Program-made: the position numbers and the translations under genes
Notes under the pieces: generated by a model
The model's input: the letters and a program-made list of their open reading frames with translations, nothing else
Database searches by the model: none
What the model was told of the DNA's origin: nothing
Source of the DNA: Octopus sinensis
Lineage: Eukaryota
Direction of reading: 5' to 3'
Assembly: GCF_006345805.1 (NCBI RefSeq)
Contig: NW_021836177.1
Location: 13,441 to 77,440, forward strand
Length of the DNA: 64,000 bases
In this document: positions 1 through 64,000 of the stretch, in pieces
Numbering within the stretch: position 1 is the first letter of the stretch
Layout of the letters: each line of letters starts with the position of its first letter

Positions 1-455
1 TGAGCTATTATATGCCTCGGTCGTGCAGGAACAAAAGTGTGGCATGCTGGCGCGTTGTAAGGGACAAACAACTTTCTCTATGTATGCGTGACCGACCTCG
101 GGTCTTACAGAGATGAGTTGTGCTTACAAGGGCACGTTGAGCATGGAAAACAAGCGACAAAGGCATGTGTGGCGTATGAATGTGACAGAGATAGCATTTG
201 TGTGTGTATTAACTGTGTGTTCGTGTGTGCGACAGAAGTACAAACAAGGTGTATGCGGGCAAAACAAAATACAGCGCATAGGAAAAGTCTCTCAGGGTAT
301 TTCAGACAAGATGGAGTTAATTTACCAGTTCGTAGTAAAGTACATAATAGCAGTTCGTTCTGTAACAGGATGTTCGGATCACAAGTGCAGATGCCGGTTG
401 AACACATGTCGTGTAGCGGTTGTGGCTTCAATGCTGTGCCAGGTTACATTGGTAC

Positions 456-799
456 GGCGGCGAGCTGGCAGAAACGTTAACATGCCGGGCGAAATGCTTA
501 GCGGTATTTCGTCTGCGTTACGTTGTGAGTTCAAATTCCGCCGAGGTCGACTTTGCCTTTCATCCTTTCGGGGTCGATTCGGCGGCGAGCTGGCAGAAAC
601 GTTAACATGCCGGGCGAAATGCTTAGCGGTATTTCGTCTGCGTTACGTTGTGAGTTCAAATTCCGCCGAGGTCGACTTTGCCTTTCATCCTTTCGGGCTC
701 AATTAAATAAGTACCAGTTACGCACTGGGGTCGATGTAATCGACTTAATCTCCTTGTCTGTCCTCTCTGTGTTTAGCCCCTTGTGGGTAGTAAAGAAAT
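456..799 (+). mobile_element. tRNA-derived SINE family A, with 125-bp head duplication and 15-bp TSD
   Basis: AGGTTACATTGGTAC at 441-455 and 800-814. Heads begin at 456 and 581. B-box GAGTTCAAATTCC. Confidence 0.88.
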
Positions 800-1170
800 A
801 GGTTACATTGGTACAGAAGATCTCGCAGGTAGTGCTGTGCTGTTAACCTCGGTGAAAATCATAACAGCGTGAAAGCTAAACCTGAATGAGTGCTATGTAC
901 ATATTAGTGTTGCTGGAGATGAAGGCGACGGAGATGGAGACGACGTGAAGGTGAAGGACGACGATGGTGATGGCGACGGCAGAGAAAGGCGACGTTGAGA
1001 TGAAGGCGTCGGTGGCGTTGCTGGTGTATGTTAGCGTCGTCATTGGCTGGAGCAGGAACATGACTGGCTGGTCTGGTCGTCTGCCGCTGGAACTGGAACA
1101 TGGTTGAGTAAGCTCTGTGTGGATGAAGACTGCGGCAGATTGATTGGTTCAGACTAGGTAGAAACTAGAT

Positions 1171-2146
1171 TTTAGCTAAGTGTTCTATGGTCTATGACCA
1201 GAACTCGGGAAACTTGCTTGACTGTTCTATGGTCTATCACCAGAACTCGGGAAACTTGCTTGACTGCTCTATGGTCTATGACCAGAACTCGGCAAACTTG
1301 GTTGAGTGTTCTATGGTCTATGACCAGAACTCGGGAAACTTGATAGACTGTTCTATGGTCTATGACCAGAACTCGGGAAACTTGCTTGACTGTTCTATGG
1401 TCTATGACCAGAACTCGGCAAACTTGGTTGAGTGTTCTATGGTCTATGACCAGAACTCGGGAAACTTGCTTGACTGTTCTATGGTCTATGACCAGAACTC
1501 GGGAAACTTGCTTGACTGTTCTATGGTCTATGACCAGAACTCGGGAAACTTGCTTGACTGTTCTATGGTCTATGACCAGAACTCGGGAAACTTGATAGAC
1601 TGTTCTATGGTCTATGACCAGAACTCGGGAAACTTGGTTGAGTGTTCTATGGTCTATGACCAGAACTCGGGAAACTTGGTTGACTGTTCTATGGTCTATG
1701 ACCAGAACTCGGGGAACTTGCTTGACTGTTCTATGGTCTATGACCAGAACTCGGGAAACTTGCTTGACTGTTCTATGGTCTATGACCAGAACTCGGGGAA
1801 CTTGGTTGAGTGTTCTATGGTCTATGACCAGAACTCGGGGAACTTGGTTGAGTGTTCTATGGTCTATGACCAGAACTCGGGAAACTTGCTTGACTGTTCT
1901 ATGGTCTATGACCAGAACTCGGGGAACTTGGTTGAGTGTTCTATGGTCTATGACCAGAACTCGGGAAACTTGCTTGGCTGTTCTATGGTCTATGACCAGA
2001 ACTCGGGAAACTTGCTTGACTGTTCTATGGTCTATGACCAGAACTCGGCAAACTTGGTTCAGTGTTCTATGGTCTATGACCAGAACTCGGGAAACTTGCT
2101 TGACTGTTCTATGGTCTATGACCAGAACTCGGGAAACTTGGTTGAG
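1171..2146. repeat. 42-bp minisatellite, ~23 copies (ORF 1187..2176 of 14-aa repeats, probably non-coding)
   Basis: Unit TGTTCTATGGTCTATGACCAGAACTCGGGAAACTTGCTTGAC with a few recurring variants. Confidence 0.95.
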
Positions 2147-3220
2147 TCCTCATCTTATAAAATGTGGCTCCAGTAGACCCAAATGAAATCGGGTTATATT
2201 AACCAAAATGTGAAAAGGGGTCTAAATGGGGCTGGAAGGGGATTAAAATTTAAAGGAGCGGGTGCTTAGCAATTCTCTGTTACATCAAGCTAAAAAATTT
2301 GCGCCAGCCTTTTAATCGTCAATGTGTTGCCGTCCATCATGAAGAAGTTTTGAATGCTTGCCATCGTGAGTCTACTGTCGTGAGAAAGAATCAATTCAAA
2401 ACTTGGTGTTTAGGGATTTTCTTTTACATCAAGTTCAAAATTTTACGCCAGCCTCTGAACTGTCAATACGTTGCCGTCCGTCGTTAAGAAATGTCAGCCA
2501 TGGTGACACTACTATCCTCAAATACTATCCCTTCAAACTTTGGTTTCAATATTTTATTATTTTTATTCAGCTAGCAAGTTCGTCTGTCCCTTTTAAATGT
2601 TAGTGTTTTGCTGTCTACCTTGAAGCAGACCTTTCCGTTGTTACTGCTGCCGATATTTATGATTGATCTTTCTAAATATTTTATTTCTCAACTTACTCAA
2701 GATCTTTTGTTGTTTATAAATGGGAGAGAGATAATAGATAGAGAGTAAGAGAAAGCGAGGAGAGTCCAAGAGAAAGGAAGAGTAAGAAGTGGGGAAAGTG
2801 AGATGGAAAGGAGAGAGAAACAAAGAGGGAGAATCATCATCATCATCATCATCATCATCGTTTAACGTCCGTTTTCCGTGCTAGCACGGGTTGGACAGTT
2901 TGACGGGGTCTGGGAAGCCAGGAGGCTGCACCAGGCTCCAGTCTGATCTGGCAATTTTTTCTACAGGTGGATGACCTTCCTAACGCCAACCACTCTGTGA
3001 GCGTAGTGGGTGCTTTTTTCGTGCCGCCGGCACAAATACCAGGGGCGCTCGCAGCGGCAACGATCGGTTGGTGCTTTTTACGTGCCACCGGCACAGAAGC
3101 CAGTCAAGGCGGCGCTGCAATCGGCCACGTTCGGATGGTGCTTTTTACGTGCTGAAAGGAAGCAACAGAAAGTAACAACCACACTCTTACCCACGCATAG
3201 AGCGGGTCACCTTCAGCTAG
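2147..3220 (+). mobile_element. Non-autonomous Helitron-like element containing a captured RTE 3' tail
   Basis: Begins TC, ends hairpin-CACCTTCAG-CTAG|T. Second copy in inverted orientation at 28781-29804. Confidence 0.72.
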
Positions 3221-3289
<69 letters not shown>

Positions 3290-3304
3290 TATATATATAT
3301 ATAC

Positions 3305-3708
3305 AAACATAATTAATAATACCGGTCCAGGAAATAGATGGTAAATGTTTTTATTTTTCATTCCTTTCGAGACTTTATCCTCAATAGTGTTGGACTTTAG
3401 CTGTTCCTTCTAGCGTAAGGTAGTCTTATGATGGACACCTCTTATTGTGTTTAGATGTACATTGTATTTTATACATACTTTTAAGCATTTTTTTGCTATA
3501 GTTGTATTACTTTCGCCTCCTTGGAGAGTATTATGATTGTATTTCGGTCTGAAGCCATTATCTAATCTATAAATATGAACTTATTTAGTCTGAAGTAAAC
3601 ACAAGACACACTAAGCTTTTACAATGATGTATAATTTTCATATCTTATCGCATCTATTGATTGTTATTAAAGTCCAAAAATTGGTGGCCTTAATTTCAGA
3701 ACACCCTG
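3305..3708. mobile_element. Tc1/mariner-like terminal fragment (copies at 15184-15588 and partial 16565-16745)
   Basis: Near-identical copies ending ...GAACACCCTG|TA, i.e. a CAGGGTGTTC terminus with TA. No transposase seen. Confidence 0.5.
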
Positions 3709-3812
3709 TACACACACACATACACATTATCATTATCTCCTTCTCTCTCCCTCCCTTTCCCCATCTCTCTCTCTTTCTCTCTCACTCTCTCTCTCTCTTT
3801 GTATATATATAT

Positions 3813-4083
3813 GTGGGAGTGCAATGGCCCAGTGGTTAGGGCAGCGGACTCGCGGTTTCGATTCCTAGACCGGGCGTTGTGAGTGTTTATTGAACGAAAG
3901 CACCTAAAAGATCCACGAGGCTCCGGCAGGGGGTGGTGATCCCTGCTGTACTCTTTCACCACCCTTTCTTCTGTTGGCCTGCTCGCTTAGCCAGCGGGGT
4001 GGCGTCATTCGAAGGCTAAAACAATGCGAACTCATTGTGACCAGCGATGTGTAACAACATCTGATGGTCTGGTCAGTCACGAA
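3813..4083 (+). mobile_element. tRNA-derived SINE family B (copies at 15781-16045 +, 61849-62137 +, head fragment 36580-36682 -, related body 32880-33225 +)
   Basis: A-box TGGCCCAGTGGTTAGG, B-box GGTTTCGATTCC, shared body. Confidence 0.85.
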
Positions 4084-4086
4084 AAA

Positions 4087-4129
<43 letters not shown>

Positions 4130-4135
4130 CATATA

Positions 4136-4224
<89 letters not shown>

Positions 4225-4444
4225 TATATATATATATATATTTTCATTCGTTAGCTCTTGCACGCATTTTTTTCCCTTCTTGTTTCTCTCCTTGTTTCTT
4301 TTCTGTGTATCTTTCTGTTGAAGAGCGTAGGCTCGAGACGTAAAAGACTTGTTTTATTTCTATTCCTGAGCGCCAAACTAATACATTGTTTGTTTGTACT
4401 CCACCTGCCTTCGTCTTTTGTTTATTTTCGTAAAGCTTCCTGTT

Positions 4445-4508
<64 letters not shown>

Positions 4509-4524
4509 TATACATACATATATA

Positions 4525-5096
4525 TCATCATCATCATCATCTTCGTTTAGCGTCAGTTTTCCATGCTGGCATGGGATGGACGGTGCAACTGGGGTCTGGG
4601 AAGCCAGAAGGCTGTACCAGGCCCAGTCTGATCTGGCAATCTTTCTACGGCTGGATGCCCTTCCTAACGCCAACCACTCCATGAGTGTAGCGAGTGCTTT
4701 TTACGTGCCACCTGCACAGGTGCCAGACGAGTCTGGCAAACGGCCACAGTCGGCTGGTGCTTTTTACGTGCCACCTGCACAGGTGCCAGACGAGTCTGGC
4801 AAACGGCCACAGTCGGCTGGTGCTTTTTACGTGCCACCGGCACGGAGGCGAGGCGAGGCTGGCAAACGGCCACAGTCGGGTTGTGCTTTTAACGTGCCAC
4901 CGGCACGGAGTTGAGGCGAGGCTGGCAAATGGCCACGGTCGGATGGTGCTTTTTACGTGCCATCGGCACGGAAGCCAGTCAGGGTGGCACTGGCAACGCC
5001 CACGTTCGGATAGTTCTCTTATGTGCCACCAGCACTGGTATCACAGCGACAATTTCCATTCATGTTGATCGATTTTGATTTTTGATTTTTGATTTC
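4525..5096 (-). mobile_element. RTE 3' UTR with (GAT)n tail and ~5 x 63-bp internal repeats, inverted relative to the adjacent RTE body
   Basis: Matches the 3' UTRs attached to the RTE copies at 11081 and 26740. Confidence 0.85.
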
Positions 5097-5099
5097 TAA

Positions 5100-8868
<3,769 letters not shown>

Positions 8869-8889
8869 TACATATATACATATATATAT

Positions 8890-8922
<33 letters not shown>

Positions 8923-8988
8923 TATATACATATATATATATACTTATATACATATACATATATATAGATATATATATACATACATATA

Positions 8989-10310
8989 CTAGCAGAATTG
9001 CCCGGCGATGCTCGGGACTGATTTGCTTGAAAGTACTGTTAATGATTGCACTGAATTATGATGATTATTCAGGCAAATATTTATATAAGTTTACGGTGGG
9101 AGATAAGGACTTAACGATCAAACGTGTGCCATTGCATTGTTTTGGGGGAACCAAATTTCTAATGAGCATTATAGGGGCACCAACTTTAAGTTTGAGAATG
9201 TGTGGTGGTAGTCCGGGGGTCTCAAAGGATCTGAGTACCTCTATTGGATAGTTGATGACGTCCTCTGGGTCAGGAGTTGTATCGATAGACTTATATACAT
9301 AGACATCCCCAGGAATGAGTTTTAGCATTTCATCATTAATATGGTGAACAGTTTTATTCCTCGGGACCAGAATAGCCCTTTGGCCAATCCAATCCATATT
9401 CTGATAATTAGCTTGTAGATCTGGGAACACTGCATCTCTGAGATCAGAAGGCGTTTTAACGATGGTACAAATGGAATCGATGGCAATATTACCATTTTCA
9501 TCCCCTGGTATTTTGCCTTCGCCAAGTGCAAGGAGGGTGTGAGGAAATGCTGCTGATGTGATATCACGTCGCATATGAGCATGCATATTGGTGTGAAGTT
9601 TGAGAGTCTTCACCAGTGGCCACAATGTGGATGACTTAAGACACGCACTTACTGCATCAGCTCTAGTCCCTTTGGGAATAACGGGAAGTGTTTGTCGGAA
9701 GTCCCCTGAAAGAAGAAGTGTTATGCCTCCCATGGGAGCTGAAGAGTGTTTGATGTCTCTGAGAGATCTATCTAGTGCCTCAAGAGCACCTCTGTGGGCC
9801 ATCGTGCATTCATCCCAAACGATAAGCTTGCATCGTCTGAAGACTTCTGCCTGATCGGAGCTGTTACTGATGTTGCAAGTTGTTGGTGTCTCAGTCTTCG
9901 CTAAGTCAAGCGGAAGCTTGAAAGTGGAGTGAGCTGTCCTGCCGCCTGGAAACAAAGTAGCCGCAATTCCAGATGATGCCACAGCTAGGGCAATGCCTTG
10001 TGTTCGCCTAATCTCAGCCAATATTAATTTGTTGAGAAAAGTTTTCCCAGTGCCCCCAGGAGCGTCCAGGAAAAAAATCCCCCCCAGCTTTGGCCCGGAC
10101 TGAATTAGCAACGGAGTTGTGAGCGAACTTCTGTTCTGGAAGGAGCTTTGGCTCATTGTCGGCTATGTACTCGGCAAGCTCGTCAACATTAAAACATTCT
10201 CACGCAGCAAATGTGAAGACAGAGTGTTTGTGCCTTCCCGGTTTGTTGAAGGTAGGCTATAGACCGGCAAGGCACTACCGCCCATATCAAGTACAGTATC
10301 TTCGAACGTA
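8989..10310 (-). mobile_element. Helitron fragment encoding PIF1-family helicase (ORF 9065..10156) joined to a Helitron 3' terminus
   Basis: DAPGGTGKT (Walker A), IVWDECTM, GDFRQTLPV and LIRNL motifs. Hairpin CCCGAG-CATCG-CCGGG and CTAG at 8989-8992, with a T beyond it. Confidence 0.9.
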
Positions 10311-11080
10311 GTTTGTTACCACACAGCCACACCTGCCCCTATGTATGTGTGTGTGTGTGTGTGTGTGTATGGGTAGATATATTATGCATGTATATATGTG
10401 TACATATTACATGTACATCTATATATATATACATCTACACATAAAATACAAAATACAAAGTTATATCTTGATATCGCTAGTGATAACAATACTCAAAATA
10501 TATAACAGACTGGAATTGTAGGCTCGTCTCTTGCAATTTCGATCAATTGGATCTTGCCCTCCCTCTTGTATAGAAGTGTATGGCTGCAGTGAAATTCCTT
10601 TTTGGACTTTCTTCTATCGAAGGCATTTTAACAAAAATGCTTCCGTAAAGACGGTGAAAATATTGTCAATTTCCCCAAACAGGGACACAATTCAATTTTG
10701 AAACAATAACCAAAGCCCCTTCTCTGAAAGGGGGAGTGTTACGGTTTACAATTATTTAACAAATGCAACACAACAACGTTTCCCTGACGAGGAACAACAA
10801 ACGTGATTACAATAGTCAAACAGTAATAATAATAACAACAAACCTTTTTAATTTATCCCCATTTATGTGAAACCACTTATTCAAGTTCAAGTCATTGATG
10901 CAATTTTATACGAATTGCTAATACACACACACACATAATAAGGGTGAAAAAATTAAATATTAATTTGATTAATATGAATTGAAAACCAGTGGTGTAGCAT
11001 ATAAGACCATAGCGGATCAAATGATTTGGGAGGCAGAGAAAATCTGCCTTTTATCATATGAGATCATAATATATATATAT

Positions 11081-14000
11081 CATCATCATCATCATCATCA
11101 TCATCGTTTAACGTCCGTTCTCCATGCTAGCATGGGTTGGACGGTTCGACCGGGGATCTGGGAAGCCAGAAGGCTGCACCAGGCTCCGGTCTTATCTGGC
11201 AATGTTTCTACAGCTGGATGCCCTTCCTAACGCCAACCACTCCGTGAGTGTAGTGGGTGCTTTTTACGTGCCACCTGCACTGGAGCCAGGCGAGGCTGGC
11301 ATTGGCCACGGTCGGATTGGTGCATTTTACGTGCCACCTGCACGGAAGCCAGTCGAGGCGGCACTGGCTTCGGCCACGATTCAGATTGCACTTTTTACGT
11401 ATCTCCAGTCCAGGGGTCCTGGCATCTGCCGGGTGCCAGTCATAGGATTGGTTCAATTTCGATTCCGATTTCACTTGCCCCAACAGGTCTTCGCAAGCAA
11501 AGGGGGGTAGGCATGGGTGCCTGTCGTCGGATGAGGTTCGATATCGACTTCGCTTTTCTCAACAGGTCTTTGTGTGTCCAAGGGAGGAAAGGCATGCATA
11601 AGTGGGCTGGACTCACTTGTCCTGCCTCGTCTTTTCACGCACAGCATATTTTCAAAGATCTCGGTCGCAAGTCATTTCCTCAGTGAGACCTAAAGTTCGA
11701 AGGTCGTGCTTCACCACCTCAGCCCAAGTTTTCCTGGGTCTACCTTTACCACGGGTTCTCTCCACTGCTAGGGATTGGCACTTTTCACACACCTATCTTC
11801 ATCCATTCTCGCCACATGACCATACCAGCGCAATCATCTCTCTTGCACACCACAACTGATGCTCCTTAAGTCCAACATTTCTCTCAGGGTACTAACGCTC
11901 TGTCGAGCATGCACATTGACATTACACATCCATCGGAGCATACTGGCTTCATTTCTCGCGAGCTTACGCATGTCCTCAGCAGTCACGGCCCATGTTTCAC
12001 TGCCATGTAGCATGGCTGTTCGTACACATGCATCATACAGTCTGCCTTTTACTCTGAGCGAGAGGCCTTTTGTCACCAGCAGAGGTAAGAGCTCTCTGAA
12101 CTTTGCCCAAGCTATTCTTACTCTAGCAGTTACACTTTCACCACACTACCCCCACTACTGACTTGGTCACCAAGATAACGGAAGCTATCAACTACTTCTA
12201 GTTTTTCCCCCTGGAAAGTGACGGAAGTTGTTTTCTGCAGATTTTCAGAGGTTAATGCTCCCGAGCATCTGCCACATACGAAAACTATCTTCCCAGTTAG
12301 CCTTCCTTTGACATTGCTGCACCTCTTATGTGTCCATAGCTTACACTGGGTACATCTTATAGAGTTTTTACCTACACCTTTTCTACAGATCGAGCAGGGC
12401 CATATTCCTGAAGACATTTGTGGATTGTCTACCTTCCTACTTATTAGTACTTTGGTTTTAGCTAGGTTGACTCTAAGGCCCCTCGATTCTAGACCCTTCT
12501 TCCACACCTGGAACTTCTCCTCCAGTTCTGATAGTGACTCAGCAATTATAGCAAGGTCGTCAGAATATAGGAGCTCCCAGGGGCAACCTGTCTTGAATTC
12601 CTCCGTAATTGCCTGGAAGACTATGATAAATAGGAGGGGGCTGAGGACTGAACACTGGTGGACCCCAACTTCTACTTTGAATTCTTCTGTGTACATGTTG
12701 CAAACCCTAACCTTACTTACGGCATCCCTGTACATGGCTTGCACAGCCCTCACCAGCCATTCATCTATCCCTAGTTTCCTCATTGACCACCAGATAAGGG
12801 ATCGGGGGACCCTGTCAAAATCTTTCTCCATGTCAACGAAAGCCAGGTACAGGGCTTATCTTCGGCTAGGTATTTCTCCTGCAGTTGTCTCACCAGAAAT
12901 ATGGCATCAGTGGTGCTTTTCCCTGGCATGAACCAAACTGCATCTCGTCCAAGTTGACTCTCTCCCTAATCAGTTGGGCTATGACCCTCTCTGTAACCTT
13001 CATTACCTGATCCAACAGCTTGATACCTCTGTAATTATTTGTATCTAGGGCGTCTCCTTTACCTTTGTAGCAGTTGACTAGTATGCTGCTACACCAGTCA
13101 TTGGGTATGACTCCTTCGTGTATCACCTGGTTAACTATACGGGTGACTAGGTTATAGCCGACACTGCCAGATATTTTGAGCATCTCTGCAGTAATTCCTG
13201 ATGGGCCTGGGGCTTTCCCTGTCTTCGTGCTTCTAATTGCCTTAACTACCAAAGAATTGTCAACTCGGATGGCTGGTCCCTCTGTTGGGTCGACATTTGG
13301 CAGACTCTCTTTCTCCCATTCATTTTCTTTATTCAGCAACCTTTCATAGTGGCGTCTCCAAACCTCTCTCTTTGCATCCTCATTTAGCGCAAGTGAACCA
13401 TCATCCATGCGGACACATTTCTCTCCTACCACATCACGATTCTCTCTCACACACTGTCTTGCAACACGAAATACCTCAAGTCTTTCATCCTCACGGCGCA
13501 GAACATTGGCAAATTTGTTCTTATCCGCTTCCCCTCTGGCTAAATAATACCTGTCTCCTAGCTTCCCTTCTGGCTATCTGATACAACTCCCTGCTACCAC
13601 CGTTCTTCCAGTCCTTCCAAGCCTGTCTCTTTTGTCTAATAGCCCTGTCAACCACCTTGTTCCACCACCACGTTACTCTGGGTCGAGAGGGGACTTTGCT
13701 CTATCCACAGATCTGGTCAGTGGCTGTCAGCAGATTGTCCCGTAGAAATCTCCAGTTGTCTTCCACATTAAGTGAAGCTATATCCCCTTCTATTTCGTCA
13801 AAGGCTTCCAGTAGTATGTCTCTAAATCTCTGTCCATTTGCAGGATCTTTAAGCTTCCAGACCCTTCTCCTCCAAGCTGGTCTTCTTCTGGGCAACCATT
13901 TAGCTCTGATCCTGATGTCGCTAACTACTATTCTATGTTGAGGAGTACATTCTTCGCCTGGAAAGGTTTCGGCATTTATAAGCAGCCCTCTTTCCCTCTT

Positions 14001-15180
14001 TCTGTCGAGGATGTAGTCAATCTGACTAGTGTGTCTGCCAGAACGGTAGGTGACTAGGTGAGAGGTGGGTTTCCTGAAGTTGGTATTGCAAACCATAATT
14101 TCATTTGCATCGCAGAACTCCAGCAGCCTGGTTCCCTCCTCATTTCGGGAGCCAAAACCGTAGCCTCCATGAACGCCATGGAAGCCCCCCGACATGCCGT
14201 CCAACATGTCCATTGAAATCACCTGCCACAAAGAGAAGGTCACTGCCATTTGTCAACGAGGTAGTCCGCAATAGGGTGTCGTAGAATTGGTCTTTCTGCC
14301 CTTCCGGTAGCCCTGGTTGAGGGGTATATGCCGAGATGATAGTAGCTGACCTATGGTGAAGCTCTAATCTAATCTTAAGTACTCTATCACTTGCTCTGAC
14401 TACCTCGATTACCTTATCTACCCATTTCTCTGCAAGAAGGATACCCACGCCCCCGACCCCGTCAGTGTTCCCTGCCCAGAAAATCTTGTACCTGTGTTCC
14501 TTGCCTGTGAGGAGCCTAGCGGAACCTCCTCTCCACCTTACTTCCTGGATGCAGCATAAATCCACACGTCTCCATTCAAGCAGCTCAACAATCTCTCCAG
14601 ACCTACCTTTCAATGTCCCAACATTGAGTGTGCCAACTCTGAGGGTGTGGGAGGTGTGGGCCTCTGAGACCCTGGGATGAGGGACAGCCGTGTCATGTAC
14701 CTGAAAAGAAAGCTTGCACTAGGCAGATTTCATATTGAAACACGAGGCTACAACCTGCATACATTTCACAGTTTTTGCGCTTTATGATCAAATAAACCCT
14801 ACATAGGGGTACGGTTGGGGGGTAGTCAAGTAAGGTAGGGGTAGAAACTTCCGGTATTAGTGGAGGGGGTGAGACTACAACCTGCATAAGTTTCACCGTT
14901 TTTGCTCTATATGATCAAATAAAACCGACATAGGGGTGCGAGTGGATGTATACGCGGGGTGGGGGAGACAAGACAGACGTAGAAACTTCCGGTATTGGTG
15001 GAGGGGGTGGGAGGGCGGGCGCTCAAGGAGCAACGAGGTTGAATATAATTCGTAGGGATGCAACAAAAATTACACATCATCTAGAAACTTTGGAAATTTG
15101 AGTAGAACATAATTTAAATGAGAGGGAGAGAGAGTATTTTGTAAGGAATTCTGGGGGAATGGAATAACACGGGATGGCCC
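11081..15180 (-). mobile_element. Full-length-like RTE LINE, multiply frameshifted
   Basis: Minus-strand ORFs 14140..14613, 13701..14249, 12890..13450, 12130..12831 and 11834..12076 are paralogous to the first RTE. (GAT)n tail at 11081-11105. ~130-bp tandem duplication in the 5' UTR (14741-15010). Confidence 0.93.
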
Positions 15181-15659
15181 TGAAAATAATTAATAATACC
15201 GGTCAGGGAAATAGATGCTAAATGTTTTTATTTTTCATTCCTTTCGAGACTTTATCCCCAATTAGTGGTTTGGACTTTAGCTGTTCCTTCTAGCGTAAGG
15301 TAGTCTTATGATGGACACCTCTTATTGTGTTTAAATGCACACTGTATTTTATACATACATTTAAGAATTTCTTTGCTATAGTTGTATTACTTTCGCCTCC
15401 TTGTGGAGTTTTATGGTTGTATTTCGGTCTGTAGCCATTATCTAATCTATAAGTGTGAATTTATTTGTTCTGAAGCAAACACAAGACACACTAAGCTTTT
15501 ACAATGATGTATAATTTTCATATCTTATCGCCTCTATTGATTGTTATTAAAGTCCAAAAATTGGTGGCCTTAATTTCGGAACAACCTGTACACACACACA
15601 CATTATCATTATCTCCTTCTCACTCCCTCCCATTCCCCATCTCTCTCTCTCTTTCTCTT

Positions 15660-15714
<55 letters not shown>

Positions 15715-15717
15715 TAT

Positions 15718-15758
<41 letters not shown>

Positions 15759-16043
15759 TCATATTTATATATATTTATATGTGGAGGCGCAATGGCCCAG
15801 TGGTTAGGGCAGCAGACTCGCGGTTTCGATACCGGGTGTTGTGAGTGTTTATTGAGCGAAAACACCTAAAAGTTCCACGAGGCCCCGGAAGGGGGTGGTG
15901 ATCTCTGCTGTTCTCTTTCACCACTCTTTCTTCTGTTGGCCTGCTCGCTTAGCCAGCGGGGTGGCGTCATTCGAAGGCTAAAACAATGCGAACTCATTGT
16001 GACCAGCGATGTGTAACAACATCTGATGGTCTGGTCAGTCACG

Positions 16044-16080
<37 letters not shown>

Positions 16081-16374
16081 GCATACGTTATTAGATTTTT
16101 CATTCTTTTTCGTAGAGAGGAAAAATGGAAAGAAAAGAAGAGACGTAAACAAGAGACTATGGCACTACAACCAGCCAGGAACAGTCTTCGCTACATTTGC
16201 GGTACCTGCCAGAGGGAGTGTTTGTCCAGGATAGGACTACACAGCCACAGCAGGAAATGTATCAGGACATGAAATGTAAAAGCCGGACTAGACTACTTTA
16301 TGCGCAACTCCATTGTCTCCCGAGACAAAAAGGATGCCAATAACAACAACACATACATATATATATATATACAA

Positions 16375-16527
<153 letters not shown>

Positions 16528-16907
16528 ATATACAAATACACATACATAAATACATGCATAGAAACATAATTAATAATACCGGTCCAGGAAATAGATGGTA
16601 AATGTTTTTATTTTTCATTCCCTTCGAGAATTTATCCCCAATTAGTGGTTTGGACTTTAGCTGTTCCTTCTAGTGTGAGGCAGTCCAATGATGGACACCT
16701 CTTATTGTGTTTAGATGTACGCTGTATTTTATACATACAAACATATGTACTCACCTACCATATCAATGTAACTCAATTTCTTTGTAGACGACCTGAAGAT
16801 TTATGCTAAAAGTGTGAACAATGCTTAAAAACAACTGGAATTAATAACCTTTTCAGCTGATTTAGGCTTGGAATTTGGCTGAAAGAAACGTTCAAATTTG
16901 GATATAG

Positions 16908-17350
16908 GGCGGCGAGCTGGCAGAAACGTTAGTGTTATATAATCATCACAACAAACATGAACAATCAACGTTGCCCATTGTCTCCCTTGATAAAAGGACT
17001 TTCACTTTGTTTCCCGGCAGTCGAATAAAGTATCTCGTATCGTTAACACGTTGTTTCAGTCTCTCTCATTTTCTTAATCTTTCATACTAAATACTCACTA
17101 CTTCCTTTAATACTCAATACTATATATATATAACAACAACAGTTAGCACGCTGGGCGAAATGCGTAGCTGTATTTTGTCTGCCGTTACGTTCTGGGTTCA
17201 AATTCTGCCGAGGTTGACTTTGCCTTTCATCCTTTCGGGGTCGATAAATTAAGTACCAGTTACGCACTGGGGGTCGATGTTATCGACTTAATCCGTTTGC
17301 CTGTCCTTGTTTGTCCCCTCTGTGTTTGGCCCCTTGGGGGCTGTAAAGAA
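16908..17350 (+). mobile_element. SINE family A copy interrupted by a 209-bp insertion (other degenerate copies near 41975, 51190-51410, 55030-55150, 55375-55500)
   Basis: Head at 16908-16932 resumes at 17142. Confidence 0.8.
16933..17141 (+). mobile_element. Putative short solo LTR
   Basis: TGTTATATA...TATATAACA(ACAACA) termini, 5-bp GTTAG duplication on both sides, GATAAAAGG and AATAAA (17024) inside. Confidence 0.55.
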
Positions 17351-17464
17351 ATATATAGAACAAGGAAAGTCAGTACCCCAAACCCCAAACCTGTGCATCA
17401 ACGGTCTCTCCCGCTTCCTCCCTCTCCCTTCTTCTTTCTCTCTCTCTCTCTCTGGATATAATAT

Positions 17465-17519
<55 letters not shown>

Positions 17520-17759
17520 CAATACACTTACATAAATACATATGTACATACAGGTATACATACAGACATGCATACATAATTACATATATATACATTACAC
17601 GCATATATGTATAACAAAATATGATAGCAGAGTGTGTAAAGTAATATTTAAGCTGAATGATTTCACAGTGACAACGTGACTGACATCTCAGGTGTGGCAG
17701 TATCAGATGACACTATGAATTTACCCTACGTGTATCTATTATTCTCTTCTCGTCTTGCC

Positions 17760-18050
17760 GTTGCCAGCCTCATCTAGGCCACTGCCAGCCTCGCCTGGCC
17801 CCCGTGCCAGTGGCACGTAAAATGTACCATCCTATTGTGGCCGTTTGCCAGCCTCGTCTTGCACCCGTGCAGGTGGCACGTAAAAAGCACCCACTACACT
17901 CACGGAGTGGTTGGCGTTAGGAAGGGCATCCAGCTGTAGAAACACTGCCATATCAGACTGGGCCTGGTGCAGCCTTCTGACTTCCCAGACCCCAGTTGAA
18001 CCGTCCAACCCATGCTAGCATGGAAAACGGACGTTAAACGATGATGATGA
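17760..18050 (+). mobile_element. RTE 3'-tail element (further copies at 27880-28290 +, 35750-35960 -, 48810-48960 +, 51745-51830 -, 55690-55950 +)
   Basis: Shared GTTGGCGTTAGGAAGGGCATCC...CATGGAAAACGGACGTTAAACGATGATG terminus. Confidence 0.8.
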
Positions 18051-18444
18051 TCCTGTCTAAAATAAACGATGATTATCTTGATGGTGTGTGTTTTGTGCAT
18101 GTGTGTGTGTAGTTGTAGCTGTTTAGCCCCCTTTCAGCCCAGATCTTTGAAAACCTTGAATCAAAGACACTCCACCCATGACATACTCTTTGGATTAACT
18201 TTACACACAATCCCACCACTGGTTGAAAATATTAAGTAGCAATAATATACTGTTCTTGTTTATCTCATCTAATTCTCTTTCTCAGGTTTTGAGGCCTTGT
18301 GTAGGCTATGGGCACTGCCTTACTTTCTTTCACTAATTAATTAGCATGCTTTATGCACAAATACTTTATATGCATATATATGTGCATTAGTCTATGATTG
18401 TTACATGCACATACTGCATGTACACGTATATGTTTATGTATATG

Positions 18445-19140
18445 TCATCATCATCGTTTAACGTCCGTTTTCCATGCTAGCACGGGTTGGATGGTTCAAC
18501 TGGGGTCTGAGAAAGCCAGAAGGCTGCACCAGGCTCCAGTCTGATCTGGCAGTGTTTCTACAGCTGGATGTCCTTCCTAACGCCAACCACTCCTTGATGT
18601 AGTGGGTGCTTTTTAAGTGCCACCGACACGAGCCACAGGAGGCTGGCAACGTCCATGATCGTCTGGTACTTTTTACGTGCCACAGGCACATGTATCACAA
18701 CTACAAGTTCCATATGATTTTTATTTTGATGTTGATGTACTTGACTCAGTTGGTCTCCTCGAGCACTGCAGGTCACCCTACGATCCAAGGTAAGCACAGC
18801 AGGCCGTCCTGCAAGCCATGAATTCACTTTATTTGTCAGGTCTTCGCAGTCACAGCATATCTCCAGAGGTCTCGGTCTTTTGTCATTGCCTGTGTGAGGC
18901 CCAACATTCGAAGGTCATGCTTGACCACTTCATCCCATGTCTTCCTGGGTCTACCTCTACCCCAGTTTGGGAGTGGCACTTCTTCACACATCTTTCCTTA
19001 TCCATCCGTAGTACATGACCACACCAATACAAATGTCTCTCCTGCACGCCACATCCGATGCTTCTTATGTCCAATATTTCTCTCAGGACACTTACACTCT
19101 GTCGTGCATGCACACTGACATTACACATCCAGTGGATCAT
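18445..19140 (-). mobile_element. 5'-truncated, diverged RTE 3' fragment
   Basis: WMCNVSVHARQSVSVLRE peptide plus 3' UTR and tail. Confidence 0.8.
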
Positions 19141-19756
19141 GCTATAATTAGTTATTTCTAATAAAAAATAACTTACCCATCTACATCGAAAGAGTCACCT
19201 TGAGCAGCAATTTACCCGTTCCACAAATCCACCAGTGTAATCTATCTCTATATACATGCATACTTTCATATACACACACACACACAATTTGAGAGGTCTT
19301 GGTATCCAGAAGACCTAAATGGCAGGTAAGGCTATGTAGGTGCTACAGAAGGACCACTGTTAGACTCCTGGTTCAATAATAGTATGAGCGAGGGGGTCCA
19401 ACGCGGGTCGTGTGTGAGTATGTATATGTTGAATAAAGTGAGACAACAAAGCCAAGGCAGTGTGACATTTTTGGGACATTTATAAAGAGAAAGGTAGTCT
19501 TACAGTGATATTCCCCTTGGATTAGATAGACGGAAGAGCATTATAGAAAATGAAGGAGGGTATATTTTAGATTAAAATACAACTTTGCTTATCGTAATTT
19601 TGGAAAATAAAAGAAGCATAAAAAACTCCATTATTTATGGGGTAACCCGATATATGTGTGTGTGTATATATACATATATATATATGTATATATACACACA
19701 CATATATATATATATACACACACACACATATATATATATATACATATATATATAAC

Positions 19757-19802
<46 letters not shown>

Positions 19803-21214
19803 ACATACATACACACATATGTACATAGTATGTTAGTAAAAAGCTCAGAGATGATAGTAACATTGATCATCAAAGCAGTCTATCATGGACCAATAGCCAG
19901 GTAACTACCTCCCACTTTGAAGGGTATGTGTTTGCAATCGAGGAACAGGAAATATCAACCTGATGCGCAAAAGGGGTAGAGATGCAGGAGAAGCAGTAAA
20001 ATATGGCAACCGACACCTACTTTGTGGAATTAACACTGACGATATCAGCCACATCACACGTCATTGTCCAAAAATGTCATCACGGTTCTCTACCAATGAG
20101 ACATGATGTTGTAGTAAGGACGCTCTATAATGAAATCTGTCAGAAGGATAACCCTGCGGACAGAGAAATAAGAACCCACAGTACAGTAGAAACCATAGCC
20201 ACTCATAATAAAAAAAGAGTACTGGTGGAATGTCCCAGTGAAGACCTCAGTAAAATGTAAGCACAAAAGACCTGATATAATGATTTGGGATAGAGGAGAG
20301 AAACTGCGTAGAGTTGTGGAAATTAGCTGCCCAACAGATGTTAACATAAATCTGAAGATGAGTGAAAAAGAGAATACCTACATTGAACTATTGAGAAATC
20401 TGCAGTTAATCTATCCAGATTACAAGTTCAGGCTTATACCTGTAGTTATTGGGGTCCTGTGGATATGGAACATACTGCCTAAATACCAATCTTCAGAAAT
20501 TAGGCTTCTCAAAAATCTTTAAAACATGAACTCAGGACGACAAGCGAGAAACTTTGCTATCACATGCAAATTTTTGAACAAGCCAATATCAATCGTGAGT
20601 TTGCTTCCAACCCACAAGCATTATAGAGAGAGACAAGGAAGGAAAACATTACCATTAAGAAAGTTCCCTCCCGAGAAGCTCTACAATCATTCTGGGGAAA
20701 AATTTGGAATGAAAAGAGGGATTTCAACCTCAATGCATCATGGTTAAATAGAACTGAGAAAGAATACTGTACTAACACTAACAGTAAAACATACAAAATT
20801 GATGCAGAGAAACTTTGCTATAGCAGTAGGAAATCTCTTAACTGCACAGCCACGCTTGTACCTATTTTATACAGTCACAAACATATATATATATATATAT
20901 ATCTATAAATCACTGTAGTGTCCAGATGATCAGCCATTGCTGTGCCCTGCTGGTCACACTGCAATTCTTCACGTTATTCTGAGGACTAAGGTGTATAAGC
21001 GATACAGATCATGATATTCTCCTGAAACAGGGCACCAGTCGATCACAGGGTTATTTATTTACAGCTCAGTTGACGGGAACAATGTGAAATGAAGTATTCA
21101 TCTGAGGGCCTCTAAGCACCACCCTCTGGGATTCGAAATCATGAACACAAGATCGGGAACGCCATAACGTAATCACTAGGCCACACATGTTTACAATGTG
21201 TGTGTGTGAGAGAG

Positions 21215-21260
<46 letters not shown>

Positions 21261-21949
21261 TGTGTGTGTGTGTGTATGATCATGTTTCAATATAGGTGTT
21301 GCCCAATAAAACCAATGATAAAAATTTTAACAAGTTGTCAAAGTTTAAGTGGGCTTCATATAATCTCCATACATAGGTGTGAGTGTGTATGTGTGTACTA
21401 AATGAATTGAATTAGACTTTGAGAGGATAAATTGTAAACAACATTCAAGGTTACAGAAATTCATATCAGTTAAAGAGTAGCATGATAATGAGTGAAGATA
21501 GAATGTATAGATAAATAAAATTCCACGAAAAACACAATGAATAGCCTTATCGGCTGAGACGACTTACCTCCTGATTATTATTTAACTAAGAAACTAAAAC
21601 CAGTTTGTTCATTCCAGCGAGAGAACTCCAACTGAAAACCTCGAAACAAACTTACTCAGCTGAAAATCTTAAAACTCAAACTTATCCAACTGAAAACTTC
21701 TGATTCAAGGTAAGGAAAAAATTTTCTCGTCTTAAATCTTGTCATATATATATAATATTTTATCTTTTACTACTTAAAGCTGCGGCCATGCTGGGGCACA
21801 CTATCATTATTGAGAACTTCCTCTGATATGTGGCATTTGGTGAATAAGGGAGTTTGATGTCATTGCCCTTATTTGTGCCTCCTGCCACAAGGGAGGTTCA
21901 TCCACGATTCTCAACAGAGAGAGGTCCAGTTTTCTTTTGAAAACACATC

Positions 21950-23110
21950 CACTTTGTGTTAGTCACTCATGCTTTTTGGGAGAATATTAAAAAGCTGTGG
22001 ACATTTAAAACCCAGGCTGTTGCAGTAATAACTGGTCCTGAAATGTAACAGCAGTGTTGGGATATTTGGCTCTGTGCAGTGGTGACCCGTTCTGGCGTTT
22101 GTGTAGCTTTCAAAGCCAAAATTTGGTAAATCCCTTCCAGGATCTTCCAGATGTATATTAATGCATATCTTCTCCACCTTCACTCTAGGGAGTAAAGTCT
22201 TACCTGTTTCAGCCTTCCCCAGTAGTTGAGCTGTTGCAATGAGATGATCTTCTTTTAGTAGCTTCGCTGGATTGCTTCAAGGTCCACTGTTAATTTTACA
22301 CTGTTGGGTGACCGTTGTTAGGAGCAGCAGTCCAGGCAGCTGAGGATAAATGTCCTCCAGTGGACCATCATGGTTTCTTTGTCCATGGCTCTGAAGGTTC
22401 TCAGGATCCATCCATCCAGCCATCTGCACTTTGTCGTCATCTTGTTAAAGTGCACTTGGAAAGAGGTATTATCACTCATGTCGATACCCAGATCACACAC
22501 GTGATTGTAATTCCCCACTAGGCCAGTATACCCTGTATGTTTTCCGTTCAAATTTGGGTGCTTGTAGTGCAGGGCTTGAAATTTTCCAGCATTAAACTGC
22601 ATATTATTGTCCTCAGCCCATCTGTAAATTGCATCCAGCTACTGCTGCAGGCATGCAACATCACTACAGTTTTGCATTTTCTGCAAAAATTTTGTGTCGT
22701 CTCCGTAGCTAGCAAGGGTATCCAGGCAGCTGAGAGCATATCTGAGAGGGCCACTATGAAAATCGGTGGCTGGCCCTAAGACAGTGCCCTGTGGAACACC
22801 ACCCACTATTTGTGGTTCCGTTGAAGTGGTACCACTGGCTACCACTGCCTGACTTCTGTCTTTCAGAAAGTCATGTAACCATTCTCCAAGTTTTCCAGCT
22901 GAACAAATAATTTTTTGAGTTTCCTGTTCATCCTGATGTGGGGGTCATTGTCGAGATGTGCCTTAACTCGTAATCGAATCGCAGCAATGAACTCCTAAAA
23001 TGGCCATAGGTGTGTTTGACTTGATTTTGTGGAACTCTTTTTGATCCTGGACTCTAACCTACCATGGTTTTTATGAACTGAACTTTTTTGATGTACTCTT
23101 TTGTTTGAGA
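21950..23110 (-). mobile_element. CR1/L2-type LINE RT remnant
   Basis: WLHDFLKDRSQ, GVPQGTVLGP, YGDDTK, MQFNAGK, DLGI and WILRTF peptides across shifted frames. Confidence 0.8.
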
Positions 23111-23498
23111 GGAGTAAGAAAAAATTTTTTTTAGTTGATTGATATTTTCTTTTATTTTATTTGGATTTTCAGTAGCATGACACGCTTTAGAATTTTTGGT
23201 TTATTGTATATACCTTCTTGATAGGCCGTTCTATATACCTGCATTTTTTTCGCATATATATTTTTTACATTCGAAGTTTTTTTATATATGTATAATTTAT
23301 ATGTTTAAGAGCCATGGTAATATTACTGATATTATTATGATCAAATGTTTTATATATAAAGTCATTGACTCGAATTTGATGTTTATTTTATGATCAATGT
23401 TTCTTTATATCTGTCTCAGTTACATTTGAGCACTTCTTTTTTTGCAGTCCTATAATCCCTTTGTTTCCATAAAAAGGAGACAGAAATTATTTCTTGTC

Positions 23499-23530
<32 letters not shown>

Positions 23531-23536
23531 TATATA

Positions 23537-23569
<33 letters not shown>

Positions 23570-23716
23570 GGGTGGAGTCTAGCTTGAACCTGCCTGAGAT
23601 TTGAAACAAGATCCACTGGTCCTAGGGGTTGGAGTGTTCCTCATTAATCATCTAGTCCCCCTTACGAAATTCCTTGTAACACTAAAGATGAACTGAAAGC
23701 AAGGATTATGGCAGCA

Positions 23717-23768
<52 letters not shown>

Positions 23769-24154
23769 TAATAATATTAGGGAGTAAATCCAAACTTACA
23801 GGGAAAAATTAGATTTAGGATTAAATCCAATTTTATAGTATAAATTATATTAAATTAGAGAAAAAAAACACTATTAGGCAAATCAAACAGTGAAAATCAT
23901 AAGCCAATACATAGAAAAAATTAATTTAAAAAATATAAATATAAAATATAAAATATAAAATTCCAAATTAAAATATTTAAATAAAGTTTAAATTTAAAAA
24001 ATTATTTAAATAATTTAAACTTATAAATTTTAATATATATATATATATTTATTATTATTTTATTATATATTTTTTTTATTTTTTTTGTTATATTTTTTTT
24101 GTAAATTAAATAAATATCAAAATGTATTGAAAGTTTCATATAGGATTAATAGTA

Positions 24155-24255
24155 AAAACACTACAATCGTTTCATGCCCGTAACCAATTCGAATAACAAT
24201 AATTTAAATACAATTAATAATTTGAATTATGGTTACAGTCAATCTTCAGGTTAAT
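24155..24255 (-). ncRNA. Degenerate hammerhead ribozyme motif
   Basis: Minus strand reads CTGAAGA, a long stem (TGACTGTAACCA/TGGTTACGGGCA), then GAAACGATTGTA, the same 12-mer as the 46001 motif. Stem I is weak. Confidence 0.5.
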
Positions 24256-24774
24256 TGTAATATTTTAATAGGTAATCAGAAATATTTAAACAATATTTTT
24301 AAGAAATAAATAATATAATAATTTTACTTATAAAAAACTCTATTATCAAACTAGAAACTTAACGTTTATGATTATATCAAAACATCAATTATAATGTTAA
24401 ATATTAATTTTTAAGTATTAATTTTTAAGGTATGAAACCCACCAATAATCTAATATCAGTAATAGTCAATATCTAATTACATAAATACTTTACAAAAAAC
24501 TATTATATTAATAAAAATATAAAATTCAAATAATATACAAATTATCAATGAAAATATATAAATGTATATAAATATTATAATTAAGATCTAAAATAATCTC
24601 TATAAATATATATATGCACATATAATAAAGACCTAATAAATTACTTTTTCATATTTAATGATAAAATAGCTAATTTCAAAAATACAAACAAACAATCTTG
24701 AACGAACACTATATCAAATTAACTATCTTTATATCTCATTGGCTAAATAATAACTTTCAGAACTCTAATTTAAT

Positions 24775-24822
24775 ATAATATATACATATACATACATATA
24801 TATATTTATATATATATACATA

Positions 24823-24904
<82 letters not shown>

Positions 24905-25061
24905 TATATGTATATATGTATGTATATTATATGTATATATATATATATTATGTATGTATATATATTATGTATATATATATGTATGTATATATATATATGT
25001 ATATATATATATAATATATATGTATATATATATGTATGTATATATGTATTATATATATATG

Positions 25062-25157
<96 letters not shown>

Positions 25158-26818
25158 TATACATAAATATATATACATATATATATATATACACACAGAT
25201 ATATATATATATATTTTATATAATATTATATATTATATATATATTATATATATATATATTTATTATATATATATATATATATGTTATATATATATATATA
25301 TATATATATACATAGGAAGGTAGACAAATCACAAACACCTTCAGGTAGATGGCCCTGCTCGATCTGTAGAAAAGGTGTAGGTAGAAACTCTATAAGATGC
25401 ACCAAGTGTAAGCTATGGACACATAAGAGATGCAGCAATGTCAAAGGAAGGCTAACTAGGAAGATGGTTTTTGTATGTGGCAGATGCTCAGGAACAATAA
25501 ACACTGAAAATGCTCTGAGACCAACTTCCATCACTTTCCAGGGAGAAAAACTAGAAATAGTTGATAGTTTCCGTTACCTAGGTGACCAAGTCAGCAGCGG
25601 GGGTGGGTGTGCTGAAAGTGTAACTGCTAGAGTAAGAATAGCTTGGGCAAAGTTCAGAGAGCTCTTACCTCTGCTGGTGACAAAAGGCCTCTCGCACAGA
25701 GTGAAAGGCAGACTGTATGATGCGTGTGTACGAACAGCCATGCTACATGGCAGTGTGAAACATGGGCCGTGACTGCTGAGGATATGCGTAAGCTCGCTAG
25801 AAATGAAGCCAGTATGCTCCGATGGATGTGTAATGCCGGTACTCACACTCGGCAGAGTGTAAGTACCTTGAGAGAAAAGCTGGACCTAAGAAGTATCAGT
25901 TGTGGTGTGCAAGAGAGACGTTTGCGCGTGGTATGATCATGTGGCGAGAATGGATGAAGATAGTTGTGTGAAAAAGTGCCACACCCTAGCGGTTGAGGGA
26001 ACCTGTGGAAGAGGCAGACCCAGGAAAACCTGGGACGAGGTGGTGAAGCACGACCTTCAAACTTTAGGTCTCACTGAGGAAATGACTAGAGACTGAGACC
26101 TCTGGAAGTGTGCTGTGCGCGAGAAGACCCGGCAGGACAAGTGAGTCCATAACCCGTGGCCTTCTACATGGGATGGAGCCAGCCTACGTATGCATACCTT
26201 CCCTTCTTGGGACACAAAACTCTACTTGTGAAGACGTGTTGAGGCAAGTGAGGATCAGAATCGAAATCGATCAATGGAAATTGCGGATATGCTACCAGTG
26301 CGGTGGCATGTCGAAACTCTGCTTGTGAAGACCTGTTGAGGCAAGTGAGGATCAGAATCGAAATCGATCAATGGAATTGCAGATGTGTTACCAGTGCCGG
26401 TGGCATGTAAGAGAACTTTCCGTTTCGCGACCGTTGCCAGCACCGCCCCGTTTCGTGTCCGTTGCCAGCCTCGTCTGGCCCTCGTGCCGGTGGCACATAA
26501 AAAGCACCATCCGTTCGTGGCCGTTTGCCAGCTCTGTCTGGCACCAGTGCGGGTGGCACGTAAAAAGCACCCACTACACTCACGGAGTGGTTGGCGTTAG
26601 GAAGGGCATCCAGCCGTAGAAACACTGCCAGATTTGACTGGGCCTGATGAAGCCTTCTGGCTTCACAGACCCCAGTAGAACCGTCCAACCCATGCTAGCA
26701 TGGAAAACGGACGCTAAACGATGATGATGATGATGATGATATAGGCTTCGAATGTCCCATCTGTGTTTTTTGTATTGTCTTGCATTCTTGTAATGTTTTG
26801 CATTCTTGTCCCAGTTTG

Positions 26819-26872
<54 letters not shown>

Positions 26873-27018
26873 ATATATATATATCTATATATATATATAT
26901 ATATATATAATAATATATATATTATATATATATAATATATATATATATTATATATAATATATATATATATATATAGATATATATATATATATCTATATAT
27001 ATATATACATATATATAC

Positions 27019-27064
<46 letters not shown>

Positions 27065-27076
27065 GTATATATAGAT

Positions 27077-27126
<50 letters not shown>

Positions 27127-27147
27127 TATATATGTATATATATGTAT

Positions 27148-27199
<52 letters not shown>

Positions 27200-27234
27200 A
27201 TATGTATATATATGGATATATGTATATATATGTG

Positions 27235-27280
<46 letters not shown>

Positions 27281-27310
27281 GTATATATATATATATACAT
27301 ATATATATAC

Positions 27311-27398
<88 letters not shown>

Positions 27399-27442
27399 TA
27401 TATACATACATATATATATATATATCTATATATATATATATA
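24775..27442. repeat. Very long imperfect (TA)n arrays (24775-25312, 26823-27442); many shorter ones across the window
   Basis: Read directly from the sequence. These arrays produce the IYIY ORFs in the track. Confidence 0.97.
25313..26740 (+). mobile_element. 5'-truncated RTE LINE (RT C-terminus, 3' UTR with ~95-bp tandem duplication, (GAT)n tail)
   Basis: ORF 25281..25772 is nearly identical to the first RTE. Tail at 26720-26740. Confidence 0.93.
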
Positions 27443-27855
27443 GGTGCAGGAGTGGCTGTGTGGTAAGTAGCTTGCTTACCAACCACATGATTCCAGGTTC
27501 AGTCCCACTGCGTGGCACCTTGGGCAAGTGTCTTCTACTATAGCCTCGGGCCGACCAAAGCCTTGTGAGTGGATTTGGTAGACGGAAACTGAAAGAAGCC
27601 CTTCGTATATATGTATATATATGTATGTGTGTGTATGTTTGTGTGTCTGTGTTTGTCCCCCTAGCATTGCTTGACAACCGATGCTGGTGTGTGTATCTCC
27701 CCGTTACTTAGCGGTTCGGCAAAAGAGACCGATAGAATAAGTACTGGGCTTACAAAGAATAAGTCCCAGGGTCGAGTTGCTCGACTAAAGGTGGTGCTCC
27801 AGCATGGCCGCAGTCAAATGACTGAAACAAGTAAAAGAGTAAAAGAGTAAAGAGT
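27443..27855 (+). mobile_element. tRNA-derived SINE family C (copies at 36144-36548 -, 47846-48182 -, 61483-61840 +, 63655-63797 -, 63843-64000 -)
   Basis: GTGGCTGTGTGGTAAG A-box, GGTTCAGTCCC B-box, internal (CA/TA)n, (TAAAAGAG)n tail. Confidence 0.88.
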
Positions 27856-28780
27856 ATACATATATATATATATATCAAAATAGATGAACATCAATGGAAT
27901 TTGTATCTTTGTGGTACCAGTGCCGGTGGCACACAAGAAAACCATCCGAACATGGCCGTAGCCAGTACCGCATCGACTGGCCTCCGTGCTGTGGGCACGT
28001 AACAAACACCATCCGATCGTGGCCGTTCGCCAGCCTCATCTGGCACCTGTGTCGGTGGCACATAAAAACACCATCCGAGCGTGGCCGTCTGCCAGCCTCG
28101 TCTGGCACCTGTGTCGGTGGCACATAAAATCACCCACTACACTCTCGGAGTGGTTGGCGTTAGGAAGGGCATCCAGCTGTAGAAACACTGCCAGATCTGA
28201 CTGGCCTGGTGCAGCCTTCGGGCTCCCCAGACCCCAGTTGAACCGTCTAACCCATGCTAGCATGGAAAGCGGACGTTAAATGATGATGATGATATATATA
28301 TATATATATATAAGTGAATACAATGTCTTGTTGTTGAGATAGGTTCTCTTTCTTTCTTTATGAGAAGATTGCATTATTTTACACCGTTTATTCCTTTTCA
28401 ATAAAACCAATGTTGTCTTCGAAACATATGTCGAATATAAAAGAATTGGAATAACATCTGCATTCAACTCCATTTATTTACTTATACTACACAAATTACT
28501 GCACATTAACCCGGAGTTTCTACCTTTGAATAGGTCGCTACATCCTTGTTACTTGCATGAATTTTGCTACCCTGGTAACTGTTTATTGAATTTTCCATGT
28601 TAACGGTAAAGGAAGAATAATTCATTCATCAATTTATATATATATATATATACATATTTGTATGTGTGTGTGTTTGTATGTTATGTAAACCTATTGTATA
28701 TATGTATATACATATAATGTATGTATAATAGATGTATTATATGTGTGTGTATAAAATATATATATATATATATACATATA

Positions 28781-29804
28781 CTAGCTGAAGGTGACCCGCT
28801 CTACGTGCGGGTAAGAGTGTGGGTGTTACTTTCTGTTGCTTCCTTTCTGCACGTAAAAAGCACCATCCGAACGTGGCCGATTGCAGCACCGCCTTGACTT
28901 GCTTCTGTGCTGGTGGCACGTAAAAAGCACCAACCGATCGTTGCCACTGCGAGCCCCCCTGGCACCCAGTGCCGTCGGCACGAAAAAAGCACTCACTACA
29001 CTCACAGTGTGGTTGGCGTTAGGAGGTCATCCACCTGTAGAAACACTGCAGATCAGACTGGAGCCTGGTGCAGCCTCCTGGCTTCCGAGACCCGGTCACA
29101 CTGCCCACCCGTATTTGTTTCTCTCCGTATTTGTTTCTCTCTCCTTTCTCTCTCACTTTCCCACTCTCTTACTTTTCTTTTCTCTCTGACTCTCCCTCGC
29201 TTTCTCTTACTCTCTATCTTTATCTATCTCTCTCCCATTTATAAACAACAGAAGATCTTGAGTAAGTTGAGAAATAAAATATTTAGAAAGATCAATCAGA
29301 AATATGAGGCAGTGGCAATGGAAAGGTCTGCTTCAAGGCAGACAGCAAACGCTAACATTCAAAAGGGACAGACGAACTTGCAAGCTGAATAAAATAATAA
29401 ATATTGGAAACCAAAGTTTGAAGGGATAGAATCTGAGGATAGTAGAGTCACCATGGCTGGCATTTGTTAACGACGGACAGCAACGTAGTGACAGTTTAAC
29501 GGCTGGCGTAAAATTTTGAACTTGATGTAAAAGAAATTCGTAAACACCAATTTTTGAAGTGATTCTTTCTCACAACAGTAGACTCACCATGGCAAGCATT
29601 CAAAACTTCTTTATCATGGACGGCAACACATTGACGATTAAAAGGCTGGCGCAAATTTTTTAGCTTGATGCAACAGAGAATTCCTAAACACCCGCTCTTT
29701 GAAATTTTAATCCCCTTCCAGCCCCATTTAGACCCCTTTTCACATTTGGTTATATAACCCGATTTCATTCGGGTGTACTGGGGCCACATTTTATAAGATG
29801 AGGA
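28781..29804 (-). mobile_element. Second copy of the ~1-kb non-autonomous Helitron-like element
   Basis: Collinear with 2147-3220. Perfect ACCCGC/GCGGGT hairpin upstream of the terminal CTAG. Confidence 0.72.
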
Positions 29805-29940
29805 ATTTTTGTCCTAGAGGTGACGCCTTTCATTTGAGGAACAAAATAGTTGTGATGCAAACTTGTCAGCACCTTTAACATAGGTGTGCATATTTTCAGG
29901 TGAATCGACCGACTACGTAATGCACACATATATATATGTG

Positions 29941-29980
<40 letters not shown>

Positions 29981-30119
29981 CGCATTATATATACAAATGT
30001 ATACAAATGAGATATATATCTGTATAAATTAAATAGAGATAAAACCACTAATAGGCAAATCAAACAGTGAAAAACCAAAAACAAAACATAAAAAAAGAAA
30101 ATATAACATAGAAAATATA

Positions 30120-31137
30120 TCTATATATATAAAACTGTAGTTGTGTGAGTGTCTGTCCCCTTCGATTTAGATTCCTAACTACTCCCAATTTTGCGGTGCA
30201 GTTTAACCAAATTCGGGTATCTTATAGTCGTGATTCATATCGAGCCCGTCTGGGTATTAGCGCGCGTCTACGATGATGTACGATTTTAAAATAATTTAAC
30301 ATCATTTTTTATTCCATTTTAATGCATATTTTTTCTGTGTGTCGATGGCGGCGGAGTTGGCGTCCATGGTCACGCCTGCACCTGTGTTGCTTCTCCCCCT
30401 TCTTCCTCCCTCGTGAAGCTGTGGGGAAGGGAGTGTAAGGAAATCAACGTCGTAATGCGTTGTGAAGGAGACCAGCGTTCTTTTAGAACAACGACTTCAT
30501 GGCTTGAAGTCGCCAAACAGAAATCGCTAAAAAAGCTGAAACAGATTCACAAAAACGGCAAAAAACCGCCACACAGGGCAGTTTCCTGTGCAAACAATTT
30601 GCACAACCGAATGTTTTAGTTGTTGCACAAATCTTTATATATAAAAGTAAGGTTGTGTGTCTGTCTCCTACGATTTAGATTCCTAACTACTCCCACATTT
30701 TGCGGTGCAGTGTAACCAAAACCGGGTATCTTATAGTCGTGATTCATATCGAGCCCGTCTGGGTATTAGCGCGCGTCTACGATGAGTCTATACGATTTAA
30801 AAAAAAATTTACCATCATTTTTATCCATTTTATTTAATGCATTTTTTCGCTATTATATAAGGGAAGTAACTCCCTAAAAATGTCTACGATGAGTCAACGA
30901 TTAAAAAAAAATTACCATCATTTTTTTATTCCATTTTAATGCATTTTTCGCTATTATATAAGGGAAATAACTCTGTAAAAATGTCTACGATGAGTCAACG
31001 ATTTAAAAAAGAAATTACTATCATTTTTTATTCCATCTTTAATGCATTTTTTGCTATTTTTTTTGCTATAACTCACTAAAAATGCTTATATAGTTATTTC
31101 CCTTACAAACCCGAGCAACGCCGGGCGATACTGCTAG
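30120..31137 (+). mobile_element. Composite non-autonomous Helitron: two 5' ends (30120, 30632), one 3' end
   Basis: A|TCTATATATATAAAA and A|TCTTTATATATAAAA starts share ~190 bp of downstream sequence. Ends CCCGAGCAACGCCGGG...CTAG|T. Confidence 0.78.
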
Positions 31138-32329
31138 TAAAATATAAAATTGAAACTTTAAATTATTAAATTGAAAATAAAAATTATGAAATTATATTAT
31201 AATTTGTTTAAAATATATATAACTATGAAAAAGTATGAAAAAGTTTAATATACATAAATACAGATATATACACTTTGTATATATACATTTATATATACAT
31301 ATTTATATATAGAACACACACACACACATACATTTATATACATATTTATATATAGAACACACACACCACATACATTATATATACATATATATATAGAACA
31401 CACACACACACACATATAAATGAACGCAAGAATATCTGATTCATAATATTTGTTTCAATGCTCGTGTGTTGATTGTTGGTGACAGACATATACTTAAAAG
31501 AACGTCGCCGAAGTGATAGGAAGGTAGGAAACAGAGTCAGTGAAAAAGAAAGGAAATAGCGAGTGTGACAGATACTTTAAATAACCGTAGTGGCATTCTG
31601 AAAGTTATAAATGAAGAGGAGTGACAGAGTACTGGAGGAAATAGGGTGAGGTAGGAAGATGGCCCCTAGAAACCACAGCTTTTAAGATAGGGATTTCTAA
31701 GGTAGCCCACGCGCATCGTCACCTCATTCTACATGTCCCTGTAAATTTTGGAGCGAATCGGACGGGATGTAGTGGCATTGGAAGCGAACCAAGCGGTAAA
31801 AACGCAATTCAGTTTTATATATAGAGAAGATATATATATATATATATATATCAATGTGTGTGTATGATAGGATGTGCTCCATGCATGACACTGTTCCATC
31901 CAAATTTTGACACTTGAGGCTAATCAGTTTAAATTCCTTCCATTTTGAATTCAAACCGGATCCTGTACAATCAGTGGAGGGCTGTAATAATATAAAAAGC
32001 ACATCGTTGACGAGAGAAGCAAGCAGGGGCTTCAACCTGGCACTCCTTCATTTCATGTTACCCCTGTTTCAGTATTTGGTAACACATCATTGTGTCAAAC
32101 AATAGCTGCAATTGGTAGATGCACCTCATAAGGGCAGCATGCATAAAGAAATACATGCAGTAACCAAAACGAAATACTTGAGAGGTACACGGCTTGAAGA
32201 GAAGGGAGATCAGGAGAAGGTAGAGTGGGAACACAACCCCCAGAAACACAATTGTGGACTGGTGTTGATGAGAATGGGGGCTAAGAATTGACCAGAGTTT
32301 GGGGATATAGGCTGTGCTTACATGCCCCC

Positions 32330-32809
32330 TTAACCCTTTCGTTACTGTATTTATTTTGAGATGATCTGTGTTTCTTTCAATTATTTTAAATAAATTACAG
32401 AATTTAGTAAAATAACTTAGTCATCATTAAGCTAGTATTAGGAACATAAATTGTGACTAAGGTTTCATGGAAGATTTTTATTCAAAACTTAAGAAAAGAG
32501 GACATTTGTACTACAGAGCCAGAAGCAGTTTCAGCCAGGCTGGTATCAAAAGGGTTAAGAATTGTTTCTCTATTATATACTTTAACCCTTTTGTTACCAT
32601 ATTTCTGTTGAGATGGTCTGTGTTTCTTTCAATTATTTAAAATATAACAAAGAATTTAGTAAAATAACTTAGTCATCATTAAGCTAGTGTTAGGAACATA
32701 AATTGTGACTAAGGTTTGGTGGAAGATTTTAATTCAAAACTTATGAAATCAAGACATTTTACCACAGAGCCAGAGCCGGTTTCAGCCGGGTTAGTATCAA
32801 AAGGGTTAA
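32330..32809. mobile_element. Two tandem ~228-bp piggyBac-like MITEs (32330-32558, 32582-32809)
   Basis: Each is bounded by TTAA-CCCTTT...AAAGGG-TTAA and the bodies are highly similar. Confidence 0.8.
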
Positions 32810-33301
32810 GAGAGGGGAGACAGGCGGGTAAGTAGATAACATATCAGGTGACCAGTAAGAGATTCTGAGTGCAATAATCAAGCACCACTGGGGTTTGTGG
32901 TAGCACCATTGATAGATGCGTCCAATTACATACAAACCTGCGGATACGCATTAACACATTAATATGCTTGCTTCCCCAGCCACTCATGCGCACAGAGTTG
33001 GTGGGTTGGTGAGGACGGGGAATGAGTAGGAGGATTCCTTGAGCAAGAACCTTTATTTCACGTTGCTCCAGTCTACTCAGCGAAAATGAGTTGTGCCTGT
33101 ATTTCAAAGGGTCAGCCTTGTCACACTCTGTGTCATGCTGAATCTCCCTCAGAACTACATTAGGGGTACACGCGTCTGTGGTGTACTCAGCCATTTGCAT
33201 GTTAATTTCACAAATGAGCTATTCCGTCTTCTTTAAATTGCTCTTTACTTCATTTTATAAGTTTTTAAAAACCATCTTACTTTCCTTTTTATTCAAAAGA
33301 C

Positions 33302-33385
33302 ATGGATGTAAATAAGATTATAAGCAACATTGTGGATGGGGACTTTAAAGATGTCGAACAACTTATCAAAGAAAATCCTGAAACT
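33302..33385 (+). CDS. Coding exon 1 (MDVNKIISNIVDGDFKDVEQLIKENPET), N-terminal ankyrin cap
   Basis: Pyrimidine tract plus AAG acceptor at 33299, ATG at 33302, 84 nt, donor GTAAGT at 33386, phase 0. Confidence 0.8.
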
Positions 33386-33539
33386 GTAAGTTTACTTTAT
33401 ATTGCTTCCTCAATGTTAAATGTTTGTTTATTATTTTATACACAATATTAAATGTTCCTAAATAACCAGATATATTTGTCCATAATATTTCATTTCTTTC
33501 TTTACCTCTTTCCTCTAATCCTCATCATTGTCACTTTTT

Positions 33540-34440
33540 ATAAATATTCAACCAGACAATGAGGTATGCCAGAATTGATGGAATGTGAGTGAGAGAGAAA
33601 CCCATCCTCACACACTGCAATGGAGTATTCTGGCAGGAAATATTCAGTCCAAGAGATGAGGGACAGATGGATTCTATAGATAAATGGTGACTTTGTCAAG
33701 AAATTCTCTTGCCATACACAGTTGAAGGTTTTACCGATGTCAAAGGCTACACTATTTCTTTTGCAGAAGTTGTCAAACATAACCAAAACATAGGAATCAG
33801 ACCCCTGCTTGAAACAGCTTTATGGAACTGTTCTGGGGCTCATTGAATAGAGAAAGATACCCAAAGGGACAAAGATGATGGTTGTTTATGACTTTTTACT
33901 TCATAATTGAAATATTGGAAGTTAGAATGACTGGCTGGTAGTCAGCAGATAGGACACTATCAGCAAGAATTATAAAACAGGGCTTCTCTAAGAGAGTAAT
34001 GCTACCCTTGGGTAGGGATTGCGAAGAATTTTATAAGGACCAGGGAGCCAAGGAGGCTATGGTGGTACAAATATATGAAACTCAATGTGTAGTTGAGTTT
34101 GGATCAGAGAACCATCATGGTTAGGGAGTGGTGGGTGGAATGATTCTGTAAAATCTATAGAGATACTCTTGGTAAGAGACCAGAAAATGAGGCTTTGATT
34201 TGGAAGGGAAGGCAGCTGACAAATGGTGAAATGCAGAAAAAACATCCTTTATTTTCTTGATGACCATCATACATGTATTTCAATGGTGGGTGAATGTCTG
34301 CCAGTTAGTGAGGGTAGGTGTTTTCCTCAAGGAGAAGTCGATAGTGTTGTTTGTACAGCTGTAATACAGTTGTGTATGAACCACTCACACCTTCTTAAAT
34401 ATTGTATGGCTACAAACTAATGTAAGCCCTGATACTGCTG
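33540..34440 (-). mobile_element. Old CR1/Jockey-group LINE RT remnant in intron 1
   Basis: VAFDIGKTFNCVW...INSGIP peptide, a degenerate AFDISKAFDRVW...SGVPQG. Confidence 0.6.
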
Positions 34441-34994
34441 CCGCATTTAGGCTCAAAATTCTGATCACTACTTTCATAATATTTCTTATTTTCTCCATTG
34501 TTTCTTTTCATTTGTGTCTACCTTTGCATAGTTGCTCATATTCAGTTGTGATTGGTGTCGTTCCAAAGATGTCACAGATGTTTAATTACAAGTAATTACT
34601 TTGTAATAGATTCAGTGACTAACATAAATAGATTTTCAATCTTTTCCTTGAGCTTAAGCATGAACTAAACAGTCTTTCTAAGCCTTTTCCACCTTGATTT
34701 ACCTGTGCTCTACACCTTTCTTGTAGATTTGCTTTCATTCTTTTCCAAGTAGATCCCACATTGCTGTTTCACCAGACATATGACATCTGAAGATCCATGC
34801 TTCATTTCAAACATCCTGTTCTTCTCTCACCATTTCTTAAATCTCCTTCATCATTATAGCATTAAATAAAAGTGCTACTATGCCAGACATCAGTGATAAC
34901 ACAGTGTAGAATTTCATGAGCTTTACCAGGGAATACTAAACTAAAATCTCTCTCCTTTGATATATTTTATATATCTTCTCTTTCTTCTCTTCAG

Positions 34995-35146
34995 GTCAAC
35001 CAAATAAACTCACACAGTAAAACTTTCTTAATGGCAGCTTGTGAACAGGGCAGCACAAGTCTAATAGCCTTCTTGATAGAATCTGGAGCCAATATGGACA
35101 TGAGTGACAAAGCAGGTCTGACAGCATTACATTATGCTGTGAAAAG
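34995..35146 (+). CDS. Coding exon 2, ankyrin repeats (KTFLMAACEQG...GLTALHYAVK)
   Basis: ttctcttcAG acceptor, GTAAGG donor, 152 nt, phase 0 to 2, ankyrin consensus. Confidence 0.92.
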
Positions 35147-36699
35147 GTAAGGCTTGAATTAACTAAAATCTTCAGATCTGCTTTTGTTTTGAAATTTTTT
35201 GCAATTCCAGACTATTTGAATATCCAAAGATACCATAATAGTGGCAGTGTGACACGATAACAGCATGATAGTAGTAACCAAATAACATCTTTTACTCATT
35301 TTCTCCATGAATCCTCTTCATTGAATCACCAAAATCTTTTTCGTTATTTGTTGTCAAAACAGATTATTTTTGTTTTCGAGATATTCTTTGAGATCCAACA
35401 GTTCTTAAAATTGACCCAGTGTGATTCAGTGTCTTCTCTTCATATTGATTATGGAGAGATCGATCAATTTTTCTCCAAAGAAAATGTTATTTGAGATCTA
35501 AAGCAACAAGAAAGATTCTCAAGCTTGTTTTTGCAGTAAATAATCTGTAAATTTCTTACAGAAATTATTTCTCACCTCCATCAGCAACTCAACACATTTT
35601 GAGATCTATTATATTTTGAATTGTGCTTCATAAGGTCATCTCTGGACAATAAAACATGTTTTGAAGTTCTTGTTAGTTTCTATAGCTTCTGCAGTCACAA
35701 ATTGTTTCAGAATTTTGCCCAAACACACAAACACACACACACACCATCATCGTCATCGAATGTTCCTTTTCCTTTGATAGGAACAGACAAGTCAGAAGAC
35801 CACACCAAACACTACTGTCTGCTTAGGTTTGGTTTCTATGGCTGGACGACCTTCCTAACACCAACCACTTTGCAGAGTGTACTGGATGCCTTTTACATGC
35901 CATCAGAACCAGTGAGGTCACCAATTAATTGCAAGACAAAGACCTCTCGACTGGTTGAGGTGGTGGGATGGGGGAGCTAATATTGCTGGAGAGAAAGGTG
36001 TCTTGCATTAGAAGAGGGACATGGCTCCTTCAGATGGAGAAGACAGAGGAGGGAAACACTAGGTTAAAATCTTGTGTTTGGCCCAAGCAAAGAAAAAAGG
36101 AAAAACATAGTGCAATAGGTGTGAAACAACATGTAGTAAACGAATACTCTTACTCTTTTACTTGTTTCAGTCATTTGACTGTGGCCATGCTGGAGCACCG
36201 CCTTTAATCGAGCAACTCGACCCCGGGACTTATTCTTTGTAAGCCCAGTACATATTCTATCAGTCTCTTTTGCTGAACCACTAAGTGACAGGGACATAAA
36301 CACACCAGCATCGGTTGTCAAGCAATGCTAGGGGGACACAGACACACAAACACACACGCACACATATATATATATACATATATACGACGAGCTTCTTTCA
36401 GTTTCCGTCTACCAAATCCACTCATAAGGCTTTGGTCGGCCTGAGGTTATAGTAGAAGACACTTGACCAAGGTGCCACGCAGTGGGACTGAACCTGGAAC
36501 CATGTGGCTGGTAAGCAAGCTGCTTATCAAACAGCCACTCCTGCGCCTATGGAAAAAAAAAATATGGCGAACGGGAGGTGGGGAGACGACTCGGAAATTC
36601 AAATCTCACCACTTCCCCATTCGTCGGCGATCCTATGACCACGAGTCCACTGCCCTAACCACTGGGCCATTGCGCCTCCACTCTATATCTATATATATC

Positions 36700-36732
<33 letters not shown>

Positions 36733-36898
36733 CTATATATATTATATATATATATCTATATATATATATATATTATATATATATATATATATTTTAAAAT
36801 AATAATAATAAATAAAAATAAATATTAGGGAATAATCCAAATTTACAGGGAAAAATCAGACTTAGGATTGAATCCAATTTTATAGTAAATATTATATT

Positions 36899-37127
36899 AT
36901 ATTAAATTAGAGACAAAACCACTATTAGGCAAATCAAACAAAGAAAGACTTAAGCCAATACATAAAATAATTTATATAAATTAAAATTTAACAATAATAA
37001 TAATAATAATAATATAATTATTATTATTATTATATATTGTTAAATTTTAATTTTTATAAATTATTTTATGTATTGGCTTAAGTCTTTCTTTGTTTGATTT
37101 GCATAATAGTGGATTTGTCTCTAATTT

Positions 37128-37130
<3 letters not shown>
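36899..37130. repeat. ~230-bp AT-rich palindrome formed from a repeat family also at 23776-23910 and 30040-30110
   Basis: Arms of about 95 bp are near-perfect reverse complements around an (AAT)n/(ATT)n centre. Confidence 0.85.
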
Positions 37131-37187
<57 letters not shown>

Positions 37188-37903
37188 TATATATTATATA
37201 TATATATACACACACACAATATATGATAAATAAGGGTGTGTTTATATATTCATTTATGTGTGTTATATGACCGCCATACTTCCTTGTTGGTCACTGTTTC
37301 TTTTGGCGGTAAAAATACGTCTCGTTGCCCTTAACAACAAACTTTCTCTTGCATAGTCTGTTGCAACATTACATTTGCAGACGTAGTTTTCCCGCCAATT
37401 ACGACGTGCTGTTGTTGTTGTTGTTTTTTTAGATTGATGAGAAATCTGCTATCAATTAGTTTCTCTATAATTTTCAGACATTCCATCTTTCGCAAAAGGA
37501 TTACAATACATTTTTCAATGTATACCAAATATGTAGATACTAACAACGGTACTTAATCCTTGTTTTGTATTGTACACTCGCTGGGATAAAAATATTTATA
37601 CTTTATACCCTCACCTATTAATATGTGTATACACACACACGTACACATTGGTTTACTGTGTATTAACGATTATACGTATTTCAGTGGCTCATATTACTCT
37701 GTCTGTCTTTCTCTCTATATACATACATATATATATACACATATACATACATACACATATATGCATATATATATATATAAATATATATATACATACACAT
37801 ATACACCTATATAATATTATTGACTTTGACATTTCAACTAGCGATATATACATACATATATGTATGTATGTGGGTGTATATATGTATGTATATATATATA
37901 TAT

Positions 37904-38608
37904 AGGCATACTTACACAACTGGGCCCCCACGACGAATTTGTTTCCTTATAACTTTTAGACAGATGGATATCTTTTGATGAAATTTCTATGACAAAAATG
38001 CTTCAGATGATGAAGATTCCAATTATATTGGAATTTGTTGTGAAAACAAATTTTCAAACGTTGAGAAGTTGACTTAAATCCTTATAGAAACTTTCAGAAA
38101 AATGGATATTTTGTTTGTGTGAAAATTTCTACAAATCCCTTTCAAATGGATTAGATTAGGATTATATCGGAATTTAACATGAAAAAACGTTAAATATTTG
38201 GTGGATACACACACATATATACTGACACACATCACGGTTATTTTTCCAAAGTTCATCTTTTCAGTTTCTGATGTGTATCAGTGTATATCTCTGCGAATCC
38301 ACCAAGTTTTTAACTTTTCTTCATATTAAATTCCGATATAAGTGGAATCTTCACCATCTGAAACGGTTTTATTGAAAATTTCATTAGAAAATATTTATTT
38401 TTTGGGAAAGAAAGCCGACTCGGGCAAACTTTCCCAAATTTCTCTCTGCACCCACTAAAAATTTTTTCTCACAATAAATTCCAATATAATTGGAATCTTC
38501 GCCTTCTGAAGCATATTTTTGAAAGAAATTTCATTAAAAAATATCGATTTTTCTAGAAGTTACAGGGAAACAAATTCGTCGGGGGAGCACACTTGTGTAG
38601 TTATGTCT
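37904..38608. mobile_element. Foldback/MITE DNA transposon with long TIRs in intron 2
   Basis: AGGCATACTTACACAACTGGGCCCCCACGACGAATTTGTTTCC is mirrored at 38560-38608. TA on both flanks. Confidence 0.75.
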
Positions 38609-38766
38609 ATACAGGCATGCACGCACACAGACATATATATATATATACACACGCGGCTGTAATATATATATATAGGTTTTTATGCATTTAATTGAACACG
38701 AGTGTATATTTAATGTAATTGTTAAGTGAATGTCTGTGATGTTTTATGTATTTTCCTTCCTTTTAG

Positions 38767-38923
38767 ATATAAAATTGATGCAGTGGCCTCCTTAGTTTCC
38801 AGGGGAGCAAATGTTAATAAGCAGACCTCACTGGGCAACACACCTCTACATCTGGCTGTGAGGAAGAACTATGAAGATGTAGTCAAAGTCCTGTTAAGTA
38901 GCAAAGGAAATAACATTTTACAG
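38767..38923 (+). CDS. Coding exon 3, ankyrin repeats (GANVNKQTSLGNTPLHLAVRKNYEDVVKVLL)
   Basis: ccttttAG acceptor, GTTAGC donor, 157 nt, phase 2 to 0. The TPLH motif is in ORF 38726..39037. Confidence 0.93.
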
Positions 38924-39284
38924 GTTAGCGAATACATTTATATTTGTGTATATAGATATGTATATATATGTATGTGTGTGTTATATGTATATGATGTATA
39001 CATACAGTTTAGTGCCCCAAATTTCGTTTCTTCATAACTGATGATCCATATTATTTAAAATAAAACTTGCTGCAAGACTTCCTTTTCTACCCCACAAAAA
39101 AACCACCCTTTCTTTAAATTTTTTTCCCCGACACAAATCCCGCTTTTCGGTTAAGGGAAATACGAATCTGCAAAAAAATTGGGGTTTTGGCAAAAAAATT
39201 CTTTGAATAAGCAAATTTAGGTGAAAATGGTGGTGGTGGTGGTGGGGGGACTCTTTTGAAAGTTGCTCATTTCCTTGTGTGAGA

Positions 39285-39325
<41 letters not shown>

Positions 39326-39331
39326 AGAGTG

Positions 39332-39366
<35 letters not shown>

Positions 39367-39534
39367 CTGTGGGTACAGGTATATGAACCTCATTTATTTA
39401 CTCCTCTCCAAATTCATTCCACCTGTTTATTAATCTAATTCTTTCTCTTTTTTTGAAATTTTTCATTTTTGCAATGCCCCCCCCCCCATCCACTTGACGC
39501 CATCTTTAATGTCTTTATTGTTTATCTTTTTTAG

Positions 39535-41419
39535 GTCAATCAGCGAAACAATAATGGTTGGACACCTCTACATCTTGCCTCTAATCAAGGACACACAGAC
39601 ACAGCTAAACTTCTCCTACAACAAGATGGCACTGATGTGAGGGTGGTGGACAACGATGGTTGGACACCTCTACATCGTGCCTCGTATAATGGACACACAG
39701 ACACAGCTAAACTTCTCCTACAACAAAATAACACTGATGTGAGGGTGGTGGACAACGCTGGTTGGACACCTCTACATCGTGCCTCGTATAATGGACACAC
39801 AGACACAGCTAAACTTCTCCTACAACAAGATGGCACTGATGTGAGGGTGGTGGACAACGCTGGTTGGACACCTCTACATCGTGCCTCGTATAATGGACAC
39901 ACAGACACAGCTAAGCTTCTCCTACAACAAGATGGCACTGATGTGAGGGTGGTGGACAACGCTGGTTGGACACCTCTACATCGTGCCTCGTATAATGGAC
40001 ACACAGACACAGTTAAACTTCTCCTACAACAAAATGGCACTGATGTGAGGGTGGTGGACAACGCTGGTTGGACACTTCTACATCGTGCCTCGTATAATGG
40101 ACACACAGACACAGCTAAACTTCTCCTACAACAAGATGGCACTGATGTGAGGGTGGTGACCAACGCTGGTTGGACACCTCTACATCATGCCTCGTATAAT
40201 GGACACACAGACACAGCTAAACTTCTCCTACAACAAAATGGCACTGATGTGAGGGTGGTGGACAACGCTGGTTGGACACCTCTACATCGTGCCTCGTATA
40301 ATGGACACACAGACACAGTTAAACTTCTCCTACAACAAAATGGCACTGATGTGAGGGTGGTGGACAACGCTGGTTGGACACCTCTACATCATGCCTCGTA
40401 TAATGGACACACAGACACAGCTAAACTTCTCCTACAACAAGATGGCACTGATGTGAGGGTGGTGGACAACGCTGGTTGGACACCTCTACATCGTGCCTCG
40501 TATAATGGACACAGACACAGTTAAACTTCTCCTACACACAAATGGCACTGATGTGAGGGTGGTGGACAACGCTGGTTGGACACCTCTACATCGTGCCTCG
40601 TATAATGGACACACAGACACAGTTAAACTTCTCCTACAACAAAATGGCACTGATGTGAGGGTGGTGGACAACGCTGGTTGGACACCTCTACATCGTGCCT
40701 CGTATAATGGACACACAGACACAGTTAAACTTCTCCTACAACAAAATGGCACTGATGTGAGGGTGGTGGACAACGATGGTTGGACACCTCTACATCGTGC
40801 CTCGTATAATGGACACACAGACACAGTTAAACTTCTCCTACAACAAAATGGCACTGATGTGAGGGTGGTGGACAACGCTGGTTGGACACCTCTACATCGT
40901 GCCTCGTATAATGGACACACAGACACAGTTAAACTTCTCCTACAACAAAATGGCACTGATGTGAGGGTGGTGGACAACGCTGGTTGGACACCTCTACATC
41001 GTGCCTCGTATAATGGACACACAGACACAGTTAAACTTCTCCTACAAACAATGGCACTGATGTGAGGGTGGTGACAACGCTGGTTGGACACCTCTACATC
41101 GTGCCTCGTATAATGGACACACAGACACAGTTAAACTTCTCCTACAACAAAATGGCACTGATGTGAGGGTGGTGGACAACGATGGTTGGACACCTCTCCA
41201 TCTTGCCTCTAATCAAGGACACACAGACACAGCTAAACTTCTCCTACAACAAAATGGCACTGATGTGAGGGTGGTGACCAAATATGGTTGGACACCTCTA
41301 CATCTTGCCTCTAATCAAGGACACACAGACACAGCTAAACTCCTCCTACAACAAAATGGCATCGATGCCAATAAAGCGGACAATGATGGTGACACTCCTC
41401 TCCATGTGGCAGTTCAAGG
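39535..41419 (+). CDS. Coding exon 4: 19 ankyrin repeats in a 102-bp (34-aa) tandem array; frameshifted as assembled
   Basis: ttttttAG acceptor and GG|GTAAGT donor. G-x-TPLH motifs start at 39556+102n up to 41388. Deletions of 2 nt (~40510) and 1+1 nt (~41045, ~41073) split it into ORFs 39637, 40493 and 41163. Restoring 4 nt gives 1889 nt, which is the required phase 2. Confidence 0.93.
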
Positions 41420-42207
41420 GTAAGTCCCCAATGGATTTGGATTATCCAAATCTGTTTCTTTAATGTTTTCAATAACGTTTGTTTTCTTGTTTTGAGTCAT
41501 TCATGTCATAATCCCACCATGGGACGTCGTGCTTCAACTCTCTCTCTCTCACACTCTAATGACACTGTAACCTACTTCATTAATTAATCATCATAATTAT
41601 TATTGTTGCTGTTGTTACCTGACTAGATTCTTTACTTCATCTCATCCTTCGTTACCTCAACGTTACAAGTTCAAATCTTTCCTTTTCTCTTTTCTTTCAT
41701 CATTATAAACACACCCTCACCCCTCTCTCTTGTAATTTTCCTCTTTCCTCTGACCCTGGGCTAAATACATCATTCCCTTACAGTGTTTAGTTTGATCTCT
41801 TTATGTTCCAAGTTCAAATCCTGCCAGAGTATTTATTAACAACCTGGAGTGAAAATCTGTACCAGTAATATCCAGGGGTTCATTTATAAATTGTCCTCCC
41901 TCTTTTCTTCCTCCTGTTTTTGTGTCTGATTGCTGTTGGGCAAAATACCTTGTGGTGTTTATTTACCACACTTTATGTTCAGAGTTCAAATCCTGCTGAG
42001 GTCACCTTGTCCTTCCATCTTTGCTAGGCTAATAAAATACAATACCAGTCATGTACTGGGGTCCTTATAATCCACATTAACGCTTCTCCCCATCCTAAAT
42101 TTCATGGCTATATAACAGTTGTTCATCATACCATATATAGATTGCCGTGTTTACTCAGGTGTGTATATATATCGTTGATCTATAATGTAGAGAGTATATT
42201 GAATATA

Positions 42208-42751
42208 CAAGGGGGTACCCAAAAGTGGCCGGAAACGTTTCTGTAGGGCAAGGCCATTGAAGTTCAGGCTTCTGCTGCTAGAAGCCACTTGATGCGATAC
42301 TCAGGCATCAGCCTGCCAAGCGGCATCTTTGAGGATGGTGCTGTTACCATGTGGTGCATCTTTGTTTTGTAGGGCTTCTCCCCTGTTCGAGTTTTGCAAT
42401 GGCTGAAATGAAGGATCAGCTTGCTTCCATGAAATTCTGTTTTGTGCTGGAGAAAACTGCAGCCGAAACAGTTGTCATGCTTCAAACAGTTTACGAGGAC
42501 ACTGCCATGATGCCACGAGCAAAACACAAAATCACGAGTGGTTTTCATGCTTTTCGAATGGTCACTTGTCACTTGAGGTCCAACCTCATTCAGGGCAGTT
42601 CCAGCACTGCTACAAATAGTGGGAAACATGTCTGGGTCGACGCATTGCTTCAAATGTGGACTACTTTGACGGTGATAATAGTGTTAATACGTAAAACTAA
42701 GCAAAGAAAATAATATTGCAAAATTCTGGTTCCTTCTGGGTCCCCACCTCA
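42208..42751 (+). mobile_element. Internally deleted mariner element (a 5' mariner fragment also at ~52484-52725)
   Basis: Imperfect ~28-bp TIRs flanked by TA. KFCFVLEKTAAETVVMLQT resembles the mariner N-terminal HTH. Confidence 0.7.
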
Positions 42752-43013
42752 TATATATATATATATATATATATATTTTATATTAAAGGGTAAAATCATA
42801 AATGATTTTTACCAAGTGGTCAGCGCGGAAATATAACCACATAGGTAAATTTTTATAAACAATTTATAATTATATACATAATTATAACAAGGGCTTGGCT
42901 TGCTCCTCACCACGTACTGAAAAATAGACATCAAAAGACACTATTGCCACCATTAATTCTCCGAGAAAAACACAGTACAAGTCTTATAATTATGTATATA
43001 ATTGTATAATGTT

Positions 43014-43044
<31 letters not shown>

Positions 43045-43455
43045 ATATGTAGGATCCAAGGATTGAGACGTAGGAAGGTGAGCTTTCAGGAACAAAAGGG
43101 GTTTATTGGGGTGCAAGGTTGTTGGTTTTTCCCTTACCGCATCTTCTGTGTTTGAACATGTGCCTCCTATTGACAGTGTAAACTTCATTTAATCAAGACA
43201 CCCTTGGTCTGAAGAGTGGCCTGTGGTATACACCTCGTTTGGATATTTACCAGTTCTGATGTTCCACCTGCTTTGAAACATACGTAGCCCAGATTTTATC
43301 TTAACTCATATATATATATACACACATGTATAATGTGTATTTGTGTGTATGTAATTATTGATGTAATTAGGTTATAATGACCTAATTACATTTGTTTTCA
43401 TTGGTTAATCTAATAATAATAATTGTTTTTCCTCTCCTCTTTGTATAACTTTCAG

Positions 43456-43492
43456 GCAACAATATGGTGTGGTATCGTTGATGCTGGCCCAG
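43456..43492 (+). CDS. Coding exon 5 (G-QQYGVVSLMLAQ), completes the last array repeat
   Basis: tttcAG acceptor, GTTAGT donor, 37 nt, phase 2 to 0. Continues GDTPLHVAVQG as ankyrin helix 2. Confidence 0.82.
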
Positions 43493-43805
43493 GTTAGTTA
43501 ACAAATACATATTATATGCTCTCTCTAGTATTCAATATTTATATCATCAAAATACCAGTGAAATTCTGGGGGCAGATTTAATCAACTGCACTGCAGCAGC
43601 CTTTAATTAGCAGGTCTTGGGTCTGTGAAGAATAATTATGTTGGTAATAACAATGATGATAGTAGTAGTGGAGATGACAGTCCAACTGACCACCGCGGCT
43701 GATAGTACTATCTTTAATGGTCAGACAAAACAAGATCATTATGAATTCAACCCATATATATCAGATCATATATATCATCATCAACCACTCTGCCATATGC
43801 CCGTG

Positions 43806-44066
43806 GGCATATGGCATAGTGGTTAATAGTTCAGGCTACTAACCCCAAGATTCCGAGTTCAGTTCTAGGCAGTGACTTGAATAATAATAATAATAATAAT
43901 AATAATATTAATAATAACATTGAAAAATACCTTTGGAATGAGAACATAGGTTCGAAATTTCCTCAAGACACCTGACAAAGGCTGGAGGGTATATCAGCCG
44001 AAACATTGTGTTAACAACAAACAAGATGAGGACAAATATCCATCAAATGTCAATAATGTAAATAAT
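43806..44066 (+). mobile_element. tRNA-headed SINE-like element with (AAT)n linker and degenerate minimal hammerhead
   Basis: A-box TGGCATAGTGG 43812, B-box GAGTTCAGTTCT 43855, then ACAC-CTGACAA-A-GGCTG...CAGCC-GAAAC-ATT-GTGT at 43968-44011. Confidence 0.55.
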
Positions 44067-44367
44067 GATGATGATCATCTTTTAGTGTCTGTCTCTCATG
44101 TTGTGTGTGTGTTTATGTGTAAATTGTTGGTGTCTGCATTTTATCTTGTGTCCAATAATTTATTTGGCTTCTTGGCTGCTTTTTCCCTCTGCACGTATGT
44201 ATAAATGTGTGTGTGTGTGTTATATATATATATATTATAATATATATATATATATGTGTGTGTGTGTGTATGTATATAATATATGTATATATGTGTGTGT
44301 GTGTGTATGTATATATATAGTATATATGTGTGTGTGTGTGTATATATATATATATGTATATATGTGT

Positions 44368-44416
<49 letters not shown>

Positions 44417-44559
44417 GTATATATATATGTATACCCAGAAAGAGAGTTACTCTTGTCAGACACATTGCACATTCAGATTATGCAGCAGAGATAAGTTAAA
44501 GGTCCTTGTCCCCAGCAACAAAGCTAAATGAGAGCATGCTGCAATCAGTCCCTATTGCT

Positions 44560-45820
44560 TCGTTAATCCATTATCATCAGTACATGATGCATCACTTCCT
44601 TTCTCCTCTCTCCCTGCCTAACTCAACGGATTAACTACCCTTACTGTATTTGTCTACCTAACTTATTTACCTGTATTTGTTTAACATGGCTTTGCATGAA
44701 TGCCGGGATGCAACACCCTCCACTGTTGGTGGTGACAATACCTGATTAACTCCTCTTTACAGGTATCCATACTAACACCTCTGTGCTAATGCCAGCACAA
44801 CACCCATGTCCAGTGGTGTTAGCAAGCGTTACATGAATGATGCAGGATTAAATGCAAGGACAACTGCTAATGACATGCTGGCAGGCAAATGCTAATAACA
44901 ACCTTTTCAGACGCTGATAGCTGCAGCCAATGTAGACACAGCACTGTCAATGTAAGCACATGCAACAAGTATCTCGTCTTATGTGCACCCCCCCCCCCAA
45001 AAAAAACTGCCCCTAGAAGGTCTGTCAAATGAACTGAAGGGCTACTTCTATGACACTCTTCTGCTGGCCACTTCAAAGATAAATGACCATGACCTTCGTG
45101 GTTGGTGATTTCAATGGACGTGTTGGGCAGTACCCAGGTATCTTCCATGGGCTACATGGTGGGACACAGAATTGTGGGAACAAAAACCATAGCCACCATG
45201 TACACCATGGAAGTCCCCTGCGTGTTGTCCAACGTGCCCATTGAAGTCGCCAGCCACAAAGAGAAGGTCCCTGTCATTCATTGACGAGGTAGTCTGCAAG
45301 AGGGTGTCATAAAATCAGTCTTTCTGTTCATCAGGTAGCCCTGGCTGAGGGTCATAAACCGAGATAATGGTTGCTAATCCATGTTGCAGCACTAATCTAA
45401 ACTTAAGTATTCCATCACAGACTCTGACTATCTCGATTACCTTATCAGCCCATTTTTCTGCCCCCGACTCCATCAGTGTTCCCTACTCAGAAAATCTTAT
45501 ACTTATGTTCTTTGCCTGTGAAGAACTTAGCAGAACTTCCTCTCCACCTTCTTGGATGCAGCACAAATCTACATGTCTCTGTTCAAGCATGTTAACAATA
45601 TCACCAGACCTACCTTTCAGTGTGCCGACGTTGAGAGTACTAACTCTGAGGGTGTTGAAGGTATGGGTCCACGAGACCCTGGGATGGGGGACAGCAGCAT
45701 CATGTACCTGAAAAGAAAGCTTGCATTTGGCAGAACCCATAAACATACAATAGTCTTCAACCTGCAACACTACACCTACACCATCATTTTATGCACTACA
45801 TCATCACTACATTACATAGG
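44560..45820 (-). mobile_element. Internally deleted RTE remnant (endonuclease N-terminus plus 3' pieces) in intron 5
   Basis: TLNVGTLKG, LCCIQE and DLLFVAGDFNGH peptides in ORFs 45483..45770 and 45111..45299. Confidence 0.8.
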
Positions 45821-45844
45821 AGATAAACCCTATATATATATAAT

Positions 45845-46285
45845 ATATGTATTTTTTAATAATATATTATTATTATTAATATAAGTAAATCATATCGAAT
45901 TTTCACTAAGATATACCCATATGAAACACCATTTTACAATTTTAATTCAAATTTTTATATAAAAATATCATTCGATACATTATTCAATATTCATATTTTA
46001 TATCTCTGAAGAGGAGAAGGGTTGTCCATAAGTGCTTATCAACATAGGACTTCATTATAGAATCAACCCTTTTGCGAAACGATTGTAAGATGCTTAAAAC
46101 TTAATTCAAAACTTTTAAACTTTCAAATTTATTTTATACATCATATTTATATTTTTTAATATTTATTTATTTATTTATATACATTTTTAATACATAAAGT
46201 CTTTCATATGGGTATATCTTTGTGAAAAATTCGATATTGATTTCCTTATATTAATAATAATAATATATTATTAAAAAATATATGT
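45845..46285. repeat. ~80-bp inverted repeats (45845-45926 / 46202-46285) enclosing the hammerhead
   Basis: Arms differ at only about 3 positions when one is reverse-complemented. Confidence 0.85.
46001..46092 (+). ncRNA. Type I hammerhead ribozyme motif (Penelope/retrozyme-like)
   Basis: Stem I TATCT/AGATG; core CTGAAGA 46006-12; stem II G-GAGAAGGGTTG/CAACCCTTTTG-C; GAAA 46076-79; stem III AC/GT with GATT loop; GTA cleavage triplet ending 46087. Folded by hand. Confidence 0.72.
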
Positions 46286-46389
46286 ATATATCGCTCATAT
46301 TATATATATAAATACTTTAATAGTATTAATATTATTTTATACAATGGAACACTTAATATAAATTCAGTATATAATATTATTGAATATAT

Positions 46390-47601
46390 TGTTACGGTTG
46401 GCTAAGTGCATTTCGGGTTTAATTAGTGTAGTGTTTCTGGTGACCCACATCGTGGATATGATTCCAGCATGTCTGGTGAAAATGTGACAGTCTTTTGTCT
46501 AATGGAGGACTAATGGGTTTTGAATGACCTGTGACCTCGTGCGGCTGAGAAGAGGGTCAGGAGAATGTGAAAGAAAAGGGACAGATTAAGGGCTGAGAGC
46601 AAATAGAGATAGAGTATAAGCAGTAAGGGACGGATGGAGAGGCTAAGAGTCTGGCAGGCGATAGCGATAGAGTAAGAGCAGAGGGCAAATAGAAAGGATA
46701 AGCAGTAAGGGACAGATAGAGAGGCTAAGGGATTGAGGCGATATAGATAGAGTAAGGAATCAGAGAGCAGTTAGAAAGGGTAGGAGCGATATAGACAGAG
46801 GGAGATGAGGGAGTGGAAGTCAGGACAAGGAAGTGAGGTTCTGGCAGTCGGTGAGCGGTCCTCGAAGAAGGCAGTGGGGAGTTGGTCGTCAGGAAGGACG
46901 GATCTGGGCAGTCGTTGAGCGGTCGTCGAGGAACACGGACGGACTCTGGAGGTCAGAGCGAGTGGATGGAACCTTGGATTTAAGGAACAAGCGTTGGAAT
47001 TCTTAGGGGCAAGTTGGATGCGAGAAAGCTTGGCGGCACAGAAGGGAATTAGCAGTATTCAGAGGAATTAGCAGTATTGAGAGGAATGGGACACTGGCAG
47101 ATTCAATTAGGAACTGAGGTATGTGATTTGTGTATTGAACAGTCAAGGACTCTGTCGATGTGGTCGATAAAGGACATTGTGAAGAAGAAGAGTAAAGGAC
47201 TTGTTATTTGTGATGTTTAGAAAAAGAGACTTTAGAGAACTGTGTCTTCGGACGTGTACCTTTGAAATACTGTATATGACTTGTTGCGTCTCCGGACTGA
47301 TATATTGTTACATGATGATGTATTATGTATTGAGTAGTCACGTGCATGCTTTGATGTATCTTGATGTTGTAACATTGTAATTGCTGTATAAACTGTTGTT
47401 TGAATATAAGCCAGTGTTGCCAGTTGTTGCCTTGCCTCTTTGGGTTGTATCTCGGGTTGTGCCTCTGTATCTCTGTGCTGAGGCTGGGGTTGTTGTTGTA
47501 TCTGTATCTCCTCTCTCCGCCTCTTTGGGTTCCGTGGCGGAACTGGTGTGCGAGCCGTTCGGGACGAGCGACGACGGGCGATTCTGCTCCGTTCCGTAAC
47601 A
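46390..47601. mobile_element. Solo LTR (~1.2 kb, probably Ty3/gypsy) in intron 5
   Basis: TGTTACGG...CCGTAACA 8-bp inverted termini with ATAT on both flanks. No gag/pol sequence. Confidence 0.7.
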
Positions 47602-48182
47602 ATATATATATATATGTATTGTATCACCAATTATTATGACACGATACTGTTTACACTATAACCTTGTAGTAACAATAAAACATATTACGGATCAGGGTAA
47701 CAACAACAATCCATACACAAACCAACAAACAATGAAAACAACACCTTATGACTTCCTGCAATTAACACCTACTCTCTCTGGTCTCTCACTCAGACTGCTA
47801 CTATTCATAGTCGTTCAGTCAAGTCTGTTCTTGCATGGGTTCTTGTGACTCTCACCACAACATGTAATCGAGTCCAGGACTTATTCTTTGTAAGCCTAGT
47901 ACTTATTCTGTTGATCCTTTTTGCCAAATCGCTAGCTTACAGGGATGTAAACACACCAGCATTGATTGTTAAGCGATGTTGGGAGGACAAACACAGACAC
48001 ACAAACACACACACACACACATATACGATGGGCTTCTTTCAGTTTTTGTCTACCAAATCCACTCACAAGGCTTTGGTCAGCCCGAGATAATAGTACAAGA
48101 CACTTGCTCAAGGTGCCATGCAGTGGAACTAAACCCGGAATCATGTGGTTTGTAAGCAAGCTATTTACCACAGCCACTCCTG

Positions 48183-48221
<39 letters not shown>

Positions 48222-48561
48222 AAATATATCTATATATATATATATATGTGTTTGTGTGTATCTCACTTCCATAACATTCATGTATATGTGTGTGTATGTA
48301 CAGGAATGTTAAGGATGTGGACACTAACCAACTCACCTGTTTTATGAACCCCTTATTAATATAGCAACATCATAATTCTTCTTTACTAGTTTTGATCTGC
48401 TAATTATATGTCACTCTTGTTCTGCTCCCCTAAATTTACTATAGTGAGAGATAAATATAGATTAGGATGAAAACAATCTGTTTAAGACCTCTTAATAGAT
48501 TATCATGTCCCTTACACATATCCCATGTACATTTTCAATTTCTATTTTTACTTCCACAAAG

Positions 48562-48777
48562 GATTCAGTGAAACTGGATATCGAGAATCATAAGAAATGA
48601 CACCATTGATGGAAGCCGTTTCAGGGTTGGGGCCCACCTCGGAATAATCCATAAACTTATTATAAATGGTGCAACATAAATGCTGTCAACAATGATGGCA
48701 ATAATTGTTTGCACCTCTCAATAATAAAAAAAGAGATGTTCCATTCTGAGGTGGAACCCATTCCCATTTTAGATGAG
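48562..48777 (+). CDS. Coding exon 6, ankyrin repeats (KMTPLMEAVS..GHLGIIHKLIINGANINAVNNDGNNCLHL); internal indels
   Basis: cacaaAG acceptor and GAG|GTAAGT donor. The ankyrin reading needs +1 A at AAGAAATG and at GCAACATA, and correction of a G/C-run segment near 48625-48635. Confidence 0.78.
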
Positions 48778-49816
48778 GTAAGTTTTAAAAGTTGTTTGTG
48801 AATATGTGTGTGTGTGGTTGGCATTAGGAAGGGCATGCAACCGCAGAGACTATGCCAAAACTGGCAATTGGTGCCTGAGCAGCTCTGCAGCTGCCCAGCT
48901 TCTGCCAAACTATCCAACCCATGCCAGCATAGAAAACGAATGTAAAATGATGATGAGGAGGATGTGTGTATGTGTGAATGAGAGAGAGAGAAATAGAGAA
49001 ACAGGCAGACATTGTTTGCTATTTTCTTTCACTCCCATCCACTTCTCTTCCTTTAGTATTAATAATTCAGTTTCTCCTGATAGCACACTAGTTGTATTAT
49101 GTAACTAACAATATTCCATCTTTTTCACCTTCAAAAGCATGGCACTCCCACTGTAAAGAAGGTAACCCATCTTATATGTGTCATGTAAACACTGCCATAA
49201 CTGTATGAAGGAGAGGTGACCAACGACAGAGATAAGTCTTTAAATTTAAGAAAGAGAAATTCACAAACTGTTTTAAATATCGAATTTCAAGTTAAACGAG
49301 TTGAACTGTGTTAATTGCTAGAAAGCATATTTCATTATTCTTTTTCAAAGAAAGGAAAAGGAAAATAAATTCGTTTATGGACAATTAAATTTAAAGAAAA
49401 TATATTCATGGACTTTGAAGAAAGTTTCTTTTATCAGTATGATAATGAATATATAACTGAGTTTATTCAAAGTTGATAATTAGGGTTCCAAATATTGCCA
49501 GGGCTTGGACTTTGTGTGTATATTGACTACAGTAATACCCCTTGCAATGATTGTAATGAAGGGAGATGTGATGAGAATGAATTTACATTAAGATGTGTGC
49601 ACAAAATTGTAATGCCACGAGATTGTATGTATGACGATGTAACTAGACAGATAGTCATAGAGGCCCTTTGTTACCAACAAAGATAGAAGCTCTCTGAACT
49701 TTGCCCTGCTTAATCTTATTCTAGCAGCTATGCTCTTGGCGCATCCACCTCCACTACTGACTTGATTACCTAGATAACAGTAGCTATCACTACTCTAGGT
49801 GCATATATATATAGTG

Positions 49817-49880
<64 letters not shown>

Positions 49881-50893
49881 GTGTGTGTGTGTGTGTGTTT
49901 GTTTTGAAAGACCTCAGCATCTATCCACTGCTAGATCCGATGGTGTCTATTGTCTGTTGTTGCAGAATTTAAGCAACTCTTTGATTCCCAAATATGTGTG
50001 ACTGTATTTCAGACAGTTAATGGTCACCTATGTATTGTTGTAATGTCTTCTTTGGTGAGAAGAAGCTACTCTAGCAGTCAACGACCCATTATTATAGGAA
50101 TTGTCTATCAGACTAACAGTTTCAACAATTTCTTGACTATAATCTGTTGGTGTGTTGCCTCAACCACTACACCAATCCTTACTTCCTTTACTTCACTTCA
50201 TCAGCCAAAAATGTTTCTTTATAAATTTTGGAAACATTATTGATATGCTTGGATATGTCTGTCTGGTGTTGGTTTTGTTGCTGTGTCTGAAGAAATTATT
50301 ATGTTCTTGGTGTTCTCTGTTCATTGTTTGTTGTTATGGAAATGAGTTGTACTTTGTGACCAGTGAAACGTTTCCCAATCAATATTTGGATTATCGAAAT
50401 TACCAGTAGGAAAATATGGGTGACTGCTTTCATAGATGCAGATCTGAAGATGTCAAAAATCTGAGTTTTGATGGCAGTTTTGCAGATGGTAAACAAATTC
50501 AAGTAGGAGTATATATGTTGCTAAAAAATACTACTCTTGTTGCGACCAGTTTAAATCTCCATAAGGAATTACAGAAAATCTGAGTGACCATAGACCATCA
50601 GACGACCCCCATGGTAATTAGAATGGCCTTTGTGTAACAAAATGTAGCTTGCCATTGTTTGTTGTTATGTTGTTGTGTTATATTTATATATACAATACTC
50701 TTCCATAAGTATTTCTTTGTTATGGCCAGTTGGCTTTATCAAGCCAGTTGTAAAGATAGGTTCTTGTTGGTTTGTTGTGTTCTGTTATTTGTGATACTTG
50801 TTCCATTATTTTCCTACATTTGACATGATTTGTTTATCTACATATATATTTGTGTAATATTCTACTCATCGTTTTATATTTCATCATTTGCAG

Positions 50894-51069
50894 TGCTGCA
50901 GAGAGCTCCAACTGGACATGGATAGGAGGCTCTCTGGAATAGTAGTTTTGAGTTACCTTGCCAGCCAAGGAGCCAGCTTATACCATCATAATAATAAGAA
51001 AATGACCCCATTGGACTACATAGAAAATCAACATTTGAAAGAAAAATTAAAAACATTTTTACAATCACT
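50894..51069 (+). CDS. Coding exon 7 (CCRELQLDMDRRLSGIVVLSYLASQGASLYHHNNKKMTPLDY...), last ankyrin-like repeat
   Basis: tttgcAG acceptor, GTAAGT donor, 176 nt, phase 0 to 2, open frame (ORF 50888..51073). Confidence 0.9.
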
Positions 51070-52062
51070 GTAAGTACTCACTGGCAACGACAAGATAAAC
51101 CAGGACATTTTCTCTTTTGTATGTAATCATGTTTATATGTTTATTTAGTTTGAATTCTCCCAATGTATTATTCCGTCATTAGTGTCTTGACTCAAGATAA
51201 CAATAATGATTTCCAATTCTGGCACAAAGCCAGCAAGGTCAGGGAGGGGATAAGTCAATTACAACAGCCCCAGTTTTCAACTGGTACTTATTTTATCAAC
51301 AGCAAGGTAGAGTCAACCGCAGCTGAATTTGAACTCAGCATGTAAAGGCAGACGAAATGCCAGAAAGCATTTTCTCCGTGTGCTAATGATTCTGCCAGCT
51401 TGCAGCCTTAAGACCACACAACAATAATAAGAACAATAAACAGAAAATACAGTTGTTAGTGGATCAAACGAAAAACACTATTTTGATGACATTCACATGA
51501 TTGCTTGTGTTGACAGATATACCTCACCATCCACCCCTGACTATTTTAGAGTTCGGTGACCTCCATGAAAATGTAGTACTAAATAATAAAGTGAATGAAC
51601 ACATTTTGAAATTGCTATTTAGAAGTAAATAGGATTTATCTGTCTACCAACAATTTTTTTCTCTCTCTCTCTTCTCTGACTCAATTAGTTGTCATGTACG
51701 CTTTCATGTGAAAATAACCTAAAACACACACTAACAATGTGTATGTCATCATCATCATCATCATTTAACGTCTGTTGTCCATGCTGGCATGGATTGGTCT
51801 GTTTGACTGGGATGGCATGTTGGAAGGCTGCACCTTAGTCAGCCTTTGAAGTTTTCAGCCCAACCTTGTATGTGTATGTTAATGTGACACTTGTATACTC
51901 ACAAACCTGCTTGTATGTAATTGTTTACAGAAGAATTTACGATGTACTCTTGCTGGTTACTGTTGTGCCCCTTAATATTCTGTACTCTAAACATGTCCAC
52001 AACGAAATATTTTATTATAAATGAATGTTAATGATGGGATGTGTTAATATTTTGTTCCACAG

Positions 52063-52200
52063 GTGTCGGTGGTGTCAAGAAAAAAGGCTACTGTCACACT
52101 CCATCCATGTCAACATACCGTTACTTGTCAGAATTGCTGTTCTCAATGACATTTAAGCAATGCCCCATATGTCATCAACACATACACCGGAAGTGGATTT
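52063..52200 (+). CDS. Coding exon 8, RING finger (CRWC...PCQH...CQNC...CPIC); indels as assembled
   Basis: ttccacAG acceptor and GTAAG donor. The C3HC4 ligand spacing appears after adding one A in the A-run at ~52080 and one at CAATG ~52146. The 3' end needs a further indel correction to give phase 1. Confidence 0.82.
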
Positions 52201-53048
52201 GTAAGAACATTCTTTCTTGATCTGTCTGTTGTCTCATTAACTTTCTGGTATGGAATAATGCATTTCATATTGTAGTGGAGACATGCAACTCCTTGTTTGT
52301 AACTATATATTATGAACACTTGTTATAATGTTTGCCATCCTTTTAGACATTTTATACTCACACTCGTTAGTTTTTAGATGTGATTAATGCTAAAAGAGAC
52401 ATTGTTTTCTGACTCTTTCACCTTTTGGCTTTACTTTTGAGTTGATTCGTTTTAATTCGAACATGAAGCCTGGTCATTGCTCCAAGGTGGTATCAGAAAG
52501 TTCACGGACTAGTTCTGTAGCATGCCAACAGATGGCTGCACACCGTTGCGCGCACAGTGAGAGCTAGCAATGACTTTCATGAGGCAGTGTGCTGGGTGAC
52601 ACCACTGCGTTTACTTCAAAAGTTGTGAAATTTGTGCTTTTGTGGTCATTTGTAGGCTGTAGTCTGCAATTTTCTAATGGGCAGGAACAAATAACCAATG
52701 TGAAATTTTGCGTTAAACTTGTCCAGCAAAGACATAAGAAAGAAACAACAAAACTAAAAGAAAAAGAGTGTTATGAAGTGATAACTGAATGAGAGAATTT
52801 CAGAATTGTTAGATTAGTATATAGGATGTCTTAAGAGAAAGATGAGATTTAGAAAGGTTTGCCTATTTTGTTGTGGTTCTAAATATTGAACTATTATTTA
52901 GTAACAGCTTAGAAAGTGTTGACCGAAAGCATAGTGGTCACCAATTGACTATTGATGATATGAATGCCTTACAATAATGGAATATAGATTATTAAAAGAG
53001 ACAAAGAAATTTTACTATGAAGTATAAACTTTGAAATGCTTATTTCAG

Positions 53049-53099
53049 TGTGTCCAAAGTCTGAAGAAGAAGCAGCAAAGGCAGTTGCAGAGTCTGTTG
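53049..53099 (+). CDS. Cassette exon 9 (CPKSEEEAAKAVAESV), phase 1-1, paralogue of exon 12
   Basis: atttcAG acceptor, GTTG|GTGAGT donor, 51 nt, open. Confidence 0.65.
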
Positions 53100-53214
53100 G
53101 TGAGTATAAAATAACTGTAATTGATTTCTATAAATTTTACCTTCACCTGAGTTATATTATTTGTGTGAGTGTCTGAGAACAGGTTCCATTCCTAATTTCC
53201 AATTCTTATTTCAG

Positions 53215-53263
53215 TGTGTCCAAAGTCTGAAGAAAAGCACCCGGGCGGTTGTAGAATCTGTTG
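53215..53263 (+). pseudogene. Cassette exon 10, tandem copy of exon 9, 2 nt short (pseudo-exon or assembly error)
   Basis: First 20 nt identical to exon 9, same splice sites, 49 nt so not frame-preserving. Confidence 0.5.
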
Positions 53264-53278
53264 GTGAGTATAAAATAA

Positions 53279-53515
53279 CTGTAATTGATTTCTATAAATT
53301 TTACTTTCACCTGAGATATATTGTTTTTTTGAATGACTGTATTGATTTTCCTATAACTTTTACTGTTCACCTGAGATATATTGTTTTTTGTGAATGACTG
53401 TAATTGATTTCTATAAATTTTACTTTCACCTGAGATATATTGTTTTTGTGAATGACTGTAATTGATTTCTAAAATTTTACTTTCACCTGAGATATATTGT
53501 TTTTTGTGATGACTG
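53279..53515. repeat. ~59-bp minisatellite, 4 copies, derived from intron sequence just downstream of the exon 9/10 donors
   Basis: Units start CTGTAATTGATT at about 53279, 53337, 53398 and 53456. Confidence 0.85.
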
Positions 53516-53852
53516 AGAACATTGTAGGAAAGAGAAGACACAATGAAGAAAAACAGTGTTATCAAGTGATAATTGAATGAGATATTCGCAGAAATTTAGA
53601 TTATGTAGGCTGTCTTAATAGAGAGAGAAAAGGGGAGGAATTTAGGAAGGTTAGTCTATTTTGTGTGTCCCTGAATATTGAGCTTTAACATAGTATCACG
53701 GTAGAAAGTATTAAAATATTAGCCAAACCATAGTGGTCACCAGTTGACCATTGATAATAGGAATGCCTGACAATAATAAAATATAGACTATTAAGAAAAA
53801 TAATTTAAAAAAATTTAACTATACATTGTAAACTTTTAAATATTTATTTCAG

Positions 53853-53923
53853 AGAGTTTATTTTGGAGGAAACCGCTTCCATAGCACATCGAAGAAAAGT
53901 GGCAGTTAAGCAACAGCAAGTTG
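53853..53923 (+). CDS. Cassette exon 11 (EFILEETASIAHRRKVAVKQQQV), paralogue of exon 12, 1 nt short
   Basis: tatttcAG acceptor, CAGCAAGTTG|GTGAGT donor identical to exon 12, 71 nt versus 72 nt. Confidence 0.5.
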
Positions 53924-54779
53924 GTGAGTATAAAATAAGTCCGTAAGTGATTTCAAATTAGTTTTACTTCACTTGAGCATATTTTGTTTTTCAGAAGGAC
54001 TGAGAACAGGTTCCATTCTTAATTTTCAATTAATAATTCTTTTGAAGAAATTGCTGAAATTTAAGAGAATGCCCACCAAGGTTAGAACAGACAAAAGTTA
54101 ATGATGTCTTTTGGAATAGAGAACTAAAATATGTTATTTGGTTGGGGGTGAACAAGTGCTTTAACGACAAGGCTTTCGTTTTGCATTTATACTGTGTTTA
54201 CTAATAAGTTGTTGTTTTAGCAGGAGTCTCTCATAATCTGGCAGACTTACAATGAAATGCATTCCCAGTGTCAACATCCTGTCTTTTTGTCACTGATAGG
54301 AAATCTATCATTACATCCATTAAACACATTGTCTTTATCGAAGTAGAAAACACTGGCTTGCTACTGAGATAACCATTGCTTCTTTGTTGTTTTTCTCTCT
54401 CTCTCGCTTTCTCTTTTTGATATATACTAGATGCAAGATACAATAAATGACATTGTCCTCATCATTTATCATCAGATAAATGTTCCTGTGGAATGGATGG
54501 TGGAGGGTGGGGGTGGGTCACTGTCCAAGTCAGTTCTTATTAGCAGTTACTGTCCACCTTCATTGGTTGAGGATCATGTCCCACTAAAACATTCCAGCTT
54601 TCCTATGATGGTCTACCCTTCCTAACACCATCCACTTTATAAAGGATCCTGGGTACATTTTATTGTGGCACAAATACAAGAAAGATTGTTATGTATTCAA
54701 CAAAATTAAACATTCCTCTCGAACTTATGCAAAGAAATATCAGACATGTTGAAAGAGGAAAGGAAAGTAAATGAATTAG

Positions 54780-55342
54780 AGAGCACTCGTTAAGAAACCT
54801 TATGAGGTTACTCGGAAGCTGTTTGCAGATGCTAAGAGTGGCAGGATAAAATGTAATAAATGAAATCCAACTTAGGTATGGTTAGTGGTCAGTAGGATAG
54901 CTAGAAAAGCATTTTTAGCTATCCCTACTGACCACAATTATATATATATTTAACTTTTTGTTTTATTATTTACTAATTTGAAATTTCACCAGTTACAATC
55001 TGCTTTATTTTTGCAGCTATTAATCTTGTCCATTTCTGCTGCAAGGTGATGAGTAAGTACCAGTGTGTTACTGGGATTGATGTAATCAATTAGTCCCTCC
55101 TCTGTAATTGCTGGCCTTGTACCAAAATTTGAAACCAATATTACCCATCCCCGTTCAACTGTCTTCAATTCGCACACTGCTACATGAAACCACAACATGC
55201 CATTACGGGTTTATTTCTGCTAGTTATAGGCCTGAATGTCCATGTTAGCTAACTGCAGGTTACTCTCATGGTCAGATGATTAACCTTGGCCATTACATTG
55301 TATTGTTTAAAAAGAAACAATGTTTTAGTAGTTGAATTAAGC

Positions 55343-55379
<37 letters not shown>

Positions 55380-57300
55380 ATTCATTCTCTGAGTTCAGTA
55401 CCTACTTGGGTTGACTTTGCATTTCATTCCTCACGGGTCAGTAAAACAATTACAAGTTACATAACATGTCAAACTAATTGACTTCATACTCTCTCTCTAC
55501 AGATCTATCCACTTGTATTAATCGAAGAATTCATAATTAACATTCATTTTTCAAAACCCTCGTTACCACACTATATTGCTGTCCAACTGAATCATCTCTT
55601 CCAATCATATCAAGTAAAACCTTCAGCTTTTCTGTATATTTTGGTGAGACTTCAGTTGGCTTTTTAGTGAGACTGATTGTTTGGTGTTTTAGAACATGAC
55701 CTTTAAACCAAGTATTGAGAAGACGACCCATCAAGCCAAGTAAAATTGCAGTCGTGGCAGATACTGGTGCCGTGCTGGTGGCATGTAAAAGCACCCATTG
55801 CACTCTGGGAATGGTTGGCATTAAGAAGGGCATCCAGCCGTAGAAACCATGCCAAATCAGACTGGAGTCTGGTGCAGCCTTCCAACTTGCCAGCCTCAGT
55901 CAAACTGTCCAACCATGCCAGCATGGACAGTGGACGAATGTGATGATGAACTGGAGGGGCACATACAGGAGATCTACACTGATCCTAAGTGAGATAATCC
56001 ATTCCCACTCATGACAGTTTGAAATGCCCCAAAAAAACCATGAATCAAATCTCAACTTGGTGGTTTCTAGCAGAAACAATTATATAGCTGAGTGAAGAAG
56101 GCAAAAGCAAAGAGTGCCCCAGGAGGTGATGGTGTATCATAGAAAGTGTACAGGTATTGTACACAATTATGTTATTATAAGCTGTACTTAAAGAGTTGTG
56201 GCATAAAGGTGAAATGGTTGATGACTAGTACAAGGCAGAAAAAAATTACTTACCAAAGAAAGCTGAAACAGAACTGATTGAGCAGTTCAGACCCTTTTCA
56301 ATCTTGAATGTAGATGGCAGATTTATATGGTCCATTGCCAAGAGATCAGCTACACATCTCCAAAATAATGACTATGAGACCGAGAGTGTCCAGGATGCTG
56401 GAATTTCCAGAACCACTGGATGAGTAGAACATGATTTTTCAATCTGCAATGCAATACAAGACACAAAGAAGAATAAAAGGGATTTGAACGTTGTATGACC
56501 TGATCTTGTTGATGCTTATGGTTCTGTACCACACAAATTAGTGATGGAACCAATGAACTTCTTTTATATATGAGAGAAGATTAGAGATCTGGCTAGAAAC
56601 TGCTGTAATAATTTCAAAATGTGGTTCCTGACAGAAAATTTCACAACAGACATCGTTTTGAAACTGTAATTGCTGTAGGTTACACAATATCAGTCATTTG
56701 GTTTGTACTTGTTATGGAGATGTTACTTAGATCAGCAGATTGATCAGAAGAATTGGCTTGAGTGAAATCACCCAAGAAGGAATTTAAAGGATGATATAAC
56801 AATACTAACAAGAGACCAAAAGGGTATGCAAATAGTTCTGGATGGACTGGATTAACTAATTCTTTGGTCAAGAATGGGGTTAAACCAAATAATTAATGCT
56901 GTCATTTGTCAAAAGGTTAGTTGAAGCAAGTGAAGTTCAAAACAGCATACAAAACCATGCAAGGGATTAAAGAGAAACCTCTAAAATCTTTTGGACGATG
57001 GTATGCTACCTCATTGTCCAGTAAGAGTAGAGGTATAGAGGTCATGGCACAAACTGAAGATGGGTTAAAGGCAATAGCTAAGACAACATTTCCTAGCAAA
57101 TAAAAGATTTGATGCTTCCAGTTTGATCTGTATCCCTGCCTTGCTTATAAAATCCTTGAGTATCAGTTTTTATGCAACATTTCAGATTTTTTTACTGCTA
57201 TTATTTATGGATGAACAATTATATATAGTTAATAAGATTTTGTGAGAGCATAAAGTGTTTTTGGATACCTGATATGTTTTTGCTCCCCTCTGTAGAATTA
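54780..57300 (+). mobile_element. HERO/NeSL-like non-LTR retrotransposon remnant in the intron before exon 12
   Basis: AKSAPGGDGV, QFRPFSILNVDG, DLVDAYGSVPHK and TISVIWFVLVMEM peptides with stops. Confidence 0.7.
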
Positions 57301-57669
57301 ATCATTGCCCACCTGGAAAGAAATGTGCTTCATTAAGAAGTCTTCTAACATCTCAAATACATGTGGCACATATATAAGAAACAAAAAATGAAAACTAAAA
57401 GAAAAACAGTGTTATCAAGTGATAATTAAATGAGATAATTGTAACATTGTTAGATTATTTAAGATGTCTTAATAGAGAAAGGAAATTGAGGAAGGTTAGT
57501 CTATTTTGTTGTAGACCTAAGTATTGAGCTATTTACCTGTTGACCAAAAACATAGTGGTCACCCGATGACCAGCGATGATGATAGGTATGTCCCACTATA
57601 TAATAAAATATAGATTATTAATAAAGAATTTTTACTCTCAAGTATAACAGTTGCAAATATTTATTTCAG

Positions 57670-57741
57670 AAACTCCAAAGTTAGAGGAGAAGTGTCTCCA
57701 AGATGTTGCAAAATTGTTAGGAGTCAACTGGCAGCAAGTTG
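57670..57741 (+). CDS. Coding exon 12, N-terminal part of death domain (TPKLEEKCLQDVAKLLGVNWQQV)
   Basis: atttcAG acceptor, GTGAGT donor, 72 nt, phase 1-1. Matches the death-fold pattern L-x2-VA-x2-LG-x2-W. Confidence 0.87.
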
Positions 57742-58699
57742 GTGAGTATAAAATAACAGTACTTAATTGATTTCAATAAGTGTCAGCTTTTGTTTGTCAG
57801 CATGACTAAGAGAAGATCCCATTCCTACTTTCCAATTGAAAGGCTAGCTGTAAAGTGATTCTATTAAAGGTGTTGGTGTTATGTGTAGTTTCGTTCTAGA
57901 TGGGTGATGGACATTGTTATTGTTTTACGTGTTTATTTACTTCACTTGTTACACGAACTGTCAGCATTCGGCGTAGTGATACATATATACTTTAGACACA
58001 GTTCGTACTGTTTACTAACAAAATAGTGCCAAAAGTGGGGATGTATTCTACACACGTATACCTACGTATACACATAGATATGAATGTGTAACAGTTGGTA
58101 TTACTGAAACATCATAAAATAGCCACCGAGATTAGCGGGGTCAGTAAAATGGCTAAATTAGAGGACATAATCGATTTAATATTGTCTTTTGAGAGAGCAA
58201 ATTAAAATATGTCATTTAAGGGTAAACTGGTGAGTTAATGATAATTTTTTTTTTGTTTGTTTTACATTTTTACTAAGTTTACGTTTTGTTGTTTTTTATT
58301 TGCAAAATGCCTGTTTTAATCAGAAATACGATGGAAAGTGTTTCAGGTGGGACATCTCTGTCTTTCAGTTGGTAGTACAGGACTACATCATTAAGTGCAT
58401 CCTTTTTTACATGCTCCTGTGTATAGTGAGTGGCATGTTGCAGTCACTCCACTGTCCAGTGTCCATTTAGTTGTGAACCACTCTTCACTGACATGTAATG
58501 GTTGATTGTACGTAGGTGGATGGTGTTTATGTTGGTGATTCCTGTCTTCTTTCCTGCAAGTTAAAACTCTCCTCTTTGCTTGGTTTAACTTAACACCTCT
58601 CTATTACACTGGGTAACAACGATTTTTGTCCATGGATAACAATTGTTATTTCCAATTTGCTTAACCCTAGAAAATACGAGAATGGCTAGTATCTCCTTC

Positions 58700-59971
58700 A
58701 AACTTTGCTTTCGTCACAATATATACCTTGTAGACCTCACACATTTCAGCTGATGTTGTTTCACAGTGCTTTTACGCTTTTGTCTTGATAAATTCACCAC
58801 AGACACAGCAGAATGTATCTGCCAGATGCTTACAACCTCTTGATGCCATCTGTGATGAATGCAGTTCTTGGATAGCTAGAAATAAACTGAACTGGTGATC
58901 TTATGATCCCTTTTTTTACACTGGTATCTATGTTGCCAGAACGCTCTAGAAATTCTTGGAAAGTTTAGAAATTTCTTGATGATAGTTCTAGAAAATTCTG
59001 CTTCAGTGACTCAGCACTGAATCTGTCTGGAAATAGGTTTCAAAACATTGATGTCCAGGTGACAAAAGCAACAGTTGAAGGGAACAGATGTCCTTTCCTT
59101 TGATTTCTTGATGGAAGTAAATAGGAAATAACATCATCATCATCATTGTCGTCGGCTGTGGTTGAGACAATGGAATTTACTATGCTACGCCAGACTTCAC
59201 GGTCCATCATAGCATACGGAGGTCCTGTTGCTGGATGCCTGTATCCCTGGAAATAACACTTATTCATTCGGTCATTCAACGTTCATTGACACTTGCGTGC
59301 TATTGAAAAGTCAGCAAATTGGGTCAATGGATCGCACACAGAGTGAATGTGTGCTCTTCTCTGTGGTCCTGTCTCATGAATGAACCTCTTTTAAACTGAA
59401 TGTGACTGGTGACGAGAAATGGGTTCTCTATAAATATGTCAAGCAGCGAAGACAGTGGGTAAGGAAAGGAAATATGAAAGGTTTAGTCCTCTTTGAACTT
59501 TAGGCCCCACCAAATGAAAACAAAGAATCTACTGCAAGCAGCTTGAGTGGCTTAAGTCAGCACTAGAAGCAAAGCGACCATCTTCAGTTTCAAGACGAAG
59601 GTGTTCTTCTTCCATCAGGATAATGCTCGGCCACAATCAGCGAGGATGACATTCCAAAGGCTGGAGTAGTTTTGAATCGGACATTCACAGGACATTGCCC
59701 CATCTGATTATCATTTATTCCACAGTCTTCAAACTTATTTGGACGTAATATGTTTACCTGTAGAGGAGGTCAGAACGGTAGTAGAGAAGTATTTTTCGTC
59801 ACGGACAGTCAATTTGGAAGAGGGGCCTTGCAAGTGCACCAGATAGATGGAAGAGCATTGTAGAAAATTAAAGAGAGTATATTTTAGGTTAAAAAGAACT
59901 TTGTTTATCTTAATTTTGAAGAATAAAAGATGTATAAAACAAATGCATTATTATTTATAGGATGACCCAAT
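58700..59971 (+). mobile_element. Decayed mariner transposase remnant with right TIR (similar right end at ~19560-19650)
   Basis: VTGDEKW, HQDNARPH and DIAPSDYHLF motifs. Ends ATTATTTATAGGATGACCCAAT. The 5' boundary is uncertain. Confidence 0.8.
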
Positions 59972-60901
59972 GCTTTGTGTAGTTGAGATCATTCTGGTAT
60001 CTTGTCTCTTTGTATTTGAATTGGCCCAGATATGCCTAATAGTACTGGTATTGTTTGATAGTTCAAACCATATCTTGTAGATATTTCTAACTCTTGATAT
60101 GCCTTAGTTATCAATTATTCAGAAGAGGAGAAGCATCACAGACAACTATTTCAGGCATTGACCATGGAATGTTATAAAATGGCCAAAATGGGATTCCTTT
60201 GAAGGATCTCTGGAGTAAGGATACTAAATAGGATGTATAGTCTAGAGATTTGGGAATATCTCCAGGTTGAGCCAGTTCCTCTCCACATCTCTGGTACTAT
60301 GGACATGTGTTGCAGGAACAAATGACAAGACAGATTCTTCAAGCCAAACCAATGGAGCAGGGGTCCTAGGGGTAGATCACGAACTAAATGGTTGGGTAAT
60401 AGCCATTGTCTTAGCTGTTTATGTTTAGGAACCCAACCAAAAGCTCTAATGACGGCTGCTTCTGATAGGACCCTATGGAGGAGATGCCTGAAGACTCTGT
60501 CTTTACAATCCTCCCAAGAATATTGAGCAGAGACAATGGATGGGTGGATCAAATGGATTGACTGTTGATGGTCTATATTCATTCTTTAGGTTCTCCATAC
60601 ACTTTTGCCTACACAAACACTTCTCCTACCATCTGTTTACCATAAATTTTCGCAAGTGTAATTTTCAATTAATTTTCTTTAAAATCTTCACCATTTTCAT
60701 CCTGTATTTCCACCTCTTCGTTATTATTTAATTAACATTCTAAGAAACAGAGAACAACATCTTTTATTTATTTTTTTATGTTTCTTAACTATTTCTCATT
60801 GACATAATTTATTTGTTACATAATTTATTTGTTACAGTACACATCTTTTATGTAATCGTTAATGATTTTGAAATTATTTCTTATTGTTTTATGTTTTGCA
60901 G

Positions 60902-61107
60902 GCAGGAATTTAGGAATCAAAAATGTTGATCTGGGGATTATCAGGACTGACTATCCTCATAACACTAAAGAGCAGAGCTTCCAGATGCTGCACACATGGT
61001 ACACAAGTTGTGATCCAGAGATGCGAACATTCAAAACACTCAGAAAAGCTCTTGAGGAAGCTGAATGCTTTGAGGCACTTCAATGTCTACCATCAGAAGA
61101 AAAGTGA
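60902..61107 (+). CDS. Terminal coding exon 13, remainder of death domain (GRNLGIKNVDLGIIRTDYPHNTKEQSFQMLHTW...LRKALEEAEC) and stop
   Basis: ttttgcAG acceptor in phase 1, TGA at 61105-61107. Matches the death-domain pattern LG...I...YP...EQ.FQML..W.......L..AL. Confidence 0.9.
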
Positions 61108-61353
61108 ACTTGTGTGTAAATGCTGCAATTGTTTAGTCCAAGGTCAACCTTGACTAAACAGAGACTCATGATCAAATGCCTTCCAGCCAGGACCCTCCTG
61201 ACTTTATCCTTAGTGTAGGGAACCCAACATTACATTGTCCAATGTGATAATTGAATTGAGCAGGATTTGGCTACTAATTCTAGCAAATCTATCAACAACA
61301 TAAGAGATTCCCTTCCTGAATTGGTCCCTTTCTTCTTAGAAATTAACTTTTGA

Positions 61354-61400
61354 AATAAAGATAAACTTTGAAACGTTCATTTGTTGTTGTTGTTGCTGTG
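61354..61400 (+). terminator. Probable polyadenylation signal with downstream GU-rich element
   Basis: AATAAA at 61354-61359, about 250 nt after the stop, followed by TTTGTTGTTGTTGTTG. Confidence 0.5.
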
Positions 61401-62691
61401 TATCTAACCTCCGCCCCATTGTTGTGTAAAAAGTTTTAATATCCTCTCATATATTCATAGTTATCTACCTTCATTTAACCTCACGGTTCCAGGTTCAGTC
61501 CCACTGCGTGACACCTTGGGAAAGTGTCTTCTACTATAGCCTCAGGCCGACCAAAGCCTTGTGAGTGTATTTGGTAGACGGAAACTGAAAGAAGCCTGTT
61601 GTATATATATATGTATATATATGTATGTGTGTGTTTGTGTGTCTGTGTTTGTCCCCCCAACATCACTTGACAACCGATGCTGGTATGTTTACATCCCCGT
61701 TACTTAGCAGTTCGGCAAAAGAGACTGATAGAATAAGTACTAGACTTATAAAGAATAAGTCCTGGGGTCAATTTGCTCGACTAAAAGGTGGTGCTCCAGC
61801 ATGGCCACAGTGTCAAATGACCTTAACAAGTAAAAGAGTATATCATATGTGGAGGCGCAATGGCCCAGTGGTAGGGCAGCGGACTTGCAGTCGTAGGATC
61901 GCTGTTTCGATTCCCAGGCCGGGCATTGTGAGTGTTTATTGAGCGAAAGCACCCAAAGTTCCACGAGGCTCCAACAGGGGGAGGTAGCCATCCCTGCTGT
62001 ACTCTTTTGCCACATCTTTCTTCTGTTGGCCTGCTCGCTTAACCAGCAGGCTGTTGTCATTTGAAGGCTAAAACAATGCGAAGCACATTGTGACCAGTGA
62101 TGTGTAGCAACATCTGATAATCTGGTCGGTCACGGTGCTATATATATATCATATAGAGATACTTTTTCTATGTAATATATGATGTACCTGTGGGCATTTC
62201 ACTTTGACCTGTTGTAGTGTTTTAAGACAAGTCCCCTCTAATGTAGGGGGTGTTTGAATGAAACTCAGGGTTGGTAGTGCAAGTAAGAGTTATCTCTATT
62301 TTATATTCTAGCTAGCTTTAGGATCATTGTTAGTTACTAATTACTACTGCAATTTTTTCTCAGCAGAAAATAAAACTTTATGATTGCATATATAAAAATA
62401 AATCCATAATTTTACACAATTAATTATTGATGTGTAGAATAAATCCTTCCTATTAAGATTGGTATATTTGTGATTTTATCCAAATGTGGTTGTGGAAAAG
62501 ACACAATGACTCTCACTTCCAAATAACGTGTTATTAGATTCGCTCATGATAGGAGAAACAAAACTGGTTGAACTGAAATTAAAGACAAACTATTTCAATT
62601 ACATCAAATTTATTTCAGAAAATGATCAACAGTTACTATGAAATTATTAGTATTCAACACAATTATTTGGTATCAAAGTTTGTAGAAATTA

Positions 62692-63425
62692 TCTCTCTAT
62701 ATAATAAACGGCAAATGTCTCTGTGTGTGTCCTTTATACAATCCACAATTTTTTCAGTTAGAGGGCTCACACTTTCTATGGTAATTTAAAACCGTCCAAG
62801 GGTGGTCGTGCACATCTTTACATTTCCCCAGTCACCACACAAAGCCATTAAAAAATCAACAGAAATGACTTTTTTGTGAATTTTCTACCCCAAAACACAA
62901 TCAAAATGCCCGAAACTTGATACGCCAATTGAATGCCAGTTAGCTGTATGTGATTGGTCGGAGATTTGGACAGTACTCGCGTGTATGTGTTCTCGCACGC
63001 AGCTGTATATGCACTAGAACTATGACCTGGTGTTGCCTGGACATAGTGCTAGTCTTTATATATAAAGTTGAAGTTGTCTGTGTATGGCAGATTTGGTAGC
63101 CTTTAACTAACACCATCTCCTCCGAGACACTGCAGTGCAAATTGACCAAAATTGAGAATATGATTGAAGAAGGCTTGCTCTTCATTCCAAGCAGATAAAA
63201 TTCAAATCGGACCATGTTACACCAAAATTATTTACATCAAAAAAGGTGCTTTTTTTCTATGAAAATCCCTATTTTTTACGATTTCTTGACAGCTGTGTCA
63301 TCATTTTTTCAGTGTATTTCAACCAGAAAAATGTTCACTTAAAGAGAATAACAGTTACATAATGCAAAATATTTACTTTTCAAAAATTCCAATTCTAAAG
63401 GGTCGAAACAAACCCGAGCAATATG
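62692..63425 (+). mobile_element. Two head-to-tail non-autonomous Helitrons (62692-63052 and 63053-~63425, the second 3'-truncated)
   Basis: A|TC start, CTAG at 63049-52 followed directly by TCTTTATATATAAAG. The second ends in AAACCCGAGCAA, the start of the hairpin. Confidence 0.68.
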
Positions 63426-64000
63426 CACAACACCACTATATATAAATTACATATATATGTGTGTGTATATATTTGTATATATACATAAATACATATATGC
63501 ATACATGAAAATTCATGTTTATATATATACAACTATAGACAATCATACATACACAACTAAATCCAAACGTACGTATACACACACTCACATAAACAACTAT
63601 ACTTAACTACAAATAGAACTGTATACATATCTAATATATATATACACATTATACGACGGGCTTCTTTAAGTTTCCGTCTACCAAATCCACTCACAAGGCT
63701 TTGGTGGACCCGAGGCTATAGTAGAAGATACTTGACCAGGTCCCCACGCAGTGGGACTGAACCCGGAACCATGTGGTTGGGTTAGCAGCTACTTACCACA
63801 CAGCCACTCCTACGCCTACATATAGATATATATATATATATACGACGGGCTTCTTTTGCAGTTTTTCCGTCTCCCAATCTATCCCTCACCAAGGTCTATA
63901 ATAGCAGGCACTTGCCCAAAGTGCCACGCAGTGGGACGAACCCGGAACTGTGGTATGGTAAGCAAGCTACTTACCACCAGCCACTTCCTAGGCCTGCGTC

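What the first reader, a model, noticed from the sequence alone, without database searches (positions are those of the whole stretch)
33302..61107. Ankyrin(~25)-RING-death domain protein: candidate innate-immune or cell-death receptor-ligase
The ORF track shows only fragments, but the exons join into ANK array, C3HC4 RING, then death domain. The last ankyrins plus RING resemble the C-terminal half of Mind bomb-type E3 ligases, yet the N-terminal Mib/ZZ modules are absent and a death domain is appended. Ankyrins bind ligands, RINGs ubiquitinate and death folds nucleate signalling complexes (established). A sensor-ligase-adaptor in one chain is my inference. I do not recognise a named gene with this architecture.
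Basis: partly seen in the sequence, partly recalled or inferred. Interest (0 to 1): 0.8.

Follow-up and report, generated by a model that had tools for sequence, protein, structure and literature searches.

The report
Octopus ankyrin–RING–death-domain ligase gene
This is one copy of an octopus-only, multi-copy family of Mind-bomb-like ubiquitin ligases with a long ankyrin array and a death domain; the family is already in databases but unstudied, and this copy's reading frame is broken by about 15 small indels that look mostly like assembly errors.

Summary
Thirteen GT–AG exons on the + strand (33302–61107) encode about 25 ankyrin repeats, one C3HC4 RING, three 17-aa linker cassettes and a death domain. 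Pfam scores are above cut-off: RING 38 bits, Death 38.9 bits.

As written, the window does not encode this protein. About 15 small indels break the frame in the ANK array, exon 6, the RING exon and two linker exons. Two Octopus vulgaris loci collinear with the window are intact at all seven exon-6 and RING-exon sites. Introns show the same excess of 1-bp homopolymer deletions. I read most indels as long-read assembly error and keep a true pseudogene at about 25–30%.

The gene belongs to a family found only in Octopus bimaculoides, O. sinensis and O. vulgaris. RefSeq/GenBank name its members "MIB2-like", "MIB1-like", "ankyrin-3-like" or "uncharacterized". Full-length paralogue models of 505–563 aa show the same ANK–RING–linker–DD order. 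I found no paper on it.

The last ankyrin matches MIB1 (E 1.5e-9). The RING is closest to cIAP1/2. The death domain is closest to RAIDD, RIPK1 and ankyrin death domains.

Variation among the near-identical 102-bp ANK units sits at binding-surface positions.

The function is inferred: a ligase brought into death-domain complexes by its own death domain.

The parts
33302..33385 (+). Exon 1: ATG plus N-terminal ANK cap (MDVNKIISNIVDGDFKDVEQLIKENPET), donor GTAAGT, ends in phase 0
   Evidence: The same start is used by paralogue model P0182 (MDVNKIISKIQNGDFEDVERLIKENPDK). It is conserved with its donor in O. vulgaris locus L003.
34995..35146 (+). Exon 2: ANK repeats 1-2 (VNQINSHSKTFLMAACEQG...LTALHYAVK), ends in phase 2
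   Evidence: Pfam ANK. tblastn with P0022 gives 79% and with P0036 gives 100%.
38767..38923 (+). Exon 3: ANK repeat 3 (…NTPLHLAVRKNYEDVVKVLLSSKGNNILQ)
   Evidence: Against L001 there are 0 synonymous and 9 non-synonymous differences, at ANK binding-surface positions.
39535..41419 (+). Exon 4: array of 19 near-identical 34-aa (102-bp) ankyrin repeats. The frame is broken three times: a 2-bp loss near 40514 and 1-bp losses near 41047 and 41076.
   Evidence: TRF reports period 102, 17.8 copies and 96% match. Unit spacing is 102 bp except for two 100-bp units. Pfam ANK scores E 1e-92.
43456..43492 (+). Exon 5 (labelled E4b in my notes): second helix of an ANK repeat (QQYGVVSLMLAQ), phase 2 in and phase 0 out
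   Evidence: It is 100% identical to L001.
48562..48777 (+). Exon 6: two ANK repeats (DSVKLDIENHKKMTPLMEAVS.AHLGIIHKLIINGANINAVNNDGNNCLHLS...FHSEVEPIPILDE). The frame is broken three times: -1, +5, -1.
   Evidence: Both O. vulgaris loci are intact at these sites.
50894..51069 (+). Exon 7: Mind-bomb-like last degenerate ANK and C-cap (CCRELQLDMDRRLSGIVVLSYLASQGASLYHHNNKKMTPLDYIENQHLKEKLKTFLQS)
   Evidence: It is 100% identical to L001. Family profile A3 matches the MIB1 ANK domain 8v0e_A at E 1.5e-9 over this segment.
52063..52200 (+). Exon 8: C3HC4 RING (CRWCQEK·ATVTLHPCQHTVTCQNCCSQ·MTFKQCPICHQHIHRK·SGF). The frame is broken four times: -1, -1, -2, -1.
   Evidence: Pfam zf-C3HC4_3 scores 38 bits against a cut-off of 27. 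The alignment to L001 and L003 shows both intact. The nearest solved RINGs are cIAP1 (4e-9), cIAP2, MYLIP and XIAP.
53049..53099 (+). Exon 9 (L1): 51-bp phase 1-1 linker cassette (VCPKSEEEAAKAVAESV)
   Evidence: Paralogues carry 0 to 6 such cassettes.
53215..53263 (+). Exon 10 (L2): second linker cassette, with two 1-bp losses
   Evidence: L001 reads VCPKSEEKAAQAVVESV.
53853..53923 (+). Exon 11 (L3): linker exon (L001 reads ESLNLEENRFHSTSKKVAVKQQQV), with three small indels in the window
57670..57741 (+). Exon 12: death domain, helix 1 and the start of helix 2 (ETPKLEEKCLQDVAKLLGVNWQQV)
   Evidence: Pfam Death. It is 99% identical to L001. tblastn with family members gives 92-100%.
60902..61107 (+). 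Exon 13: the rest of the death domain plus the stop codon (GRNLGIKNVDLGIIRTDYPHNTKEQSFQMLHTWYTSCDPEMRTFKTLRKALEEAECFEALQCLPSEEK*)
   Evidence: Pfam Death scores 38.9 bits against a cut-off of 22.6. The nearest solved death domains are CRADD/RAIDD, RIPK1 and ankyrin. A cluster of non-synonymous differences from L001 lies at 60919-60976.

Best explanation
The locus is one copy of an Octopus-specific, tandemly duplicated family of Mind-bomb-like RING E3 ligases. Its conceptual product is about 1,100 aa. In order, it has an N-cap, 25 ankyrin repeats (19 of them a recently amplified, near-identical array), one IAP/MIB-type C3HC4 RING, a flexible linker built from alternatively usable 17-aa cassette exons, and a C-terminal death domain.

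Shown here:
- the exon structure, the domain identities and the family membership;
- intact reading frames in two collinear O. vulgaris loci at the exon-6 and RING-exon sites where the window is broken;
- an indel spectrum typical of unpolished long-read assemblies.
I therefore take most of the roughly 15 frame breaks to be assembly artefacts, and the real gene to be probably intact.

Inferred mechanism:
- The concave face of the ANK array binds a protein partner or substrate.
- The RING recruits an E2~ubiquitin.
- The death domain docks the ligase into oligomeric DD assemblies of the RAIDD, RIPK1 or FADD type, or oligomerises the ligase itself so that induced proximity activates the RING.
- Components of a cell-death or innate-immune complex are then ubiquitinated.
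In vertebrates MIB2 reaches oligomeric RIPK1 through its N-terminal MZM module (PMC5912950). In this family that module is missing, and the appended DD would supply the recruitment function directly.
For: Exons, phases and domains.

Family:
- All 32 + 52 significant hits of two protein searches are Octopus. Many carry ANK + PF13920 + PF00531.
- In the exhaustive representative search I looked up 14 of the short RING-DD-covering hits. All 14 were Octopus.
- The full-length paralogue P0182 scores Death 45.1 bits and RING 39.4 bits in my own Pfam scan.

Collinearity: O. vulgaris OX597842.1 (L001) is 96-98% identical to the window. A second tandem locus, L003, is also collinear.

Indels as assembly error:
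- Over 21.7 kb the window differs from L001 by 250 substitutions and 163 indel events.
- There are 87 one-bp deletions in the window (66 in homopolymers) against 27 one-bp insertions.
- All 7 indels in exon 6 and the RING exon are absent from both O. vulgaris copies.
- There are no nonsense substitutions, and all splice sites are intact.
- The L001 conceptual CDS from exon 5 to the stop codon is fully open.

Resemblances:
- MIB1 ANK domain, E 1.5e-9.
- cIAP1 RING, 4e-9.
- DD to CRADD 2.4e-4 and RIPK1 2.7e-4.
- An AlphaFold model of paralogue P0011 has pLDDT 81, with the DD near 90 and a disordered 156-166 linker. Its DD superposes on the FADD, ankyrin-G and RAIDD death domains at TM 0.77-0.82 and rmsd 1.4-2.0 Å.

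Binding array: among 29 clean ANK units, variation concentrates at unit positions 1, 3, 5, 10, 13 and 14. The scaffold is nearly identical even at synonymous sites.

MIB2-RIPK1 link: PMC5912950.
Against: - No transcript evidence could be obtained. No cDNA-type contig carries a family protein.
- No protein encoded by the window itself appeared among the hits. That is what one would expect if the source annotation calls this copy a pseudogene.
- One frame break is a 5-bp insertion (48621-48631), which is not a typical homopolymer error.
- Coding dN/dS against L001 is about 1 overall: 6 synonymous and 25 non-synonymous differences.
- The O. vulgaris assembly also has single frame breaks in this family: a 103-bp ANK unit in L001 and a 1-bp loss in exon 2 of L003. 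Some copies may really be decaying.
- The GenBank annotation of O. vulgaris splits the locus into an ANK gene and a RING-DD gene.
- All functional statements are inference from domain content.
Confidence: 0.6

Rival explanations
1. This copy is a true unprocessed pseudogene. It would be a decaying member of the tandem family whose frameshifts are real in the animal, so that no ANK-RING-DD protein is made from this locus.
For: - About 15 frame-breaking indels lie in about 3.3 kb of coding sequence.
- One of them is a 5-bp insertion.
- No protein of the window was returned by any search.
- dN/dS against L001 is about 1.
- Indel density in exons is similar to that in introns.
- Other copies in O. 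vulgaris also carry single frame breaks.
Against: - The indel:substitution ratio across the whole region, introns included, is 163:250. From general knowledge this is several times the usual biological ratio of about 1:8-10.
- The indels are biased 87:27 toward 1-bp deletions, mostly in homopolymers. That is a technical signature.
- There are no nonsense substitutions, and all 24 splice signals are intact.
- Substitutions are not spread evenly. They cluster in exon 3 and in a 60-bp patch of the last exon, while exons 5, 7, 9 and 12 are 99-100% identical to L001. This looks like gene conversion or selection rather than decay.
Confidence: 0.27
2. The death-domain exons, or the RING-DD part, belong to a separate transcription unit from the ANK array. 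In that case the single-chain architecture is an artefact of chaining exons across tandem paralogues.
For: - The O. vulgaris GenBank annotation has an ANK gene ending inside the array and a separate RING-DD gene, P0008, with an unrelated N-terminus.
- Predicted isoforms exist without a DD (P0013, P0045) and with a DD exon taken from elsewhere (P0036, P0033).
- A 5.4-kb gap separates the RING exon from the first DD exon.
Against: - The O. vulgaris split coincides with a frameshift in its ANK array, a 103-bp unit with a stop at L001:2998.
- Phases match through all 12 introns.
- The L001 sequence from exon 5 through the RING and linkers to the DD is one open frame.
- Models from three species, on several chromosomes, independently give ANK-RING-linker-DD.
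- O. bimaculoides model P0032 begins inside the RING exon, in a shifted frame, and continues into the linker and DD exons. This indicates that these exons are spliced together.
Confidence: 0.07
3. It is the octopus orthologue of canonical Mind bomb (MIB1 or MIB2), acting in Notch-ligand endocytosis.
For: RefSeq names paralogues 'MIB2-like' or 'MIB1-like'. The last ANK repeat matches MIB1.
Against: - Neither this gene nor the full-length paralogues have a Mib/Herc2, ZZ or REP module.
- There is one RING followed by a DD, rather than 2-3 C-terminal RINGs.
- There are dozens of copies per genome on several chromosomes.
- No relatives were found outside Octopus.
Confidence: 0.01

Closest known systems
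Mind bomb E3 ligases (MIB1, MIB2)
   Same: - An ANK block ends in a degenerate last repeat and is followed by IAP-type C3HC4 RING(s). The family profile hits the MIB1 ANK domain 8v0e_A at E 1.5e-9.
- One family member (P0291, O. sinensis) still has two tandem RINGs and no DD, as MIB2 does.
- MIB2 ubiquitinates the DD kinase RIPK1 in TNF signalling (PMC5912950).
   Different: - There is no N-terminal MZM (Mib/Herc2-ZZ-Mib/Herc2) or REP substrate-binding module.
- There is a single RING, and it is not at the C-terminus.
- A cassette linker and a death domain are appended.
- The ANK array is greatly expanded.
- The family is multi-copy and was found only in Octopus.
cIAP1/cIAP2 (BIRC2/3) and mollusc BIR-DD-RING IAPs
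   Same: - The RING is closest in sequence to cIAP1 (4e-9) and cIAP2.
- A death-fold domain and an IAP-type RING lie in one chain.
- cIAPs work inside DD-nucleated receptor complexes.
- Oyster IAPs with TII-DD-RING architecture are described in PMC8917759.
   Different: - There are no BIR domains; ANK repeats take their place.
- The death-fold domain is a true DD (PF00531) placed after the RING. In IAPs a CARD or DD comes before it.
ANK + death-domain proteins (ankyrin-R/B/G, ANKDD1, DAPK1, NF-kB p100/p105)
   Same: An ankyrin array and a C-terminal DD lie in one chain. The DD resembles ankyrin death domains (E 3.7e-4; TM 0.78 and rmsd 1.4 Å to the ankyrin-G DD for the paralogue model).
   Different: None of these has a RING. 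Ankyrins also have ZU5-UPA modules, DAPK1 a kinase and ROC-COR, and NF-kB a Rel homology domain.
RAIDD/CRADD, RIPK1, PIDD and FADD death domains
   Same: These are the nearest solved death domains by sequence (2.4e-4 to 1e-2) and by predicted fold. They suggest a canonical oligomerising DD.
   Different: These are adaptor or kinase death domains. No partner of the octopus DD is known.
Designed ankyrin repeat proteins (DARPins), as an analogy only
   Same: A near-invariant repeat scaffold carries variation at module positions 3, 5, 13 and 14 (plus 1 and 10). From memory of Binz et al. 2003, the DARPin randomised positions are 2, 3, 5, 13, 14 and 33.
   Different: The octopus array is a natural germline sequence with few variant states per position. 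No evidence of binding diversity was tested.

Membership tests
Mind bomb (MIB1/MIB2) E3 ligases | N-terminal MZM module (Mib/Herc2 - ZZ - Mib/Herc2) and REP domains that bind substrates | tested here: not met
   Pfam finds only ANK on exons 1-3 and on the rest of the conceptual protein. Full-length paralogues P0182 and P0291 have only ANK, RING and Death. A motif scan of all six frames of the window found nothing, though its patterns came from memory and it is a weak test. Exon 1 starts with an ATG that is shared with the paralogue starts.
Mind bomb (MIB1/MIB2) E3 ligases | ANK block with a degenerate terminal repeat, directly followed by zf-C3HC4_3 RING(s) | tested here: met
   Profile A3 against the PDB hits the MIB1 ANK domain 8v0e_A at E 1.5e-9 over profile positions 41-89. 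The RING scores 38 bits for PF13920.
Mind bomb (MIB1/MIB2) E3 ligases | Two or three RINGs, the last at the extreme C-terminus | tested here: not met
   There is one RING, followed by about 55 aa of linker cassettes and a 90-aa DD. Only paralogue P0291 keeps two RINGs.
Mind bomb (MIB1/MIB2) E3 ligases | Conserved low-copy orthologue across animals | tested here: not met
   There are dozens of Octopus-only clusters on several chromosomes, and tandem paralogues about 130 kb apart in O. vulgaris.
Death domain (DD subfamily of the death-fold superfamily) | Sequence match to PF00531 above the curated cut-off | tested here: met
   The window DD scores 38.9 bits against a cut-off of 22.6. Paralogue P0182 scores 45.1 bits.
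Death domain (DD subfamily of the death-fold superfamily) | Six-helix bundle fold | tested here: met
   This was tested on paralogue P0011, not on the window protein. In the AlphaFold model the DD has pLDDT near 90. Foldseek gives TM 0.82 to FADD DD, 0.78 to ankyrin-G DD and 0.77 to RAIDD DD, at rmsd 1.4-2.0 Å.
Death domain (DD subfamily of the death-fold superfamily) | Homotypic DD-DD oligomerisation | not testable with these tools
   This needs pull-down, SEC-MALS or a co-structure.
RING-HC (C3HC4, IAP/MIB type) E3 ligase | Eight zinc ligands with C-x2-C-x(10-11)-C-x-H-x2-C-x2-C-x(8-9)-C-x2-C spacing | tested here: met
   All ligands are present in the window once the 4 frame breaks are bridged, and they lie in an uninterrupted frame in L001 and L003. 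The ligand columns are invariant or at least 90% conserved in the family alignments.
RING-HC (C3HC4, IAP/MIB type) E3 ligase | E2-dependent ubiquitin transfer | not testable with these tools
   This needs an in vitro ubiquitination assay.
Inhibitor of apoptosis proteins (IAP) | At least one BIR domain | tested here: not met
   Pfam scans of the window pieces and of the paralogues show no BIR.
Unprocessed pseudogene | Frame-disrupting mutations that are real in the genome | tested here: inconclusive
   About 15 indels are present in the assembly. The region-wide indel spectrum points to assembly error. Reads were not available.
Unprocessed pseudogene | Nonsense substitutions, lost splice sites, evenly spread neutral substitutions | tested here: not met
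   There are no in-frame nonsense substitutions, and all introns are GT-AG. Differences from L001 are clustered rather than even.

The most novel reading that the evidence does not exclude
The family is a cephalopod-specific intracellular immune or cell-death receptor system. In this reading, the homogenised ANK array acts as a germline-diversified recognition surface: a natural DARPin-like scaffold whose binding positions and repeat number vary between paralogues and between close species. Ligand binding would trigger DD-nucleated assembly and RING-dependent ubiquitin signalling from a single polypeptide.
Probability: 0.15. Interest if true: 0.8.

Novelty: new variant of a known kind. Interest (0 to 1): 0.45.

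Why it matters
Very little is known about how cephalopods organise intracellular innate immunity and regulated cell death. This family offers a concrete, testable entry point. It is large and was found only in Octopus. Each member joins a long, variable ankyrin binding array, an IAP/MIB-type ligase domain and a death domain in one chain.

It also illustrates a specific evolutionary route. The recruitment function that vertebrate MIB2 obtains from its MZM module may here have been replaced by a fused death domain, with cassette exons setting the spacing between RING and DD.

On the practical side, the result is a warning for annotation. Near-identical tandem paralogues and internal repeats leave long-read assemblies full of small indels. 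Real genes then look like fragments or pseudogenes, and gene models become chimeric.

Tried and rejected
1. My first reading was that the gene ends at an in-frame TGA just after the RING (52215-52217), and that the RING donor plus the DD acceptor give TAA. I rejected this. Both effects come from the 2-bp and 1-bp losses at 52194 and 52201. In L001 the exon ends in phase 1 with G.

2. The exhaustive representative search with the whole-family profile A1 was swamped by giant ANK proteins.

3. The NCBIfam scan gave only sub-threshold ANK matches to bacterial effector models and was uninformative.

4. The PDB sequence search with the full-length paralogue was dominated by DARPins, ankyrins and TRPA1 and was uninformative for MIB. 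I replaced it with the sub-profile A3.

5. I looked for cDNA-type contigs carrying P0177, P0172 or the window's last-exon ORF. The results were only a genomic record, or none at all.

I replaced it with a regex scan for Mib/Herc2 and ZZ motifs written from memory. This is weak and found nothing.

7. Literature searches for MIB2, Mind bomb, death domain, ankyrin and RING together with octopus, cephalopod or mollusc found no description of this family.

8. I tested whether O. sinensis locus L002 (P0177) is the window. It is not; only dispersed repeats match. The source species of the window remains unidentified. It is about 1.15% diverged from O. vulgaris at aligned bases.

9. I could not find the DARPin randomised-position numbers in the paper I opened. 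That comparison rests on memory.

Full report
**What is in the sequence.** The window is eukaryotic, with TA/CA microsatellites and transposon debris. It is collinear at 96-98% nucleotide identity with Octopus vulgaris chromosome OX597842.1 at 29.708-29.744 Mb, which I fetched as locus L001. On the + strand between 33302 and 61107 I find 13 exons with GT-AG introns and compatible phases:
- exon 1, 33302-33385: ATG and N-terminal cap
- exon 2, 34995-35146
- exon 3, 38767-38923
- exon 4, 39535-41419
- exon 5, 43456-43492
- exon 6, 48562-48777
- exon 7, 50894-51069
- exon 8, 52063-52200: the RING
- exons 9-11, 53049-53099, 53215-53263 and 53853-53923: linker exons L1-L3
- exons 12 and 13, 57670-57741 and 60902-61107: the death domain, with the stop codon at 61105-61107

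**Domain identity.** Pfam gives ANK families down to E 1e-92. It gives zf-C3HC4_3 at 38.0 bits (cut-off 27) and Death PF00531 at 38.9 bits (cut-off 22.6). Counting TPLH-type motifs gives 25 ankyrin repeats. Nineteen of them lie in exon 4 as a 102-bp tandem array (17.8 copies at 96% match by TRF). The conceptual product is about 1,100 aa.

**The frame is broken.** The ORF track is fragmentary for a second reason besides introns. About 15 small indels interrupt the frame inside exons:
- three in the ANK array: a 2-bp loss in a CACACAGACACAG stretch near 40514, and 1-bp losses near 41047 and 41076
- three in exon 6: -1, +5, -1
- four in the 138-bp RING exon: -1, -1, -2, -1
- two in L2
- three in L3

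An apparent stop right after the RING, and an apparent TAA at the RING-to-DD junction, are artefacts of these shifts. I first took them seriously. In L001 the RING exon ends in phase 1 with G. That gives GTG (Val) with the linker cassettes and GAA (Glu) with the first DD exon.

**Assembly error or pseudogene.** I aligned 21.7 kb of the window, mostly intron, with L001. There are 250 substitutions and 163 indel events. There are 87 one-bp deletions in the window, 66 of them in homopolymers, against 27 one-bp insertions. From general knowledge the usual biological indel:substitution ratio is about 1:8-10. The observed ratio is several times that and has a strong deletion bias, which is the signature of incompletely polished long-read assembly.

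Other evidence points the same way:
- Both O. vulgaris copies I could read are intact at all seven indel sites of exon 6 and the RING exon. These are L001 and a tandem paralogue about 130 kb upstream, L003.
- The L001 sequence from exon 5 to the stop is one open frame. That frame includes exon 6, which the GenBank model P0008 omits.
- The window has no nonsense substitution, and all 24 splice signals are intact.

Some evidence points the other way:
- One break is a 5-bp insertion.
- No protein encoded by the window was returned by any search.
- Overall dN/dS against L001 is about 1: 6 synonymous and 25 non-synonymous differences.

The differences are strongly clustered, however. Nine non-synonymous and no synonymous changes fall in exon 3. 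A 60-bp patch of exon 13 carries 15 mismatches per 200 bp against a background of 1-3%. Exons 5, 7, 9 and 12 are 99-100% identical. The window's patch in exon 13 matches paralogue P0022, and the exon 3 region is closer to L003 than to L001. Gene conversion among tandem copies explains this better than uniform decay does. I put 'probably intact, sequence errors' at roughly 70% and 'true pseudogene' at 25-30%.

The O. vulgaris assembly has its own isolated frame breaks: a 103-bp ANK unit in L001 and a 1-bp loss in exon 2 of L003. The first of these coincides with the place where the GenBank annotation splits the locus into an ANK gene and a RING-DD gene.

**Family.** A search with the C-terminal half returned 32 proteins, all from O. 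sinensis, O. vulgaris or O. bimaculoides. They are named 'E3 ubiquitin-protein ligase MIB2-like' or 'MIB1-like', 'uncharacterized protein LOC115225502 isoform X5...X17', 'ankyrin-3-like' and similar. Many have precomputed ANK + PF13920 + PF00531. A RING-to-DD profile search returned 52 proteins, again all Octopus.

The exhaustive HMMER search of 1.84 billion representatives was dominated by giant ANK proteins. It did list about 20 short clusters that match through the RING and DD. I looked up 14 of them, and all 14 are Octopus.

Full-length models show the same architecture and the same kind of start as exon 1. They are P0182 (O. vulgaris CAI9744105.1, 563 aa, six linker cassettes), P0177 (O. 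sinensis XP_029652081.1, 505 aa) and P0172 (O. bimaculoides XP_014776763.1, 545 aa). My own Pfam scan of P0182 gives Death 45.1 bits and RING 39.4 bits. One member, P0291, has two tandem RINGs and no DD, which resembles the C-terminus of MIB2. The O. bimaculoides model P0032 starts inside the RING exon in a shifted frame and runs on through the linker and DD exons. This indicates that these exons are spliced together.

I could not obtain cDNA-type contigs. I found no paper on the family.

The 'Octopus-only' statement has two limits. Two of the searches have word-based sensitivity limits. I also do not know how many other cephalopod proteomes the collections hold.

**Resemblances.**
- A family profile of the segment from the last ANK repeats through the RING hits the solved MIB1 ANK domain (8v0e_A) at E 1.5e-9. 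The hit lies exactly over the degenerate last repeat encoded by exon 7. The same profile hits cIAP1 at 1.4e-9 over the RING.
- With the single sequence, the RING is closest to cIAP1 (4e-9), then cIAP2, MYLIP and XIAP.
- The DD is closest to CRADD/RAIDD (2.4e-4), RIPK1 (2.7e-4), ankyrin-1 and ankyrin-3, PIDD, TRADD and FADD.
- An AlphaFold model of the compact paralogue P0011 has mean pLDDT 81. It shows an ANK block, a RING (pLDDT about 80), a disordered linker (residues 156-166, pLDDT below 50) and a helical bundle (pLDDT about 90). The bundle superposes on the FADD, ankyrin-G and RAIDD death domains at TM 0.77-0.82 and rmsd 1.4-2.0 Å.
- No Mib/Herc2, ZZ or BIR domain is present.

**Features of the architecture.**
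- The three linker exons and the first DD exon share the acceptor ...TTATTTCAG and the donor GTTG|GTGAGTATAAAATAA...TAATTGATTTC. All are phase 1-1, and L1 and L2 are 51 bp. They look like serial duplications of an exon with its flanks, and they can be included or skipped without changing the frame. This explains the many predicted isoforms with 0 to 6 cassettes.
- The window has 19 ANK units in exon 4 against 15 in L001.
- Across 29 clean units from both assemblies, amino-acid variation concentrates at unit positions 1, 3, 5, 10, 13 and 14, numbering G as 4 and TPLH as 6-9. The remaining codons are almost identical, even at synonymous sites. From memory (Binz et al. 2003), positions 3, 5, 13 and 14 are among those randomised in designed ankyrin repeat proteins because they line the binding surface.
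- The nine non-synonymous differences from L001 in exon 3 fall at the same kind of positions.

**Mechanism.** This part is inferred.
- The ANK array is the binding module.
- The RING recruits an E2~ubiquitin. Most members keep an aromatic residue about 10 residues after the last Cys (...RKSGF). From memory, IAP-type RINGs have a tail Phe there that is needed for activity.
- The cassette linker sets the spacing between RING and DD.
- The DD places the ligase in oligomeric DD assemblies, or clusters the ligase itself.

In human cells MIB2 binds oligomerised RIPK1 through its MZM module and ubiquitinates it, including within its DD (PMC5912950). In the octopus family the MZM is absent and a DD is fused instead. 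That would give direct access to DD complexes. Molluscan IAPs with BIR-DD-RING architecture (PMC8917759) and vertebrate cIAP1/2 (BIR-CARD-RING, from general knowledge) show that pairing a death-fold domain with this RING type is an established design. The order RING-then-DD and the ANK array are what differ here.

**Verdict.** The single-chain architecture is well supported by phases, by the intact collinear O. vulgaris loci and by paralogue models. The sequence in this window is frame-broken, most likely by assembly error.

The gene is not unnamed. It belongs to an annotated but unstudied family found only in Octopus. The family is best described as a Mind-bomb-derived or IAP-like RING ligase that has lost the MZM module and gained a death domain. 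It fails the membership tests for canonical MIB and for IAP. I rate it a new variant of a known kind, of moderate interest. That interest would rise sharply if the variable ANK surface proved to be a recognition repertoire.

Noticed in passing
window 39535-41419 vs L001 2186-3668: The ANK array has 19 units in the window and 15 in O. vulgaris L001. Among the units, variation is confined to positions 1, 3, 5, 10, 13 and 14 on a scaffold that is nearly identical even at synonymous sites.
   Followed up: partly
window 60919-60976 (exon 13) and 38767-38923 (exon 3): Differences from O. vulgaris L001 form clusters, almost all non-synonymous. There are 15 mismatches per 200 bp in the DD exon, and 0 synonymous against 9 non-synonymous in exon 3. 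The window's DD patch matches paralogue P0022, which suggests gene conversion or diversifying selection.
   Followed up: partly
window 53015-53990 and 57636-57810: Linker exons L1-L3 and the first DD exon share nearly identical acceptor and donor flanks and are all phase 1-1. They look like serial exon-plus-flank duplications that created skippable 17-aa cassettes.
   Followed up: partly
L003 (OX597842.1:29577981-29619969) vs L001 (29707944-29744258): O. vulgaris has at least two tandem paralogous loci collinear with the window. The window is closer to L001 over exons 5-12 (about 98%) but closer to L003 around exon 3 (97.4% against 95.9%), which is a mosaic pattern.
   Followed up: partly
L001 9378-15259 vs window 46387-49848: Window 46387-47602 matches twice in L001, so O. 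vulgaris carries a duplication or insertion of about 2-3 kb in the intron before exon 6. The odd N-terminal exon of GenBank model P0008 starts in that region.
   Followed up: no
window 5829-8650 (+), 12130-14613 (-), 25281-25772 (+), 45083-45770 (-): These are copies and fragments of a non-LTR retrotransposon. Pfam finds an Exo_endo_phos_2 endonuclease and an RVT_1 reverse transcriptase with a 681-aa ORF. One fragment lies inside the intron between exons 5 and 6.
   Followed up: partly
window 9065-10156 (-): A 363-aa ORF carries a PIF1-like helicase and its 2B domain (Pfam 7e-60). It is probably a Helitron-type element remnant.
   Followed up: partly
window 1187-2176: A 42-bp tandem repeat keeps an open frame, (MVYDQNSGNLLDCS)n, for 329 codons.
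   Followed up: no
window 27430-27870, 36145-36555, 47867-48201, 61477-61840, 63057-63421: A SINE-like dispersed repeat of about 400 bp is present in several copies in both orientations. It is also abundant in the O. sinensis and O. vulgaris loci that I fetched.
   Followed up: no
window 59384-59860 and 42333-42710: By eye these stretches look like mariner/Tc1-type transposase remnants (for example FHQDNARPQSA and IAPSDYHLFHSLQ) inside introns. Pfam found nothing at E 1e-4 for 42333-42710, and the other stretch was not scanned.
   Followed up: no
window 24000-26000: The G+C content drops to 23.5% across a long TA-rich microsatellite tract.
   Followed up: no

What the first reader, a model, noticed from the sequence alone, without database searches (positions are those of the whole stretch)
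39535..41419. Single-exon ankyrin array under concerted evolution, varying mainly at ligand-facing positions
Eighteen 102-bp units are nearly identical at the DNA level, including synonymous sites, while ankyrins in flanking exons are highly diverged. Edge units (HLASNQG) differ from internal ones (HRASYNG/HHASYNG), and there is a left-to-right gradient (TAK/QQD to TVK/QQN), the pattern expected from unequal crossover. Most changes fall at repeat positions 1-3 (DNA/DND/TNA/TKY), 10 (R/H/L) and 13-14 (YN/NQ), the beta-turn and helix-1 face randomised in DARPin libraries. This parallels the highly conserved internal repeats of fungal NLRs such as HET-D/E, where repeat shuffling creates new specificities. 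It may be a repeat-shuffling recognition module in an animal (inference).
Basis: partly seen in the sequence, partly recalled or inferred. Interest (0 to 1): 0.8.

Follow-up and report, generated by a model that had tools for sequence, protein, structure and literature searches.

The report
Octopus ankyrin-repeat exon, recently amplified
This is one large exon of an octopus gene (ankyrin repeats + RING ubiquitin-ligase finger + death domain) in which a single 34-residue ankyrin unit has recently been copied about 15 times; the family around it varies mainly on the ligand-binding face, as fungal immune receptors do, but this copy is nearly uniform and sits on an error-prone contig with frameshifts.

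Summary
The 18-unit, 102-bp array (39547-41378, inside exon 39535-41419) is real. U2-U16 are 97.3% identical and six units are identical. As assembled it is not one open frame: three 1-2-nt deletions (about 40509, 41047, 41072) shift it.

The window is Octopus sinensis unplaced contig VCDQ01005388.1. The exon belongs to a multi-copy gene family that I found only in Octopus: N-terminal exon, 2 diverged ANK, a single-exon array of 34-aa units, more ANK, RING (zf-C3HC4_3), linker, Death domain.

A colinear sister contig (L002) has an intact 10-unit array. Annotated paralogues P0131 and P0159 have 7 and 4 units. Across these, the framework is invariant and variation sits at unit positions 1-3, 5, 10 and 12-14, the beta-turn and inner helix. 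This overlaps the DARPin-randomised positions (P=0.001).

The window's internal units do not show that pattern. Their commonest variants are A20V (outer helix) and N27D (loop).

At least 10 frameshifts are spread over the gene's exons. They match a contig-wide excess of 1-2-nt indels and there is no excess of amino-acid change, so assembly error is likelier than decay.

Verdict: a new animal variant of the "highly internally conserved repeat" kind. The function is inferred.

The parts
33302..33385 (+). Exon 1 (start codon; MDVNKIISNIVDGDFKDVEQLIKENPET)
   Evidence: tblastn of paralogue P0131 residues 1-29, 90% identity. Donor ACT|gtaagt.
34995..35147 (+). Exon 2, diverged ankyrin repeat
   Evidence: Pfam Ank/Ank_2. 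96% identical to P0131. Donor AAAAG|gtaagg.
38767..38925 (+). Exon 3, diverged ankyrin repeat
   Evidence: Pfam Ank 9.4e-11. 89% identical to P0131 and P0137. Splice sites read.
39535..41419 (+). Array exon: 4 lead-in codons, 18 units of 102 bp (39547-41378), then the start of a terminal diverged repeat. Three frame-breaking deletions at about 40509 (-2), about 41047 (-1) and about 41072 (-1).
   Evidence: Pfam Ank 3.7e-91 for the first 329 aa. AlphaFold2 pLDDT 98.2. Foldseek TM 0.92 to ankyrin-1.
40465..41174 (+). U10-U16: a run of seven TVK/QQN units, identical except for one substitution (U13), a 3-nt change in U10 and the indels. This is the most recent amplification.
   Evidence: V20 is absent from every paralogue unit examined.
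43455..43491 (+). Exon 5a (G)QQYGVVSLMLAQ. It joins the array exon in phase if the array frame is restored.
48562..48777 (+). Exon 5b, ANK region. It has three frame breaks relative to L002, at about 48594, 48622 and 48672.
50894..51069 (+). Exon 6, last ANK-like segment. 98% identical to O. sinensis P0124 and P0137.
52063..52203 (+). RING (zf-C3HC4_3) exon. All Cys/His ligands are present, but the exon is split over three frames by 1-2-nt deletions at about 52080 and 52144, with further deletions at about 52190 and 52200.
   Evidence: The RING is assigned in paralogues by Pfam.
53048..53262 (+). Two copies of a 51-nt linker mini-exon (VCPKSEE..AV.ESV) inside 166-bp exon+intron tandem units. 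The second copy is frame-broken.
   Evidence: Copy number is 3 in L002 and 5 in O. vulgaris L003.
53863..53937 (+). Linker exon (..NRFHSTSKKVAVKQQQ), frame-broken
57670..57743 (+). Death domain, first exon
60902..61107 (+). Death domain, last exon, with stop codon
   Evidence: Pfam Death 4.2e-05, 24.0 bits against a cut-off of 22.6. Also.

Best explanation
The feature is the main target-binding exon of one member of an Ank-RING-Death gene family that I found only in Octopus.

Shown:
- The exon encodes a canonical ankyrin solenoid of 34-residue units.
- Its units are kept almost identical at the DNA level, synonymous sites included. Unit number differs strongly between very close loci. This is what unequal crossing-over or gene conversion between 102-bp units produces.
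- Across family members, differences between units are confined to the beta-turn (positions 1-3, 5) and the inner helix (10, 12-14).

In this copy, one unit type (DNAGW...HRASYNG, closest to units 5 and 6 of the sister locus) has recently been amplified to 15 of 18 units. A sub-lineage marked by a private A20V change accounts for nine of them. The result is an unusually long, monotonous binding face rather than a diversified one.

Inferred:
- The solenoid selects a protein target.
- The C-terminal RING ubiquitinates that target or a partner.
- The Death domain couples the protein to death-domain oligomers in immune or cell-death signalling.

The frameshifts in this contig are most likely long-read consensus errors, so the gene is probably intact in the animal.
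For: Array anatomy and identity.

Fold:
- Pfam Ank 3.7e-91.
- AlphaFold2 with an alignment gives pLDDT 98.2, with helices at unit positions 7-14 and 17-24.
- Foldseek TM 0.92 and rmsd 1.8 A to ankyrin-1.
- The register to DARPins was fixed by alignment to 6mol.

Gene and family:
- The window matches O. sinensis contig VCDQ01005388.1.
- Paralogues P0131 and P0137 have Ank + zf-C3HC4_3 + Death. The ten best profile hits whose source names I looked up are all from Octopus.

Repeat-number change between close loci:
- L002 is colinear with window 31830-63421 at 92-97% identity, yet has an intact 10-unit array against 18 here.

Hypervariable face in paralogues:
- Entropy is high at positions 1, 2, 3, 5, 10, 13 and 14, and the framework is invariant.
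- Overlap with DARPin-randomised positions is 5 of 6, P=0.0011.
- pN is 0.32 at those codons and 0.015 in the framework.

Recent single-unit amplification:
- Six units are identical.
- V20 is private to this array.
- The nearest L002 units are u5 and u6, at 2-4 nt.

Frameshifts as errors:
- Every exonic indel is 1-2 nt in a short run, apart from one 5-6-nt insertion.
- In introns polarised with O. vulgaris L003, small indels per substitution are 0.30 (window), 0.17 (L002) and 0.03 (O. vulgaris).
- Amino-acid changes unique to the window number 8, against 9 unique to L002, over 375 sites.
Against: - At least 10 frameshifts affect this copy, while the sister contig from the same assembly has none in the same exons.
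- The window's exonic indel rate (7 in 777 nt) is slightly above its intronic rate (P=0.047). A young pseudogene is therefore not excluded.
- NCBI splits the locus into two gene models.
- The copy has lost the face diversity seen in its relatives, which is odd for a recognition module.
- pN/pS at the variable codons is about 1, not above 1, and synonymous differences are also raised there. Positive selection is not demonstrated.
- No expression, ligand or population data were available.
- Whether the window and L002 are alleles or paralogues is unresolved.
Confidence: 0.6

Rival explanations
1. Young pseudogene. This copy is a decaying duplicate, or a null allele, of the intact L002-type gene. 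The array expansion is then neutral slippage or unequal exchange in unconstrained DNA.
For: - There are at least 10 frame breaks over the array, exon 5b, the RING and the linker exons, against none in L002.
- The exonic indel rate is slightly above the intronic rate (P=0.047).
- W-specific exonic substitutions number 14, against 6 for L002, in 777 sites.
- Face diversity has been lost.
- The ratio of synonymous to nonsynonymous variable sites among internal units is compatible with neutrality (P=0.20).
- NCBI truncates the model at the first exon-5b frameshift.
Against: - Both O. sinensis contigs carry a 6-10-fold excess of 1-2-nt indels per substitution compared with the O. vulgaris lineage. 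Most such indels are therefore artefacts.
- There are no substitution-type stop codons.
- The splice sites and all RING zinc ligands are intact.
- Amino-acid changes unique to the window (8) equal those unique to L002 (9).
- The array has fewer indels than the contig-wide rate predicts (3 against about 6).
Confidence: 0.27
2. Assembly artefact. The length and homogeneity of the array, especially U10-U16, are products of mis-assembly of a low-coverage unplaced contig.
For: - The contig is unplaced and only 77 kb long.
- Its small-indel error rate is high.
- Six units are identical.
- Arrays of highly similar repeats are known to be hard to assemble (PMC12222747).
Against: - Unit-specific substitutions are scattered through the array (U2, U4, U6, U7, U9, U13).
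- A 1.9-kb array is well within the length of a single long read. Long-read assemblies of such arrays were found reliable in PMC12222747.
- Typical long-read errors are small indels or collapses, not added units.
- Related arrays of 10, 7 and 4 units exist independently.
Confidence: 0.08
3. Structural spacer. The long uniform solenoid serves as a scaffold or spring, as in ankyrin or NOMPC, and is not a specificity-determining surface. Unit number then tunes length only.
For: - The internal units are uniform.
- The best structural matches are long solenoids such as ankyrin-1.
Against: - In the paralogues, variation is focused on the concave face and the framework is invariant. A spacer would not show that pattern.
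- The RING and Death partners point to substrate selection and signalling.
Confidence: 0.05

Closest known systems
Highly internally conserved (HIC) ANK/WD40/TPR repeat domains of fungal NLRs (HET-D/E, the NWD family, Pa_3_8560; Paoletti 2007, Dyrka 2014 PMC4986451; PMC12222747)
   Same: - Repeats are more than 85% identical over at least 100 aa.
- Synonymous sites are homogenised (concerted evolution).
- Repeat number changes between close loci.
- At family level, hypervariable codons lie on the beta-hairpin and inner-helix binding face of ANK repeats.
   Different: - It is in an animal (a cephalopod).
- There is no NACHT/NB-ARC NTPase and no HET/HeLo-type effector. The partners are a RING finger and a Death domain.
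- Allelic polymorphism and positive selection are not shown.
- This copy is nearly monomorphic on the binding face.
MIB1/MIB2 E3 ubiquitin ligases (the names NCBI gives many family members)
   Same: An ankyrin block is followed by a C-terminal zf-C3HC4_3 RING. The MIB1 ANK domain is a structural match (8v0e).
   Different: - Pfam reports no MIB/HERC2 or ZZ domain in any of the six paralogues scanned.
- A Death domain is appended.
- The ANK units are near-identical and variable in number.
Canonical ankyrins (ANK1-3) and ANKDD1
   Same: An ankyrin solenoid plus a C-terminal Death domain. The best fold match is ankyrin-1 (TM 0.92).
   Different: - There is no ZU5-UPA module.
- A RING lies between the ANK block and the Death domain.
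- The unit is 34 residues.
- The family is lineage-specific and multi-copy.
Designed ankyrin repeat proteins (DARPins)
   Same: A consensus-like invariant framework. Variability in the paralogues falls at five of the six library-randomised positions (2, 3, 5, 13, 14).
   Different: - It is natural.
- Positions 1, 10 and 12 also vary, while DARPin position 33 (unit position 34) does not.
- There is one extra loop residue.
Other animal proteins with near-identical ANK arrays found here: Haliotis rufescens LOC124125871 (Caspase-nSTAND3-ANK), Dysidea avara ANK-Roc-COR, Lingula ANK-TIR
   Same: Tandem ANK units with 67-88% mean pairwise identity, attached to cell-death or immune-type modules.
   Different: The partner domains differ. 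No orthology is implied. I did not analyse their variable positions.

Membership tests
Ankyrin repeat (Pfam PF00023 / clan Ank) | About 33-residue helix-turn-helix plus beta-hairpin unit with TPLH and G-H motifs, stacking into a solenoid | tested here: met
   Pfam Ank 3.7e-91 and Ank_2 2.9e-89. AlphaFold2 pLDDT 98.2 with two helices per unit. TM 0.92 to ankyrin-1. The period is 34 because of one extra loop residue.
HIC repeat domain (sensu Dyrka et al. 2014) | More than 85% identity between repeats over at least 100 aa | tested here: met
   TRF gives 96% matches over 1.8 kb. U2-U16 have 97.3% mean nucleotide identity.
HIC repeat domain (sensu Dyrka et al. 2014) | Repeat-number polymorphism / concerted evolution | tested here: inconclusive
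   Unit counts are 18 (window), 10 (L002, about 2-3% flank divergence), 7 (P0131) and 4 (P0159). Framework pS is only 0.05. Whether any of these loci are alleles could not be tested.
HIC repeat domain (sensu Dyrka et al. 2014) | Hypervariable codons on the ligand-binding face, under diversifying selection | tested here: inconclusive
   Location is met for the paralogues (P=0.0011) but not for this array's internal units (P=0.87). pN/pS at those codons is about 1. No site-model test was run.
NLR / STAND receptors (HET-D/E-like) | Central NACHT or NB-ARC NTPase domain | tested here: not met
   Pfam scans of full-length paralogues show only Ank, zf-C3HC4_3 and Death. No such exon was seen in the window.
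MIB1/MIB2 E3 ligases | N-terminal MIB/HERC2 and ZZ domains, ANK block, C-terminal RING(s) | tested here: not met
   The ANK block and zf-C3HC4_3 RING are present. MIB/HERC2 and ZZ are absent from all six paralogues scanned.
Canonical ankyrins (ANK1-3) | 24 ANK repeats, ZU5-ZU5-UPA supramodule, Death domain | tested here: not met
   The Death domain is present. There is no ZU5/UPA hit, and a RING is present instead.
RING E3 ligase (zf-C3HC4_3) | Eight Cys/His zinc ligands in a cross-brace spacing; E3 activity | tested here: inconclusive
   The pieces CRWC..PCQH..CQNC..CPIC are all present in the window but lie in three frames. The RING is intact in P0131 and P0137 (Pfam 2.7e-10). Activity is not testable here.
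Death domain superfamily | Six-helix death fold able to form homotypic oligomers | tested here: met
   Pfam Death scores 24.0 bits (cut-off 22.6) on the last exon alone, and 38-41 bits over profile positions 2-79 in the paralogues. Oligomerisation was not tested.

The most novel reading that the evidence does not exclude
Octopuses carry a lineage-specific repertoire of intracellular Ank-RING-Death ubiquitin ligases. Their single-exon ankyrin arrays evolve as fungal HIC-NLR sensors do: concerted evolution of an invariant framework, gain and loss of units by unequal exchange, and diversity maintained on the concave face. This would give a cephalopod a fast-evolving, germline-encoded recognition system that works without a NOD module. 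The 18-unit and 10-unit arrays on the two unplaced contigs could even be alleles of one hyper-polymorphic locus.
Probability: 0.3. Interest if true: 0.7.

Novelty: new variant of a known kind. Interest (0 to 1): 0.5.

Why it matters
Highly internally conserved repeat sensors are well documented in fungal NLRs. In animals they are rare: 0.8% of metazoan ANK/TPR/WD repeats in Dyrka et al. 2014 (PMC4986451), and PMC12222747 mentions one sea-urchin LRR case.

If the pattern is real, an Octopus family would show the same framework-versus-face pattern on a RING-Death chassis. That would mean the repeat-shuffling route to new binding specificities has arisen independently in a cephalopod, coupled to ubiquitination and death-fold signalling. 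Such a family is an obvious candidate for cephalopod innate immunity, about which little is known.

There is also a practical lesson. Such loci end up on unplaced, poorly polished contigs, and annotators split or mis-frame them. Both the NCBI models at this locus and the P0137 model for L002 are affected.

Tried and rejected
1. The first protein search with a 326-aa piece found nothing above 50% identity. I first read this as "no relatives". I then noticed that the listed hits never exceeded about 1.75 times the query length. A 729-aa query with X at each frame break found the Octopus paralogues.

2. Single-sequence AlphaFold2 gave a meaningless all-beta model (pLDDT 55) and was discarded. The run with a 43-sequence alignment gave pLDDT 98.

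3. The look-up of encoding contigs had no record for P0131 or P0159. DNA-level unit analysis was therefore limited to the window and L002.

4. The O. vulgaris locus L003 is colinear only from window 43324 onward. Its first 5.7 kb holds no array. The orthologous O. vulgaris array was not reached.

5. At first I took the symmetry of raw window/L002 gaps (144 against 142) as favouring a pseudogene. Polarising with L003 showed that both O. sinensis contigs have a large small-indel excess, which reversed that reading.

6. Literature searches for an octopus Ank-RING-Death family found nothing specific. The O. sinensis genome paper was not retrievable, so statements about how it was sequenced rest on my own knowledge.

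7. A possible 3-unit higher-order periodicity (U3-5 against U6-8) was considered. It is not supported by TRF and was dropped.
Full report
**1. What is in the sequence**

TRF reports a single array at 39555-41361 with period 102, 17.8 copies, 96% matches and score 3234. Anchoring on GGTTGGACAC gives 18 unit starts. Sixteen spacings are 102 nt and two are 100 nt.

In codon register the units run from 39547 to 41378. They lie inside one exon bounded by ttttag|GTCAATCAG (39535) and CAAGG|gtaagt (41419).

The consensus unit is DNAGWTPLHRASYNGHTDTAKLLLQQNGTDVRVV, 34 aa.

- U2-U16 differ from each other by 0-7 nt, with mean identity 97.3%.
- U5, U8, U11, U12, U14 and U16 are identical.
- U1, U17 and U18 are the HLASNQG edge type.

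The exon as assembled is not a continuous ORF. U10 has lost CA from CACACA. U15 has lost one base in ACAAAA and one G at its end. The reading frame therefore goes 0, +1, 0, +2.

**2. What gene it belongs to**

Downstream exons match O. sinensis protein P0124 at 98-100%. That protein maps to unplaced contig VCDQ01005388.1 (77,440 bp) of GCA_006345805.1. Window position equals record position minus 13,440.

A long query with X at each frame break recovered Octopus paralogues P0131 (726 aa), P0137 (669 aa) and P0159 (607 aa). In P0131 and P0137, Pfam finds Ank repeats, one zf-C3HC4_3 RING and a C-terminal Death domain.

All the corresponding exons are present in the window, as listed under parts. 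The last exon alone passes the Pfam Death threshold.

A profile of the C-terminal module against 1.84 billion representatives gave 85 clusters at E<=1e-30. Some of those are generic long ankyrin proteins. The ten best hits whose source names I looked up are all from O. sinensis, O. vulgaris or O. bimaculoides. They carry assorted names: MIB2-like, ankyrin-3-like, PSMD10-like.

There is no NACHT/NB-ARC, MIB/HERC2, ZZ or ZU5 domain.

**3. Fold and register**

With a 43-sequence alignment, AlphaFold2 models residues 1-326 of the exon at pLDDT 98.2.

- Helix 1 covers unit positions 7-14.
- Helix 2 covers unit positions 17-24.
- The best fold match is the ankyrin-1 membrane-binding domain, TM 0.92 and rmsd 1.8 A.

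Alignment to a DARPin (6mol) fixes the register. Unit positions 1-26 equal DARPin positions 1-26. Position 27 is an inserted loop residue. Position 34 equals DARPin position 33.

The DARPin-randomised positions therefore map to unit positions 2, 3, 5, 13, 14 and 34. That set of randomised positions comes from my own knowledge of the Pluckthun library design.

**4. The sister locus and the family pattern**

P0137 is encoded on another unplaced contig, VCDQ01005398.1 (L002). L002 is colinear with window 31830-63421 at 92-97% identity.

Its array exon is an intact ORF of 10 units plus the terminal repeat. Those units differ at positions 1-3, 5, 10 and 12-14. GHTDTAKLLLQQ[ND]GTDVRVV is essentially invariant.

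I pooled the 21 units of L002, P0131 and P0159.

- Entropy is 0.9 bit or more at positions 1, 2, 3, 5, 10, 13 and 14, and at the N/D loop position 27.
- Five of the six DARPin positions are in that set (hypergeometric P=0.0011).

At the DNA level in L002:

| Codon class | pN | pS |
|---|---|---|
| Variable codons | 0.32 | 0.31 |
| Framework codons | 0.015 | 0.059 |

So the framework is homogenised even at silent sites, while the face codons are old or fast at both kinds of site. This is the signature described for HIC repeats of fungal NLRs. [quoted passage not shown]

**5. This array is different**

Among U2-U16 the variable positions are 1, 3, 7, 10, 20, 25, 26, 27 and 28.

- The frequent variants are A20V (9 of 15 units, outer helix) and N27D (4 of 15, loop).
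- Position 5 is always W, and positions 13-14 are always YN.
- There is no enrichment on the binding face (P=0.87 and 0.35).
- One synonymous against about nine nonsynonymous variable sites is compatible with neutrality (P=0.20).

Over all 18 units, 20 of 38 variant cells fall at positions 1-3, 10 and 13-14. Most of those lie in the three edge units.

V20 occurs in no paralogue unit. It is always linked to N27, and it marks nine units, including the uninterrupted run U10-U16. The internal units are closest to L002 units 5 and 6, at 2-4 nt.

The simplest history is recent amplification of one unit type by unequal exchange. That amplification replaced the diversified units still present in the sister locus.

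**6. Frameshifts: error or decay?**

Besides the three breaks in the array, there are three in exon 5b, at least two in the RING exon and two in the linker exons. Against L002, all but one are 1-2-nt losses in short runs. The exception is a 5-6-nt insertion.

I polarised 13.4 kb of introns with the O. vulgaris locus L003 (OX597842.1). Lineage-specific counts are below.

| Lineage | Substitutions | Indels of 1-2 nt | Indels per substitution |
|---|---|---|---|
| Window | 152 | 45 | 0.30 |
| L002 | 150 | 26 | 0.17 |
| O. vulgaris (L003) | 269 | 8 | 0.03 |

Fisher tests give P=9e-12 for the window against L003 and P=5e-6 for L002 against L003.

Most small indels in both O. sinensis contigs therefore look like consensus errors. 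The window contig is the worse of the two.

- The array's three indels are fewer than that rate predicts (about 6).
- Amino-acid changes unique to the window (8) equal those unique to L002 (9) over 375 sites.
- No substitution creates a stop, and the zinc ligands and splice sites are intact.

Against this:

- The window's exonic indel density (7 in 777 nt) slightly exceeds its intronic density (P=0.047).
- Its lineage-specific exonic substitutions number 14, against 6 for L002.

I put assembly error at about two to one over a young pseudogene.

Whether the window and L002 are alleles or recent paralogues cannot be decided here. The facts bearing on it are:

- In the introns compared with L003, each of the two lineages carries about 1.1% private substitutions.
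- The two contigs overlap end-to-start.
- Both contigs are unplaced.

**7. Mechanism**

Shown: an ankyrin solenoid exon under concerted evolution, with rapid change in unit number, in a family whose unit-to-unit differences lie on the concave face.

Inferred from the established roles of the domains:

- ANK concave faces bind protein targets.
- zf-C3HC4_3 RINGs, as in MIB and IAP proteins, recruit E2 enzymes.
- Death domains form homotypic signalling oligomers.

On that basis the array would select a target, the RING would ubiquitinate it or a partner, and the Death domain would link the protein to death-fold assemblies. An immune role is plausible by analogy with lineage-specific Death-superfamily expansions fused to ankyrin and other repeats in marine invertebrates (PMC8195603). 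It is untested.

**8. Novelty**

HIC ANK arrays are known in fungal NLRs. Dyrka et al. found only 0.8% of metazoan ANK/TPR/WD repeats to be HIC.

The phenomenon is therefore not unique in animals.

I found no paper on an octopus Ank-RING-Death family.

I rate this a new variant of a known kind. The family is moderately interesting. This particular copy is the least informative member, because it is nearly uniform and poorly assembled.

Noticed in passing
window 53048-53515; L002 23289-23935; L003 14293-15105: A second, unusual tandem array in the same gene. 166-bp units each hold a 51-nt mini-exon (17 aa, VCPKSEE[EK]AA.AV.ESV) plus its intron. Copy number is 2 in the window, 3 in L002 and 5 in O. 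vulgaris, so the linker between the RING and the Death domain grows by exon+intron duplication. A 58-bp x4 intronic repeat follows.
   Followed up: partly
L002 12460-13534 against protein P0137: The NCBI model for the intact sister gene skips four array units and reads the last repeat in the wrong frame (..GHTDTLNFSYNKMASMPIKRTMMVTLLSIWQFKG..). The genomic exon is nevertheless one clean ORF in phase with the next exon. This is an annotation artefact of near-identical repeats.
   Followed up: partly
window 31830-63421 against L002 2475-34359: The two unplaced contigs overlap end-to-start over about 32 kb at 92-97% identity. Divergence is mosaic, from 1.2% to 4.6% substitutions by segment. That is compatible with two haplotypes of one locus or with a recent segmental duplication carrying conversion tracts.
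   Followed up: partly
window 5802-8647 (+) and 11837-13573 (-): LINE-type retrotransposon ORFs (Exo_endo_phos_2 and RVT_1). There is one long intact copy and one degraded inverted copy.
   Followed up: partly
window 9068-10162 (-): A 365-aa ORF with PIF1-like helicase and Pif1 2B domains (E=7e-60), probably a Helitron-type element.
   Followed up: no
window 1181-2145: A 42-bp x 23 tandem repeat (94% matches) that is open in several frames on both strands. It has only spurious Pfam hits and looks like a minisatellite.
   Followed up: no
window 4694-4972, 11260-11400, 26452-26571, 27994-28134: A dispersed 62-64-bp tandemly repeated motif (GTGCTTTTTACGTGCCACCGGCACGG...) recurs in both orientations, usually next to TA microsatellites. 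It is probably part of an abundant octopus repeat element.
   Followed up: no
proteins P0331, P0247, P0158 (not in the window): Other animals have near-identical ANK arrays on immune or cell-death chassis: Haliotis Caspase-nSTAND3-ANK (25 units, 81% mean identity), sponge ANK-Roc-COR (88%) and Lingula ANK-TIR (67%).
   Followed up: partly

What the first reader, a model, noticed from the sequence alone, without database searches (positions are those of the whole stretch)
52725..57840. Death-domain first exon exists as four paralogous phase-1 cassettes
Exons at 53049, 53215, 53853 and 57670 all use ATTTCAG acceptors and GTTG|GTGAGTATAAAATAA donors. Three sit in ~500-bp duplicated units with homologous upstream (…CAGTGTTATCAAGTGATAA…GTGGTCACC…) and downstream (CTGAGAACAGGTTCCATTC) intron sequence. 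The flanking introns remain easy to align, yet the coding parts differ strongly: only exon 12 keeps LGxxW. Symmetric phase lets them be skipped, chained or swapped, which could alter the RING-DD linker or replace helices 1-2 and switch the domain on or off. Exons diverging faster than introns hints at diversifying selection (inference).
Basis: partly seen in the sequence, partly recalled or inferred. Interest (0 to 1): 0.72.

Follow-up and report, generated by a model that had tools for sequence, protein, structure and literature searches.

The report
Octopus RING–death-domain linker exon array
The four look-alike mini-exons are real tandem duplicates in an octopus-specific ankyrin–RING–death-domain gene family, where relatives stack them or skip them one by one to make a variable linker; in this copy two of the four, and the RING exon, are frame-broken.

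Summary
The sequence observation holds. Four exon-like segments (53049, 53215, 53853, 57670) share the ATTTCAG acceptor and an identical 19-nt donor. Three sit in ~500-bp duplicated units, and their exon cores (47-56% identical) are far more diverged than their flanks (74-81%).

The "symmetric phase" claim fails here. The lengths are 51, 49, 71 and 72 nt, so 53215 and 53853 break the frame. The RING exon and the ankyrin exon are frame-broken too, so this copy is probably a decaying paralogue, or possibly mis-assembled.

The window is an Octopus "MIB2-like" ANK-RING-death-domain gene. Nine related copies were fetched from O. vulgaris, O. sinensis and O. bimaculoides. The seven close O. vulgaris and O. 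sinensis copies run RING, then 0-8 cassettes of 51 nt, then normally one 72-nt exon, then the 72-nt death-domain exon 1, then the last exon. All of these are phase 1 and open.

RefSeq isoforms of one O. sinensis paralogue differ only in which 17-aa cassettes are present (0, 1 or 2 of 4), and all keep death-domain exon 1. So the cassettes are chained and skipped independently, not swapped.

Cassette exons are about four times more variable than their introns (pi 0.167 vs 0.039). That points to selection for distinct cassettes. I found no paper describing this. I rate it a new member of a known kind, of moderate interest.

The parts
39535..41420 (+). Large ankyrin-repeat exon of the same gene. 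It holds about 19 near-identical 99-nt repeats and is read in three frames as assembled, with frameshifts near 40510 and 41047-41075.
   Evidence: ORF scan, tblastn with P0006, 99-nt register print.
52063..52200 (+). It carries 4 deletions (5 nt) relative to the intact O. vulgaris orthologue. The donor is GGATTT|gtaaga, where relatives have ..TTTG|gtaaga.
   Evidence: The Pfam RING hit appears only after reading across three frames.
52725..53214 (+). Unit A: about 320 nt of conserved upstream intron, cassette 1, and 115 nt of conserved downstream intron.
   Evidence: Alignments.
53049..53099 (+). Cassette 1: 51 nt, phase 1-1, open (CPKSEEEAAKAVAESV). This is an intact 17-aa linker module.
   Evidence: It clusters with the first cassettes of L003, L004 and L010.
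53215..53263 (+). Cassette 2: 49 nt and frame-breaking. It is a degenerate copy of a 51-nt cassette, 166 bp downstream of cassette 1.
   Evidence: Comparable 49-nt cassettes occur at L007:8512 and L010:10072.
53274..53515 (+). 58-bp minisatellite, 4.1 copies, made from the cassette's downstream intron and containing no exon.
   Evidence: Tandem Repeats Finder and sequence.
53520..54040 (+). Unit C: conserved flanks around the 72-nt-type exon.
53853..53923 (+). 72-nt-type linker exon, 71 nt here, with a stop in phase 1. It has 3 indels relative to O. vulgaris, where it is 72 nt and reads SLNLDENRSHSTSKKVAVKQQQV.
   Evidence: The exon is included in RefSeq models P0015 and P0004 of relatives.
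55700..57100 (+). Decayed non-LTR retrotransposon (reverse transcriptase) remnant in the intron between units C and D. It is shared with the O. vulgaris and O. bimaculoides orthologues.
   Evidence: Translation, weak RVT_1 hit at E = 1e-4, synteny.
57370..57850 (+). Unit D: conserved flanks around death-domain exon 1.
57670..57741 (+). Death-domain exon 1: 72 nt, phase 1-1 (TPKLEEKCLQDVAKLLGVNWQQV). It supplies Pfam Death profile positions ~2-22 (helix 1).
   Evidence: Pfam gives 37.6 bits with this exon and 24.1 bits (profile 23-79 only) without it.
60902..61107 (+). Last coding exon: the rest of the death domain plus the stop codon (TGA at 61105-61107).

Best explanation
The four segments belong to a tandem exon-duplication array. 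The array lies between the RING exon and the terminal death-domain (DD) exon of an Octopus-specific ankyrin-RING-DD E3-ligase-like gene, auto-named 'MIB2-like' or 'ankyrin-3-like'.

Shown. The array arose by repeated duplication of a ~500-bp unit (DD exon 1 plus flanking intron) and of a 166-bp sub-unit. In the close intact relatives from O. vulgaris and O. sinensis every member is a phase-1/phase-1 exon: 51 nt = 17 aa, or 72 nt = 24 aa. All have the same strong acceptor and donor.

Shown at the level of gene models. The cassettes are used additively. They are spliced in series and skipped independently. This gives a linker of variable length and composition (V-C-P-K-x-E-E-K-A-V-x-x-V-x-E-S-V/F repeats) in front of the DD.

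Shown. Only the last member (57670 here) still encodes DD helix 1, and it is kept in every cassette isoform compared.

Shown as a pattern, inferred as a cause. Cassette exons fall into distinct sequence types shared across paralogues and species. Their introns are nearly identical. This suggests selection keeps cassettes different while the non-coding parts stay homogeneous.

Inferred. The copy in this window is degenerating. Cassette 53215 (49 nt), exon 53853 (71 nt), the RING exon and the ankyrin exon are all frame-broken. Only the path RING - 53049 - 57670 - last exon remains locally open.
For: - Identical splice signals, found 4 times, only here, on one strand. Units are homologous.
- Pfam finds RING plus Death. 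Exon 57670 supplies Death profile positions 2-22.
- Orthologous loci: O. vulgaris L002 is 94-95% identical and O. bimaculoides L001 is 86-92% identical.
- All seven gene copies from O. vulgaris and O. sinensis that were scanned for every element have the same order: RING, then 0-8 cassettes of 51 nt, then one 72-nt exon (lost in L005), then the 72-nt DD exon 1, then the last exon. The more divergent O. vulgaris copy L007 has the same plan, with its own DD exon 1 type and no separate 72-nt linker exon.
- Of 31 cassettes, 27 are exactly 51 nt, and all 27 are open in phase 1.
- Gene models with cassettes in frame: P0010, P0011, P0012 and P0013, P0015, P0016. The RefSeq model for L010 uses the five 51-nt cassettes and skips the 49-nt one.
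- Alignment A3: O. sinensis isoforms X9-X22 of one gene differ only in which of 4 cassettes are present, and DD exon 1 is always kept. There are further isoform length steps of about one cassette (16-18 aa) in other genes; the pairs whose sequences I compared differ by whole cassettes.
- Variability: pi is 0.167 in exons and 0.039 in introns. Variable sites are 27/51 against 16/75, p = 5e-4. dN/dS is about 1.4. Cassette 1 differs by 12.9% against 1.7% and 1.6% in its flanks. Cassette types are shared across loci, and exon and intron distances are uncorrelated.
- Degeneration here: 4 deletions in the RING exon against an intact orthologue; ankyrin frameshifts; 2-3 indels in each broken cassette.
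Against: - No transcript reads were available. Splicing evidence is from gene models only, and none is for this window's own gene.
- The five close O. vulgaris paralogues are annotated with the RING exon joined straight to the last exon, skipping every cassette including DD exon 1.
- The O. bimaculoides orthologue model P0004 chains a 46-nt, a 72-nt and a 69-nt exon, and it does so only by reading the RING exon out of frame. There the chain is not in frame with the RING.
- The window shows a 40:13 excess of 1-nt deletions over insertions relative to O. vulgaris, mostly in homopolymers. Some frame breaks could therefore be assembly errors.
- With 51-nt exons, dN/dS and diversity estimates are noisy, and the copies are not independent.
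Confidence: 0.7

Rival explanations
1. Assembly artefact. The 49- and 71-nt lengths and the RING and ankyrin frameshifts are homopolymer or short-repeat errors in a long-read assembly. On this view the real gene is intact, with four symmetric cassettes.
For: Relative to O. vulgaris the window has 40 one-nt deletions against 13 insertions, and 29 of the deletions are in homopolymers. All four RING-exon deletions sit in A or G runs. The ankyrin frameshifts sit in an ACAC run and a GG run within near-identical 99-nt repeats, which are hard to assemble.
Against: The same window carries an uninterrupted 681-aa reverse-transcriptase ORF and a 363-aa PIF1 helicase ORF. That is unlikely if indel errors ran at about 2 per kb. 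The broken cassettes also carry several substitutions, not only indels. Independent 49- and 52-nt cassettes exist in the O. vulgaris and O. sinensis assemblies, so real decay of single cassettes does occur.
Confidence: 0.25
2. Neutral relics. The extra copies (53049, 53215, 53853) are never spliced and simply decay. Only 57670 is a real exon.
For: Two of the three are frame-broken here. The O. vulgaris models skip them. The 72-nt-type exon diverges between O. bimaculoides and O. vulgaris at about the intron rate (6.9% against 5-10%).
Against: The 19-nt donor and the acceptor are perfectly conserved in all copies, while the flanks are only ~75% identical. 27 of 31 cassettes keep exactly 51 nt and an open phase-1 frame. 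Neutral relics should not be more variable than their introns, yet these are about four times more variable. Models from several annotation sets (NCBI RefSeq for O. sinensis and O. bimaculoides, the O. vulgaris genome annotation, and a UniProt O. bimaculoides entry) include them in frame.
Confidence: 0.1
3. Mutually exclusive, Dscam-like choice. One cassette is chosen per mRNA to replace DD helices 1-2.
For: The exons are homologous and in tandem, with identical splice sites and conserved intron elements upstream of each.
Against: Isoforms carry 0, 1 or 2 cassettes plus DD exon 1, and other models carry 4-6. The lengths differ (51 and 72 nt). Only one member keeps LGxxW. No docking/selector-type complementarity was found. 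Intron folds are no better than shuffles, with z between -0.4 and +0.7. 5' splice-site accessibility does not separate the cassette types.
Confidence: 0.03
4. Poison-exon switch. Frame-breaking members (49 or 71 nt here, 46 nt in O. bimaculoides) are included on purpose. This would create a stop just after the RING, giving DD-less ANK-RING protein or nonsense-mediated decay.
For: The O. bimaculoides RefSeq model P0004 includes the 46-nt exon, which in the RING frame reads TKD*. Frame-breaking cassettes keep perfect splice sites.
Against: The frame-breaking copies differ in sequence and position between loci, which looks like independent decay. The RefSeq model for L010 skips its 49-nt cassette. 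There are no expression data.
Confidence: 0.08

Closest known systems
Tandem exon duplication giving alternatively spliced exon arrays (general class; e.g. PMC8373072, PMC2432081 on adjacent cassette exons)
   Same: The exons are homologous, in tandem, of the same phase, and a multiple of 3 nt long in intact copies, with duplicated splice sites. Isoforms differ by which copies are present.
   Different: Most described duplication-derived events are mutually exclusive substitutions. Here use is additive and combinatorial. Copy number varies from 0 to 8 between very recent paralogues, and the exons are more variable than their introns.
Dscam-hv / mutually exclusive exon clusters with competing RNA structures (PMC3364881, PMC6071210)
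   Same: Arrays of duplicated variable exons inside one gene, with possible isoform diversification.
   Different: These cassettes are not mutually exclusive. No docking/selector complementarity was found. The protein is intracellular (RING plus DD), not a surface receptor.
Mind bomb E3 ligases (MIB1/MIB2), the name given by automatic annotation
   Same: Ankyrin repeats followed by a C-terminal zf-C3HC4_3 RING. From the literature, MIB2 acts on DD-pathway proteins such as RIPK1 (PMC5912950).
   Different: No MIB/HERC2 or ZZ domain was found in the full-length paralogue P0006. It also has a C-terminal death domain that MIB proteins lack. The close relatives whose source I looked up are all from Octopus.
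Gene families whose exons evolve faster than introns (e.g. snake-venom genes, PMC6062510; conotoxins and PLA2 from my own knowledge)
   Same: Coding parts are more diverged than adjacent non-coding parts.
   Different: Here the effect is concentrated in mini-exons of a cytoplasmic signalling protein. Part of the diversity is old cassette 'types' sitting in homogenised introns. Positive selection has not been formally shown.

Membership tests
Death domain (Pfam PF00531) | Profile match above the curated cut-off, covering helices 1-6 | tested here: met
   Window exons 57670 plus 60902 score 37.6 bits against a cut-off of 22.6, over profile positions 2-79 of 86. The last exon alone scores 24.1 bits over profile 23-79. 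In the AF2 model of paralogue P0010 the DD part is helical with pLDDT 75-88.
RING finger zf-C3HC4_3 (PF13920) | Intact C3HC4 cysteine/histidine pattern in one reading frame | tested here: inconclusive
   The match (35.9 bits) appears only when the window exon is read across three frames. The O. vulgaris orthologue is intact in one frame.
Mind bomb (MIB1/MIB2) E3 ligases | N-terminal MIB/HERC2 and ZZ domains in addition to ANK repeats and RING(s) | tested here: not met
   Pfam on the 750-aa paralogue P0006 gives only Ank families, one RING and Death. 'MIB2-like' is therefore a similarity-based name, not membership.
Additive cassette-exon array from tandem exon duplication | Homologous tandem exons with their own conserved splice sites | tested here: met
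Additive cassette-exon array from tandem exon duplication | Same phase at both ends, length a multiple of 3, open frame | tested here: inconclusive
   Met for 53049 and 57670. Not met for 53215 (49 nt) and 53853 (71 nt) in this window. Met in 27 of 31 cassettes and in all 72-nt exons of O. vulgaris and O. sinensis.
Additive cassette-exon array from tandem exon duplication | mRNAs that differ by inclusion or skipping of individual cassettes | tested here: inconclusive
   This is seen in RefSeq isoform sets of paralogues. From my own knowledge, such isoforms are built on RNA-seq support. No reads were available, and there is no model for this window's own gene.
Mutually exclusive exon cluster (Dscam type) | Exactly one exon of the cluster per mRNA | tested here: not met
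   Isoforms carry 0, 1, 2, 4, 5 or 6 cassettes.
Mutually exclusive exon cluster (Dscam type) | Docking site complementary to a selector near each exon | tested here: not met
   Only AT-rich, chance-level inverted repeats were found. Fold z-scores are not significant.

The most novel reading that the evidence does not exclude
The cassette array could be a diversity generator in an intracellular immune or cell-death adaptor. Each 17-aa module would be kept different by selection and spliced independently. N cassettes would then give up to 2^N linker variants per gene, multiplied over many young tandem paralogues that gain and lose cassettes quickly. Some modules carry CPxC, so adjacent cassettes might build small zinc-binding knuckles whose number is set by splicing.
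Probability: 0.15. Interest if true: 0.7.

Novelty: new member of a known kind. Interest (0 to 1): 0.45.

Why it matters
Three features occur together in one octopus gene family. Exon copy number turns over quickly, from 0 to 8 cassettes among paralogues only 2-4% diverged. Cassettes are skipped in combinations. The exons are about four times more variable than their own introns. Together they offer a compact natural system for studying how tandem exon duplication creates modular linkers, and whether selection can hold mini-exons apart while the surrounding DNA stays uniform.

The family sits on a RING-plus-death-domain scaffold. In other animals that scaffold belongs to cell-death and innate-immune signalling, so the variable linker may matter for cephalopod immunity.

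There is also a practical point for annotation. Current O. vulgaris models drop the cassettes and DD exon 1. One O. bimaculoides model reads the RING exon out of frame. The copy in this window is probably a pseudogene.

Tried and rejected
- **Splice-site hairpin.** I tested whether a hairpin that sequesters the 5' splice site (GUGAG pairing with UUCAC ~40 nt downstream) marks alternative cassettes but not the constitutive DD exon. Whole-intron folds are no better than shuffles. Computed 5' splice-site accessibility does not separate types A and C from type D. Rejected.
- **Docking/selector pairing.** For mutually exclusive splicing I looked for complementary sites. Only low-complexity inverted repeats turned up. 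Rejected.
- **Dispersed transposable element.** I asked whether the ~500-bp unit is a repeat that merely carries splice-like sites. Apart from two short matches next to units in L001, unit sequences matched only cassette positions in the three related loci compared by blastn (about 80 kb) and within the window. Rejected.
- **CpG decay.** This accounts for variation at only a few cassette positions (about 32-35). It does not explain the bulk of the variation (my inspection).
- **O. sinensis isoform locus.** Look-ups of P0016 and P0015 failed because only the longest isoform is indexed. P0162 worked.
- **Structure of the cassettes.** AF2 with a shallow alignment gave pLDDT below 50 for the cassettes, so no fold can be claimed. 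Pfam hits of the cassette chain to CxxC zinc-ribbon families have no single significant stretch. I treat that as a lead only.
- **Literature.** Three full-text searches on octopus, cephalopods, death domains, MIB2 and O. sinensis splicing found no paper describing this family or its cassette array.

Full report
**1. What is in the window**

The region is eukaryotic, AT-rich and full of microsatellites. The + strand carries one gene from about 34995 to 61107.
- It has two short 5' exons and a 1.9-kb exon of about 19 near-identical 99-nt ankyrin repeats (39535-41420).
- Two more exons follow (48532-48777 and 50891-51070), then a RING exon (52063-52200).
- Next come the four exon-like segments of the finding, then a last exon (60902-61107) with a stop codon.
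- Pfam on the conceptual product finds a zf-C3HC4_3 RING and a Death domain.
- Exon 57670 supplies Death profile positions ~2-22 (helix 1). The last exon alone covers only positions 23-79.

**2. Check of the observation**

The donor 19-mer GTTGGTGAGTATAAAATAA occurs exactly four times in the 64 kb, all on the + strand. Each occurrence is preceded at 49-72 nt by ATTTCAG. This cannot be chance.

Units 52725-53215, 53520-54040 and 57370-57850 align along ~320 nt upstream and ~100 nt downstream of the exons. The segment at 53215 is a 166-bp local re-duplication of 53049. A 58-bp minisatellite made from the downstream intron follows it.

The exon lengths are 51, 49, 71 and 72 nt.
- In phase 1, 53049 reads CPKSEEEAAKAVAESV and 57670 reads TPKLEEKCLQDVAKLLGVNWQQV.
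- 53215 shifts the frame, and 53853 has a stop.
- The 'symmetric phase' statement is therefore true for only two of the four.
- As assembled, exon 8 ends with T, so joining it directly to 57670 gives TAA. The path 8 - 53049 - 57670 - last exon is open.

**3. Relatives**

Protein searches found only Octopus proteins as close hits.
- O. vulgaris locus L002 is 94-95% identical to window 43-63 kb, with 3.8% substitutions.
- O. bimaculoides contig L001 is 86-92% identical. Both are positional orthologues.
- Six further paralogous copies from O. vulgaris (two in L003, plus L004, L005, L006 and L007) and one from O. sinensis (L010) were fetched.
- The seven close O. vulgaris and O. sinensis copies, including L002, run in the same order. 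The RING exon comes first, then 0-8 cassettes of 51 nt at a 166- or 154-bp period.
- One 72-nt exon follows (SLNLDENRSHSTSKKVAVKQQQV, lost in L005), then the 72-nt DD exon 1, then the last exon. L007, a more divergent copy, has cassettes followed by its own DD exon 1 type and no separate 72-nt linker exon.
- Of 31 cassettes, 27 are exactly 51 nt, and all 27 are open in phase 1. Three are 49 nt and one is 52 nt.

The symmetric phase-1 design is therefore ancestral. The window's 49- and 71-nt versions are derived, with 2 and 3 indels relative to O. vulgaris.

**4. State of this copy**

The RING exon has four deletions (5 nt) relative to the intact O. vulgaris exon. The ankyrin exon needs three frames.

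Some of this could be assembly error. The window has a 40:13 excess of 1-nt deletions, mostly in homopolymers.

Three points argue against that.
- The same window holds an uninterrupted 681-aa reverse-transcriptase ORF and a PIF1 helicase ORF.
- The broken exons also carry extra substitutions.
- Single frame-broken cassettes occur in other assemblies too.

I judge a decaying paralogue more likely than an artefact, at roughly 60:25. This is not settled.

**5. How the cassettes are used**

No reads were available, so the evidence is gene models.
- In frame with RING and/or DD are P0011 and P0012 (O. bimaculoides: RING plus 1-2 cassettes) and P0010 and P0013 (O. vulgaris: 4 and 6 cassettes plus DD).
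- O. sinensis RefSeq P0015/P0162 has RING, 5 cassettes, the 72-nt exon, DD exon 1 and the last exon. It skips the 49-nt cassette at that locus.
- Most telling, fourteen RefSeq isoforms (X9-X22) of one O. sinensis gene are identical except for cassette content. Each carries none, one or two of four cassettes, and some also use a 5-aa alternative acceptor.
- DD exon 1 is present in all of them.
- Steps of about one cassette (16-18 aa) between isoforms recur in other O. sinensis and O. bimaculoides genes. Where I compared the sequences (O. sinensis 312 vs 295 aa; O. bimaculoides 563/545/528 aa), the isoforms differ by whole cassettes.

This fits additive, independent cassette skipping. It contradicts mutually exclusive swapping.

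Two sets of models disagree.
- Five O. vulgaris models join the RING exon directly to the last exon.
- The O. bimaculoides orthologue model P0004 chains 46-, 72- and 69-nt exons, but only by reading the RING exon out of frame.

**6. Exons versus introns**
- Between unit types A, C and D, in six gene copies, upstream flanks are 74-76% identical, downstream flanks 77-81%, and exon cores 47-56%.
- Among 27 intact cassettes, diversity is 0.167 in the exon and 0.039 in the first 75 nt of intron.
- Variable sites number 27/51 in the exon against 16/75 in the intron (Fisher p = 5e-4). Pooled dN/dS is about 1.4.
- Among five O. vulgaris paralogues, cassette 1 differs by 12.9% while its flanks differ by 1.7% and 1.6%. 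The 72-nt exon and DD exon 1 are near intron level.
- Between O. bimaculoides and O. vulgaris, DD exon 1 differs by 14.5% against 5-7% in its flanks.
- Cassettes fall into sequence types shared across paralogues and species. Exon and intron distances are uncorrelated, r = -0.02.

The flanking intron changes at about the background rate between the window and O. vulgaris (5.3% against 3.8%). Strong constraint on the intron is therefore not the main cause.

My reading is inference. Either exons diverged adaptively after duplication, or introns are continually homogenised while selection protects the cassette differences. Both imply selection for distinct cassettes.

**7. Mechanistic ideas tested and dropped**

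No docking/selector complementarity was found. Intron folds are no better than shuffles. 5' splice-site accessibility shows no difference between types. AF2 gives a confident DD but pLDDT below 50 for the cassettes, which is consistent with a flexible or helical linker.

**8. Comparison with known systems, and novelty**

This works like other arrays of cassette exons created by tandem exon duplication. It is not a Dscam-type cluster.

The proteins are not true Mind bomb ligases. They have no MIB/HERC2 or ZZ domains, and they have an extra DD.

Three full-text searches aimed at this family found no description of it or of its cassette array, although RefSeq already annotates the isoforms.

I rate it a new member of a known kind, with interest 0.45. 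The family-level pattern is attractive: rapid cassette turnover, combinatorial skipping, and exons more variable than introns. The instance in this window, however, is a partly broken copy, and the functional claims await transcript data.

Noticed in passing
window 39535-41420 (+): One exon holds about 19 ankyrin repeats of 99 nt that are almost identical to each other. It looks like a very young internal expansion. Two frame breaks sit in an ACAC run and a GG run.
   Followed up: partly
window 53274-53515: A 58-bp minisatellite (4.1 copies, 91% matches) built from the intron segment just downstream of the cassette donor. The O. vulgaris orthologue has three more complete 166-bp cassette units (five in all) at this position.
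   Followed up: partly
window 6605-8650 (+), 12130-14613 (-), 25281-25772 (+): There is an intact 681-aa LINE-type reverse-transcriptase ORF (RVT_1, 101.7 bits, plus a weak PHD finger). Fragmented copies of the same element lie on the other strand and further downstream.
   Followed up: partly
window 9065-10156 (-): A 363-aa ORF with PIF1-like helicase domains (202.8 bits). From my own knowledge this looks like part of a Helitron-type element.
   Followed up: partly
window 1187-2176 (+): A 42-bp minisatellite that reads as a 329-aa ORF of the 14-aa repeat MVYDQNSGNLLDCS. Its Pfam hits are repeat artefacts.
   Followed up: partly
window ~55700-57100 (+); L001 10261-12635; L002 16565-19395: A decayed reverse-transcriptase remnant sits in the intron before DD exon 1. 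It is shared by all three species, so the insertion predates their split.
   Followed up: partly
L002, L003, L004, L005, L006 (O. vulgaris models P0001, P0005-P0008): The deposited O. vulgaris gene models join the RING exon directly to the last exon. This drops DD helix 1 and all cassettes. At L007 the gene is split into two models, ANK-RING and cassettes-DD. These look like annotation problems.
   Followed up: partly
L001 1774-18131 (O. bimaculoides XP_014771760.2): The N-terminus of this RefSeq model (MDNAPYVNNTYSAKVDL) is the RING exon translated out of frame. The unit-A exon at this locus is only 46 nt and would give a stop in the RING frame.
   Followed up: yes
L005 11312: In one O. vulgaris paralogue the 72-nt linker exon has been deleted down to TTTCAG|CAAGTTG|GTGAGT, so acceptor and donor are almost fused. 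That copy has no 51-nt cassettes either.
   Followed up: no
Cassettes in L002, L003, L004, L006, L010: Many cassettes read CPxC (CPKC, CPRC, CPMC) at a 17-aa spacing. Chained, they give weak hits to CxxC zinc-ribbon families. The window's own cassettes read CPKS instead.
   Followed up: partly
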